From Eledone cirrhosa (taxonomy: Eukaryota), in NCBI GenBank assembly GCA_964016885.1, contig OZ024741.1:310868001-310932000 (forward strand): a stretch of 64,000 nucleotides of DNA, read 5' to 3'. Below, one piece after another: positions 1-64,000 of the stretch. Position 1 is the first letter of the stretch. The number at the start of each line of letters is the position of its first letter. The translations under genes were made by a program, and so were the position numbers. The notes under the pieces were generated by a model. It searched no databases. It was not told where the DNA came from and worked only from the letters and a program-made list of their open reading frames with translations.

Positions 1-3000
1 CAACATCATGACCACCATCATTAACCCCACAACCACCATCACCAACACCATAAAAATCACCAAAAAAGCGAAACAGAAACAAACCCACAGCAAACGCAAA
101 AAAAACAAAACAACCATAACGATACACACTACACAGCATTAAATTTGAACAATAAGCAATTATTACACTACATCCAACACAACACCAGCATAACAGAAAA
201 AGACTACACAACACCCCAAAAGTTCACACCACCTCCACATATACAAACCACTCGCATCACAGAAAACGTACACGACACTAAAACAAAAGTTCCCCAAGGA
301 CATGGGATTCTGCCGACAAACACTCTCCAGGAGGATATATAAGGACATCCTACCGGAGGAGGCCACAATCAGTGAGAAGGATGGAGAAACCATCCTTCCT
401 CTACGAGATGTGAGGTAAGTGATCTTTCCTATCTTTTTCCACTCCTTTTCAACATGACCTCACTCAGAATAGGCAGGATAAATGCGCGTGGCCTGGAGTC
501 GTCATGGAAGGATGGCCACCCGCTCAACGACCTCAGGTCACTAAACATAGATGTGGTGGCCATCAGCGGGACCAGAATCTCCGAAGCATGAGCCTTCGCA
601 CCGATCTTCGGCGGCTACGATGTGTACGCATCTCCCAGCCGTCCTGGATCGGGGGGAAGAGTTGCTGTGCTTTTTCTGAGATGTTTGGATCTCACCATAC
701 GGGCCATCTTCCTGAACTCAGTAGGTAAGTTGGTGGTGCTGGACGTGACCAGCGGAGACGGGCAAGCTTTCAGATTAGTGGCCGTCTATGCGCCGACAGG
801 AGCAGGGTGGCCTGATTTCTTCCGGAGTCTGGAGACCTTTCTTGGAAGATCCCGCTCTTTAGTGTTAGTGGGCGATTGGAACGGGATCTTAAATGCACGC
901 TGGGACTGTGTGGGATTAGCGGATAGGGGAGGAGGGTGTAAAAGCCTCGCAAACCTGCTCAGACGGTTTTCACTGTCTGACAGGTACCGTCTGGTTTTCT
1001 CGCATGTGCCAAAGTGGACATTGACAAACCGCATCGCGTCATCCAGATCATATCTAGATAGGGTATTTTGTAGGGAAATAGATAGGTCTAGCATAGGCTG
1101 TCCACATTTCAAAATAGCCGACTACACGGACCACAAATTCATGATCTGTGAGGTTGACTTAGATAGGCTTCATAGACAGGGACCCGGCTACTGGAAGCTA
1201 AATGCGTCATTAACAGCGCTCAAGGCCTACAGAGACCAGATTAGCGAACTAGTTAAGCGAGCTAGGGTGCGTGCTCTCAGACACGAGGGGACGAAAGCCG
1301 TTCAATGGGTCCGTATGGTGGAGGCGCGTCGTAGCAACAAAGCCACGTTCCGGTCTTTGGTGGACCACGACGGATGCATGCTACTCAATTCCGGAAAATG
1401 TGTGAAGCTTTTCAGCGACACTTCGCTCAGCTGTTCGAGGGCAGCGGTGGTGCGGATTGAGGTTTGGACTTTAGTGCCTACCTCGACGGACTGCCGCGGC
1501 TCTCGGCCACTGAGGCGGAGTGTTCCGAAAGGCCGATAACAGCCGCTGAAGTACGGAAGGCAATGACTGGTGCATAAGAGGTATATCGCCTTGTTTGGAT
1601 AGTCTGCTCTACGAAGTTTACGTACAGATGCCAGACTTGTACGTAGGCCTCTTGTCGGACGCCTACTGCAACTGGCAAGAGAACGGGAGAATTCCCAGCT
1701 CTGTGAGCCGAGGAGCGGTGGCGCTGCTGAGAAAGGATCCGAACAAGGGGATAACATAGATAATTTCAGGCCCATAACTCTGCTAAGCACAGAGTTCAAG
1801 ATTTTGGCCAAGGTGCTAGCAAGGAGGTTGGCGCTTGTCGTTGGTGGTCTGATGGGAGAGGCGCAGACGTGCGCCATTCCCGACAGATCCATCCACGACA
1901 ACCTCCACCTCATGCGATACATCGTAGAGAGGGTAGCTACGGAACGTGGCACGGATGGGTCCTTGATCAATTTAGATAAGTCGAAAGCATTCTATAGCGT
2001 CGACCATCGTTACCTAGCGGCAGTCCTGAGGGCGGCTGGCTTTGGGCCGTCTTCAGAGGTTGGATCGCTGCCATGCACAGCGACATCTGCTCTTTGGTGA
2101 GAGTGAACGGTCACCTTTCGGAACCGTTCAACATAATGCGCTCGATCCGCCAAGGATGTCCCCTCTCGTCCCTCTTGTACGTATTGACTCTCGAGCCATT
2201 ACTGCACAAACTGGAGACGTTGAGGGCGGTCCCGCGCGAATTAGGATGCGGAAGATCCGTGTCAGCATATGCGGATGATGTCGATGTGGTGGTGTCGAAC
2301 GCCAATCACATCGAGGCGATCGGCAATACATTAAGAGAATACGAAGCGGTGTCAGGAGCAATGATCAATCAGGAAAAGTCAGTGGGCCTGCATCTCGGCA
2401 CCTGGAGAGGCAGGTCCATGCCGTCCAACAACGTCGTCGGGCGCTGGACGGACGGACCGGTTAAATTGGTAAGGGTCTGGTTCGGTCCGGACCTCCAGAC
2501 GGACAAAAACTGGGACGAGGTGACGAGCGGGGTGGCTTCTCTCACCCAAAAATGAGCAGAGAGGAAGCTATCCCTGAAAGGTCGAGCGGAGGTGGCTAAC
2601 GCGTACATGCGTCCGTCATCTGCTATCGCCTGACCGTCGTACCTTGTCCTAAGCCCCGCCTGACTGCGCTGGAGCGTTTGCTCTTTCACTTTTTGTGGAA
2701 GGCGACGCGCTCCGATGGTCAGGCGGACCATCTGCTGTCAACACCCGCTACGTGGAGGGCTGGGCATGCCGTGGCTGATGATGCGCAGACACGCGCTCAG
2801 GCTACGACATCTCCACCTCTTCCTCGACGGTGACGAGGTGTGGTCGCCGTTTGCTAGACACGTCTTTCGCCAGCTCGTCTCCTGGACGGAGCTGCAGTCC
2901 TGGGTCAAGCGAAGACCGAGAGGGAGCGCTTGGAGACTGTAATGTCTTCAGACGCTCACAGCTCTCGACCAATCGGGCAATGTGATCGGTAGAAACTCCA

Positions 3001-3227
3001 CCTTGGCGTTCCATAGAGGATTAGTGGAGGGGTAGAGCGACGAGGTACTTGGAGAAACTCTAGGCAGTGGGCCTGCAGCTCTATTGGGGAATTTTTCATT
3101 GTTATTTTTTTATTACATCCTCTGTTTTTTATTACACGCAGAAATGCCCATTCGTACCGTCCTGTATTGTCCTGTACTGTCCTTAATGTCTACGTTATGT
3201 AAACCCTCGTGGTTAATAAAGAAAGCA
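1..3227 (+). mobile_element. Tx1/L1-clade LINE (subfamily A), decayed: ORF1 tail, ORF2 from ATG 454 (APE endonuclease + RT), 3' UTR
   Basis: APE motifs LVAVYAP, LVGDWNG, YLDRVF, YTDHK, GPGYWKLN; RT motifs RQGCPLS, SAYADD; stops, frameshifts, internal deletions; AATAAA then (ATT)n tail. Confidence 0.9.
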
Positions 3228-3247
3228 TTATTATTATTATTATTATT

Positions 3248-6200
3248 GTTCTTTGAGTCTCAGTCATTGGTGTTAGTTAACTGGAAAGTTTGTTGAAATA
3301 AATATCAAGCCACTACCAGCAGCCTCAGATAGTCAGGACGTATCGGGAGGTTCTTGATGTTCCCAGCAAGCATGCCTTTTGAAGCGTTCCAAAAAGCGTG
3401 AAGGGGCCAATTTTCTTTAACCATCCCTGGAAACTTTTTGAGATAGTACCTAGTGCGCCTATGACAATCGGGACCACTTTGACTTCATGGCTGTTCCAAA
3501 TCCTTTTTACCGCCCACTTTAAGTCCTGGTATCGGTTAATTTTCTCCCTCTCCTTCTCTTACACTCTCGTGTCGAATGGGCAGGCCACATCCACAATCAG
3601 GCACGATCTTTTTTCCTTGTCCAAAACCACCAGGTCAGGTCTATTGTGTTCCAGTTTCTTGTCCGTCTGTATCCTAAAATCCCACAGCACCTTCACCTGA
3701 TCGTTTTCTATCACCGACTTTGGCTTATGCTCATACCACTTCTCAGAATGTGGTAAATTGTTTACTTTGCATAGGTGCCAGTGGATCACCCTGCCCATCA
3801 CATCATGTCTCCAGCCCTTATAGTGAGTCTAGGCTTGGTGCTTACACTCGGATACAATGTGAGCCACAGTCTCCTCTCTCTCTCCACAGATCCTGCAACG
3901 GTGGGCTCGCCTCCTACTTGTAAATATGGTTTTTCAACCACTTCGTTTTGAGCTATTAGCTTTCCTTCTGTAGCCTTTTGAAGGTCTCCTCTTTTAAACC
4001 AGTTCAATATCTGTGGATCTCTGAATTCAGTTTTCTCAAAGAAGGTACTATGAAGGGATTTTTCCTGAAGGCTGCTCTTTCTCCTTGTTGTTATTTCCTC
4101 CTTGGACATCCCCTGGTCTATTGTCCTCTCCTTCAGTACAGTTCTGAGCATTGGCTCCTTACTATCAGTCACGTATTTGTTTAGGTTGTTCTTCTACAGC
4201 TGAACACAGTCCTCTATGCTGATAAGACATCTTCCGCCTTCAGATCTCCTTAAGTAGAGTCTATCGACATCACTCCTCTTGTGGAATATGTTGTAGATAG
4301 TCAATATCTTCCTAGTCTTCCTATCCATTTCTTTTTGTTCAGCAACATTCCATCTCAGATTTCCCGCACTGTACCTAATAATAGACACAGCTCGGGAATT
4401 TACTGCACTTATGGCATTCCTACTGTTCAGATGTGACTTTAATACGCTCCTTACTCTCCGAATGTATTCAGTTCTTATCAATTCCTTCATTTTTTTTGTT
4501 CTTGATGTCATCAGCCGCCAGAACACCCAAATACTTGTATCCTTCTTCAGTGTTAATTTCCTTTATCATCTCGCCTGTTGGTACCTGGATTCCGTTGCTT
4601 CTGCTCAATTTACCCCTATTCATCACAAGGACTTCACACTTACTAATACCAAATTGCATACATATATCATTGCTGAAAATACGGACAGTGTCAACAAGCA
4701 CATCCAACTCCTTCTCACTCTTCCCGAAGAGCTTAAGATCGTCCATGAAGAGGAGGTGATTGATGGTAAGTTCTCCCTTTCCCAACTTGTATCCTGCTCT
4801 CACTTTTCGCAGTATAATGGTCAGGGGCATCAGGGCAAGGACAAACAACAGAGGGGACAGAATATATCCCTGGAAGATACTTCTCTTGATCTTCACGCCT
4901 CCCAAGGTTTCTCCAGCTGATGTTAACTCTGTTTCCCAGGACTTCATACTTTTGCCCAACAACTGTCTGATGTTATCTGCTACCTTGAATATATCCAGGC
5001 TTTTGCTGATCGAAGAATGAGGCACCATGTCAAATGTTTTTTTGTAGTCTATCCATCCATGGCAAGACCAGTGTGTCTCCTCTTGCAATTCCTCATTACC
5101 ATCTTATCAATAAGTAACTGGTCCTTTGTACCACGGGACTACTTTCGGCATCCTTTCTGTTCGTCCGGTAACAAGTTGTTTGTGTGGAGGTGATGGTAGA
5201 TTTCCTCAGACATAATGCTTGTCAACAGTTTCCACATTACGGACAGACATGTGATAGGTCTATAGTTGGTAACATCATTACCCTTGATTCGCTCCTTCAT
5301 TACCTGAACTGTGGTATCTTTTGTCAACCACTCTGGTACCTCACCTTACATCAAGCAGTTATTGGACATGGTTGTCAGTTCCGGGTGGAGGGATGTTATA
5401 TTTTTAATCCAATACCCCTGCACACCATCTGGGCTTGATGATTTCCAGTTGGTTAGTTTTTTGGCCTGCTCCATAAGAGTTTCAACTGTGATACTCAAAT
5501 CAGTCTGTTGGTGTGCCTGTTCACTAATCTCCTTTTGTACTGTCTCAATCCCCACTGCCTGGTCATTATGTTTTACATCCTGCTCCCATATTCCTCTCCA
5601 GAATGTCTTAGTTTGTTCCGCCTCAGGGATCAAGTCGTTGCCTCTTACTTTCCTTTCAAGCTGTCCAAACAGCATCTTCTGGTTGTTGTCCAACATGCGG
5701 TTCTGTCTATACTGACTGACTCTGCTCTCGTATCGCTTAATTTTTGTACTCTTTGCTACAATGCGTTGCTTCAGTTTCTCTATGATAATATTTAGCTTTT
5801 TCCTCCTAGTTTGTACTTTATTTCAAGTATATTTTTAGTGTCTATGTTTTTTAGTGTCCCATTCAGTAGGGACTCAAGCTTTCCAATGTCATTTCTCATT
5901 TCCCTGATTTGACCATTCAGTCGTTTCTTCCACCAAGGTTCTGATCTTTCTTGTGTTTTGTTTCCTCTCGCTTTTATACAGCATTTGCTGTTACTTTGAG
6001 GATATTGTTGCACTGGTGAAGGCTCCTCGCCTCAAGGTATGGGATGACTATGTTTACCTTAGCTGTTGTTTCTTTTAACTTTTTCCTGTCTACAAATCTT
6101 AGGTTCATAGGTCTCCCACTATCATTGTTCAATTCGTCTACCACTAAATTTAGGATGTCAACCAAATCTTGTCCTAGCCCGTCAGCATTCATCTCCTCAG

Positions 6201-6830
6201 TGGCCGTATCTCTGTTCCAGGTATTATTTATCTCAGTATTCATATCATTGTCTGCTTCGGGTGGTTCCTCCGTTCTCTCGACCTCTTCACCTTCATTTCC
6301 CACTGGCTCGTTTGCCAGGCATACTCCACCCTCCATCTCCAAGCTAATCTCTCTGCTCAGTTCCTCCAGTTCCAGCTCGCTTATCCACCCATTAGTTCTT
6401 ATTACCCGAGCCTGCCCGGTCAATTTTTGTTCATCTAATTTAAATAGACCAATCTCGTTCCAGATGTTATGCATCCGTCTCCTATAGCCCCTCTCATTGT
6501 GGTTACTTTTCAGGTAACATTGCATAACAGTTCTATTCAATTCTTTCGTCCAGTTGGTTCTGGTCCCTTTCCTTCTTCTTCTTCCTCCGACACCAGCAGT
6601 ATTTGGTTGACAGCCAGGTCCCTGCTGCTGAGCCAGGGAGCACCTGTTGGGTGAGAGTCTGTCACATGACGTTCTAGTCTCCATTTCACCGTTATTCGAA
6701 CTGTTTAGGTTCGACATTTAAACACGCTTATCGAGGATTGGCGAATGCATGGTTACATAACCACCTGTGGATTCACCGTCTCCGGTGGTTGCGTCGCTCC
6801 ACGTGGCTCTTGTATGGCATTATCACGCTG
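3248..6830 (-). mobile_element. R4/Dong-clade non-LTR retrotransposon (family A), near full length, decayed
   Basis: Single ORF from 6717; YRPITCL, WIDYKK, LLFMDDLKL; C-terminal restriction-like endonuclease NRPDLVV..LIVDVACP; 3' end runs into (AAT)n. Confidence 0.9.
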
Positions 6831-7276
6831 TAGACGAACACAAATAAACAAACAATCAAACAGACAGAAAAAACCTCCCAAAATGAATAAGCATAAGTTT
6901 CATTGTAATGTAGTGTTCGAATGTCTGACTTAGTTTTTCCCTTCCCTTCTCTGTCCCTCCGTTTGTTTCTCTCTTCATTCTTTTGTTTTTTCTTTTGAGT
7001 CGATCTATATATTTTGATGCTTTCCTCTTTTTTAGTAGGAATTCTATAATGTGGTGGCGGTGCTGTGCTAGCAGCAACTAGCAGGAGGCAATGGGAGAGA
7101 ATAGCAGCGGTAGCAATACTGAGGCAGTGGTGGTCGTGATGTGATCGTATTACTGTAGTGAAGGTGTTGTAGCGGTGGTACTAATGAAGGAGTGGTGGCG
7201 GCGGTGATGGGATAGTGGTAGTAATGATGGATGGGCGGCGGCGGTGGTGACTGTAGTGATGGCGTTGTCGTTACTG

Positions 7277-7277
7277 A

Positions 7278-7328
<51 letters not shown>
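7277..7328. repeat. (ATT)n microsatellite
   Basis: Direct sequence; abuts Dong-B 3' end. Confidence 0.95.
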
Positions 7329-7329
<1 letters not shown>

Positions 7330-7662
7330 AGTTGCATTTATCTTGCTCTATGTTCATACCAACCATCACCAAGTCACAACCCGTGACCTCAAGAGACAAC
7401 AAGGTCCGCCATGTTCAAGAAATAACATACATACACACACATGCATCTTTAGGTGTTTAGACTTGTGATGTACTTATATTGACAGAATCTTCCTTAGTAT
7501 ATGGGCAGTTCCCATTAGTACTATCCTTTGTAATTCTCCTATACGCGGGTTTCCTGGTATTAGCGATAAGTAATCATTAGACCCCTAAGGTATCATTCCT
7601 AGAGCGCCTACAACCACTGGTATTGTTTTAGTTCTCAATTTCCACATTTTTCCATTTTCTAT
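7329..7662 (-). mobile_element. R4/Dong family B 3' stub
   Basis: Matches 37413-37745, the 3' end of the long Dong-B copy (KTIPVVVGALG..GTAHILRKILSI). Confidence 0.85.
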
Positions 7663-7728
7663 TCACACATATATGTATGTGCTTGTATATAGTAATTATA
7701 GCAATTAAGTAACAAGTTTATGATATAC

Positions 7729-7860
7729 CTTGGCAACTGTCACCAATATAATCTCCAAGACATCCATCTGAACATGTTCCATGTCGTTTGTCACAATTAT
7801 TGTCGTTGATACAATGGCATGTACCATTACAAGCAACACCAAACTTTCCTATTGGGCATT
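7729..7860 (-). CDS. Internal exon encoding an 8-Cys EGF-like repeat (MEGF10/11, CED-1, SCARF type), copy 1
   Basis: ttttcag acceptor, AG|gtata donor, 132 nt, phase 1-1; ECPIGKFGVACNGTCHCINDNNCDKRHGTCSDGCLGDYIGDSCQ. Confidence 0.85.
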
Positions 7861-8178
7861 CTGAAAATATCAATAAATATGATAATGTTGAAGATATCAT
7901 TAATTACATACAGATATCAATGACACCATTTTATACCAAATTTTAAGATTAAAGCGGTCTTGTGATAAACATATGAACTTGTATACTTATTGAATACTAT
8001 ATCGATCCTCTATAATATATACATGGATTTTTAGTTCAGTGAAATGCAATGTTAAAAACATTATGCAAGAAACAAATAATATTATAAGAAAAATAACATA
8101 TATAATCCTTCAAAATCTTACCATATTCTATCACTTTCTACGGTATGTATTTGCGACATTCTTACATTTAAATATGTA

Positions 8179-8293
<115 letters not shown>

Positions 8294-8629
8294 TGTATCA
8301 TTATCTATAAAAGGCAGATTGTTGTTGTTGTGTGTGTGCATGTTCCATGTTTATACATTTGCAAAATTGCAAACCGATTCGACTCGACGTCTGTAAGAAT
8401 GTTGTAAATGGTCTCACGTAGGTCAACGACTATTTATTCATTCAAACTCACCCATAAATACGGAAATAATCGATAAAACTAAATACATGACGCTTTACCC
8501 CTCTAATACAATCTAAATACCTGTCTCTACTCCCTTTAAAATTCGATAAAACTACATACATGCTGCACATTTCTCTTATATACGCTTAAACTTATAAACT
8601 TCCTTTAGGAACGTCGAAGAAAGAAATGA

Positions 8630-8678
<49 letters not shown>

Positions 8679-9185
8679 GAGAGGGAGAGAGAACGTTTGT
8701 TTTTGAGTGTGGAACGGTCAAATATTTATTTACTTCAATGACAAAGAGAACTTATTACATTTCATACGAAACAACAATTATTCAAAAGCAACAGATACAT
8801 TTATTCAACAACAAAAAGAAAGCGATAAATCTTTTTTAAAACATTTCTCAACGAACGTGGAAGAAAGAAGTATCAGTTCATTTACTATACACAATAATAT
8901 CCACTATGAGGTCACTAAACCTTTTAGAAACAGCAGCTATCTCTCCCCCATATCACACCACTCCCTACTTTCTTAAATTTAGAAAACATATCCACTATGA
9001 GGTCACTAGACACACATTAGACAACCACGCAGAACAACTCCATCGCAGCTCTGTTGTTCGGCTGACATCGTCTACGCGCGTGTTGCGCAAGTACTGTGAA
9101 ACAATACATTTCAACACTTCTTTGCACAGAGATAATATCCATAGGCGAAACTAAAATTGTCACCGCTGGCACAGCGAATGTAGGT

Positions 9186-9730
9186 GACAGTGTCACTTAC
9201 ATTCGCATATTGGACACATTAGCCATGAATAAAGTAACTCTAACAATAGAAATCATTCATCATCTATATCACATGTAAGTAGCAAACGATTCTGCAAATA
9301 AAGAGAAGTGTTGTAGTTATATACAAAGAGACTATCTTAGTAAAAAGAAGGATATTTTAAGGGGACACCCACTCATCACCTCTCTCCTATCTAGCACTGA
9401 AACCAATAACTGAGATACTGAACAAGACTAGACACGAATATAAATGGTAGGGTAAGACAAATATAAATAATTGAAAACGGAAAATCTAAAGCTGCATGCT
9501 GCAAACAGAAGTAAATTGAAACACTGGTGGAAAGACTACATAGATTCACAAAGGAATTAAGCAGAACTTGAGAGAGCGAACATAATCTTTGATGTCCCAA
9601 TACGCACAGACATTAAGATCAAAGACAACTGATCCGATAATATGGGGAAACAACACAAAGAAAGAGTATTCCCTACTAACTGACGGATATATATATAAGT
9701 AGAAAACAAATTACTGGGATAGCCTTGGTA
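9186..9730 (+). mobile_element. Old R4/Dong-like RT fragment
   Basis: Longer paralog at ~43560-44290 reads LSMAWID..DSV and GD..SPLL-like remnants. Confidence 0.55.
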
Positions 9731-9736
9731 AATTGA

Positions 9737-9925
9737 ATGTTCCCGAAATACGCCGACTTGTTCGTCAGCTACATCGAAGCTCAAATTTTCTCCCAGTATA
9801 CTGCACCTACCCCTGAGCTATACGGCCGTTACATCGAGTATTCTATCGGCGCCACTTCTTTCTCCTACGAACTGCTTGACTCCTCTTTTTCTTTTGTCCA
9901 GTCTTTCCAACCCACCCTTACCTCC
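9737..9925 (+). mobile_element. Penelope-like RT fragment
   Basis: PKYADLFVSYIE..PELYGRYIEY resembles PLE RT P.YANLF..Y.RYIDD; paralog at 44302-44490. Confidence 0.65.
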
Positions 9926-9959
9926 ATTATCTCCTTAACTAGGTTTAACTAGGTATACC

Positions 9960-12425
9960 TAGCAAGGGCAGAGGGAAAAAAGCAATAGCTCATGTTCTTC
10001 GTCGCAAAGATCAGTTGAAGAATGTATATCGGATTACAAGAGATTGTGCTGGAGAAAATCGTGAAATGGTCGAAATGGTAGTGGAACACTTACCCTGTCT
10101 TATGCCGAAATGAAGGAGACATAGAGTACTTACTATGAGAGACTACTGAACGAAGAGAATAAATGTGACAGTAAGGGCATACCGCATGTAGAGCTGACTA
10201 AGGGATCAGCTAAGAAGTTGACAGCAGTGATATAGATAAAGCAATTAAGGACATGGAGGTAGAGAAGGCTACTCGTCCATCTGGTATATTTGTTGAGAGG
10301 CGAAAAGCACCTGGCATTGTAGGATATGTGCTAGTCGGTCATATAGTTAATCAAGTAGTACAAAAAAGGCGTCATACCCAATGTCTGCAGCAGCAAAGTT
10401 ATTGTCAACTTCTACAAAGGCAATGAAGATTCACTAGAGAGAATAAGAACAGGTTTGATTTCGAGTGCTGCATGGCAGGATGAAAATCAATGCTGCGAAA
10501 ACTGAGACTCTCGTCTTCTCAGGAATCTTGTGCTGTACAATCTACATATGAATGGAGTTCCACTGAAACACGGGGAGAAATTCAAGTATCTCGGGGCCAT
10601 GTTCACAAGTGACGAAATGCATGAGGCTGAATTAAGTGCAAGAATTGCACGAGCTGGTGCTGTAATGCGCCGGCTTCAGCAGTCGGTTTCAAAATAAGGG
10701 ATGTAAGTGAAAGGTCTAAACTAGTTATCTTCAGTACGGTATTCGTGTGAACACTCATTATGGTCATGAATCTTGGGTAATGACCTAAAGAATATGATCG
10801 TGGATGCAAGCGTCAGAAATGGTGTTCCTCAAAAAGGTATATAGAGTAACGTTACTCAGTAGGGTGTTTAGCTTGGAGGTCAGGTCTCCTTCCAGGGAGA
10901 ATCGCTACTTCTCAGAATTGAGAGATTATCGATACGATACAATATGCAATTGTTTAGAACGTCTCGGGAAAAAATCGCTAGAAAGATTTTAGTTGTAAAC
11001 GCAACCGGAAGGAAGCCCAGAGAAAGAGACCGCGCAAGATGGTTGGATAACATCCATGAGCTCATCTGGTCGAGATTGGGGATAGAGCCGGATCATTTGG
11101 AGTGGGTTGCTTCTGACAAACCCACTGGAAGGAATGGTTGAAGACTCTTCCCCCAGCCACTACAATCTTAAGAAGAAGAAGAAGAAAAAGAAAAAGAAAA
11201 AGAAAAAAGAAAAAGAAAAAGAAAAAGAAGAAGAAAAAGAAGAATAGTGCCATTGAGTCCCCCTTTATAGTGCGACGACTGGTTGAGAGGTACTTAGTTA
11301 AGTGTAAGCCATTGTATCTGGATTTTGTAGATAGGGAGAATGCCTTTTACAGGTCCCATTCTCTGTAATATGGTGGACACTTAGGAAGTTAGATGTATAT
11401 GAATATCTTGTGAGAGCATTGTGGGCCATGTATAAAAAATCTGGAAGCCATTAGAGTGATGAAGTGCAGTTCGATGTCCACCGGGGCTCAGTCCTTAGTC
11501 CACCCCTATTTGTGACTGTGCTTCACTGTTCTTCACGGAATATTTAAAAACTGGTACTCCGTGGGCGTTCCTATATGCTGATGACCTCTTCCTTAAAATG
11601 AATCCGTAGGACGGTAAGGGACAAAACTTGAAACATGCAAGAACCTAGAGTTGAAATGCTTAAAACTAGTTGCATAAAAGGCAAAAGGGCTAAGTACGAA
11701 AGAGGACAAGAAGGTTATACAATCAGGGAGATGGCTGTGTTTGATATGCCAGAAAATGGTGGGCAGGAGTTCTATAAGGTGCACAGAGTGCAATCGATGG
11801 ACTCACAAGAGATGTGGCTGATGCACAGAAGAAGGGACCCCTAAAAACTTACGTGAAGGATATTCCAGGTAAGCTCCTAGAAATTATCAACAGCCTTTGT
11901 TACTTAGGCGATCAAAATCACAAGTGTGGAGCATACACTGAAAGTGTGACAACCAGGATCAGAACAGGCTTATACCTCTACGAATAACAAGCATTTTCTC
12001 ACCCGGGGGGAAGATAAGACAGTATGATGCCTGTGGGCAGAGGGCAATGCTAAATGGCTGGTAAACGTGGGCCTTAACTACAGAAGACATCCGAAGTCTG
12101 GAGAGAAATTACGACAGTATGTTCCGATTAATGTGTAATGCTAATGTGCATGGATGATGTAGTAGAAATGAACTTAGAAGAAAACTTTATATAAGAGGAT
12201 TTGGATAAAATGTCTAAAAGAGAGATTACTCTGGTATGGATATGTGATACGTATGGAAGACAGCAGCTGAACAAAGAAATGCAGAGCAATCGCAGTGGCT
12301 GGTACACAAGCAAAAGGCAGACCAAAAAAACTTGTGATGACAAAGGATCGAATGGGCTGAAGCTATGCTGTGTTAATGAAGACCCGACCAGAATCATAAG
12401 ATATGACCTGACCCATCCATGAACA
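9960..12425 (+). mobile_element. Degenerate RTE-clade LINE fragments, with an (AAG)n tail at 11170-11243
   Basis: Remnants MKINAAKTE, KFKYLG, ASEMVFL, GRKPR..RWLDNI, LYADDL; paralog at ~44520-46690. Confidence 0.7.
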
Positions 12426-12889
12426 AGCCCCTCCCTCCTACTATTACTCCCCCTATCTGTCCACCTCAATGCGGCATCCACTACACATACACCCTCGAGA
12501 ACCATTCACACACTAAACACCTTAGATATCCTCACCATTGGCCAATAGTATCTGCCTTCTATCCTCATTGTTCACGCCACTCTACTAGCAAACCTTCTCC
12601 CTCACTATCCCTTATCCATCTCTCTAACACGACCCCAATTTCCATCAACTACATTTTTCGCTACCCACCCCCGTACACTAATCAACTATCCCTAATTCAT
12701 ACCCATCCCTAACCCCGCTTCCTATCTCTCCATCACGCCCCATATCACTACCATGTTGACCACATCCCTCAGACCACTACTCCCCATATACTAATCAGCA
12801 ACTCCTACCCTTTAGTCATTGTCCTGCCAAAGAAACGTCCACACATCCCTATAACTTCATACTTATCTCCCTCCCTATTGTCCCTTCTC

Positions 12890-13263
12890 CATAATTGAGA
12901 GGGTTCTGCAGTTGGATTTATGGTCAACATCTCCAGAGTGGTTGGTGAGAGGAAGTTCACCTGCTGTAGATTCCATACATAAAAGAATTGAGATAACTCT
13001 TTAGTTGTTTTAAAAACACAACCTCCTTAGTTCTGCTGATCTACACAATAAAAGCAATCAGCACCCGCTACAAAGCAGTTGGTGTTACGAAAGGTATACT
13101 GTCGTAGAAAGTTTATTAAACAAAGGGTGAGTAGGGCCCTTCAGTTTCTGTCAAAAAATAACTTCTCGATATGAACTTGGCCTGTCTGGTAGGTCAATAG
13201 CTACGCTTCAGTAGTACACTTGCTTGCAGATGGAAGCGGACGTCAAATGATGAGGATGATGAC
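12890..13263 (+). mobile_element. SINE or RTE 3' end with (ATG)n-like tail
   Basis: Ends atggaagcggacgtcaaatgatgaggatgatga, resembling RTE-type 3' tails. Confidence 0.45.
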
Positions 13264-13494
13264 ATATACCTATGTATACACACACACAAACAGACACACC
13301 CACACACACACTAATATATATATATATATATACATATGGGATAACAAATTATCGTTATAGGTAATCCAGTTAGAGGTTCTGAGTACTCTGTATTGTGGGT
13401 AGCTTTAACGTACGGCGTTGTGTGACACAAGAGGTTTACTTAGTTAGGTGGGGAGTACCCGGGAATTCCTATGCAGGTTAATCTTGGAGTAATA

Positions 13495-13740
13495 ATAGTG
13501 AAAGAGTGAAGAATAACATCGTCAACAGTACAACAACGGCTTTATTTACAGTATTAAAAATTGTTTCATTGATTAGGATGTCTAAAGATTGCTAATCACT
13601 TGAAGTGTCACTCAATCTTAAATACAGTGAATGCCTAATCAAATCATTGGAATAACACAGATATTCCGAGCAATGAAACAATACTGTAAATAAAACCCTT
13701 TTTGTACTGTTGACCATGTTATTCTTCACCCTTTCACTAT
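13495..13740. mobile_element. 246-bp foldback/MITE-like element with ~70-bp terminal inverted repeats
   Basis: 13495-13571 is the near reverse complement of 13671-13740; adjoins (TA)n. Confidence 0.75.
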
Positions 13741-13765
13741 ATATATATATATATTAATTCATAAT

Positions 13766-13950
13766 TGTTACTACTTTAGGCACAAGGCCAGCAATTACCC
13801 AGTGCATTACTGGTACTTTATTTTAGCGACCCCGTAAGGATGAAAGGCAAAGTCAACCTCGGCAGGATTTGATCTCAGATCGTAAAGGGACGTAACTATG
13901 CTGGAAAGCATGGCGTCCGACCCTCTACTGATGCTGCCAATCCACCGCCC
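13766..13950 (-). mobile_element. tRNA-derived SINE with 18-bp target site duplication
   Basis: TSD tatatattaattcataat at 13748-13765 and 13951-13968; A-box/B-box-like head; same family at 41898-42077 and 18748-18945. Confidence 0.9.
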
Positions 13951-14000
13951 TATATATTAATTCATAATATTAACAAAATAGATATTCTTGTGATAAATTA

Positions 14001-14067
14001 TATTTTATTATATATATTTCAGAGGTACTGAGTTATGGTCAACAGTACGTCTTCATCAGATAAAATA
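14001..14067 (-). ncRNA. Minimal type I hammerhead ribozyme motif
   Basis: Minus strand tattttat-CTGATGA-agac-gtactg..cagtac-ctct-GAAA-tatatata-ataaaata; stems I and II pair, stem III palindromic. Confidence 0.8.
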
Positions 14068-16480
14068 AGATGATGCATGACATACCCTGACAAAGTAGAT
14101 GGTTAACATTCAGTCATGGTAGTGATTAACATATGACAAAACTCAATATTTATATCCTAATATTGAGAACATGAGATAACATAATACAAACAATAGAGAG
14201 GGTGCGTGCAATACAGCTTAAATGATACATGGCATCAATATAACAGCTAAAAATATAAAAAAAAAACTACTGGAGAAAGAGGAGGGAAAGGAAAGCATAC
14301 AGGAAAAAGCCAAAAATTTAAAACACTCGATCTTTTAGATGAAGCTTTGTAATAGTAAAATATATACGAACTCCTTTATATCAACTAACTGCAACCTCTG
14401 CACAAAGGAGACCCTATTAATAAATACTAATTATGAAAACCTAATTAATAAAAAAAGTGAATTATTCTCAAACTGCCTTCACAAAGCTTTGTCTACATTC
14501 CAAGCCTCGCAAAAAGTCAGGAAAAAACACTAAACAACCAGGCTTTAATTTTTGACGTCTCTTATCAACTGTTGGGCCTAAAAAGTCATAACGGTTAATA
14601 AAACTTTAATAATACTTTATCTTCTAATCATTTATGATAGAATTAATGTTCGAATGAAGGATACTATTTTGATAACTTGTTTACTTGATAAATATGCATA
14701 CCTTATGGTTTTCTTTAGATATTTATTCAGATCTTTATTTATATGTCTCTGTTTTAAATATATAATTTGGATATTTATCTTGTAAATTTATTGATTATAA
14801 TTGAACTGTGGATCATTTATGCGTTTGCATATTTTACATATTTTACTCAATTTGAGTATGTCATTTGGGACTCAGAAAGTTAGATTTGCATTTATTTATT
14901 TTTTTATATATATCTAGGTATAAATATAACAAACCATAATAGTCGACAAATATGGGTCTCTCTCTCCACTGAACTGGAGGTAAAACTACAATTATAGCAT
15001 TACTAATAATGATTATAATTTTTTTTTTATTAAATGTATACCGTTTCATTAATACCTATAATAATATCTCTATATAGTTGTACAAATATCTTTATCTTGT
15101 GTAATAACATACACGTAGTTACATTTATAAATAATTTAGACACTCAAATGACTCTATATTGTTATAAGTGTTTGATATTCCCTGGAAGTTCGAATTTATA
15201 TAATGATTTTTACTTAATATAACATAATTTAATTTAACTTATTTTATTTTAATTAAATTTACATTACCTCCGGCTTTTTCAAATATTTAGCTCCTCTTTC
15301 TATCACATTCGCTAGCATATTTTAGATGTATCTTTTGTCTACTATATTAAAACTCTATTACATTTATAATATATTTTTAATATTTGGCATCTTTAAGCAA
15401 ACAATTTCGCAAACAATTCGCAAACAATTCATTATCTTTTATTTGTATATTTATTTTGTATCTAGTCCCTATCATTAGAACTCATATAGTTTTGACTTAT
15501 ATGTTTATAGTATATATCAACTAAATGAAAATAATTGATATAAAACATAATTTTTTTAGCAATATTTTTTAACACTATTTTTTAACTATATATATTGTTT
15601 GAACAATATTTTCAGTAAATTATTTACTATATTATATTATTGTATTATATTATATATATTTGAAAGGTATAACCTCAATTATAAACAAATAATAAACTAT
15701 AATCCTTGTATATGTTTTGATCAACACATATATATAATTAAAATTTCAGACATCATTTAGTTTAGTTATAAGGCCGGTTGATCCTTTAGGCACTCAAACT
15801 ATTTAACAATAGATTCTTTAATAATTATAACTATAATTATTTTACAAATTATATTATATAAACTGTTATTAATATTATAAATAATTTTGGTAAAGATTAC
15901 CTTCGTGAGGGTATAAAAGCATTATATATTTTCTTTCCCGTGTTTCGTAAATCCTTTAAATTTGTTTTCATAAAATTTAGAAATTAAACATAATTATAAT
16001 ATTAATACAAATACCTATTAACTTTTAAAACCTAAAATATTATTCATAACTCTGAAATAACTTAAATTAAATATTTTGAATATTAACGGGCAACTATATT
16101 AATTTGGATATATGTTGCATATATGGAAAACTGTAAATAAACTTCAACATAAATTACTCCCCTTTGTCTCTCTCTCTCTCTTTAATCATCTTTCATTTGT
16201 TTTTTCGACCCACCTATTAAAAATATTATCACATCAGCTGTTTCTTCCTCTATGCTTTCCTTTCCCTCCTCTTTTTTCAGTAGCTTTTAAAAATAATTTG
16301 TTAACTGTTATATTGATGCAATGTATTTTTTAAGCTGTATTACACGCACCCTCTCTATTGTTTGTATTATGTTATCTCATGTTCTCAATTAGGGTATAAA
16401 TATTGAGTTTTGTCATGTGTTAATCATTACCATCACTGAATCTTAACCATCTAATATGTGAGGTTATGTCATGCATCATC

Positions 16481-16549
16481 ATATTTTATCTGATGAGGAC
16501 GTACTGTTCAAATTAACTAAGTACCTCTGAAATATGCATAATAAAATAT
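16481..16549 (+). ncRNA. Minimal type I hammerhead ribozyme motif
   Basis: atattttat-CTGATGA(16490-96)-gtac..gtac-GAAA(16529-32)-tatgcata-ataaaatat. Confidence 0.78.
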
Positions 16550-16863
16550 AATTGATCACAAGAATATCTATTTTGTTAATATTATGAATTAATATTAATA
16601 ACTCTGGAAAACCTTGCTTGTTGAGTGCTTCTAATCTATTGTAAAACTCATTCTTTGATGTATTCATTGAACCTTGTTTAACCTTTAAATATATATATAT
16701 ATATTAGTAAAAGGAAAAGAAAATGCTGACAAATCACATGCAGCGTGAAAATGGAAATGAATTATATATTGGAGCATCTATGTACAACAATAATAACTAA
16801 GTGAGAAACTGCTTAATTTAACGATACTGATAATTATAGTTGGTAGATGGTGGAGGTGGTGCA

Positions 16864-17889
16864 TTAGTTGTTTTTTCCAGGAGGCGGAGGAGGGGGTTGC
16901 TGAGAACTACCACTTGGTTGGTTCTGCATCCACTGACTGTACATAAAAGCCATATTTTGTAAGTTTTGCAAACTCTGTGCACCAGTTCCACTAGCTGCAG
17001 TAGCATTTTGTTGAGTAGTACTTGCCGATTGTGTTGGAGGAGGTGGTGGAGCAGCTCCATAACCATTCATCTGGTAAGAGTTCTGTGGCTTTTGAGACCC
17101 ATACTGTTCAGGTGCTTGTACAGCTTGTGAATTATTCTGAGTGTTATAGTTTGAGTTATTTTGAGTAGGATAACTGGCATTTTGAGATGGATAATTAGAT
17201 TTAGGAACCACATTGCTACCAGTATTATAATTAGGTTTTGAATGTATTCCATAACCACCGGTCTTGATCCCTACACTAGCGCCATAACTGACTACACTAT
17301 TTTGGTTAAAATTACCAGAGTTAGCTGAAAATCGATTTCTTTCAGAACTACCACCTGGCTTAGACCCAAATGATCCTCTAGACTGAGTACCAGCCCCATA
17401 ATTTCCTGAACCCGAAGACCCATAGCCTCCACAAGAACCACCTCCACGATAACGGCCACTACCATAGCTGCTCCCACGAGAACCACCTCCACGATCACCA
17501 CGGCTGCCACTAGATCCAAAGCGGCCACCACTTCCATCATCTCTATCCTTGCCACCTCTGTAGCGACTGCGTCCTTTTCCAAATATTCCTCTTGCACTCT
17601 CTGCCAATTGCATTAATTTAGGATTGATGACTTGGTTAGCTTCTTTAAGCACAGACATAAGGTCTTGTGCTTGTTTCATATTAGCAGGAGTGAAGAAAGT
17701 GTACGCAGTGCCAGTATTGTTGCTGCGAGTAGTTCGCCCAATACGGTGAACATAGTCTTCTGACGTGGCCGGGTAGTCAACGTTTATCACAAATTTAATA
17801 TCATCCACACCTAAGCCTCTAGATGCAACATCAGTAGCAATCATAATTGGTATGCTTCCTGTTCTGAATTCACTTAGCACCCAGTCCCT
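16864..17889 (-). pseudogene. DDX5/DDX17: 5'-truncated intronless retrocopy of DEAD-box helicase p68/p72 (C-terminal half + RGG/QN-rich tail)
   Basis: [54 protein letters not shown]; no motifs I-IV; in-frame TAG just upstream; (TA)n on both flanks. Confidence 0.85.
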
Positions 17890-18061
17890 CTATATATATA
17901 TTTATTAAAATAACAGATTAAAGTTTAAGCAAACAATCGCTGCTTTCACCCCAAACGGGATCTTCTGAAACTAACGAAGTCCATTTGCTCTACGGTTCTT
18001 ATATATTTGAAATATATTTAGCCCTCTTTGGATTTTAGTCTTCAAATTTATTATTACTATA

Positions 18062-18093
<32 letters not shown>

Positions 18094-18747
18094 CATACAT
18101 ACATACCTACTGACTAATACCTCGATTAACTCCAAGTCAACTATTATTTTGGACCTCTAGTGTTAGGTTGGAGGATCAGGTATGACAGTATTAATGAAAA
18201 TTAGAAAAATATTTGAGGACAGACACGTAATTAAAGTATTCAATAAGTGAATAAGATAACAAATGACCTTTTATCTTACCAGCTGCTAAAGTTGACTGCC
18301 ATGTTAATAATTTAATAAATCCAGCAATAGAAAGGCAGGACATTGCAGGCCGAGTTAAATTATAAATCGAAAGTGAGGAAAATTCAGCTGTTTTATATTT
18401 TGTCACGACGTTGCTGAGGGAATTATCGTTAGCGTTAAGTGTCACGAGGCGGCGTGTGCACCCTTTGTGCTAAACTTCAGTAGATTACTCATGTTCTATT
18501 TCACTATATGATATGTTTATGAGGTGATGACTGTTTTAGATTTAGTGTTATACATATATTTATTTATTTATTGATACAGAATGGGAAAAGAAATAATCTC
18601 GGCATTTTCAGTTCTCTCGTAGTGGACGAAACTGAGAGGAAGAAAGAGTAGAGATGTATTTTCCAGACATGACCCGAATAGATCCAAACCACTTAAATCT
18701 GGTAAAGGTGCACAAATATTAGATGGTGATGTTACACTATACATAAT

Positions 18748-18945
18748 TGTTTCTACTTTTGGCACAAGTCCAGCGTTTACCCAGTACATTACTGGTACTT
18801 TATTTTTATTTTATCGACCCCGTAAGGATGAAAGGCAAAGTTAACCTCGACGGGATTTGAACTCAAACTGTTACACTATACATAATTGTTTCTACTTTAG
18901 GCACAAGGCCAGCAATTACTCAGTGCATTACTGGTACTTTATTTT
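18748..18945 (-). mobile_element. Two tandem truncated SINE copies
   Basis: ggcacaagg..ctggtactttattt..gaccccgtaaggatgaaaggcaaag shared with 13766-13950. Confidence 0.8.
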
Positions 18946-18990
18946 ATACATAATGACAATCTTTCTGTTTCAGGGAACGGTTATTATTAT

Positions 18991-21900
18991 TGGCCGTACA
19001 TGTGTGGAAACGTTACAAGTCTGCGGGAGAAAAGGTTTGTAATTTTAAACAGTTTTAAAATATTATTTTGTGTATTTTCTTGACGATAACGGTGCATAAG
19101 GTACCCACTCTGCTTCGAAGGAGAGGAGACTTCTCAATATTCGGGCTTTAAGCCCGAATGTTCGGATTTATTAAAAAAAAACTTTGAAAATGTCACCCCC
19201 TCAAAAACATGGACAATTTCGACCTTCATAACTTACAGATCAAAAGGTCAAAAACAGCGACTAGAGCTCCCACTACTACTACTACTAATCCTACCATAAA
19301 CATGTGCGATATGTCTGTTGTCAACCCTACTGAACAAGACAAGGGTGCGGTTAACAACACAGTATCGACTCCAGCCGACATCACCACCATCACAACAACA
19401 TCCAAGAAAAACAACATCAACAACTTCAATATAAACACTAATAACAGTAGCAGCAGCAACAACAAACAAAGCAACAACAACAGCATGAACGACAACACCA
19501 ACAACAAGAGCAATAATGAAAGCAACAACAAGCTCAACGGCTGTACCACATTTGCAGCGGCCGAAGCCAAAACAAGGCGCTTTATTAACGTGGATATCCG
19601 CGATAAGGAACGACAGTTGGCCCAAGTGTGGAAACTGATTAAATGCGAGAAGTCCTGGGCCAACCTAACCATCACGGACGAGGCAATAGCAGCTATGCAA
19701 AAGAGGACGGTATACTTTCGATGCATTTCAGTGCAGACTCGCAAAGTGATATTCGCCAGTCAGGCAGAAGTCGAGGCTGCTTTGGAATTCATCAAGAGTG
19801 ACATTGAGTACAAAGCAAGGACCAAGCAGTTCGTTACCACCTCGGTACTGTTCAAAACCGAGGCCCTTGCTATTAAGTTTTCCGTGACCTCCTGCAGAAC
19901 AGAACGCATTATTATGCACCCGTCCTACATGGGAAAAGGACATCAACGATCCGCATTCCTAGCATCCCACCAGGAATGAACATATGGTGGTTCTTGGGAT
20001 GCGTAATCGTGGAGGGCACAAACACTACCCTCCTAGATATTAAAAAGACGCAGAGAGAGGATTGGCCCTGAATGGATTTGGAGATTCTTCTCCAAATGAA
20101 AGCAGAGGACCTAAACAACATCCCGGATGTTGCCCGCCTGCAGGACGGGATAACGATTCAATTAATCACCGAGTGAAGTAGGCCACACTGATTCATCTGC
20201 GGGGAAGCAAAGCATCTACAAGCCTTCTGCCCTCAGAAAAAACGGAAACCTCCTTTACTGCCAACGCTGGTGTCGACAGGGAAAGTTCCATCACCACCAC
20301 CAACAACAACACCAACAATGACACAGCAAAAATAGCCAGATCACCACCAACAGCGAAACCAACCCAAGGGAAAAGCGAGGAAAACTCTCCCACTCCCATT
20401 ACCCCTCAAAATATACACATGGACAAAACCAAAAACACACACACAGACACAGATACACTCACAGCCACATACCCTTTGTCTTCCAGTAGTGAAGATGAAG
20501 GAAAACCAAAAAGTGCCAAATTTGTGATCTGTATAGTCGACCTAGATAAAAGGCTTAGGTTAGGACCTGGTTACTGGAAGCGGAACATCTCATTTCCGAC
20601 AAGTAAGGCTTATAGGGTACGTAAGGCCTACAGTCCGGCACGTGAGGCTTACAGTCAACAATTTAGTTAAGCAAAAGTTGAGAGGGGGGGATCACCAACA
20701 ACAGATGGTGGGGGGTTGTCAAAAGAGAGATTAGAGTAACTTTGATAAGGTTTAGCAAAGAAGTAGCGTTAGAGAAAAATAGAAAGGAGGGGGAGTTAGT
20801 AGATAAGTTAGACGAGGCTATTTGTGGTGGCATTGCAACGGGCATTTTAGCGGCGAGAATTGCATTAGACCATTTCTACAATGCGAAACACGAATGTTGC
20901 ATTGTCAGAGCTAAGGCGCGTGCTCTGAGAAACGAGGCAACCAAAGCTGTTCGATGGGCCCACGTGGCGGAGGCGCAGCGTGGTAATAAAACCACAATTC
21001 GGTCTTTGACGGACCGAGAGGGACACGAGATAAGCGATTCTAAGCGGAAGTGTGAGGCCTTTCACCAGCACTTTGCTCGGTTGTTCGGGGAGAGTAGCGG
21101 GTCAGAGACAGTAGCGGACTTTAGTCCCTACCTTCACATCTTGCCGCGCATCTCGATGGATGAGGCCGAGTGCTGCGAAAGGCCGATTACTTCAGACGAA
21201 ATTCAGGACGTCCTTGTCGGCTGCACGAGACACAAGCCACCCGGTTTGTATGGTCTGCCCTATGAGCTTTACGTAAATATGCCAGACTTGTTCTCCGATC
21301 TCCTCGAAACGCTCTACTGCAACTGGAAGCAGAATGGGAGCATTCCCAGTTCTGTGAGCAGGGGAGTGGTGACTGATAAGGAAAGACGAGAACAAGAGTA
21401 ATACATGCAGGCCCATAACTCTGCTCAACACAGAGTTTAAGATTTGGGCCAAGGTGCTAGCAAAGATGTTAGTGCTTTTCGTCGAAGATTTGGTTGGGGA
21501 GGCGTAAATTTGCACAATCCCAACCAGGTCCATCCATGACAACCTTCACCTCATGCGATACATCATAGAGAGGGTAGGCTGCAAACCTGGCTTGGGTGGG
21601 GTACTGATCAATTTAGATCAATCGAAAGCATTCTATAAGGTCGATCATCGGTACCTGGAGGTTGTCCTCAAGGCAGGTGGCTTCGGCCCCGTCTTCAGAA
21701 GCTGGATCACTGCAATGCACATCGGCATCTGCTCGGTGGTCAAGGTTAATGGCCACCTCTTGGAACCGTTTCAGGTCTCCAGATCGGACCGTCATGGGTG
21801 CCCTCTCTCTTCCCTTTTGTACGTATTGATGATTCTCGAGCCTATACACTGGAAGCTGGAGCTGTTGCAGGGCATCCCTCTCGAACCGGGACGCGGAAAT

Positions 21901-23230
21901 GCTGTGTCGGCTTATTCGCACGACATCACTGTGATGGTGTCGGACACCTCGGAAATCGAGGTGGTCGGCATATTATTGAAGGAATATGAAAGGTTGACGG
22001 GAACGAATCTTAATCCGGAAAAGAGGGTGAGCTTGCAGCTCGGCACCTGGAGAGGCAAGTCCACACCGTCTAACAGTGTCGTGGGGTGCTGGACGCACGG
22101 ACTGGTAAAATTGATCGGAGTTTGGTTCGGACCAGACCTCCAGGTGGAAAAGAATTGGGACGAGGTAACAAGCAGGGTAGCCAGTCTCACCTAGAAGTGT
22201 GCTGCGAGGATGCTATCACTGAAAGGTCGCGCGGAGGTAGTGAATGCGTAATTCGCGTCCGTGATCTACCGCCTGAACGTCGTGCCTTTCCCCCGTTCGC
22301 GCATTGCCAAGTTGGAACGGCTCCTCTCCAAATTCTTGTGGAGGCGACAAGTCATGTTGGTGATCCGGTCCATCTGCTGCCAGCAACCTCTACGTGGAGG
22401 CTTGGGCATGCCGTGGCTAATGACGCGCAGTCATGCGCTGAGGCTGTGGAATCGCCAGATATTCTGCCTAAACGATGAATAGAGGTGGTCGCTGTTTATT
22501 AGACAGGCCTTTCCGCAGCTCGTCTCTTTGACTGAGCTGCAGTCCTGGCTCAAGAACAGACCAAGACTGGGTGACTGGAATGTTTCCAGGCACTCATTGC
22601 CTTCTTCCAAGCGGGCAATTCGAATAGTGGAACTCCCACTCTCGAGTTCTATAGAGGATTAGTGGTGGGTAAGTACCACGACACACTCAGAGAGGCTCTG
22701 GCTTAGCCGAAATCAAACTGACCAGCGTGTTCCGGAGGACTTTTGAGCCGGGGACGATGGATAACTCTCAGAAATTCCTCGCTTGGCAGTGCTACCGGGG
22801 GGCACTGCCGGTTCGAGATAAGCTCTACAGGCACTGAAGTGCTCTCAGACGGATCTGCCCGAGATGCGCACAGAGCGACGAAACCGTTCTGCACGCACTT
22901 GTCCAATGTCCAAGCATTACTAACTCGTGGAATTATGGCGAACTGCGGTGGATGCGTGTAGAACGGGTCCGGCTATCGGCCGTGTCCATAGTGAAGATCG
23001 ACCCGCCGCTTTCTTTTGGCCAGGAAGAGCAGGCAATTTTCCTCTGTCAGGTGGCAGTTACGAAAGAGGTTGTATGGTTGACCAGATTGAAAGGACTGAA
23101 GACAGGCACTTTTATCTTCGGCCAATCCCGCATCAACTTCTTCAAGTTTCACCTGAAAAGGAAGGTGAGGGTGGAGAGAGAAGTGATGCCCCCCCCCCCA
23201 GTAGATTTGCTAAAAGGTGGAGGAATGCAA
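18991..23230 (+). mobile_element. Tx1-clade LINE (subfamily B): 5' UTR, Asn/Thr-rich ORF1 from 19209, most of EN deleted, RT decayed
   Basis: GPGYWK, INLDQSKAF, GCPLSSLLY, GVWFGPD; preceded by ttattattatt. Confidence 0.85.
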
Positions 23231-24700
23231 AAACATCACAGCTTCTCACTCCAAAAGCGAAAGCAAAGGGTAAAGGCTGCATGGAGAGATGCAGCAACAC
23301 CAGCTCCATCACCATCACCACCACAAGCATCACCACCAGCAACAACCATAACACCACCAGCAACACCAAAAACGCTAACATAAAAAACATAGCAAAGCGC
23401 ACACACCCAACTGCAACTACAAGAAAACAGCACCCCCTCCCCGCAAAAAAAGGTACACTGGCATAAACATTGCACACAAAGGATTAATGGAACATATAAA
23501 ACAGCACACAGTTACTACACCCCACCAACACCAAGAACATTACCAACAAATATTACAATTGTCGAAATTAAACCTGATGACTATAAACAATTAAAACAAA
23601 AACTTTCCCAACTGCGTTGGGGATTTCATGGAGTCACTACTCAAAAGAATCTATACAGATATCGTCTTGGAGACACCCATGACCAGCCGAAGGGACGATT
23701 CTAATGTCCCTTCGCCACACGATCAAGGTAAGAGATCCTTTCTCACTTACCCCGTTCCTCACCCATATGGCCGTACGCTGAATATGCAGTGTAAATGTAC
23801 GTGGCCTGGGGTCATCTTGGAAGCAGGTCACTTGCACAACGATCTAAGGTCACTAAACATAGATGTGGTGGCCGTCAGTGAGACCAGAATCTCCGAAGCA
23901 CGAGACTTCGCACCGATAGTCGGCTGCTACGATATATACGCATCTCCCAGCCGTCCAGGATCGGAGATGCAGGAGATGCTGTCAATCGAGCCTGTCCGAG
24001 ATGCACGCAGGGTGACGAAACTGTGCTGCATGCACTCGTTCTGTGCCCGAGGATTGCTGACTTGGGGAGCTATGTCGAACAGCTGCTGTCGCGTGTAGGA
24101 CGGGTCCGGTTATCGACTGAGTCCATTGTGCAGATAGCCCCGCCATCCTCCTTTAAAGAGGAGGAAGGGCAGCCAGTTTTCATCTGCCTGGTGGCCAAGG
24201 TTGAAAGGGTTGAAGACGGACACTTTCCTCTTCGGCGAATCATTGATTATCATTTTCATGTTTCACTTGAAGAGGAAAATCAGGGTGGAGAGGCAAGTGC
24301 TGTCTTCTAGCAAGTTTGTTGAAAGGTGGGTGAATGTAGCGAGAAAGTTCCGAGTGGACGGGACCGCTCTGAATATACGCTTGTAGTTTGAGGAATGGGA
24401 AAAAACTGAGAAAGGATGCTTGCCCTGGTGGTCAGGTTTGTCGTGGTCTTTTGTGTGGTACTCGCCTCGTGTAACCCTCGGAGGTTTCCCCCATATTGGG
24501 GAATTTTTCATTGATTGGATTTTCATCTTTATTGTTTATTTATATATATATATTTCTATGTATTGTTTTTCTTTTTCGTTTCTTATATAAATAATAAAAA
24601 TCTTTACACGCACAAAACCCACATCGTACCGTCCTGTACCGTCCTGTGCCGTCTGTAATGTTTTTGTTGATGTCAGCCCTTGTGACCAATAAATAAATCA
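23231..24700 (+). mobile_element. Tx1-clade LINE (subfamily C), ~2.8 kb internal deletion
   Basis: EN start (DVVAVSETRI) joined near 23965 to the C-terminal Cys region; longer version at 48099-52140; (ATT)n tail. Confidence 0.85.
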
Positions 24701-24717
24701 TTATTATTATTATTATT

Positions 24718-25845
24718 GGCGACCTACGTAGGAAATCGTATTATCGTGAGCTCCACAAAGGTTTGTTGTTTTCAGTTGTTTCAAATTGCCAGTTATGGAA
24801 AATGTTTGTGTTTATAAGTGTTTATAAGTTCACATATATTGATATCTAAAAAGGACACTCAATAATATTGGGGCCCTTGAGCCCCAAATTAAAACTTTAA
24901 TTTATCAAACAAAGTATTTCTTTAAAAAAAAAACATCGACGACAGATCTCCTGTTTTTAACAGACCCCCTCCCCTCCCCCACCATTGTAAAGCTTGCCAC
25001 GGTTGCCAACACTGAAAATATAATTAATAGCAGCCTCAATTATTTAAATTTGCCGCATCCAGACATGGATTTCCCGTCAATACTAATAGCTGCAGGTGTT
25101 AAAGCCGCCACCCCACCTTCACAATGTCAAAAACAACAACCAACACCACTGATAACACCAAAAAAGAACCCCAAAAATAAAAAAATCCCCTTCCTTCGCC
25201 CCACAAAATGCAGGGGGAAACAAATAAGCAAACAAACAAAAAGGTTAAGACAGCTATACAACCACCCACACCAGCATCACCAGCCCCATCACCACAAACA
25301 CCAACATCATGACCACCATCATTAACCCCACAACCACCATCACCAACACCACAAAAATCAACAAAAAGCGAAACAGAAACAAACACACAGTAAACGCAAA
25401 CAAAACAAAACAATCATAACGATGCACACTATACAGCATTAAATTTGAACAATAACCAATTATTTCACTACATCCAACACAACACCAGCATCACAAAAAA
25501 GACTACACAACACCCCAAAAGTTCACACCACCTCCACACATACAAATCACTCGCATCACACAGAAAACGTACACGATACTAAAACAATAGTTCCCCAAGG
25601 ACATGGGATTCTTCGACAAACACTCTCCAGCAGGATTTATAAGGACATCCTTCCGGAGGAGGCCACAATCAGTGAGAAAGATGGAAAAACCATCCTTCCT
25701 CTACGAGATGTGAAGTCAGTGATCTTTCTATCTTTTTCCACTCCTTTTCAACATGACCTCACTCAGAATAGGCAGCTTAAATGCGCGTGGCCTGGGGACG
25801 TCATGGAAGCAGGGCCACCCGCTCAACGACCTCAGGTCACTAAAC
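24718..25845 (+). mobile_element. Tx1-A 5' UTR, ORF1 remnant and ORF2 start, fused by deletion to Dong-A
   Basis: 25302-25845 matches 1-546. Confidence 0.85.
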
Positions 25846-28800
25846 AATTTTCTTTAACCATCCCTGGAAACTTTTTGAGATAGTACCTAGTGCGCCTATG
25901 ACAATCGGGACCACTTTGACTTCATGGCAGTTCCAAATCCTTTTTACCTCCCACTTTAAGTCCTGGTATCGGTTAATTTTCTCCCTCTCCTTCTCTTGCA
26001 CTCTCGTGTCGAATGGGCAGGCTACATATACAATCAGGCACGATCTTTTTCCCTTGTCCCAAACCCCCAGGTCAGGTCTATTGTGTTCCAGTTTCTTGTC
26101 AGTCTGTCTCCTAAAATCCCACAGCACCTTCACCTGATCGTTTTCCATCACCGAATCTGGCTTATGCTCATACGACTCCTCAGAATGTTGTAAATTGTTT
26201 ACTTTGCATAGGTGCCAGTGGATCACCCTGACCATCACACCATGTCTCCAGCCTTTATAGTGAGTCTGGGCTAGGTGTTTACACTCGGATACAATGTGGG
26301 CCACAGTCTCCTCTCTCTCTCCACAGATCCTGCACAGTGGTCTAGCCTCCTCTTGTAAATATGGTGTTTCAACCACTTCGTTTTGAGGGCCTGCTCTTGC
26401 GCAGCCATTAGCATTCCTTCTGTAGCCTTTTTAAGGTCTCCTCTTTTCAACCAGTTCCATGTCTGTGGATCTCTGAATTCAGTTTTCTCAAAGAAGGTAC
26501 TATGAAGGGATTTATCATGAAGGTTGCTCTTTCTCTTCGTTGTTATTTCCTCCCTGGACATTCCCTGGTCTATTGTCCTCTCCTTCAGTACAGTTCTGAG
26601 CATTGGCTCCTTACTATCAGTCATGTTTTTCTCCATCTGAACACAGTCCTCTATGCTTATAAGACCGCTTCCACATTCAGATCTCCTTAAGTAGAGTCTA
26701 TCGACATCACTCCTCTTGTGGAACATGTTGTAGATAGACAATAGCTTCCTAGTCTTCCTATCCATTTCTTTTTGTTCAGCAACATTCCATCTCAGAATTC
26801 CCGCACTGTACCTAATAATAGACACAGCTCGGGAATTTACTGCACTTATGGCATTCCTACTGTTCAGATGTGATTTTAATACGCACCTTACTGTCCGAAT
26901 GTATTCAGATCTTATCAATTCCTTCATTTTTTTGTTCTTGATGTCATCAGCCTCCAGAACACCCAAATACTTGTATCCTTCTTCAGTGTCAATTTCCTTT
27001 ATCATCTCACCAGTTGGTACCTGGATTCCGTTGCTTCTGCTCAATTTACCCCTCTTCATCACAAGGACTCCACACTTACTAATACCAAATTGCATACATA
27101 TATCATTGCTGAAAATAGGGACAGTGTCAACAAGCACATCCAACTCCCTCTCACTCTTCCCGAAGAGCTTAAGATCGTCCATGAAGAGGAGGTGATTGAT
27201 GGTAAGTTCTCCCTTTCCCAACTTGTATCCTGCTCTTACTTTTCGCAGTTTAATGGTCAGGGGCATCAGGGCAAGGACAAACAACAGAGGGGACAGAATA
27301 TATCTCTGGAAGATACCTCTCTTGATCTTCACGCCTCCCAAGGATTCTTCAGATGATGTTAACTCTGTTTTCCAGGACTTCATACTTTTCCCAACAAGTG
27401 TCTGATGTTATCTGCCACCTTGAAAATCTCTAGGCTTTTGGTGATCCAAGAATGAGGCATCATGTCAAGTGCCTTTTTGTAGTCTATCCATCCCATGGCA
27501 AGACCAGTGTGTCTCCTCTTGCAATTCCTCATTACCATCTTATCAATCAGTAACTGGTCCTTTGTACCACGGGACTTCTTTCGGCATCCTTTCTGTTCGT
27601 CCGGTAACAAGTTGTTTGTGTGGAGGTGATGGTAGATTTCCTCAGACATAATGCTTGTCAACAGTTTCCACATTACGGACAGACATGTGATAGGTCTATA
27701 GGTGGTAACATCATTACCCTTGATTCGGTCTTTCATTACCAAAACTGTGGTACCTTTAGTCAACCACTCTGGTACCTCACCTGATATCAAGCAGTCATTG
27801 AACATGGTTGTCAGTTTCGGGTGGAGGGATGTTATATTTTTAATCCAATACCCCTGCACACCATCTGGGCCTGGTGATTTCCAGTTGGTTAGTTTTTTGG
27901 CCTGCCCCTTCAGATTTTCAACTGTGATACTCAAATCAGTTTGTTGGTGTGCCTGTTCACTAATCTCATTTTTGTACTGTCTCAATCCCCACTGCCTGGT
28001 CATTGTGTTTAACATCCTGCTCCCATATTCCTCTCCAGAATGTCTTAGTTTGTTCCGCCTCAGGGATCAAGTCGTTGCCTCTTTCTTTCCTTTCAAGCTG
28101 TCCAAACAGCATCTTCTGGTTGTTGTCAAACATGCGGTTCTGTCTATACTGACTGACTCTGCCCTCGTATCGCCTAATTTTTGTACTCTTTGCTACAATG
28201 CGTTGCTTCAGTTCCTCTATGATAATATTTAGCTTTTTCCTCCTAGTTTTGTACTTTATTTCCAGTCTATTTTTAGTGTCTATGTTTTTTAATGTCCCAT
28301 TCAGTAGGGACTCAAGCTTTCCAATGTCATTTCTCATTTCCCTGATTTGACCATTCAGTCGTTTCTTCCACCAAGGCTCCGAATCTTTCTTGTTTGTTGT
28401 TTCCTCTCGCTTTATACCAAGTAATTTCCTCACCACATTTGCTGTTGCTTTGAGGATATTGTTGCACTGGTGAAGGCTCCTCGCCTCAAGGTATGGGATG
28501 ACTTTGTTTACCTTAGCTGTTGTTTCTTTTAACTTTTTCCTGTCTACAAATCTTAGGTTCATAGGTTTCTCACTATCTTTGTTCAATTCATCTACCACTA
28601 AGTTTAGGATATCAACCAAATCTTGTCCTAGCCCGTCAGCATTCATCTCTCAATGGCCGTATCTTTGTTCCAGGTATTATTTATTTCAGCATTCAGATCA
28701 TTGTCTGCTTCGGATGGTTCCTCCGTTCTCTCAACCTCTTCACCTTCATTTCCCACTGGCTCGTTTGCCTGGCATACTCCACTCTCCATTTCCAACCTAA

Positions 28801-29073
28801 TCTCTCTGCTCCGTTCCTCCAGTTCCAGCTCGCTTATCCACCCCTTAGTTCTTATTACCCGAGCCTGCCCGGCCAATTTTTGTTCATCTAATTTAAATAG
28901 ACCAATCTCGTTCCAGATGTTATACATCCGTTTACTATAGCCTTTCTCCTTGGGGTTACTCTTCAGGTAACATTGCATAACAGTTCTATTCAATTCTTTC
29001 GTGCAGTTGGTTCTGGTCCCTTTCCTTCTTCTTCTTCTTCCTCCGACATCAGCAGTATTTGGTTGACAGCCAG
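25846..29073 (-). mobile_element. R4/Dong family A copy
   Basis: LLFMDDLKL, CRICGEREETVAHIVSEC zinc knuckle, NRPDL; 5' end at (AAT)n. Confidence 0.9.
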
Positions 29074-29098
29074 TTATTTTTATTATTATTATTATTAT

Positions 29099-30748
29099 TG
29101 TTCTTTGAGTCTCAGTCATTGATGTTATTTAACTGGAAAGTTTGTTGAAATGAATATCAAGCCACTACCTGCAGCCTTAGATATTCAGGACGTATCGGAG
29201 GGTTCTTGCTGTTCCCAGCAAGCATGCCTTTTGAAGTGTTCCAAAAAGCGGGGCGGGACCAATTTTCTTTAACCGTCCTTGGAAACTCTTTATCATAGTG
29301 CGCCTATGACAATCGGGACCACTTTGACCTCATGGCAGTCCCAAATCCTTTTTACCTCCCACTTTAAGTCCTGGTATCGGTTAATTTTCTCCCTCTCCTT
29401 CTCTTGCACTCTCGTGTCGAATCGTCAGGCTACATATACAATCAGGCACGATCTTTTTCCCTTGTCCCAAACTACCAGGTCAGGTCTATTGTGTTCCAGT
29501 TTCTTGTCAGTCTGTATCCTAAAATCCCACAGCACCTTCACCTGATCGTTTTCCATCACCGACTCTGACTTATGCTCATACGACTCCTCAGAATGTGGTA
29601 AATTGTTTACTTTGCATAGGTGCCAGTGGATCACCCTGACCATCACACCATGTCTCCAGCCTTTATAGTGAGTCTGGGCTAGGTGTTTACATGCGGATAC
29701 AATGTGAGCCACAGTCTCCTCTCTCTCTCTCCACAGATCCTACACAGTGGGCTAGCCTCCTCCTTGTAAATATGGTGTTTCAGTCACTTCGTTTTGAAGG
29801 CCTGCTCTTGCGCAGCCATTAGCATTCCTTCTGTAGCCTTTTTAAGGTCTCCTCTTTTCAACCAGTTCCATGTCTGTGGATTTCTAAATTCAGTTTTCTC
29901 AAAGAAGGCACTATGAACGGAATTTTCATGAAGGTTGCTCTTTCTCCTTGTTGTTATTTCCTCCTTGGACATCCCTTGGTCTATTGTCCTCTCCTTCAGT
30001 ACAATTCTGAGCTTTGGCTTCCTACTATCAGTCACGTATTTTCTCCATCTGAACAGAGTCCTCCCTGCTGATAAGACCTCTTCCACCTTCAGATCTCCCT
30101 AAGTAGAGTCTATCGACATCACTCCTTTTGTGGAACATGTTGTAGATAGTCAATAGCTTCATAGTCTTCCTATCCATTTCATTTTGTTCAGCAACATTCC
30201 ATCTCAAAATTCCCGCACTGTACCTAATAATAGACACAGCTCGGGAATTTACTGGACTTATGGCATTCCTACTGTTCAGATGTGACTTTAGTACGCTCCT
30301 TATTCTCCGAATGTATTCAGATCTTATCAGTTCCTTCATTTTTTTGTTTTTGATGTCATCAGACTCCAGAACACCTAAATATAATATTTGTATCCCTCTT
30401 CAGCATCAATTTCCTTTATCATCTCACCTGTTGGTACCTGGATTCCGTTGCTCTGCTCAATTTACTCCCACTTCATCACAAGGACTCCACACTTACTAAT
30501 ACCAAATTGCATACATATATCATTGCTGAAAATACGGACAGTGTCAACAAGCACATCCAACTCCTTGTCACTCTTCCCGAAGAGTTAAGATTGTCCATGA
30601 AGAGGAGGTGATTGATGGTAAGCTCTCCCTTTCCCAACTTGTATCCTGCTCTCACTTTTCACAGTATAATGGTCAAGGGCACCAGGGCAAGGACAAACAA
30701 CAGAGGATTCTCCGCCCGATGTTAACTCTGTTTTCCAGGACTTCATAC
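29099..30748 (-). mobile_element. R4/Dong family A, 5'-truncated copy
   Basis: 3' end gttctttgagtctcagtcatt as at 3248; RT C-terminal half and RLE. Confidence 0.9.
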
Positions 30749-30749
30749 A

Positions 30750-30854
30750 TTTCTGTTTTTTTACACGCAGAAATGCCCATTTGTACCGTCCTGTATTGTC
30801 CTGTACTGTCCTTAATGTCTACTTTATGTGAACCCTTGTGGTTAATAAAGAAAA

Positions 30855-30855
<1 letters not shown>
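30750..30855 (+). mobile_element. Tx1 3' UTR stub followed by (ATT)n
   Basis: Matches 3125-3227 and 36765-36862. Confidence 0.8.
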
Positions 30856-30903
<48 letters not shown>

Positions 30904-33900
30904 GAATGCCATGGTTTACGGAAACTCGCTCTGTAATATATAGTAATTTTTAACCGCTATAACAATTGTAAATTGTTTAAAACTTTAACCAAATTGTAGA
31001 TAAAAACACCCTCCTCCACGTGAGAGGGGACTTTATGCCCGTTATTTAGCCCTTCGGGGTTAAATAACCTCTTATTGGGGTTTTGTGCCCAATATTCATT
31101 TTAAACCCCCAAAATCATGGCTACAAAAAAGAATTTTCACAAGTCACTCCCACTCATTCCGTCTACTTCTTCCTCAATCATCACTACATCAGAGAGAAGA
31201 TTGTCTCTCTCTCTCCCTTCTCTAAATGTGTCTCTCTACCTCCCTTCTCTTTCGCAAGCGACGCCAGTAAAGAAAAAGAAATATATAGTTTCTGATAGTT
31301 TCCAAGAGCACGTGCATACAGTGGAACATTTCGCCACGACGACGACAACGATAAAAATTTGTGCGGTAAATACGGAAAGCCATTTCATTCGTCTGACGTC
31401 ATGAATAATAGCAGTAGCAGTCGTAATAACAGCAGCAGCAGCAGCAACGGTGACAAGGAAAACAATAGTAGCAGCCGCAACAGCATCAGCAGCAGCATAA
31501 AGAACAACAGCAGCAGCAGCAGCAATAACAACAGTAGCAGCAGCAACAACAACAGCAACCACAGCAACAGTGGCGGCGGCAGTCGTAGTACCAGCAGTAA
31601 CAAAAGTAACAGCAGCTCTGACGACAACAACAACAACAAGAAAGAAAAACCAATCTTGTTTGCTGGCATCGCAAAGAACCTGGAAACCATCCTTATAACA
31701 AATGAGGAATTACAGGAAGCAAAGAAGACGGTGACGAAAACCGGACACCGAGCAATCTGCAAGGCAGCCGAAACATTTTTCGAAACCCAACAGCACTGTA
31801 CGGTCACGTATCGTACATTAAGCACAAAATCCCGTAGGGTTGAAATAGCCACAGAGGCTCAAATACAAAAAGCACTAGGGTCTGTGTGGCAGCGGAAAAT
31901 GCATGTCACCCAAGGCAAGAAATATTCCACCGTGGACGTGCTTTTTGCCATACCCCAGCAGACAAAGGTTCAATCCTTAGTGACCATAAGGAGCGAGGGA
32001 ATGGTGTTGGTGCACTCCTACTGCAGATAAAAAATTGTGAGGGTCAAACTGACCCACGTCACCTCCGGGATGGCCCCTTCTTGGCTGGCCGCGTCTGTCC
32101 TCGTCGAAATCGAGGACAAAACAACTTTCCTGCAAGTACAGAAAAAGTACGAGATGATTGGGTCGGCACCTCCATTGAGATGTTAATCCAAACCCACCAG
32201 CAGTGCATCGAAGCTATCCCGGATGTGATAGACTTCGATAACGGCACTCAACTGCCCATAAGTGTTGAGGGCAAACGCCCGAAATGCTTTCGCTGTGGAT
32301 CGAAGCCTCACCTCAGGGCCTTCTGCAATGAGAAGACCTTGAGAAAGGAGAACACCCCCCTCCTTCCGAAACCAGCTCCACTGCTACCAGCAACAGGACA
32401 GGCGGCAACCAGGAACGATAGGTCCGTGGCACCCATACCCGCACCACGGAAATCAAGAACAGCAGCAGCAGTGGAAGTATTAACAACAACAACAACAATA
32501 CCAACTGCAGCTGCAACAGAGACCCACTGCAAACATCACCAACAACAACAAGTGAAAGAGTGGAGCTGGTACCCCTCCCCGACCTCACAGAATCGGAGAT
32601 GGAGTGTGAGGTGGGAGAGGAATGGAAAAAGGTCGCAAGAAGGCACAAACGCAGAAGCAGCGCATCGTCGCCTTCGAAAAGGGAGGAAAGAAATGAAAAA
32701 AGGGTAAAGGCTACTGCAAAGAGACTTACAGCAGCAATACCACCAACATCATCACCACCCACACTAGCACCACCATCATCAGCGGCGGCAACCCCACCGC
32801 AAACAACAACAACACCTTCAACACCACCGCCACAAGCACCAACATCGCAAACCCAACAACAAAACACACACACCCTGCAACAACGGCAAGAAAATAGCAG
32901 GACCACACCTCATCCACAGAAAAACAAATGCACAGCAATAAATACACACAACAAGAAACTAATGACTTATGTAATTGAACACAGACATTTCACAGCACGA
33001 CTACATTCAAAACACCAACGAACATAAGACTGGTAAGATTAGCACAGAAGCAATACACAAAGATTAAAACGAAATTCCCCAACGCAGTTGGTGATTTCAG
33101 AGACCTAGGAGGGACACTCAACCGGAGAGTATATTCGGATATACTCACAGAAGAGCCGACGACCAGCCGAAGGGACGATTCAACGGTCCCTTCACCAGAC
33201 GATCAAGTGAAAAGGGATGTAGAAACCATCCTTCCTCTACGAGAAGTAAGGTAAGTGGTCTTTCCCATCTTTTCCACAAAATTTCAACATGACCTCACTC
33301 AGAATAGGCAGCATAAATGCGCGTGGCTTGGGGTCGTCATGGAAGCAGGGCCACCTGCTCAACGGCCTCAGGTCACTAAACATAGATGTAGTGGCCATCA
33401 GCGAGACCAGAATCTCCGAAGCACGGGCCTTCGCACCGATCTTCGCCGGCTACGATGTGTACGCATCTCTCAGCCGTCCTGGTTCGGGGGGTGGAGTTGC
33501 TGTGCTTTTTCGGAGAGAATGGATCTCGCCATACGGGCCATCTTCCTGAACCCAGAAGGTAAGTTGGTGGTGCTGGAGGTGACCAGCGGAGACCGGCAAG
33601 CTTTCAGGCCGTCTATGCCCCGAGAGGAGCAGGGTGGACTGATTTCTTCCGGCGTCTGGATACCTTTCTAGGTAGGGCCGCGCTTTAGTGTTAGTGGGCG
33701 ACTGGAACGGGATCTTAGATGCACGCTGGGACTGTGTGGGATTAGCGGATAGGGAAGGAGGGCGCAAGAGCCTCACCAACCTGCTCAGGCGTTTTGAACT
33801 GTCTGACAGGTACCGATTGGATTTCCCGAATGTGCCAATGTGGACTTGGACAAACCGCATTGGGTCATCCGGATCATATCTAGTATTTTGTTTGGAAATA

Positions 33901-36862
33901 GATAGGTCTAGCATAGGCTGTCCACAATTCAAGATAGTCAGCTATACGGACCGCAAATTCGTGATCTGTGTCTTTACCAGCGTCCTTACCAGCGCGCAAA
34001 GCCTACACAGACCGGATTAGCGAACTAGTTAAGCGCTCGTTGACGGGGCCATCGTCAACAACAAGTGCTGCTTTACTCTGAAAAGCGCGATTAGAATAGA
34101 GTCCATTAGGTTTAGTAAGGCTTTAGCAATAGAGAAACATAGAGCAGATGGATAACTAGTTAGAAAATTAGACGAAGCGCTTAGCAAAGGCATCTCGACC
34201 GACTACTTGCGGCGAAATTGGCCCTTGACCAATTCTTCAATGCAAAGCACGAAGGCTGCGTTGTCAGTGCTAGGGTGCGTGCTCTCAGACACGAGGGGTC
34301 GAAAGCCGTTCAATGGGCCCGAGTGGGGGTGGCGCGTTGTGGCAACAAAGTCACGATCCGGTCTTTGGTGGACAACGACGGGCGCATGCTATTCGATCCC
34401 GAGCAAATGTGTGAAGCTTTTCAGCGACACTTCGCTCGGCTGTTCGGGGGCAGCGGTGGGCCAGGTCGAGGGATGGATTTATGGATTTAGTGTCTACCTC
34501 GACGGACTGCGGCGGTTCTTGGCCACTGAGGCGGAGTGTTGAAAAAAGCCGATAACAGCCGCTGAAATACGAGAGGCAATGACTGGCTGCACAGTTGGTA
34601 AATCGTATGGTTTGGATGATCTGCCCTATGACCTTGCGTACAGATGCCAGACTTGTTCGGAGGCCTGTTGGCGGACTCTACTGCAACTGGGAACAGAACG
34701 GGAGAATTCCTAGCTCTGTGAGACGAGGAGCGGTGGAGCTGCTGAGAAAGGATCCGAACAAGGGGGATAACATAGATAATTTCAGGCCCATAACTCTGCT
34801 AAACACAGAGTTCAAGATTTTGGCCAAGGTGCTAGCAAAGAGGTTGGCCCTTGTCGTTGGTGGTCTGGTGGGAGAGGCGCAGACCTACACCATTCCCGAC
34901 AGATCCATCCACGACAACCTCCACCTCATGCGATACATCGTAGAGAGGGTAGCTAGGGAACGTGGCACGGGTGGGTCCTTGTACAATTTAGATCGGCAGT
35001 CCTGAAGCAGGCTGGCTTTGGGCCCGTCTTCAGAGGCTGGATCGCTGCCATGCCCAGCGACATCTGCTCTCTGGTGAGAGTGAACGGTCACCTTTCGGAA
35101 CCGTTCAACATCATGCGCTCGGTCCGCCAAGGATGTCCCCTCTCGTCCCTCTTGTACGTATTGACACTCAAGCTATTACTGCACAAACTGGAGACGTTGA
35201 GGGGCGTTCCGCGCGAACTAGGATGCGGAAGATCCGTGTCAGCTTATGCGGACGATGTCACCGTAGTGTTGTCGAACGCCAAACATATCGAGGCGATCGG
35301 CACTACATTAAGAGAATACGAAGCGGTGACAGGAACAAAAAATCAACCAAGTAAAGTCAGTGGGCCTGCAGCTCGGCACCAGGAGAGGCAGGTCCGTGCC
35401 GTCCAACAGCGACGTCGGGCGCTGGACGGGCGGACCGGTAAATTTCTCGGGGCCTGGTTCGGTCCGGACCTCCAGGCGCACAAAAACTGGGACGAGGTGA
35501 CGAGCAGCGTGGTTTCTCTTGTCCAGAAATAGGCGGAAAGGAAGCTATCCCTGAAAGGTCGAGCGGAGGTGGCGAACGCGTACATCATGTCCGTCATCTG
35601 CTAGCGCCTTACCGTCGTACTTTGTCCTAAGCCCCGCCTGACTGCGCTGAAGCGTTTGCTCTTTCGATTTTTGTGGAAGGGACGCGCTCCGATGGTCAGG
35701 CGGTCCATCTGTTGGCAACACCCGTTACGTGGAGGGCTGGGCTTGCCGTGGCTGATGATGCGTAGACACGCGCTCAGGCTACGACATCTCCACCTCTTCC
35801 TCGACGGTGATGAGGTGTGGTGGCCGTTTGCTAGATGCGTCTTTCTGCAGCTCGTCTCCTTGACGGAGCTGCAGTCCTGGGTCAAGCGAAGACTGAGAGG
35901 GGGCGCTTGGAGAGTGGAATGTCTTCAGGCGCTCACAGCCCTCGACCAATCGGGCAATGTGATCGGTGGAAACTCCACCTCAGCGTTCTATAGAGGATTA
36001 GTGGAGGGGAAGAGCGACGACGTGATTGGGGAAACTCTAGGACTCGACGAAAATCAACTAGCCAATTTCTTCGGAAGAACTTTCGGGCCGAGGCCTATGG
36101 ACAACTTCCAGCAATGCCTGTCCTGGCAGTGCTACCGAGGAGCTTTGCCAGTTCATGATAAACTCTACAGGCATGGAGGTGCCGTCACCCGGGCATGTCC
36201 GAGATGTGCGCAGGGCGACGAAACCGTCCTGCACGCACTCGTCCAGTATCCGAGAATTGCTGACTTGTGGGTTTAATGTCGAACACCTGCTGTCGAGTGT
36301 AGGACGGATCCGGTTATCAGCTGAGTCCATCGTGAGGATTGCCCCGCCCTCCTCCTTTAGCCGGGAAGGGCAGGCAGTTTTTATCTGTCTGGTGGCCATG
36401 GCGAAAGAGATAGTATGGTGGACATGTTTGAAAGGGCTGAAGCGAGCACTTACCTCTTCGGTAAGGCCCTGATTGACATTTTCAAATTTCATTTGAAAAG
36501 GAATATCAGGGTAGAGAGGGAAGTGCTCTCTTCCCAGCATTTTGTTGAAAGATGGGTGAGAGATGCAAGAATGGCCCGCGTGAATGGGCCTACTCTGAGT
36601 ATGTGTCTGTAAATTAAAGGTGGACAACTGGGAGAGGGCACTTGCTCTGGTGGTCAGGGTCACTGTGGCCTTTTAATGGGCTATCTCCACAAATGTCCCT
36701 CAGAAGTCTCCCCCCTATTGGGAAATTTTTCACTGTTATTTTTTTGTTACATCCTCTGTTTTTGTTTTTTACACGCAGAAATGCCCATTTGTACCGTCCT
36801 TTATTGTCCTATACTGTCCTTAATGTCTACTATATGTAAACCCTTGTGGTTAATAAAGAAAG
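30904..36862 (+). mobile_element. Near full-length Tx1-clade LINE (subfamily D): ORF1 ~31117-33250, ORF2 33289-36612
   Basis: ORF1 CCHC knuckle CFRCGSKPHLRAFC; ORF2 MTSLRIGSINARGL, FRPITLLNTEFKI, SAYADD, CPRC..ETVLH; (ATT)n at both ends. Confidence 0.92.
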
Positions 36863-36955
36863 TATTATTATTATTATTATTACAGTTGCATTTATCTTGC
36901 TCTATGTTCATACGAGCAAGGATTCTCCGCCCGATGTTTTCCAGGACTTCATACA

Positions 36956-37003
<48 letters not shown>

Positions 37004-37004
<1 letters not shown>

Positions 37005-37400
37005 GTTCTTTGAGTCTTAGTCATTGATGTTATTTAACTGGAAAGTTTGTTGAAATGAATATCAAGCTGCTACCTGCAGCCTCAGATATTCAGGACGTAT
37101 CGGAGGGTTCTTGCTGTTCCCAGCAAGCATGCCTTTTCAAGTGTTCCAAAAAGCGGGGCTGGACTAATCTTCTTTAACCATCCCTGGAAACTCCTTGAGA
37201 TAGTACCTAGTGCCCCTATGACAATCGAGACCACTTTGACTTCATGGCAGTTCCAAATCCTTTTTACCTCCCACTTTAAGTCCTGGTATCGGTTGATTTT
37301 CTCCCTCTCCTTCTCTTGCACTCTCGTGTCGAATGGGCAGGCCACATACACAATCAGGCACGATCTTTTTTCCTTGTCGAAAACCACCAAGTCAAATCTA
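37004..37400 (-). mobile_element. R4/Dong family A 3' stub
   Basis: RLE C-terminus ..KACLLGTARTLRYVLNI; (ATT)n at both flanks. Confidence 0.88.
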
Positions 37401-37412
37401 TTGTATTATTAT

Positions 37413-40400
37413 TACAGTTGCATTTATCTTGCTTTATGTTCATACGAGTTATCATCAAGTCACAACAAGTGACCTCAAGAGACAACAAGGTCCGCCATGT
37501 TCAAGAAAGAACATACATATTCACACATGCATCTTTAGTGTTTAGACTTGTGATGTACTTATATTGACAGAATCTTCCTTAGTATATGGGCAGTTCCCAT
37601 TAGTACTATCTTTTGTATTTCTCCTATACGCGGGTTTCCTGGGATTTGCGATAAGTAGTCATTAGACCCCTTAGGTATCATTCCCAGAGCGCCTACAACC
37701 ACTGGTATTGTTTTAGTTCTCAATTTCCACATTTTTCCAATTTCTATCTCCAGGTCCTTATACTTGCTCAATTTTTCAAATGTTTTTATAGATACATTCT
37801 TGTCTATTGGAACAGACATATAAATTAGCAGGCATACCCTCTTTTGAAAGTCCTTCAATATTATATCAGGTCTATTTGCATCTATTTTTCGGTCTGTTTG
37901 GATGCTAAAGTTCCACAAGATTGAGATGTGATCTTTTTCAAGTATGGGAGGTGGTTGATGCTCCCACCAATTCTTTTGATGGGGCAGGTCAAAATGCTTA
38001 CACATTATCCAATGTATGTATTATGCAGCTCTGTCATGCCTGTTTAGGTATTCGGTTGGAGCTATAGGACTGCACATTGAAATTATATGGTCGGCATAAT
38101 GGGCTGCATCCATTTTTTATTATGTTGGCTTGGTAATTTTTTTTTGGCAGACACTGATCTTGTGCTGATATAATCAGTCATTCAGTCTACGATTTCAGTC
38201 CAGAGGATGCCAACCACTGATGGGTTAAAGTTTTGTCAACATCAGGATTGTTAGCTCGGTCTGGGTATTTTCCATACAGAGGCTTTTCTTGCCATTTCTT
38301 AGCCAGCTTCTGTAGCAGTTCTTTCTTTGCAGTTACTTTTACCTGCTTTAATTTTTCTGTGTTTTCCATTTCAGCAGTAAATGGGACTTCTGAAATGTGT
38401 AGTCCATTACTGTATCTTTGTGCATCTTTTGTAATGGAGTATGATCTTTTGATGCTTTCGTGTTTCAATACGAGTTTGATCATCCAATCATGTGATTCCC
38501 TTAGATATGTAGATAATCCAATTGTTGCAGTGTTCAACGCAATGTCTAACTGGATTAACCCACGTCCTTCTTCTTTCCTAGGGAGATATATTCTATCTGT
38601 ATCTGCCTTGGGTGATGCACTCTGTGCACGGTTAAGAATTTTCTAATTTTTGTATCGAGCCTACGGATCTCTGTGATTCACCAGTTGATGACATTGTAAT
38701 GGAGTATGATCTTTTGCTGCTTTCGTGTTTCAATACGAGTTTGATCATCCAATCATGTGATTCACTTAGATATGTAGATAATCCAATTGTTGCAGTGTTC
38801 AACGCAATTTCTAACTGGATTAACCCACGTCCTCCTTCTTTCCTAGGGAGATATATTCTATCTGTATCGTCCTTGGGTGATGCATTCTGTGCATGGTTAA
38901 GAATTTTCTAATTTTTGTATCGAGCCTACGGATCTCTGTGCTTGACCAGTTGATGACATTGTAACTGTATGTTACTACTGGTATGGCAAGCGTGTTTATG
39001 GCATCGATCCTATTCCTTGCATTCAATTCCGTTCTTAAGATTGCTCTTACTCTGCGGTAACATTCCTTCCTTATCCTTTCCCTCATTGTCGAGTGCTTGA
39101 TTCCGTCTCCTTCACAAACACCTAGATATTTGTAAGTTTTTTCTTGATCAAGTTCTCTTATCACGTTCCCCCGATCAAGATTAATGTCTGAACTCTTCAG
39201 CAGCTTTCCTCTGGTGAACGTTGCTTTGGCGCATTTATCTAGTCCAAACTCCATTTTAATGTCATCACTGAACTGCTTCACAGTGGATAATAGCCCTTGC
39301 AATTGTTCATCATTTTTTGCAAATAGTTTCAGGTCATCCATGTAGAACAGGTGATTAATGGTTTTGTCTTAGACTTTTTATCCATGTTTTGTTTCATTGA
39401 GCATTTTACTTAATGGTATAAGTGCGATGCAGAATAAAAGCGGTGATAAAGAGTCACCCTGAAAAATTCCACAATTAATATTAACTTCTCCAGCTTCCAG
39501 TGATTTTGTTTCACTATTCAAAAGGAGTGTCGTTTTCCATGTCTTCATACTGAATCACAAAAACCTCCTGACAACGGGGGATATTTTGAAAATTTCTAAA
39601 CATTTTTCAATCCAACTGTGTGGCAAACTATCGAATGCTTTTTTATAATCTATCCAAGCAATCGATAGATTTTTGTGTATATTATGACAATCTTCCAGTA
39701 TAATTTTGTTAACCAGAAGCTGATCCTTACAGCCATATGAGCCTCGTTTACACCCTTTCTGCTCAATGGGAAATAGGTCATTTGTTATCAGGTGGTTATA
39801 TGTGTATTCAGTTAGGACTGATGTTAAAATGTTATACATTGTGGTCAAGCAAGTTATCGGTCTGTAATTTTTGGGATTGTTTGTCTCATCATTCTTCGGA
39901 AGCAGGAATGTAATGCCGTTAACTAGCCATGATGGTATCTTTTCTGGCTCCTTATCTATTTCATTGTAAAGTTGGGCTAACAGCTCATGAGACTCTGTGA
40001 AGGCATTTATCCAAAAGTTTTGTATTTTGTCTTTTCCTGGGGATTTCCATTTGCTGGTTTTTCTTAGAGCCAAGCGCAACTGTTCAACTGTTATATTTTC
40101 TCATGTTTGTTCCTCAAGGTGAGCTGTATCTTTCATTTGTCTGTCTATCCATGGGGCATGTATGTTATGAATTTTTTCTTCGGCCCAGATCTTTTCCCAG
40201 AATTCTTGCACTTCCTCCATGGGTGGTATTGATTTAGCAGTTATTGTTCACTTACCAATTTTTCTGTAGAAGTTTCTTTGGTTGTTTTTGAACATATTAT
40301 TGTCCTTATAGAATCTAGATCGTTTTTCAAAGCGCCTTATACGAGCAGCTTTGGCCGACACTTTTTGCTTGATTATTTCTATCAGCATGTCTATGTCACA

Positions 40401-40579
40401 TGTTGATTTTATACTGTACTTTTTTTTCAATTTTCTAAGTTTAGTTTGTTTAACATGTTCACCTACTTTATAGTTTGTTAAAATTTCTATGTCAGATCGG
40501 AGAAGGTTTATTTGGCGATTGATGTTCTCTTGCCAAGTAGATTTCTTGTGGGAATTCCTTTGTTTTTTCATCTTCACTC

Positions 40580-40581
<2 letters not shown>
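37413..40581 (-). mobile_element. R4/Dong family B, long 5'-truncated copy with ~265-bp internal tandem duplication
   Basis: KSPGKDKI, NYRPITCL, WIDYKKAFDSLPH, MDDLKLF, NRPDII; duplication starts at ~38432 and ~38698; both ends in (AAT)n. Confidence 0.9.
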
Positions 40582-40644
<63 letters not shown>

Positions 40645-40645
<1 letters not shown>

Positions 40646-40907
40646 CTCTGAGTATGTGTCTGTAAATTAAAGGTGGAAAACTGGGAGAGGGCACTTGCCC
40701 TGGTGGTCAGGGCCACTGTGGTCTTTTAATGGGCTTTCTCCACAAATGTCCCTTGGAAGTCTCCCCCCTATTGGGGAATTTTTCTTTGTTATTCTATTTC
40801 AACCTCTGTTTTTTTACACGCAGAAATGTCCATTTGTACCGTCCTGTATTGTCCTGTACTGTCCTTAATGTCTACTTTATGTGAACCCTTGTGGTTAATA
40901 AAGAAAA

Positions 40908-40908
<1 letters not shown>
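40645..40908 (+). mobile_element. Tx1 3' end (severely 5'-truncated) between two (ATT)n tracts
   Basis: Matches 36594-36862; (ATT)n at 40582-40644 and 40908-40956. Confidence 0.88.
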
Positions 40909-40956
<48 letters not shown>

Positions 40957-40958
<2 letters not shown>

Positions 40959-41292
40959 AGTTGCATTTATCTTGCTCTATGTTCATACGAGGCATCACCA
41001 AGTCATAACTCGTGACCTCAAGAGACAACAAGGTCCGCCATGTTCAAGAAAGAACATACGTACTCACACATGCATCTTTAGGTGTTTAGACTTGTGATGT
41101 ACTTATATTGACAGAATCTTCCTTAGTATATGGGTAGTTCCCATTAGTACTATCCTTTGTAATTCTCCTATACGCGGGATTCCTGGTATTAGCGATAAGT
41201 ATTCATTAGACCCCTTAGGTATCATTCCTAGAGCGCCTACAACCACTGGTATTGTTTTAGTTCTCAATTTCCACATTTTTCCAATTTCTATT
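40957..41292 (-). mobile_element. R4/Dong family B 3' stub
   Basis: Paralog of 7329-7662. Confidence 0.85.
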
Positions 41293-41357
41293 CACACATA
41301 TATGTATGTGCGTGTATATAGTAATTATAGCAATTAAGTAACAAGATTATGATATAC

Positions 41358-41489
41358 CTTGGCAATTCTCACCAATATAATCTGCAGCACATCCATCCGA
41401 ACATGTTCCATTTCGTTTGTCACAATTGCTGTCGTCGATACAATGGCATGTACCATTACAAGCAACACCAAACTTTCCTACTGAGCATT
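41358..41489 (-). CDS. EGF-like exon, copy 2
   Basis: ttttcag..AG|gtata, 132 nt; ECSVGKFGVACNGTCHCIDDSNCDKRNGTCSDGCAADYIGENCQ. Confidence 0.85.
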
Positions 41490-41802
41490 CTGAAAATATC
41501 AATAAATATGATAATGTTGAAGATATCATTAATTACATACAGATATCAATGACACAATTTTATTCCAAATTTTAAGATTAAAGCAGTCTTGTGATCAACA
41601 TATGAACTTGTATGCTTATTGAATATTATATCGATCCTCTATAATATATACATGGATTTTTAGTTCAGTTAAATGCAATGTTAAAAACACTATGTAAGGA
41701 ACAAATAATATTATAAGAAAAATAAGATATATATAATCATTCAAAATCTTACCATATTCTATCAGTTACTACGGTATGTATTTGCGTCATTCTTACATTT
41801 AA

Positions 41803-41837
<35 letters not shown>

Positions 41838-41897
41838 GACACACACACTCACACACATACACACACACACACACATATATATATACTGTATCATTAT

Positions 41898-42077
41898 CGG
41901 TGAATTGGCAGTATCGGTAGGGGGTCGGACATGCTTTCCAGCATAGTTACGTCCCTTTACGATTTGAGTTCAAATCCTGCCGAGGTTAACTTTGCCTTTC
42001 ATCCTTACGGGGTCGATAAAATAAAGTACCAGTAATGTACTGGGTAATTGCTGGCCTTGTGCTTAAAATAGATACAA
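41898..42077 (+). mobile_element. tRNA-derived SINE, present only in unit 2
   Basis: B-box gagttcaaatcc; empty sites at ~8303 and ~59053. Confidence 0.9.
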
Positions 42078-43559
42078 TTATATATAAAAGGCAGATTGTT
42101 GTTGTGTGTGTGTGTGTGCATGTTCCATGTTTATACATTTGCACAATTTCAAACTGATTCGAACCAACGTCTTTAAGAATCTTGTAAATGTTCGAATATA
42201 GCTCAACGACTATTTATTTCATTCAAACTCACCCACAATTACGTCAATAATCGATAAAACTAAATACATGACGCTTTACCAATCTAATACAATCTAATTA
42301 CCTCTCTCTACTACCCTTAAAATTCGATAAAACTACATACATGCTTAAACTTTCTCTTATATACGCTTAAACTTACAAACTTCCTTTAGGAACGTCGAAG
42401 AAAGAAATGAAGGAGAGAGAGAGAGAGGGAGAGAAGAGAGAGAGAGAAGAAAGAGAGAGAAGAGAGAGAGAGAGAACGTTTGTTTTTGAGTGTGGAACGG
42501 TCAAAAATTTATTTACTTCAATGACAAATAGAACTTATTACATTTCAAACGAAACAACAATTATTCAAAAGCAACAGATACATTTATTCAACAAGAAAAA
42601 AAATAGCGATAAATCTTTTTTAAAACATCTCTCAACGAATGTGGAAGAAAGAAGTATCAGTTCATTTACTATACACAATAATATCCACTATGAGGTCACT
42701 AAACCTTTTAGAAACAGCAGCTAACTCTCCCCCATATCACACCACTCCCTACTTTCTTAAATTTAGAAAACATATCCACTATGAGGTCACTAAACCTTCT
42801 AGAAAAAGCAGCTAATTCTCACACATATCACACCCCTCCCTACTGTCTTAAATTTAGAAAATACACATTAGACAACCACGCAGAACAACTCCATCGCAGC
42901 TCTGTTGTTCGGCTGACATCGTCTACGCGCGTGTTGCGCAAGTACTGTGAAACAATACATTTCAACACTTCTTTGCACAGAGATAATATCCATAGGCGAA
43001 ACTAAAATTGTCACCGCTGGCACAGCGAATGTAGGTGACAGTGTCACTTACATTCGCATATTGGACACATTAGCCATGAATAAAGTAACTCTAACAATAG
43101 AAATCATTCATCATCTATATCACATGTAAGTAGCAAACAATTCTGCAAATAAAGAGAAGTGTTGTAGTTATATACAAAGAGACTATCCTAGTAAAAAGAA
43201 GGATATTTTAAGGGGACACTCACTCATCACTTCCCTCCTATCTAGCACTGAAACCAATAACTGAGATACTGAACGAGACTAGACACGAATATAAATGGTA
43301 GGGTAAGACAACCAAGCAGAACAACTCCATCGCAGATCTGTTGTTCGGCTGACATCGTCTACGTGCGTGTTGCGTAAGTACTGTGAAACAATAAATTTCA
43401 ACACTTCTTTGCACAGAGATAATATCCACAGGCGAAACTAAACTTGTCACCGCTGGCACAGCTCCTGCTTCGGCAGTCCAGGTCTGCAATTCATTCACCC
43501 AGTTCCTGGGTTTAACACGTGTTGAAGTATTAAGTGTTCATTAAAAATAGGTGCGTAAG

Positions 43560-45633
43560 GCGTAAAGTATGATAGATAACAGAAGACCAAGCAACCGGAA
43601 AAATATAAGGTTTCCAGAAAATAATAAAAGTTATTGCAAATTCTTATAAGTCTCTAAATACAAATTACTAATCAACAAGCCATGAGAGATAACTGCAGAA
43701 AATGAAAGAATAATATTAAGTATGGCATGGATTGATTAGCATGAGATTTTGACAGTGTCACCTACATTCGCATATTGGACACATTAGCCATGAATAAAGT
43801 AACTCTAACAATCGAAATCATTCATCATCTATATCACATGTAAGTAGCAAACAATTCTGCAAATAAATAGAAAAGTTGTACTTATATACAAAGAGACTAT
43901 CCTAGTAAAAAGAAGGAAATTTTAACGGGACACCCACTCATCAATTCTCTCCTATCTAGCACTGAAACCAATAACTTAGATACTGGACAAAACTAGACAT
44001 GAATATACATGGTAGGGTAAGAAAAATATAAATAATTGAAAATGGAAAATCTAAAGCTGCATGCTGCAAACAGAAGTAAATTGAAACACTGGTGGAAAGA
44101 CTACATAGATTCACAAAGGAATTAAGCAGAACTTGAGAGAGCGAACATAATCTTTGATGTCCCAATACGCACAGACGTTAAGATCAAAGACAACTGATCC
44201 GATAATATAGGGAAACAACACAAAGAAAGAGTATTGCCTACTAACTGACGGATATATATATAAGTAGAAAACAAATTAGTGGGATAGACTTGGTAAATTG
44301 AATGTTGCCGAAATACGCCGACTTGTTCGTCAGCTACATCGAAGCTCAAATTTTCTCCCAGTATACTGCACCTACCCCTGAGCTATACGGCTGTTACATC
44401 GAGTATTCTATCGGCGCCACTTCTTTCTCCTACGAACTGCTTGACTCCTCTTTTTCTTTTGTCCAGTCTTTCCAACCCACCCTTACTCCATTATCTCCTT
44501 AACTAGGTTTAACTAGGTATACCTAGCAAGGGCAGAGGGAAAAAAGCAATAGCTCATGTTCTTCGTCGCGAAGATCAGTTGAAGGATGTATATCGGATTA
44601 CAAGAGAGTGTGCTAGAGAAAATCGTGAAATGGTCGAAATGGTAGTGGAACACTTACCCTGTCTTATGCTGAAAAGAAGGACACATAGAGTACTTACTAT
44701 GAGAGACTACTGAACGAAGAGAATAAATGGGACAGTAAGGTCTTACCACATGTAGAGCTGACTAAGGGATCAGCTAAGAAGTTGACAGCAGTGAGATAGA
44801 TAAAGCAATTAGGGATATGGAGGTAGAGAAGGCTACTCGTCCATCTGGTATATTTGTTGAGAGGCTAAAAGCACCTGGCATTGTAGGATATGTGCTAGTC
44901 GGTCATATAGTTACTCAAGTAGTACAAGAAAGGTGTCATACCCAATGACTGGAGCAGCAAAGTTATTGTCATCTTCTACAAGCACTATGAAGATGCACTA
45001 GAGAGAATAAGAACATGTTTGATTTCGAGTGCTGCATGGCAGGATGAAAATCAATGCTGCGAAAACTGAGACTCTCGTCATCTCAGGAATCTTGTGCTGT
45101 GCAATCTATATATGAATGGAGTTCCACTGAAACACGGTTTCAAAAGAAGGGATGTAGGTGAAAAATCTAAACTAGTTATCTTCAGTACGGTATTCGTGTG
45201 AACACTCATTATGGTCATGAATCTTGGATAATGACCAAACGAATATGATCGTGGATGCAAGCGTCAGAAATGGGGTTCCTCCAAAAGGTATTTTGAGTAA
45301 CGTTACTCACTAGAGTGCGTAGCTTGGAGATCAGGTCTTCCTCCAGGGAGAGTCGCTACTTCTCCGAATTGAGAGATTACAGATACGATACTATATGAAA
45401 TTGTTTAGAATGTCTCGGTGAAAAAATCGCTAGATAGATGTTACGGGTAAACGCAACCGGTAGGAAGCCCAGTGTCCGCGCAAGATGGTTGGATAACATC
45501 CATGAGCTCATCTGGTCGAGATTGGGGATAGAGCCGGATCATTTGGAGAGGGTTGCTTCTGACAAACCCACTGGAAGGAATGGTTGAAGATTCTTCCCCC
45601 ACCCACTACAATCTTAGGAAAAAGAAGAAGAAG

Positions 45634-45665
<32 letters not shown>

Positions 45666-46690
45666 GAAGAAGAAGAAAAAAAGAAGAAGAAGAAGAATAG
45701 TGCCATTGATTCCCCCTTTATAGTGCGACGACTGCTTGATAGGTACTTAGTTAAGTGTAAGCCATTGTATCTGGATTTTGTAGATAGGGTGCCATTCTCT
45801 GTAATATGTTGGACACTTAGAACATTAGATGTATATGAATGTCTTGTGAGAGCATTGTGGGCCATGTATAAACAAGTTGGAAGCCAGTAGAGTAATGAAG
45901 TGCAGTTCGATGTCCACCGTGGCTCAGTCCTTAGTCCACTCCTATTTGTCACTGTTCCTCACGGAGTATTTCAAAACTGGTACTCTGTGGGCGTTCCTAT
46001 ATGCTGATGACCTAGTTCTTAAAATGAATCCGTAGGACGGTAAGGGACAAAACTTGAAACATACAAGGACCTAGAGTTGAAATGCCTAAAACTAGTTGCA
46101 TCAAAGGCAAAAGGGCTAATTACGAAAGAGGACAAGAAAGTGATACAATCTGGGAAATGGCTGTGTTCGATATGCCAGAAAATGGAAGATAGCAGCTGAA
46201 CAAAGAAATGCAGAGCAATCGCAGTGGCTGGAACACAAGCAAAAGGCAGAGCACAAATCTTGTGATGACAAAGGATCACATGGGCTGACGCTATGCGGTG
46301 TTAATGAAGACCCGACCAGAATCATAGAAATTATCAACAGCCTTTGTTATTTAGGCGATCAAAATCACAAGTGTGGAGCATACACTGAAAGTGCGACAAC
46401 CAGGATCTGAACAGGCTTATACCTCTACGAATAGAAATGAACTGAGAAGAAAACATTCTATAAGAGGATTCGGATAAAATGTGTAAAAGAGAGATTACTC
46501 TGGTATGGATGTGTGATACGTATGGAAGATAGCAGCTGAACAAAGAAATACAGAGCAATCGCAGTGGCTGGAACACAAGCAAAAAGCGGACCAAAAAACT
46601 TGTGATGACAAAGGATCAAACGGGCTGACGCTATGCTGTGTTAATGAAGACCCGACCAGAATCATAAGATATGACCTGACCCATCCATGA
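43560..46690 (+). mobile_element. Old Dong-like, Penelope RT and RTE fragments (paralog of 9186-12425)
   Basis: Collinear near-identity with unit 1. Confidence 0.7.
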
Positions 46691-46953
46691 ACTACAACCT
46701 CCCTCCTACTAATACTCCCCCCTATCTGTCCACCTCAATGCGGCATCCACTACACATATACCCTCGAGAACCATTCACACACTAAACACCTTAGATATCC
46801 TCACCATTGGCCAATAGTAGCTGCCTTCTATTCTCATTCTTCACACCACTCTACTAGCAAACCTTATCCCTCACTATCCCTTACCCATCTCTCTAACACG
46901 ACCCCAATATCTAGCGACCACATTCTTCGCTACCCCGTCCCTCCCCGTACACT

Positions 46954-48095
46954 AGAAGCTGGATCACTGCAATGCACATCGGCATCTGCTCGGTGCTCAA
47001 GGTTAATGGCCACCTTTTGGAACCGTTTCAGGTCTCCAGATCGGACCGTCAAGGTTGCCCTCTCTCTTCCCTTCTGTACGTATTGATGACTCTCGAGCCT
47101 TTACTGCGGAAGCTAGAGCTGTTGCAGGGCATCCCTCTGGAACCGGGACGCGGAAATGCTGTGTCGACTTATTCGCACAACATCACCGTGATGGTGTCGG
47201 ACACCTCGGAAATTGAGGTTGTCGGCACCTTATTGAAGGAATATGAAAGGTTGACGGGAGCGAATCTTAATTCGGAAAAGAGGGTGAGCTTGCAGCTCGG
47301 CACCTGGAGAGGCAGGTCCATGCCGTCTAACAGTGTCGTGTGGTGCTGGACGCACGGAGAGGTAAAATTGCTCGGATTTTGGTTCGGCCAGACCTCCAGG
47401 TGGAAAAGAATTGAGCCGGTCCATGTGCTTCCAGCACCCTCTACGTGGAGTGTTGGGCATGCGTTGACTAATGATGCGCAGACATTCGCTGAGGCTGCCA
47501 CATCTCCAGACATTCTGCCTAAACGGTGAATAGGTGTGATCGCTGTTTATCTGACGGGCCTTCCCCGCAGCTCGTCTCTTTCACTGAGCTGCAGTCCTGG
47601 CTCAAGAAGAGACCAAGACTGCGTGACTCATTGTCTTCTACCAATCGAGCAATTAGATTAGTGGAACCTCCACTCTCAAGTTCTATAGAGGATTAGTGGT
47701 GGGCAAGATCGACGACACACTCGGAGAGGCTCTGGCTTCGACGAAATCAAACTTACCAGCCTGTTCCGGAGGACTTTTGAGTCGGGGACGATGGATAACT
47801 CTCAGAAATCCCTCGCTATGCAGTGCTACCGGGGGGCACTGCCGGTTCGAGATAAGCTCTACAGGCATGGAAGTGCTGTCAGACGGATCTGCCCGATTAG
47901 CGCACAGAGCGACGAAACCGTTCTGCACGCACTTGTCCAATGTCCGAGCATTACTGACTCGTGGAATTATGGCGAACCGCGGTTGTCGCGTTAAGAACGG
48001 ATCCGGCTATCGGCCGAGTCCATAGTGAAGATCGACCCGCCACTTTCCTTTGGCCAGGAAGAGCAGGCAATTTTCCTGTCTGGTGGCAGTTGCGA
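46954..48095 (+). mobile_element. Tx1-B RT/C-terminal fragment
   Basis: Matches 21698-23065. Confidence 0.85.
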
Positions 48096-48098
48096 ACG

Positions 48099-51000
48099 AG
48101 GTACACTGGCATAAACATTGCACATAAAGGATTAATGGAACATATAAAACTTCACACAGATATTACAGACAAAAATTACTACACCCCACCAACACCAAGA
48201 ACATTACCAAAAAATATTACGATTGTCGAAATTAAACTTGATAACTATAAACAATTAAAACAAAATATTTCCCAACTGCGTTGGTGATTTCATGGAGTAG
48301 CTACTCAAAAGAATCTATACAGATTTCGTCTTGGAGACACCCATGACCAGCCGAAGGGACGATTCTATTATCCCTTCCCAACACGATCAAAGTAAGAGAT
48401 CATTTCTCACTTACCCCGTTCCTCACTCATATGGCCGTACTCTGAATAGGCAGTGTAAATATACGTGGCATGGGGTCATCTTGGAAGCAGGTCACGTGCT
48501 CAACGATCTCAGGTCACTAAACATAGACGTGGTGGACGTCAGTGAGACCAAAATCTCCGAAGCACGAGACTACGCACCGGTCTTTGGCGGCTACGATATA
48601 TACGCATCTCCCAGGCGTCCAGGATCGGGGGGAGGAGTTGCTGTGCTTTTTAGGAGAGGCTTGGATCTCGCCATACGGGCCATCTTCCTGGACCCAGAAG
48701 GTAAGTCGGTGGTGTTGGACCTGACTCGCAGCAAAGGCAATGCTTTCAGGCTAGTAGCCGTCTACGCCTCAACAGGAGCAGGATGGCCATATTTCTTCAG
48801 ACATCAAGACACCTTTCTTGGAACGTCCTGCTCTTTAGTGTTAGTGGGCGACTGATATTGTATCTTAGATGGACGCTGGGATTATGTGGGGCTAGTAGAC
48901 AGGGAAGGAGTGTGTAAAGACCTCAACAACCTGTTCAGACGTTTTAAACTGTCTAACAGGTATCGACTGGATTATCCGAATGTGCCAATGTGGCTTTGGG
49001 GAAAAGGCATTGGGTCATCCAGATCGTATTTAGATAGGGTATTTTGTAGGGAAACAGATAAAGCTAGTGTAGGTTGTCCACAATTTAAAGTAGTCGACTA
49101 CACAGACCACAAATGTGTGATCTGTGAAGTTGACTTAGATAGACTCCATAGGCAAGGGCCCCGCTACTGAAGCTGAACGCGTGGTTCCCGGCGCGCAAAG
49201 ATTACAGTGACCGGATTAGCGAATTAGTTAAGCGTGCGTTGACGGGTGCGATCGTCAACAACAGGTGGCGTTTTACCCTGAAAAGGGCCATTAGAGTAGA
49301 ACCGATAACGTTTAGCAAAGGAGTAGTGATAGAGGAAAATAGAGTAGGTGAGAGTTAGTTAGAAAGCTAGAATAGGCGTTTAGGACAGGCATCGCAACTG
49401 ACGTGCTTGCGGCGAGATTGGCACACAACCAATTATTCAACGCAAAGCATGAAGGCTGCGTTGTCAGAGCTAGAGCACATGTTCTAAGACACGAGGGGAC
49501 GAAAGACGTTCAATCGGCCCGAGTGGCGGAGGCGCGTCGTGGCAACAAATCCACAATCTGGTCTTTGCCTGATCAAAACGGGCGCATGATGCTCAAACCC
49601 GAGCAGATGTGTGCGGCTTTTCAACAGCACTTTGCTCAATTGTTCGGGAGCGGGGGCTGGCCGGGTCGGAGTATGGACTTCGGTGTATACCTCGACAGAC
49701 TGCCGCGGCAGTCGACGACCGCAGTGCAGTACTGCGAAAAGCCGATAACAGTAGATGAAATATGGGAAGCCATGCCTGACTGCACGAGGGGTAAATCGCC
49801 AGGTTTGGATGGTCTGCCTACGAGCTTTATGCGTATATTCCAGAATTGTTCGGCGACCTCTTGGCAGATGTCTACTGCACCTGGCAGCAGAACGTGAGCA
49901 TTCCCAGTTTTGTGAGCCGGGGAGCGGTGGCGCTGCTGAGAAAAGACCCAAACAAGGGGGACGTTATAGACAACTTCAGGCCATAACTCTTCTAAACGCA
50001 GAGTTTAAGATTTTGGCCAAGGTGTTAGCAAAGGGTTTGGCGCTTGTCGTTGATTTGGTGGGTGAGGCGCAGGCATGCACCATTCCGGACATATCCATCC
50101 ACGACAACCTTCATCTCATGCTATACATCATAGAGAGGGTGGTTAAGTAACCTGGCATAGGTGGCGCCCTGATCAACTTGGATCAATCTAAAGCATTTGA
50201 TAGGTCGACCATCGGTACCTGGCGGCGGTCCTCGAGGCGGCCGGCTTCGTGCACGTTTTTCGGGGCTGGATCGCTGCGATGCATAGCGACATCTGCCCAA
50301 ATGTGAGGGTGAATGGTCACCTGTCGCAGCCTTTCAGCATCATGCGCTCGATCCAACAGGTTTGCACCCTCTCGTCCCTCTTGTGTGTACTGGCCGTCGA
50401 GCCGTTACTGCACAAATTGGAGACGAAAAGGGGGCTCCCACGCGAACTGGGATGCGGGAGATCCTTGTTAGTTTACGCTGACTACGGCACCGTGATATGG
50501 TGGAGCACCAAACACGTCCAGATGCTCGGCACCACTCTCAATGAATACGAAACGGTGACAGGAGCAAAGATAAACCAGGAAAAGTCGGCGTGCTTGCGAC
50601 TCGGCACCTGAAGAGGCAAGACCATGGCGTCCGACAGCGTCGTGGGGGGGGGGGGATCGGTGAATGGACCGGTTAAATTGCTCGGAGTCTGGTTCGATCC
50701 GGACCTCCAGATGGAGAAAACCTGGAGCGAGGTGACGAACAGGGTGGCCTCTCTCACCCAGAAATGGGCCGAGAGGTTGCTGTCTCTGAAAGATCGGGCG
50801 GAGGTGGCGAATGCGTACATCGCGTCCGTCATCTGCTACCGCCGCACCGTGGTAGCTTGCCCGCGCCCTACTCTGACCAAAATGGAGCGCCTCCTCTTCC
50901 GCTTTTTATGGAAGGGATATGCTCCCATGGTCAGACGATCCATTTGCTGTCAACACCCGTTGCGTGTAGGACTAGGCATGCCGTGGCTGATGTTGCGCAA

Positions 51001-52140
51001 ACATGCGCTGAGGCTGAGACGTCTCTGGTGATTCCTTGACGGTGAACAGGTGTGGTTGCCGTTTGCCAGACATGTTTTTCCCCAGCTCGTCTCATTAACA
51101 GAGCTGCAGTCCTGGATCAGGAAAAGACCGAGGGATAGCGCTTGGAAGCTGGAATGTCTCCAAGCGCTCACCGCCCTCTACCAGCTGGGCACTTGTATCG
51201 GTGGTACATCCACCTCGGCGAACTATAGAGGGCTAGTGGAGGGAAAGAGCGACGACGTTCTCGAAGCGACCCTGGGCGGCGAAGACGATCAGCTATTCGC
51301 TCTCTTCAAGAGAACTTTCAGACCGGGGCCTATGGGCAACCTCCAGAAATCCCTGGCCTGGCAGTGCTACCGAGGAGCGTTGCCGGTTCGGGATAAGTTC
51401 TACAGGCACGGAGGTGCTGTCAACCGAGCCTGTCCGAGATGCACGCAGGGTGACGAAACCGTGTTGCACGCACTCGTTCTGTGCCCGAGGATTGCTGACT
51501 TGTGGAGCTATGTCGAACAGCTGCTGTCGCGTGTAGGACGGATCCGGTTATCGACTGAGTCCATTGTGCAGATAGCCCCGCCATCCCCCTTTAAAGAGGA
51601 GGAAGGACAGCCAGTTTTCATCTGCCTGGTGCCCATGGCGAAAGAGATTGTGTGGTGGACAAGGTTGAAAGGGTTGTAGACGGACACTTTCCTCTTCGGC
51701 GAATCCCTGATTAACCTTTTCAAGTTTCACTGGAAGAGAAAAATCAGGGTGGAGAGGCAAGTGCCGTCTTCTAGCAAGTTTGTTGAAAGGTGGGTGAATG
51801 TAGCGAGAAAGGTCAGAGTGAATATATGCTTTCAGTTTGAGGAATGGGAAAAAACTGAGACAGGGCGCTTGCCCTGGTGGTCAGGGTTGCCGTGTTCTTT
51901 TGTGTGATTCTCGCCACGAGTAACCCTCGGAGGTTTCCCCTCTATTGGGGAATTTTTCATTGTTTGAATTTTGATTTTTATTGTTTATATATATATATAT
52001 ATGTTTCTACGTATTTTTTTTCTTTTTCGTTCTTATATGAATAATAAAAATCTGTACACGCACAAAACCCACATCGTACCGTCCTGTACCGTCTGTAATG
52101 TTTTTCTTGATGTCAGCCCTTGTGGCCAATAAATAAATCA
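48099..52140 (+). mobile_element. Tx1-C LINE with nearly complete but decayed ORF2 and 3' UTR
   Basis: LVAVYA, YTDHK, KSPGLDGLP, VYADY, CPRC..ETVLH; (ATT)n tail. Confidence 0.9.
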
Positions 52141-52153
52141 TTATTATTATTAT

Positions 52154-53460
52154 TGTCGACCGACGTAGGAAATCGTATTATCGTAAGCTCCACAAAGGTT
52201 TGTTGTTTTCAGTTGTTTCAAATTGCCAGTTATGGAAAATGTTTGTGTTTATAATTGTTTATAAGTTCACATATATGACCTCACTGAGAATAGGCAGCAT
52301 AAATGCGCGAGGCCTGGGGTCGTCATGGAAGCAGGGCCACCCGATCACCGACCTCAGGTCACTAAACATAGATGTGGTGGCCATCAGCGGGACCAGAATC
52401 TCCGAAGCATGAGCCTTCGCACCGATCTTCGGCGGCTACGATGTGTACGCATCTCCCAGTCGTTCTGGTTCGGGGGCGGAGAGGAGTTGCTGTGCTTTTT
52501 CGGAGAGGTTTGGATCTCACCATACGGGCCATCCTCCTGGACCTAGAAGGTAAGTTGGTGGTGCTGGACGTAACAAGCGGAGATGGGCAAGCTTTCAGGT
52601 TAGTGGCCGTCTATGCGCCGACAGGAGCAGGGCGGCCTGATTTCTTCCGGTGTCTGGAGAACTTTCTTGGAACGTCCCACCCTGTAGTGTTAGTGGGCGA
52701 CTGGAACGGGATCTTAGATGCACGCTGGGACTGTGTGGGATTAGCGGATAGGTCTGACAGGTACCGTCTGGATTTCTCGAATGTGTCAATGTGGACATGG
52801 ACAAACCGCATCGGGTCATCTAGATCATATCTAGATAGGGTATTTTGTAGGGAAATAGATAGGTCTAACAGAGGTTGTCCACATTTCAAAATAGTCGACT
52901 ACTCGGACCAAAAATTTATGATCTGTGAGGTTGACTTAGATAGGCTTCATAGACAGAGATCCGGCTACTGGAAGCTAAATGCGTCATTAACAGCGCTTAA
53001 GGCCTACAGAGACCGGATTAGCGAACTAGTTAAGCGAGCGTTGACGGAGGTCCATCCTCAACAACAAATGGTGGTTTGCTCTGTAGAGAGCGATTAGAAT
53101 AGAGTCCATTAGGTTTAGTAAGGCTTTAGAAATAGAGAAAAATAGAGCAGAAGGAGGACTGGCTATAAAATTAGACGAGGCGCTTAGCAAAGGCATCGCG
53201 ACCGACGTACTTGCGGCGGAATTGGCCCTTGATTAATTCTTCAATGCAAAGCACGAAGGCTGCGTTGTCAGAGCTAGGGTGCTGGCTCTTAGACACGAGG
53301 AGTCGAAAGCCGTTCAATTGGTCCCTTCAACGAGTCGTGGCAACAAAGCCACGATCCGGTCTTGGTGGACCAAGACGGGTGCATGCTACTCGATTCCGGG
53401 AAACTGTGCGAAGCTTTTCAGCGACACTTCGCTCAGCTGTTCGGGGGTAGCGGCGGTGCA
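52154..53460 (+). mobile_element. Tx1-A fragment (5' UTR joined directly to ORF2 ATG; EN domain)
   Basis: 52155-52275 matches 24720-24838, then ATGACCTCA; fused to Dong-A at 53460. Confidence 0.85.
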
Positions 53461-56400
53461 CTCACGTGTCGAATGGGCAGGCCACATCCACAATCAGGCA
53501 CGATCTTTTTTCCTTGTCAAAAACCACCAGGTCAGGTCTATTGTGTCCCAGTTTCTTGTCCTTCTGTATCCTAAAATCCCACAGCACCTTCACCTGATCG
53601 TTTTCTATCACCGACTCTGGCCTATGCTCATACCACTTCTCAGAATGTGGTAAATTGATTACTTTGCATAGGTGCCAGTGGATCACCCTGTCCATCACAT
53701 CATGACTCCAGCCTTTATAGTGAGTCTGGGCTAGGTGTTTACAGTCTGATACAATATGAGCCACAGTCTCCTCTCTCTCTCCACAGATCCTGCACAGTGG
53801 GCTAGCCTCCTCCTTGTAAATATGGTGTTTCAACCACTTCGTTTTGAGGGCCTGCTCTTGCGCAGCCATTAGCATTCCTTCTGTAGCCTTTTTAAGGTCT
53901 CCTCTTTTCAACCAGTTCCATGTCTGTGGATCTCTGAATTCAGTTTTCTCAAAGAAGGTACTATGAAGGGATTTTTCATGAAGGCTGCTCTTTCTCCTTG
54001 TTGTTATTTCCTCTTTGGACATCCCTGGTCTATTGTTCTCTCCTTCAGTACAATTCTGAGCATTGGCTTCTTACTATCAGTCACGTATTTGCGTAGGTTG
54101 TTTTTCTCCATCTGATCACAGTCCTCTATGCTGATAAGACCTCTTCCACCTTCAGATCTCCTTAAGTAGAGTCTATCGACATCCCTCCGCTTGTGGAACA
54201 TGTTGTAGATAGTCAATAGCTTCCTCGTCTTCTTATCCATTTCTTTTTGTTCAGCAACATTCCATCTCAGAATTCCCGCACTCTACCTAATAATAGACAC
54301 AGCTCGGGAATTTACTGCACTTATGGCATTCCTACTGTTCAGATGTGACTTTAATACGCTCCTTACTCTCCGAATGTATTCAGATCTTATCAATTCCTTC
54401 ATTTTTTTGTTCCTGATGTCATCAGCCTCCAGAACACCCAAATACCTGTATCCTTCTTCAGTGTCAATTTCCTTTATCATCTCACCTGTTGGTACCTGGA
54501 TTCCGTTGCTTCTGCTCAATTTACCCCTCTTCATCACAAGGACTCCACACTTACTAATACCAAATTGCATACATATATCATTGCTGAAAATACGGACAGT
54601 GTCAACAAGCACAACCAACTCCTTCTCACTCTTCCCGAAGAGCTTAATATCGTCCATGAAGAGGAGGTGATTGATGGTAAGCTCTCCCTTTCCCAACTTG
54701 TATCCAGCTCTCACTTTTCACAGTATAATGGTCAGGGGCATCAGGGTAAGGACAAACAACAGAGGGGACAGACTATGTCCCTGGAAGATACCTCTCTTGA
54801 TCTTCACGTCTCCCAAGGATTCTCCAGCTGATGTTAACTCTGTTTTCCAGGACTTCATACTTTTGCCCAACAACTGTCTGATGTTATCTGCCACCTTGAA
54901 GATCTCTAGGCTTTTGGTGATCCAAGAATGAGGCACCACGTTAAATGCCTTTTTGTAGTCTAGCCATCCCATGGCAAGACCAGTGTGTCTCCTCTTGTAA
55001 TTCCTCATTACCATCTTATCAATTAGTAACTGGTCCTTTGTACCACGGGACTTCTTTCGGCATCCTTTCTGTTCGTCCGGTAATAAGTTGTTTGGTGGAG
55101 GTGATGGTAGATTTCCTCAGACATAATGCTTGTCAACAGTTTCTACACAACGGACAGGCATGTGATAGGTCTATAGTTGGTAACATCATTACCAGAACTG
55201 TGGTACCTTTTGTCAACCACTCTGGTACCTCACCTGATATCAAGCAGTCATTGAACATGGTTGTCAGTTTCGTGTGGAGGGATGTTATATTTTTAATCCA
55301 ATACCCCTGCACACCATCTGGGCCTGGTGATTTCCAGTTTGTTAGTTTTTTGGCCTGCCCCTTAAGAGTTTCAACTGTGATACTCAAATCAGTTTGTTGG
55401 TGTGCCTGTTCACTAATCTCCTTTTGTACTGTCTCAATCCACACTGCCTGGTCATTATGTTTAACATCCTGCTCCCATATTCCTCTCCAGAATGTCTTAG
55501 TTTGTTCCGCCTCAGGGATCAAGTCGTTGCCTCTTTCTTTCCCTTCAAGCTGTCCAAACAACATCTTCTGGTTGTTGTCAAACATGCGGTTCTGTCTATA
55601 CTGACTGACTCTGCTCTCGTATCGCCTAATTTTTGCACTCTTTGCTACAATGGGTTGCTTCAGTTCCTCTATGATATATTTAGCTTTTTCCTCCTTGTTT
55701 TGTACTTTATTTCCAGTCTATTTTTCGTGTCTATGTTTTTTAGTGTCCCATTTCGTAGGGACTCAAGCTTTCCAATGTCATTTCTCATTTCCTTGATTTG
55801 AACATTCACTCGTTTCTTCCACCAAGGTTCTGATTTTTCTTGATTGTTGTTTCCTCTTGCTTTAATGCCAAGTAATTTCCTCACTGCATTTGCTGTTGCT
55901 TTGAGGATATTGTTGCACTGGTGAAGGCTCCTCGCCTCAAGGTATGGGATGACTTTGTCTACCTTAGCTGTTGTTTCTTTTAACTTTTTCCTGTCTACAA
56001 ATCTTAGGTTCATAGGTTTCCCCCTATCATTGTTCAATTCATCTACCACTATGTTTAGGATATCAACCAAGTCCGTCAGCATTCATCTCCTCAATGGCCG
56101 TATCTCTGTTCCAGGTATTATATATTTCAGCATTCAGATCATTGTCTGCTTCGGATGGTTCCTCCGTTCTCTCAACCTCTTCACCTTCATTTCCCCTGGC
56201 TCGTTTGTATGGCATTTCCAACCTAATCTCTCTGCTCAGTTCCCCCAGTTCCAGCTCGCTTATCCACCCATTAGTTCTTATTACCCGAGCCTGCCCGGCC
56301 AATTTTTGTTCATCTAATTTAAATAAACCAATCTCGTTCCAGATGTTATGCATCCGTTTCCTAAAGCCTTTCTCCTTGGGGTTACTCTTCAGGTAACATT

Positions 56401-56672
56401 GCATAACAGTTCTATTCAATTCTTTCGTCCAGTTGGTTCTTGTCCCTTTCCTTCTTCTTCTTCCTCCGACACCAGCAGTATTTGGTTGACAGCTAGGTCC
56501 CTGCTGCTGAGACAGGGAGCAGCTGCTGGGCGAGAGTCTGTCACATGACATTCCAGTCTCCACTTCACCGTTATTCGAACTGTTTAGGTTCAACATTTAA
56601 ACACGCTTATCGAGGATTGATGAATGTATGGTTACATAACCATCGGTGATTTTAGTGTGGCACTATCACGCT
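53461..56672 (-). mobile_element. R4/Dong family A copy lacking the extreme 3' end
   Basis: ORF start 56596; LLFMDDIKL, CRIC..H..C, NRPDL. Confidence 0.9.
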
Positions 56673-58000
56673 GTAGACGAACATAAATAAACAAACAAAC
56701 AGGTAAAAAAAAAACCCAAAAAGAATAAGCATAAGTTTCATTGTAATGTAATGTTTGAATGTCTGACTTAGTTTTTTCCTTTTTCCTTCTCTGTCTGTCT
56801 GTTTGATTTTTCTTTTCATTTATCTTTTCTTTACGTTTTTCGTTGTTGCTGTTTTGATTTTGATTTTGATTTTTGGTTTTTTGATTTTTTGACCGGGTCA
56901 TCAAATCAGTCTATTTATATCTTTTGATGCTTTCCTCTTTTAGTGGGGACACTACGATGCATGTCTTAACAGGAGGTAGTGGGAGAGAATAGCGGCGGTA
57001 GTGATAATGAGGTAGCGGTGGCGGTGGTGGTGGCGGTGCTGTGCTAGCAGCAACTAGCAGGAGGTAGTGGGAGAGAACAGTGGCGGTAGCGATAATGAGG
57101 CAGTGGTGGTGGTGATTTGATCGTAGTACTGTAGTGATGGTGTTGAAGTTGGAGTAGAAATAGCGTTTGAGTCGACTTGACCAGAGTTTTGATCGTGTTA
57201 GTGGTGGTGGTGTTGGTGGTGAAATTATCTTTAGTTATTTAGTCATTTTGTCATTTTCCTATTTTTCGACTCTAACATTCCTGATCCAAAATTAAATATT
57301 AATCTTGTTTATTAATATTGTCTACTGATACCGCCATCTTCCCCTTTCGTCAGTTAACAGAAGGTAGTGGGGGGATAGCGGTGGTAGCAATGAAGGAGTG
57401 GTGGCGGCGGTGATGGGATAGTGGTAGTAATGATGGATGGGCGGCGGCGGTGACTGTAGTGATGGCGTTGTCGTTACTGAGTTTTGTTGAATAGACTGTA
57501 TTTTGTTTGATCGGTGAATCTATGGGGTTAGTCGCGTATATGTGTTGACATATTTTCTTAATATTGGATTTAAACATTTTGTTTAATAATAGCAATTATT
57601 ATTATTATGCTGAGATTGGTGGTGGTGATGGTGAAATGGCCGTTATCTGGCTGTTGTGTTTAGTGTACACAGAGGGGTGATGGTGTAGGTGGTGTATCTA
57701 GTTTCTGGTGTTGGTGAAATTGCTGTTGTTTGGCTGTTCTATATAGTGTAGACAGAAGGGTTTTCTTCCATTTATAACCATTTTCGTTTTTGAATATAAA
57801 ATGTATAATACACAATTGAATATTTGAGCGATATAAGAATATATTATGGATCCGAATTTTTTTGGGGCTTAAGCCAGATTATTTATTCATCATTTGTACT
57901 AAGAATTGTTATTTCACAATTGATTTAAATATGTTAAAAATCAAAACTTACGGGAGCGATTTCACGACCTCCCATCCACCATGTGCGTCTTCTTCCCATT
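56673..58000 (-). mobile_element. Possible 5' UTR/ORF1-like region of another non-LTR element (partial paralog at 6831-7276)
   Basis: A/C-rich on minus strand like Tx1 ORF1; ggcttaagcc hairpin near 57860-57878; no catalytic motif seen. Confidence 0.35.
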
Positions 58001-58038
58001 CTTATTATTGTTATTATTATTATTATAATTATTATTAT

Positions 58039-58372
58039 TACAGTTGCATTTATCTTTCTCTATGTTCATACCAGCTATCACCATGTCACAACCCGTGACC
58101 TCAAGAGATAACAAGGTCCGCCATGTTCAAGATAGAACATACATACACACACATGCATCTTTAGGTGTTTAGACTTGTGATGTACTTATATTGACAGAAT
58201 CTCCCTTAGTATATGGGCAGTTCCCATTAGTACTATCCTTTGTATTTCTCCTGTACGCGGGTTTCCTGGTATTAGCGATAAGTAATCATTAGACCCCTTA
58301 GGTATCATTCCTAGAGCGCATACAACCACTGGTATTGTTTTAGTTCTCAATTTCCACATTTTTCAAATTTCT
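58039..58372 (-). mobile_element. R4/Dong family B 3' stub
   Basis: Paralog of 7329-7662. Confidence 0.85.
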
Positions 58373-58440
58373 ATTCACACATATATGTATGTGCGTGTAT
58401 ATAGTAATTATAGCGCTTACGTAACAAGTTTATGATTTAC

Positions 58441-58572
58441 CTTGGCAATTCTCACCAATATAATCTGCAGCACATCCATCCGAACATATTCCATTTCGTT
58501 TGTCACAATTGCTGTCGTCGATACAATGGCATGTACCATTACAAGCAACACCAAACTTTCCTACTGAGCATT
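58441..58572 (-). CDS. EGF-like exon, copy 3
   Basis: ttttcag..AG|gtaaat, 132 nt; differs from copy 2 by one base (T to I). Confidence 0.85.
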
Positions 58573-58925
58573 CTGAAAATATCAATAAATATGATAATGT
58601 TGAAGATATCATTAATTACATACAGATATCAATGACACAATTTTATACCAAATTTTAAGATTAAAGCGGTCTTGTGATAAACATATGAACTTGTATACTT
58701 ATTGAATATTATATCGATCCTCTATAATATATACATGGATTTTTAGTTCAGTTAAATGCAATGTTAAAAACATTATGCAATAAACAAATAATATTTTAAG
58801 AAAAATAACATATATAATCCTTCAAAATCTTACCATATTCTATCAGTTACTACGGTATGTGTTTGCGTCATTCTTACATTTAAATATATATATATATACA
58901 CACAAACAATCACACACGCACACAC

Positions 58926-59026
<101 letters not shown>

Positions 59027-59041
59027 CATATATATATATAT

Positions 59042-59492
59042 TCTTTATCAATATCTATAAAAGGCAGATTCTTGTTGTTGTGTGTGTGTGCATGTTCCAT
59101 GTTTATACATTTGTACAATTTCAAACCGATTCGACTCAACTTCTGTAAGAATGTTGTAAATCATCTAACTGAGGCCGCTGATGATGTATTTCATTCAAAA
59201 TCACCTAAAATTACGGAAATAAGTGATAAAACTAAATACCTGTTGTTCGGCTGACATCGTCTACGCGCATGTTGCGCAAGTACTGTGAAACAATAAATTT
59301 CAACACTTCTTTGCACAGAGATAATATCCATAGGCGAAACTAAAATTGTCACTGCTGGCCCAGCTCTTGCTTCGGCAGTCCAGGTCTGCATTGCCAGTGC
59401 CTGGCAGACAAAAACGTGCTGCCATAAAATGGGTGGTGCAACCTAACGTTGGTAACTTACTGACCCTGATCAACGCCGGGCTTTAATGCTAG
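59042..59492 (+). mobile_element. Non-autonomous Helitron-like element
   Basis: 5' TC..atctataaaa + (GT)n head; 3' ccc..caacgccggg weak hairpin then CTAG|T; head also at ~8300 and ~42080. Confidence 0.55.
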
Positions 59493-59544
59493 TATATATA
59501 TAAATGCATATATATATACATATTTACATACATAGATATATACA

Positions 59545-59667
<123 letters not shown>

Positions 59668-59689
59668 TATCATATATACATAAGGACTC

Positions 59690-61841
59690 CCAAACCATGA
59701 GTGTGGAACCTACCAACATAATCACACATAGTATGGCCACAAAGCCTAACCAACTTCGAGGCAAGAATAATAATAAGAACCCTAATGGGGGAAACCCAGC
59801 TAAATGTAAACCACGTAGAGACAATACTAGAGTCCCTCACCACAACTCTAAAGCAGCAAATGATCACGCCATGAATATAAACCATCCGGGCTTAAGCAAA
59901 ACAGACAACGCCACTAACGTTAATAACCGAACCCTACAAAATAGTACGCACAGTAGCGAGACTCACCCCACAGATAAGAAAAATAGAAAAAGGAAAAACA
60001 TGTATTTTAACCCACCTTTTAACTCTGAGGTCCTCACTAACCTCCCCAGAGTATTCTTCTCATTATTAGAAAAAAACTTCCCACCAGGCAATAGATATCG
60101 CAACAGAATTAACAAAAACGTGATTAAATTATCCTATTCGACCACACCTAACCTCGCATCACACCTAGTACGCACGAAAATTAGGAAAACTAGGGAAGGT
60201 TTCGAAGCAATTAAAATGGCAGTTAACCACAAGCAACCGACTACACTGGAAAATGGGCAACATAATAGCATCAATAAGCCATCTAATGATATAGAGGCAC
60301 CTAGTGATAATGCTCGTAACCAAAGTTCGGGAGGTACGCTAACTAATCGAACCCGCAGTTGCAATTGTAGGCGGAGTAGTAATTGTCCCCTAAGGGGGGG
60401 GGGATTGCCTCATGAAAAACATCGTATATGCATGCGACGTAACCACACACAACTCTACCAAAACATATATAGGAGCAACGTCCAATACATTTAAAACTAG
60501 ATTTAACGCGCATATGTACACATTTAGACACGATAGACATAAGAATGCCACCTCACTGGCGCTATACATCTCCTTTTTAAAAAATAATAGTACCCCATAC
60601 AAACTTTTTTGGAGGAAGCTTACTAGATCCACGCCATACCGACCGCAGAGCGGGAGTTGTGACCTGTGTTTACTGGAATGCCATGCCACAATACACTCTA
60701 AACTGAACCTGCTTAACAGGAAATCGGATATTTTCTCCTCTTGCCAACACAAAATCCTGAGTTCCTTCTTCTATTTTAAACCTAGCCCATAGACGTAACA
60801 TATATTACGCAACCCCCACCTAGACATACCCCTCCTTGACTATAGCTTCCCCCCAACCCGTAACCCAGATAGATAGGTAGCCTGAGGGTGGAACAGTCCC
60901 CTACAAGGTTGGTGTTTGTGTGTGTGTGTATGTGTGTGTATGTGTGTGTATATTCTCCTTTTCTCTCTCACACACACACACACACACACAAACATATGTA
61001 TATATGTGTGCGTACGTGTGTGCATGCATGCATGCATATGTGCGTGTATTGTATAAATGTATATTGTATATATATATGTATATTGTATGCATGTGTATTA
61101 TATTGTGTGTATGTGTATATGTGATATGTATGTGTATATATATATGTATGTGTATGTTTAAATTTCTCTATCCCGTTTTCTTCCCCCATATTTATAATAT
61201 TTTTATTTGAAAAAATCGTTTTTTTTACATTGTTTTCCCCTTCAAATACTTGCTTATATTTCTTTATATATTCTCTATATATTCTCTATATATTTTTTTA
61301 ATATATATTTTTTATCTTTATTCTTATTTTCACTTTTATCCTAGTTTATATTTTACCTTATTCTTACTTTTATACCTTATTATAGTGTAATCTTCCCCAT
61401 GCCTTATTATACATTACTAATTATAGATTATTATTATTACTCTTTTTCCATTTCTAATTACCTCATGTACTTTCTCCTCCGTTATATATATATATTGTAT
61501 GTCCTTTGTGTGTGTGTAGCCTCTGCACACCCTCTGCACCCTACTATCGACGCCACCCCATCTGTGGCTCAACTAACCACTCGACTCCCGGGAATGAATA
61601 TGACCGCAGCTAGTAAACAAGGACCCACACCCCACCCTCCCGCACCAAAATTAGAATTATCGTCCCCTTCTTTTGCTCTTTACCCTCTTTACTCTTTGTT
61701 CTTGAATGTTTGGTTGGTAGAGTCTATAACACCAATCAAACCCCTTTTATAGCTCTGACGAATCCTACGGTTACGTAAGGATAAAACATTGTAAGCCAAT
61801 AAAAATCTTTTGATGTTGTAGATGTTCTTGTGTTCTTTATC
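59690..61841 (+). mobile_element. Penelope-like element, 3' part (linker + GIY-YIG endonuclease + terminal pLTR)
   Basis: RKRKNMYFNPPF..KLSYSTTPNL, CNCR..CPL, NIVY..TYIGAT..FKTRFNAH..CDLCLLE..LLNRKSD; frameshift at G-run ~60393-60402; (TA)n flanks. Confidence 0.88.
61752..61797 (+). ncRNA. Degenerate hammerhead motif (G12 replaced by A)
   Basis: gct-CTGACGA-atcctacg gtta cgtaaggat-AAAA-cattgta-agc, followed by AATAAA. Confidence 0.6.
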
Positions 61842-62074
<233 letters not shown>

Positions 62075-62076
<2 letters not shown>

Positions 62077-63400
62077 TTCAATTCTAATCATCCTAGAAGC
62101 ATTAAAAACACTATTGTCAATAGCGTCCCACAACGGATTTCACGCATCTCCGCTAATAAAAATATTTTTAATGATAAGGCTGAATATTATAATGAATTAA
62201 AGAATGCTGGAATAACCATGATCATACATTTAGGAGATCTGATAAAAAAATCTTCTACTTCACTTTCACATCTTATTTGGAATTTAAAAGTCAATATAGA
62301 CTATTCAATATCTTGGAGAACGATTTCGAAAGCACCTGCATACCGAAATGCGGCTTTATCAAGATTCTGTAAATTGTGTATCGAAGAAATTTTTTATATA
62401 ATTAACTGTCAAAACTTTATTAATCTCAGAACAGAATTATTTTCTTCTTGCAAACATCGCCAAAAGTGCACGTTTAGAACTATTTTTAATTTATAATATT
62501 CCTATACACCTTCACAATGATCCTACCCTTTTAAAAATTTAAATGTAAATTTTTTAAATATTTTTAATATTTTTAATATCTAAAATATTCTTAATATTTC
62601 AAATTTTTTTTTAATATCTCTAATATTTTTAATATTTTTAATATATATATTTAATATTTTAATTTCCGACATTATTTTAATTCTGACATTATTTTTAATT
62701 ATAATTTAATTCACCCCTATATTAACAATATTCTGGAAACATTTTCAATGTGGAACAAAATTTTTGAATCCACAAATTGTTCTACTTTCACAACATGAAC
62801 CACCTATTTTTAATTAAAATACAAAATCAACATCTTTGTAACTCATATTTGATATATAAACAACTAATACATACGCAATTTTATTATTATATATATAGAT
62901 ATTTATATACATATAACCTATCGTAATGTAATAAGATAAAAATACTTACGACCATAATTCTTCATATAATTTAATTGATTATATATACAATATTATAACT
63001 CATAATATAGGTAAAAATAAATCTTTTCCCCCAAATTAACGTAAATGCTAGCTCTTCTTCCTTTCTCTTCTTTTCTCTTCTTTCCTACGCATACAATAAC
63101 ATCATAATTATTCAAATTTTCCATAGCGTCTTAAATAACGTTTTTTCAGCATTTTTACCTAAACCTCATTTGCATACTCATCTTAATAATTTGAAATATC
63201 TGACTTCTCTTCTCTTATCCCTTCACTATCCAAGGATAACTTGAACCTTTAAGGTATATTCTACTTGGTTATTTCAACATTTATAAAACACACTTCGTAT
63301 TTTATCTGATGATAGAGTACCAAAATTTTGGTACCCTTGAAATATATATAATAGAATAAATATGGTTTTATAAATATAGTTTACATTTATTTAATATCAT
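62075..63400 (+). mobile_element. Penelope-like element remnant (RT thumb fused to GIY-YIG C-terminus)
   Basis: [26 protein letters not shown]; [29 protein letters not shown]. Confidence 0.82.
63298..63358 (+). ncRNA. Minimal type I hammerhead ribozyme motif
   Basis: tattttat-CTGATGA(63306-12)-gtaccaaaattttggtac-GAAA(63339-42)-tatatata-atagaata. Confidence 0.82.
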
Positions 63401-63402
63401 TG

Positions 63403-63446
<44 letters not shown>

Positions 63447-63457
63447 CATACACACAC

Positions 63458-63509
<52 letters not shown>

Positions 63510-63854
63510 ATATATAATATTAGTAATAATATTAGAGTTATAATATTAATGTTGTTTACTAATAAAACAGTTCAGTTAAATCATTTTGTTAACTGTAAAA
63601 TAAATTTTCCTAATAATATTTCCTTCACATGCATTTTTATTTTACCATTATTTAGTGTTTATTACCATGTTTTATATTTTGTGCAAATAAACAACGGCAA
63701 GCATGGGGAGATGGTAATGCCTTATATTTGGGGTGTCGTCTCATCCGCCATATATAGGCCTAAACCTGAATTACACGTCTGAATTTGATGCGTTGACCTA
63801 TGCACCGGAACAACTTTTACACCAGCTTATACGGTGTATGTATATAAATGTATT

Positions 63855-63929
<75 letters not shown>

Positions 63930-64000
63930 CTATATATATATATATAGGTTTTAATATAGAACTGTTATACTCTACTATGTATTGAGTAACTTACTTATTG

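Follow-up and report, generated by a model that had tools for sequence, protein, structure and literature searches.

Tx1-like and Dong-like LINEs in opposite orientations at shared (ATT)n tracts of Eledone cirrhosa

As described in the available portions of the papers cited here, microsatellite LINEs of the Tx1 clade include Kibi in (TC)n, Koshi in (TTC)n, and crocodilian families in (TTCC)n or (TTTC)n (PMC4494074). Dong of Bombyx mori, DongAg, and the snail element DongBg belong to the R4 lineage and are targeted to TAA microsatellites (PMC3812793, PMC3774820), and the B. mori Dong carries an HDV-like self-cleaving ribozyme at its 5' end (PMC3774820). SART and TRAS occupy the telomeric (TTAGG)n of B. 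mori (PMC7265360, PMC10088271). Dong-R4 elements were found to be abundant and recently active in octopus, in a repeat survey that gives counts by family without a description of targets and in whose available text the words "target" and "nested" are absent (PMC13282606).

The locus and its elements

The window, meaning the whole analyzed stretch of 64,000 nt, was taken from Eledone cirrhosa assembly GCA_964016885.1 (contig OZ024741.1, positions 310,868,001 to 310,932,000 of the forward strand; Table 1). Tx1-like DNA occupied 22,817 bp of the plus strand and 0 bp of the minus strand, and Dong-like DNA 18,034 bp of the minus strand and 0 bp of the plus strand, with the same split at the protein level. 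An earlier note on this DNA had placed all Tx1 copies with a recognizable ORF2 or 3' UTR on plus, ending in (ATT)n where the 3' end survives, and all Dong-A and Dong-B copies on minus, ending in (AAT)n. Both statements were borne out, with six surviving Tx 3' ends entering ATT (3226, 24699, 30855, 36863, 40908, and 52139) and eight Dong 3' ends entering AAT on their own strand. Sixteen (ATT)≥3 tracts were counted on the plus strand and one (AAT)≥3, and (ATT)n formed the joint between plus-strand Tx1-like and minus-strand Dong-like DNA. The eight tracts named in the note were all located within 1 to 2 bp, and Tx 5' ends abut ATT at the five where it had described this, except that the piece following the tract at 40581 is a truncated 3' UTR with no full head. 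At 25846 and 53457, Tx and Dong meet at deletion junctions that lack a tract. With an ATT-like 9-mer at 0.8% of random positions (the background), the tract contacts in the window are far beyond chance. A tRNA search of the window found none.

Table 1. Annotated features of the window, with strand where assigned
Feature	Position	Strand
Decayed Tx1-like LINE, APE-RT ORF2, internal deletions; TxC-type head starts 546 bp before window	1-3226	+
(ATT)7, tail-to-tail joint of Tx and Dong-A; one paralogue (-81 kb)	3227-3247	
Dong-A (R4/Dong-like; RT + CCHC + RLE), near full length, decayed	3248-7276	-
(ATT)15, Dong-A 5' side/Dong-B tail	7283-7327	
Dong-B 3' fragment, 335 bp; duplicated-unit anchor, 6 copies with same flank	7328-7662	-
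SINE; 3' end with CUUGU hairpin common to Tx families	13761-13960	-
(ATT)3 ahead of TxB head; three paralogues upstream	18983-18991	
TxB family copy, 3' end lost	18992-23230	+
Deleted Tx copy retaining ORF1 end and ORF2 start, with second 3' UTR type	23231-24699	+
(ATT)6, Tx tail/TxC head; paralogue of 52140	24700-24717	
TxC head and ORF1 remnant, stops at deletion junction	24718-25846	+
Dong-A, 3' end deleted	25846-29073	-
(ATT)6 between two Dong-A copies	29082-29099	
Dong-A 3' half	29100-30706	-
TxA 3' end fragment	30752-30855	+
(ATT)16, Tx tail/TxA head	30856-30903	
Full-length decayed TxA, 89% to young open-frame family	30904-36863	+
(ATT)6, TxA tail/Dong-B tail; two paralogues	36864-36881	
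75-bp Dong-B tail piece, (ATT)16 (36957-37004), 400-bp Dong-A 3' piece	36882-37404	-
(ATT)3, site filled after duplication (vs units at -45 kb, -20 kb)	37405-37413	
Young Dong-B with 5' truncation; 97-98% to copies elsewhere	37414-40580	-
(ATT)21, Dong-B 5' truncation/truncated Tx	40581-40643	
Tx 3' UTR piece, 265 bp, 5'-truncated	40644-40908	+
(ATT)16, Tx tail/Dong-B tail	40909-40956	
Dong-B 3' fragment, 335 bp (unit anchor)	40957-41291	-
TxB fragments, then Tx ORF2 copy with second 3' UTR type, 81% to young TxA	46954-52139	+
(ATT)5, Tx tail/TxC head; paralogue of 24700	52140-52154	
TxC head and APE region, deleted	52155-53456	+
Dong-A with 5' head, 3' end deleted	53457-57995	-
Dong-B 3' fragment, 335 bp (unit anchor), with interrupted ATT tract	58013-58374	-

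Protein comparisons point to a Tx1-like, APE-type lineage of the L1 group. ORF2 of the young copy L167 matched PF03372 (APE, 8e-15), PF00078 (RT, 6e-29), and PF13966 (8e-8), giving it the N-terminal APE, the RT, and the C-terminal zinc-binding domain of a Tx1-clade ORF2. The APE motifs align with those of the L1 EN, the EN hairpin loop being gap-free against that of L1, and the RT matched human L1 ORF2p with an E value of 1e-51 versus 2e-21 for R2. A CCHC zinc knuckle in ORF1 is a feature of the Tx1 clade; the Tx ORF1, of about 700 codons, carries CX2CX4HX4C, and a Pfam knuckle gave no match in it at E<0.1. The sole homologue named from a eukaryote was "Transposon TX1 uncharacterized 149 kDa protein" (32%, E 7e-87). 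A search of protein representatives returned only relatives without names, the 3' end of young TxA gave no candidates when searched against DNA, and contigs of four runs compared with TxA showed nothing on transcript ends.

The Dong-like families appear to be R4/Dong-like and of the RLE type. The single ORF of copies L181 and L182 encodes an RT followed by CCHC and a PD-(D/E)xK-like RLE, with no Pfam match to an APE, and the RT scored 5e-27 against R2 versus 3e-15 against L1. Dong-A and Dong-B are two families about 41% alike; among the 120 matches listed, no homologue carried a clade name. Rfam gave no ribozyme match in eight loci, and a simple descriptor, used with no positive control, picked out no HDV-like core in four Dong-A and five Tx heads.

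The window lies inside a tandem segmental duplication with a unit of 25 to 30 kb, present in at least five copies from -100 kb to +58 kb. The unit holds the last exon of DDX5, the SINE, TxB, TxC, TxA, and Dong pieces; upstream DDX5 exons were not found in the surrounding 264 kb. Over the same 264 kb, same-junction paralogues were present for 7 of the 13 tracts tested (5 of the 8 named tracts), and the junctions at 24700 and 52140 are one and the same. Comparison of empty and filled paralogues showed different fillings of one tract: two SINEs entered it in one unit, and another unit has a young Dong-B there. The element density of this array has been multiplied by tandem segmental duplication, not by insertion alone, and the note's nested array owes part of its size to that process.

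Target specificity and polarity across the genome

Genome-wide, 1,533 of 1,570 exact TxA 5' heads (97.6%) lay directly after ATTATTATT, and all four exceptional heads inspected still followed short or interrupted ATT tracts. Heads were likewise preceded by ATT in 30/30 cases for TxA, 30/30 for TxC (5 local), 7/7 for TxE, 2/2 for TxF, and 1/1 for TxB. The 5'-truncated junctions were used as a test because the element's own head cannot be there. Truncated Tx junctions were ATT-like in their own polarity in 21 of 57 cases (37%) and in the opposite polarity only in none, against the background of 0.8%, an enrichment of about 47-fold. For Dong, 45 of 79 truncated 5' junctions were in AAT polarity and one in the opposite polarity only (background 0.8%), as were 77 of 79 3' ends in AAT polarity. 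In an evenly spaced sample of 600 kb, Tx accounted for 4.8% and Dong for 5.4% (together about 10%), with tract contacts in 9/10 cases sense for Tx and in 20/21 antisense for Dong; the lone polarity exception was one mixed AAT/ATT tract. Tx and Dong stand oppositely oriented in the same ATT repeat at thousands of sites. The Tx preference, at 97.6% of heads and 37% of truncated junctions, lies above the published mark of >20% of copies flanked by one repeat type (PMC4494074).

These data support a Tx lineage that targets (ATT)n, two Dong-like families that target TAA, and an antiparallel polarity that is obligatory genome-wide. The note's proposals to this effect, including that one tract can be the tail of both, hold across the genome with duplicated junctions counted once, and the orientation bias persists after that correction. 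A few ancestral junctions copied by segmental duplication might mimic such a rule, as the repetition of the unit at least five times and the paralogues of 7 of 13 tracts would suggest, but the genome-wide heads, the spaced sample, and a separate cluster in inverted orientation, at +126 to +147 kb, all keep the polarity. It is therefore highly improbable that the array's pattern is a product of duplication; as sole cause of polarity and specificity it was rejected on the genome-wide heads and the spaced sample, and it accounts for local copy number only.

Exceptions to the Tx rule took several forms. The remaining 36 of 57 truncated junctions were non-ATT, many but not all of them internal deletions or chimaeras. 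One copy, L288 (99.9%, young), has a non-ATT 5' flank, (CTT)n after a single ATT was seen in a small selected set of copies only, and a few insertions lie at non-repeat sites (L319, L304, L022, and L006). These non-repeat insertions, together with the 63% of truncated junctions that are without ATT and a near-perfect register of ATT followed by G at full-length heads that an RNA with an ATT leader could produce, would fit a Tx element that carries its own ATT at both ends and inserts unspecifically in AT-rich DNA, only Dong targeting tracts and finding them in Tx and SINE tails. We regard this as unlikely: the truncated heads are still enriched, the off-target sites all have ATT-like bases at their start and acquire no repeat, and the upstream neighbors in 23 of 29 cases are SINE or Tx tails or truncated Dong copies with ATT tracts of their own.

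The two partners of the note, Tx and Dong, are joined by a SINE, which is a third member of the tract-using group. Full SINEs followed ATT in 34 of 89 cases and AAT only in none. The SINE 3' end has the CUUGU-loop hairpin common to Tx families, and it is likely mobilized by the Tx enzyme. In a census of ends selected on that loop, the second pair of the hairpin was mostly C-G on Tx ends (105 of 108) and mostly G-C on SINE ends (105 of 112). Separately, a motif composed of a hairpin, GTAAG, and a T-rich run is common to the heads of Tx and Dong; folding z-scores were unremarkable for heads as for 3' ends.

Re-use and renewal of tracts

Young copies with open frames are present on both the Tx and the Dong side. 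Among 30 young tails taken in order of position, 21 adjoined another member, which was an antisense Dong in 13 cases, a sense Tx in 6, and a SINE in 2. The upstream neighbor of TxA heads was a member in 23 of 29 cases; for background tracts the figure was 18 to 24 of 60 (P 1e-5 to 6e-4). This enrichment could partly be retention in gene-poor DNA. Tandem young copies were mostly no closer to each other than random pairs, the unusually close ones being one of three complete tandem pairs (T1) and one of 11 partial neighbors (L169). Some tandem copies may be local duplicates; as a general account of tandem TxA arrays this was mostly rejected, neighboring copies being mostly independent insertions.

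The tracts flanking 42 full-length TxA copies measured 9.4 and 16.0 units, where the length-weighted background was 9.4, and their sum of about 25 units compares with a background maximum of 24 among 115 tracts. Target renewal is likely because of these flanks and the mostly independent neighboring insertions. Alternatively, elements may prefer long tracts, or slippage may have followed insertion, and the excess would then not reflect gain. Long tracts occur on both sides of copies, those at the 3' side being compatible with tail synthesis. Duplication of whole tracts at every insertion found no support in the lengths, which gave a P of 0.23 (not significant) and, for the 5' and 3' tracts of TxA, no correlation.

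At interrupted or off-target sites the target was duplicated and no 3' units were added. Duplications measured 6 to 18 bp (8 to 18 bp at non-repeat sites), with a mirrored tract of up to 34 to 66 bp on the head side. Early 3' interruptions were mirrored 5' in four copies (T1_1, L179, L180, and L291), followed by 9 to 17 pure units on the 5' side, and were unmirrored in L176, L356, L363, and full-length copies with a single ATT. The note had seen each new tail as regenerating a landing site. Re-use of flanking tracts stands, and the tail as the renewing step finds no support at these sites; "runaway" was also too strong a word, as chains outside the duplication were few elements long in the stretches read.

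Both clades may simply target tracts and split them with a short duplication, long flanks reflecting preference or slippage with no net renewal. The 8- to 18-bp duplications and the informative sites without added 3' units fit this account, but summed flanks above the longest background class and the pure 5' units after mirrored interruptions do not, and a mere split would still leave two targets in place of one. We consider it a minority possibility, though the most credible of the alternatives weighed here. The reading that we prefer, at a probability of roughly 80%, is that two LINE clades use opposite strands of (ATT)n and that each insertion splits one tract into two reusable full-size tracts. 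The sense strand of the APE-type Tx1-like LINE reads ATT at the (ATT)n tracts that it occupies; that of the RLE-type Dong-like families, in the same tracts, reads AAT. They likely face opposite ways because each endonuclease would nick, and prime reverse transcription on, its own strand, with RNA-DNA pairing at the tract. The two resulting tracts would be usable again by both clades and by the SINE, itself presumably dependent on the Tx enzyme, with a net gain of ATT units arising at least partly from target duplication at the head side. A partnership between the Tx and Dong clades is unnecessary for the pattern. A larger claim is doubtful and offered tentatively: a self-amplifying guild of three (APE-type Tx1-like LINEs, RLE-type Dong LINEs, and the SINE) that makes its own target at about 15 ATT units per insertion and fills more than 10% of a 3-Gb cephalopod genome, the two LINE clades sharing or having exchanged a 5' head module, made up of the hairpin, GTAAG, and the T-rich run, which would act from the flanking tract.

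Relation to known systems

The system pairs a young, intact APE endonuclease of near-absolute simple-repeat target with an RLE enzyme on the other strand, a convergence of two unrelated nucleases that is directly testable with natural copies. It suggests a positive feedback in which LINEs make microsatellites as well as using them up, and so fill gene-poor cephalopod DNA. A LINE that is 97% specific for a plentiful non-coding repeat might also be put to use in site-directed gene insertion. A literature search returned no report of an ATT-specific Tx1 element or of target sharing between Tx1 and Dong; the supplements of PMC4494074 or Repbase may list an ATT-targeted Tx1.

In the available text of PMC4494074, the Kibi/Koshi group resembles Tx in its APE-RT ORF2 of the L1 group, zinc-knuckle ORF1, and microsatellite insertion, and Tx1-Mar and SINEU, like Tx and the SINE here, pair a LINE with a SINE of common target preference. 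Tx targets (ATT)n instead of (TC)n, (TTC)n, or a related pyrimidine repeat, and (ATT)n is not among the targets named there for Tx1 families. Tx also differs from that group in its mollusc host, its thousands of young copies, and a target shared with an RLE clade. The Dong-like families match the described Dong elements in a single RT-CCHC-RLE ORF and TAA/AAT on the sense strand at both ends; unlike in B. mori Dong, no HDV-like 5' ribozyme core was found in the heads, and co-occupation with an APE element is not described in the available parts of PMC3812793, PMC3774820, and PMC13282606. A parallel in arrangement, from what is accessible of the SART/TRAS papers, is that pair, in which two non-LTR families share one simple repeat in opposite orientations and mixed arrays. 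However, SART and TRAS are both APE elements of the R1 clade with poly(A) tails at telomeres, whereas Tx and Dong have endonucleases of different classes and target a dispersed microsatellite that reappears on both sides of each copy.

Polarity of the two LINE classes on (ATT)n tracts

The window covers C2:310,868,001-310,932,000 in an animal assembly of 3.0 Gb. The earlier note had placed Tx1 and Dong elements on opposite strands around shared (ATT)n tracts. All of the tracts it listed were confirmed in the window, where Tx-like sequence amounted to 22,817 bp on the + strand and 0 bp on the - strand, and Dong-like sequence to 18,034 bp on the - strand and 0 bp on the + strand. Frames on the + strand contained APE, RT, and zf-RVT domains, and those on the - strand contained RT and zf-RVT. 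No tract was present at two Tx/Dong contacts, both of them deletion junctions. At 40644, the Tx piece was 5' truncated.

The young family TxA was located by protein search of the genome, with ~40 of the 150 matches listed (counted by hand) having an open frame of 1,195 to 1,205 codons. In 20 fetched copies, the element was 6.0 kb, with an ORF1 of ~700 codons containing CX2CX4HX4C and an ORF2 composed of APE-RT-zinc. The median divergence among 24 complete copies was 42 bases, with 4 bases separating two on different chromosomes. Since the closest solved structure to ORF2 was human L1 and its sole eukaryote-named homologue was labeled TX1-like, the + elements are described as Tx1-like, short of proof of clade membership. 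At least five distinct Tx heads (5' ends) were found (TxA, TxB, TxC, TxE, and TxF), every one beginning with G directly after ATT. TxA and TxC had ORF2 and the 3' UTR in common and differed in their 5' UTR/ORF1 modules (window 24718-25846 versus 30904-33288; loci L199-L200), suggesting 5' module swapping. AATAAA lay ~10 bases ahead of the tract at Tx 3' ends (e.g., window 36846-36863), and no poly(A) tail was seen there in any copy read. Full-length Tx copies at loci L325-L340 had a pure ATT 5' tract but a 3' end of a single ATT followed by (CTT)14-52, with an RTE-like end (labeled by eye) beyond the (CTT)n in three.

The - elements had one ORF with RT, CCHC, and RLE motifs and were closest to R2. 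Dong-A and Dong-B were ~41% alike by a proxy measure. For Dong-B, ~34 of the 150 matches listed (counted by hand) lay in a 1,216-codon open frame, and no Dong-A frame among 128 matches exceeded 1,073 codons. In the Dong-A copies L181-L192, a set biased by selection for frame length, most of the long frames picked (972 codons) ended just past a (GA)n run (zinc-knuckle coding sequence), a break common to closely related copies 0.7 to 1.2% apart.

Genome-wide, the exact 30-base TxA head occurred 1,570 times, of which 1,533 were immediately 3' of ATTATTATT, and TxC heads followed ATT in 30/30 cases (5 local, 2 of them duplicates of each other). The enrichment of (ATT)n at Tx 5' flanks, on which the earlier proposal depended, was therefore found throughout the genome. 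Four exceptions among the TxA head matches listed were fetched, and in all of them the ATT tract was short or interrupted. As full-length heads could supply ATT of their own, 5'-truncated copies were scored in 267 of 384 loci, a set that excluded the array loci, the selected exceptions, and any short end stretches. Junctions were ATT-like for 21/57 truncated Tx and 34/89 full SINEs and AAT-like for 45/79 truncated Dong, against 0.8% at random; those with opposite polarity only numbered 0 for Tx, 1 for Dong, and 0 for SINEs. Many non-ATT Tx junctions were internal deletions, and some were not. The shared-ATT system is real and genome-wide.

Segmental duplication around the window

A tandem unit of 25 to 30 kb was present in at least five copies in the 264 kb around the window. 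Same-junction paralogues were found for 7/13 window tracts, including 5/8 of those named earlier, so the local density is inflated and the array has been made larger by duplication. Polarity was also sampled in 60 stretches of 10 kb each, placed at even intervals (Tx, 4.8%; Dong, 5.4%; SINE, 2.5%). At 60 sample tracts, Tx was sense in 9/10 contacts and Dong antisense in 20/21; a single tract of mixed AAT/ATT sequence accounted for the exception, and no neighbor was recognized at 28 tracts. The orientation bias thus survives the discounting of duplicated junctions.

One tract, flanked by Dong-A and Dong-B pieces of 400 and 335 bp, respectively, was empty in the unit at -45 kb and contained two SINEs in the unit at -20 kb. 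Its window copy contained a young Dong-B of 3.2 kb, together with a Tx piece that looked older and is of uncertain origin. Identity of the window's DDX5 exon was 80% with DDX5 of Octopus bimaculoides and 69% with a protein from a cuttlefish, so the source animal is likely an octopod. Paralogues of the exon at about -8, -35, -64, and -97 kb all (4/4) had a stop, and upstream DDX5 exons were not found within 264 kb. Exon copies were 95 to 99% alike, versus 85 to 96% for neighboring element copies. Decayed pieces of other LINEs (window 9900-12400 and 43750-46950) lay in the duplicated unit, unconnected to ATT tracts; one, which we take to be RTE-like, ended in (AAG)n at 11170 and 45618.

Locations of the duplication, the DDX5 exon, and the shared head motif
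Feature	Location	Strand	Remarks
Tandem segmental duplication	G000:C2:310.77-310.93 Mb; window -100 kb to +58 kb		Many internal deletions; local inversion of DDX5 3' region
DDX5 last exon	window 16864-17889	-	Open frame in window copy
Shared head motif	window 18992, 24718, 30904, 57995(-); loci L020, L021, L188		

Probable renewal and re-use of tracts

In 42 full-length TxA copies, the mean 5' tract was 9.4 units (one unit being one ATT) and the mean 3' tract 16.0 units, with no correlation between the two lengths; 115 background tracts had a median of 4 units and a length-weighted mean of 9.4. Insertion turns one tract into two, both of normal length or longer. At four copies (T1_1, L179, L180, and L291), an interruption in the 3' tract was repeated in the 5' tract, followed by 9 to 17 pure units, with no extra 3' units. 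Mirroring of this kind requires a long duplication or else an RNA with an ATT leader. It was absent in copies L176, L356, and L363 and in a selected set of single-ATT Tx copies (20 read of 46 in the genome). Off-repeat insertions had duplications of 8 to 18 bp and no repeat tail (L006, L022, and L319) or a small deletion instead (L304). Few 3' tracts were 3 to 5 units long, which is consistent with tail synthesis or with preferential use of long tracts. The origin of tract gain is mixed. Of the idea that each new tail renews the target, the two targets left per insertion stand, but tail addition does not by itself account for renewal, as informative sites had target duplication and no extra 3' units.

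Among 30 position-ordered young tails out of 3,270, the neighbor was an antisense Dong tail in 13, a sense Tx head in 6, a SINE in 2, and nothing recognized in 9. Upstream of TxA heads, it was a system member in 23/29 cases; for background tracts, the figure was 18/60 (library) to 24/60 (by eye). Three pairs of adjacent young copies were 22, 49, and 34 bases apart, ranking at 4%, 66%, and 28% among unrelated pairs, and 1/11 partial neighbors was closer than all others. Since adjacent copies were mostly as distant as unrelated pairs, most chains were built by separate insertions. Positive feedback on target supply is likely. A further dispersed repeat, ending ...ACAATAATTTC then (ATT)n, also supplies tracts (loci L211, L221, L229, L158, and L024).

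Shared motifs, proposed mechanism, and known systems

An abundant SINE and the Tx families had the same CUUGU-loop hairpin at the 3' end, with the second pair reversed (G-C in 105/112 SINE ends, C-G in 105/108 Tx ends). Given the common hairpin and the same polarity, the SINE is likely mobilized by the Tx enzyme. The SINE copy at window 13745-13970 had a ~19-bp flanking duplication at an AT-rich non-repeat site and no ATT tail. When the first 90 bases were aligned with the Dong-A head, TxA, TxB, TxE, and TxF each beat 300/300 shuffles, and TxC showed no clear excess (9 of 300). The common core of Tx and Dong-A, within the first 70 bases, consisted of a hairpin, GTAAG, and a T-rich run, and its GTAAGT matches a splice donor. 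The motif may have a common role as promoter or splice donor, may have arisen by convergence, or may have been exchanged, and AT-richness may contribute.

Under the established model of target-primed reverse transcription, the strand that a LINE cuts is the one able to base-pair with the 3' end of its RNA. For TxA this would be the AAT strand, paired with AUU of the RNA, and for Dong the ATT strand, paired with AAU. Nicking of opposite strands would produce the antiparallel order with no cooperation required.

The literature searched, Repbase apart, yielded no report of a Tx1 specific for ATT or of an APE and an RLE element sharing one microsatellite. In cephalopods, Dong-R4 and L1-Tx1 are described as abundant or recently active, and the portions available of those papers contained no target analysis for them (PMC13282606, PMC8967140, PMC10294476). 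The comparison also drew on PMC4640811, PMC3774820, and PMC3747384. Each ingredient is already known: Dong elements, including a family in a snail, target TAA (PMC3812793); some Tx1 elements are specific for TC, TTC, TTCC, and TTTC microsatellites (PMC4494074); and SART and TRAS lie in opposite orientations within telomeric repeats (PMC7265360, PMC10088271). The system described here is a variant of microsatellite-targeted non-LTR retrotransposition in which one target is common to two clades.
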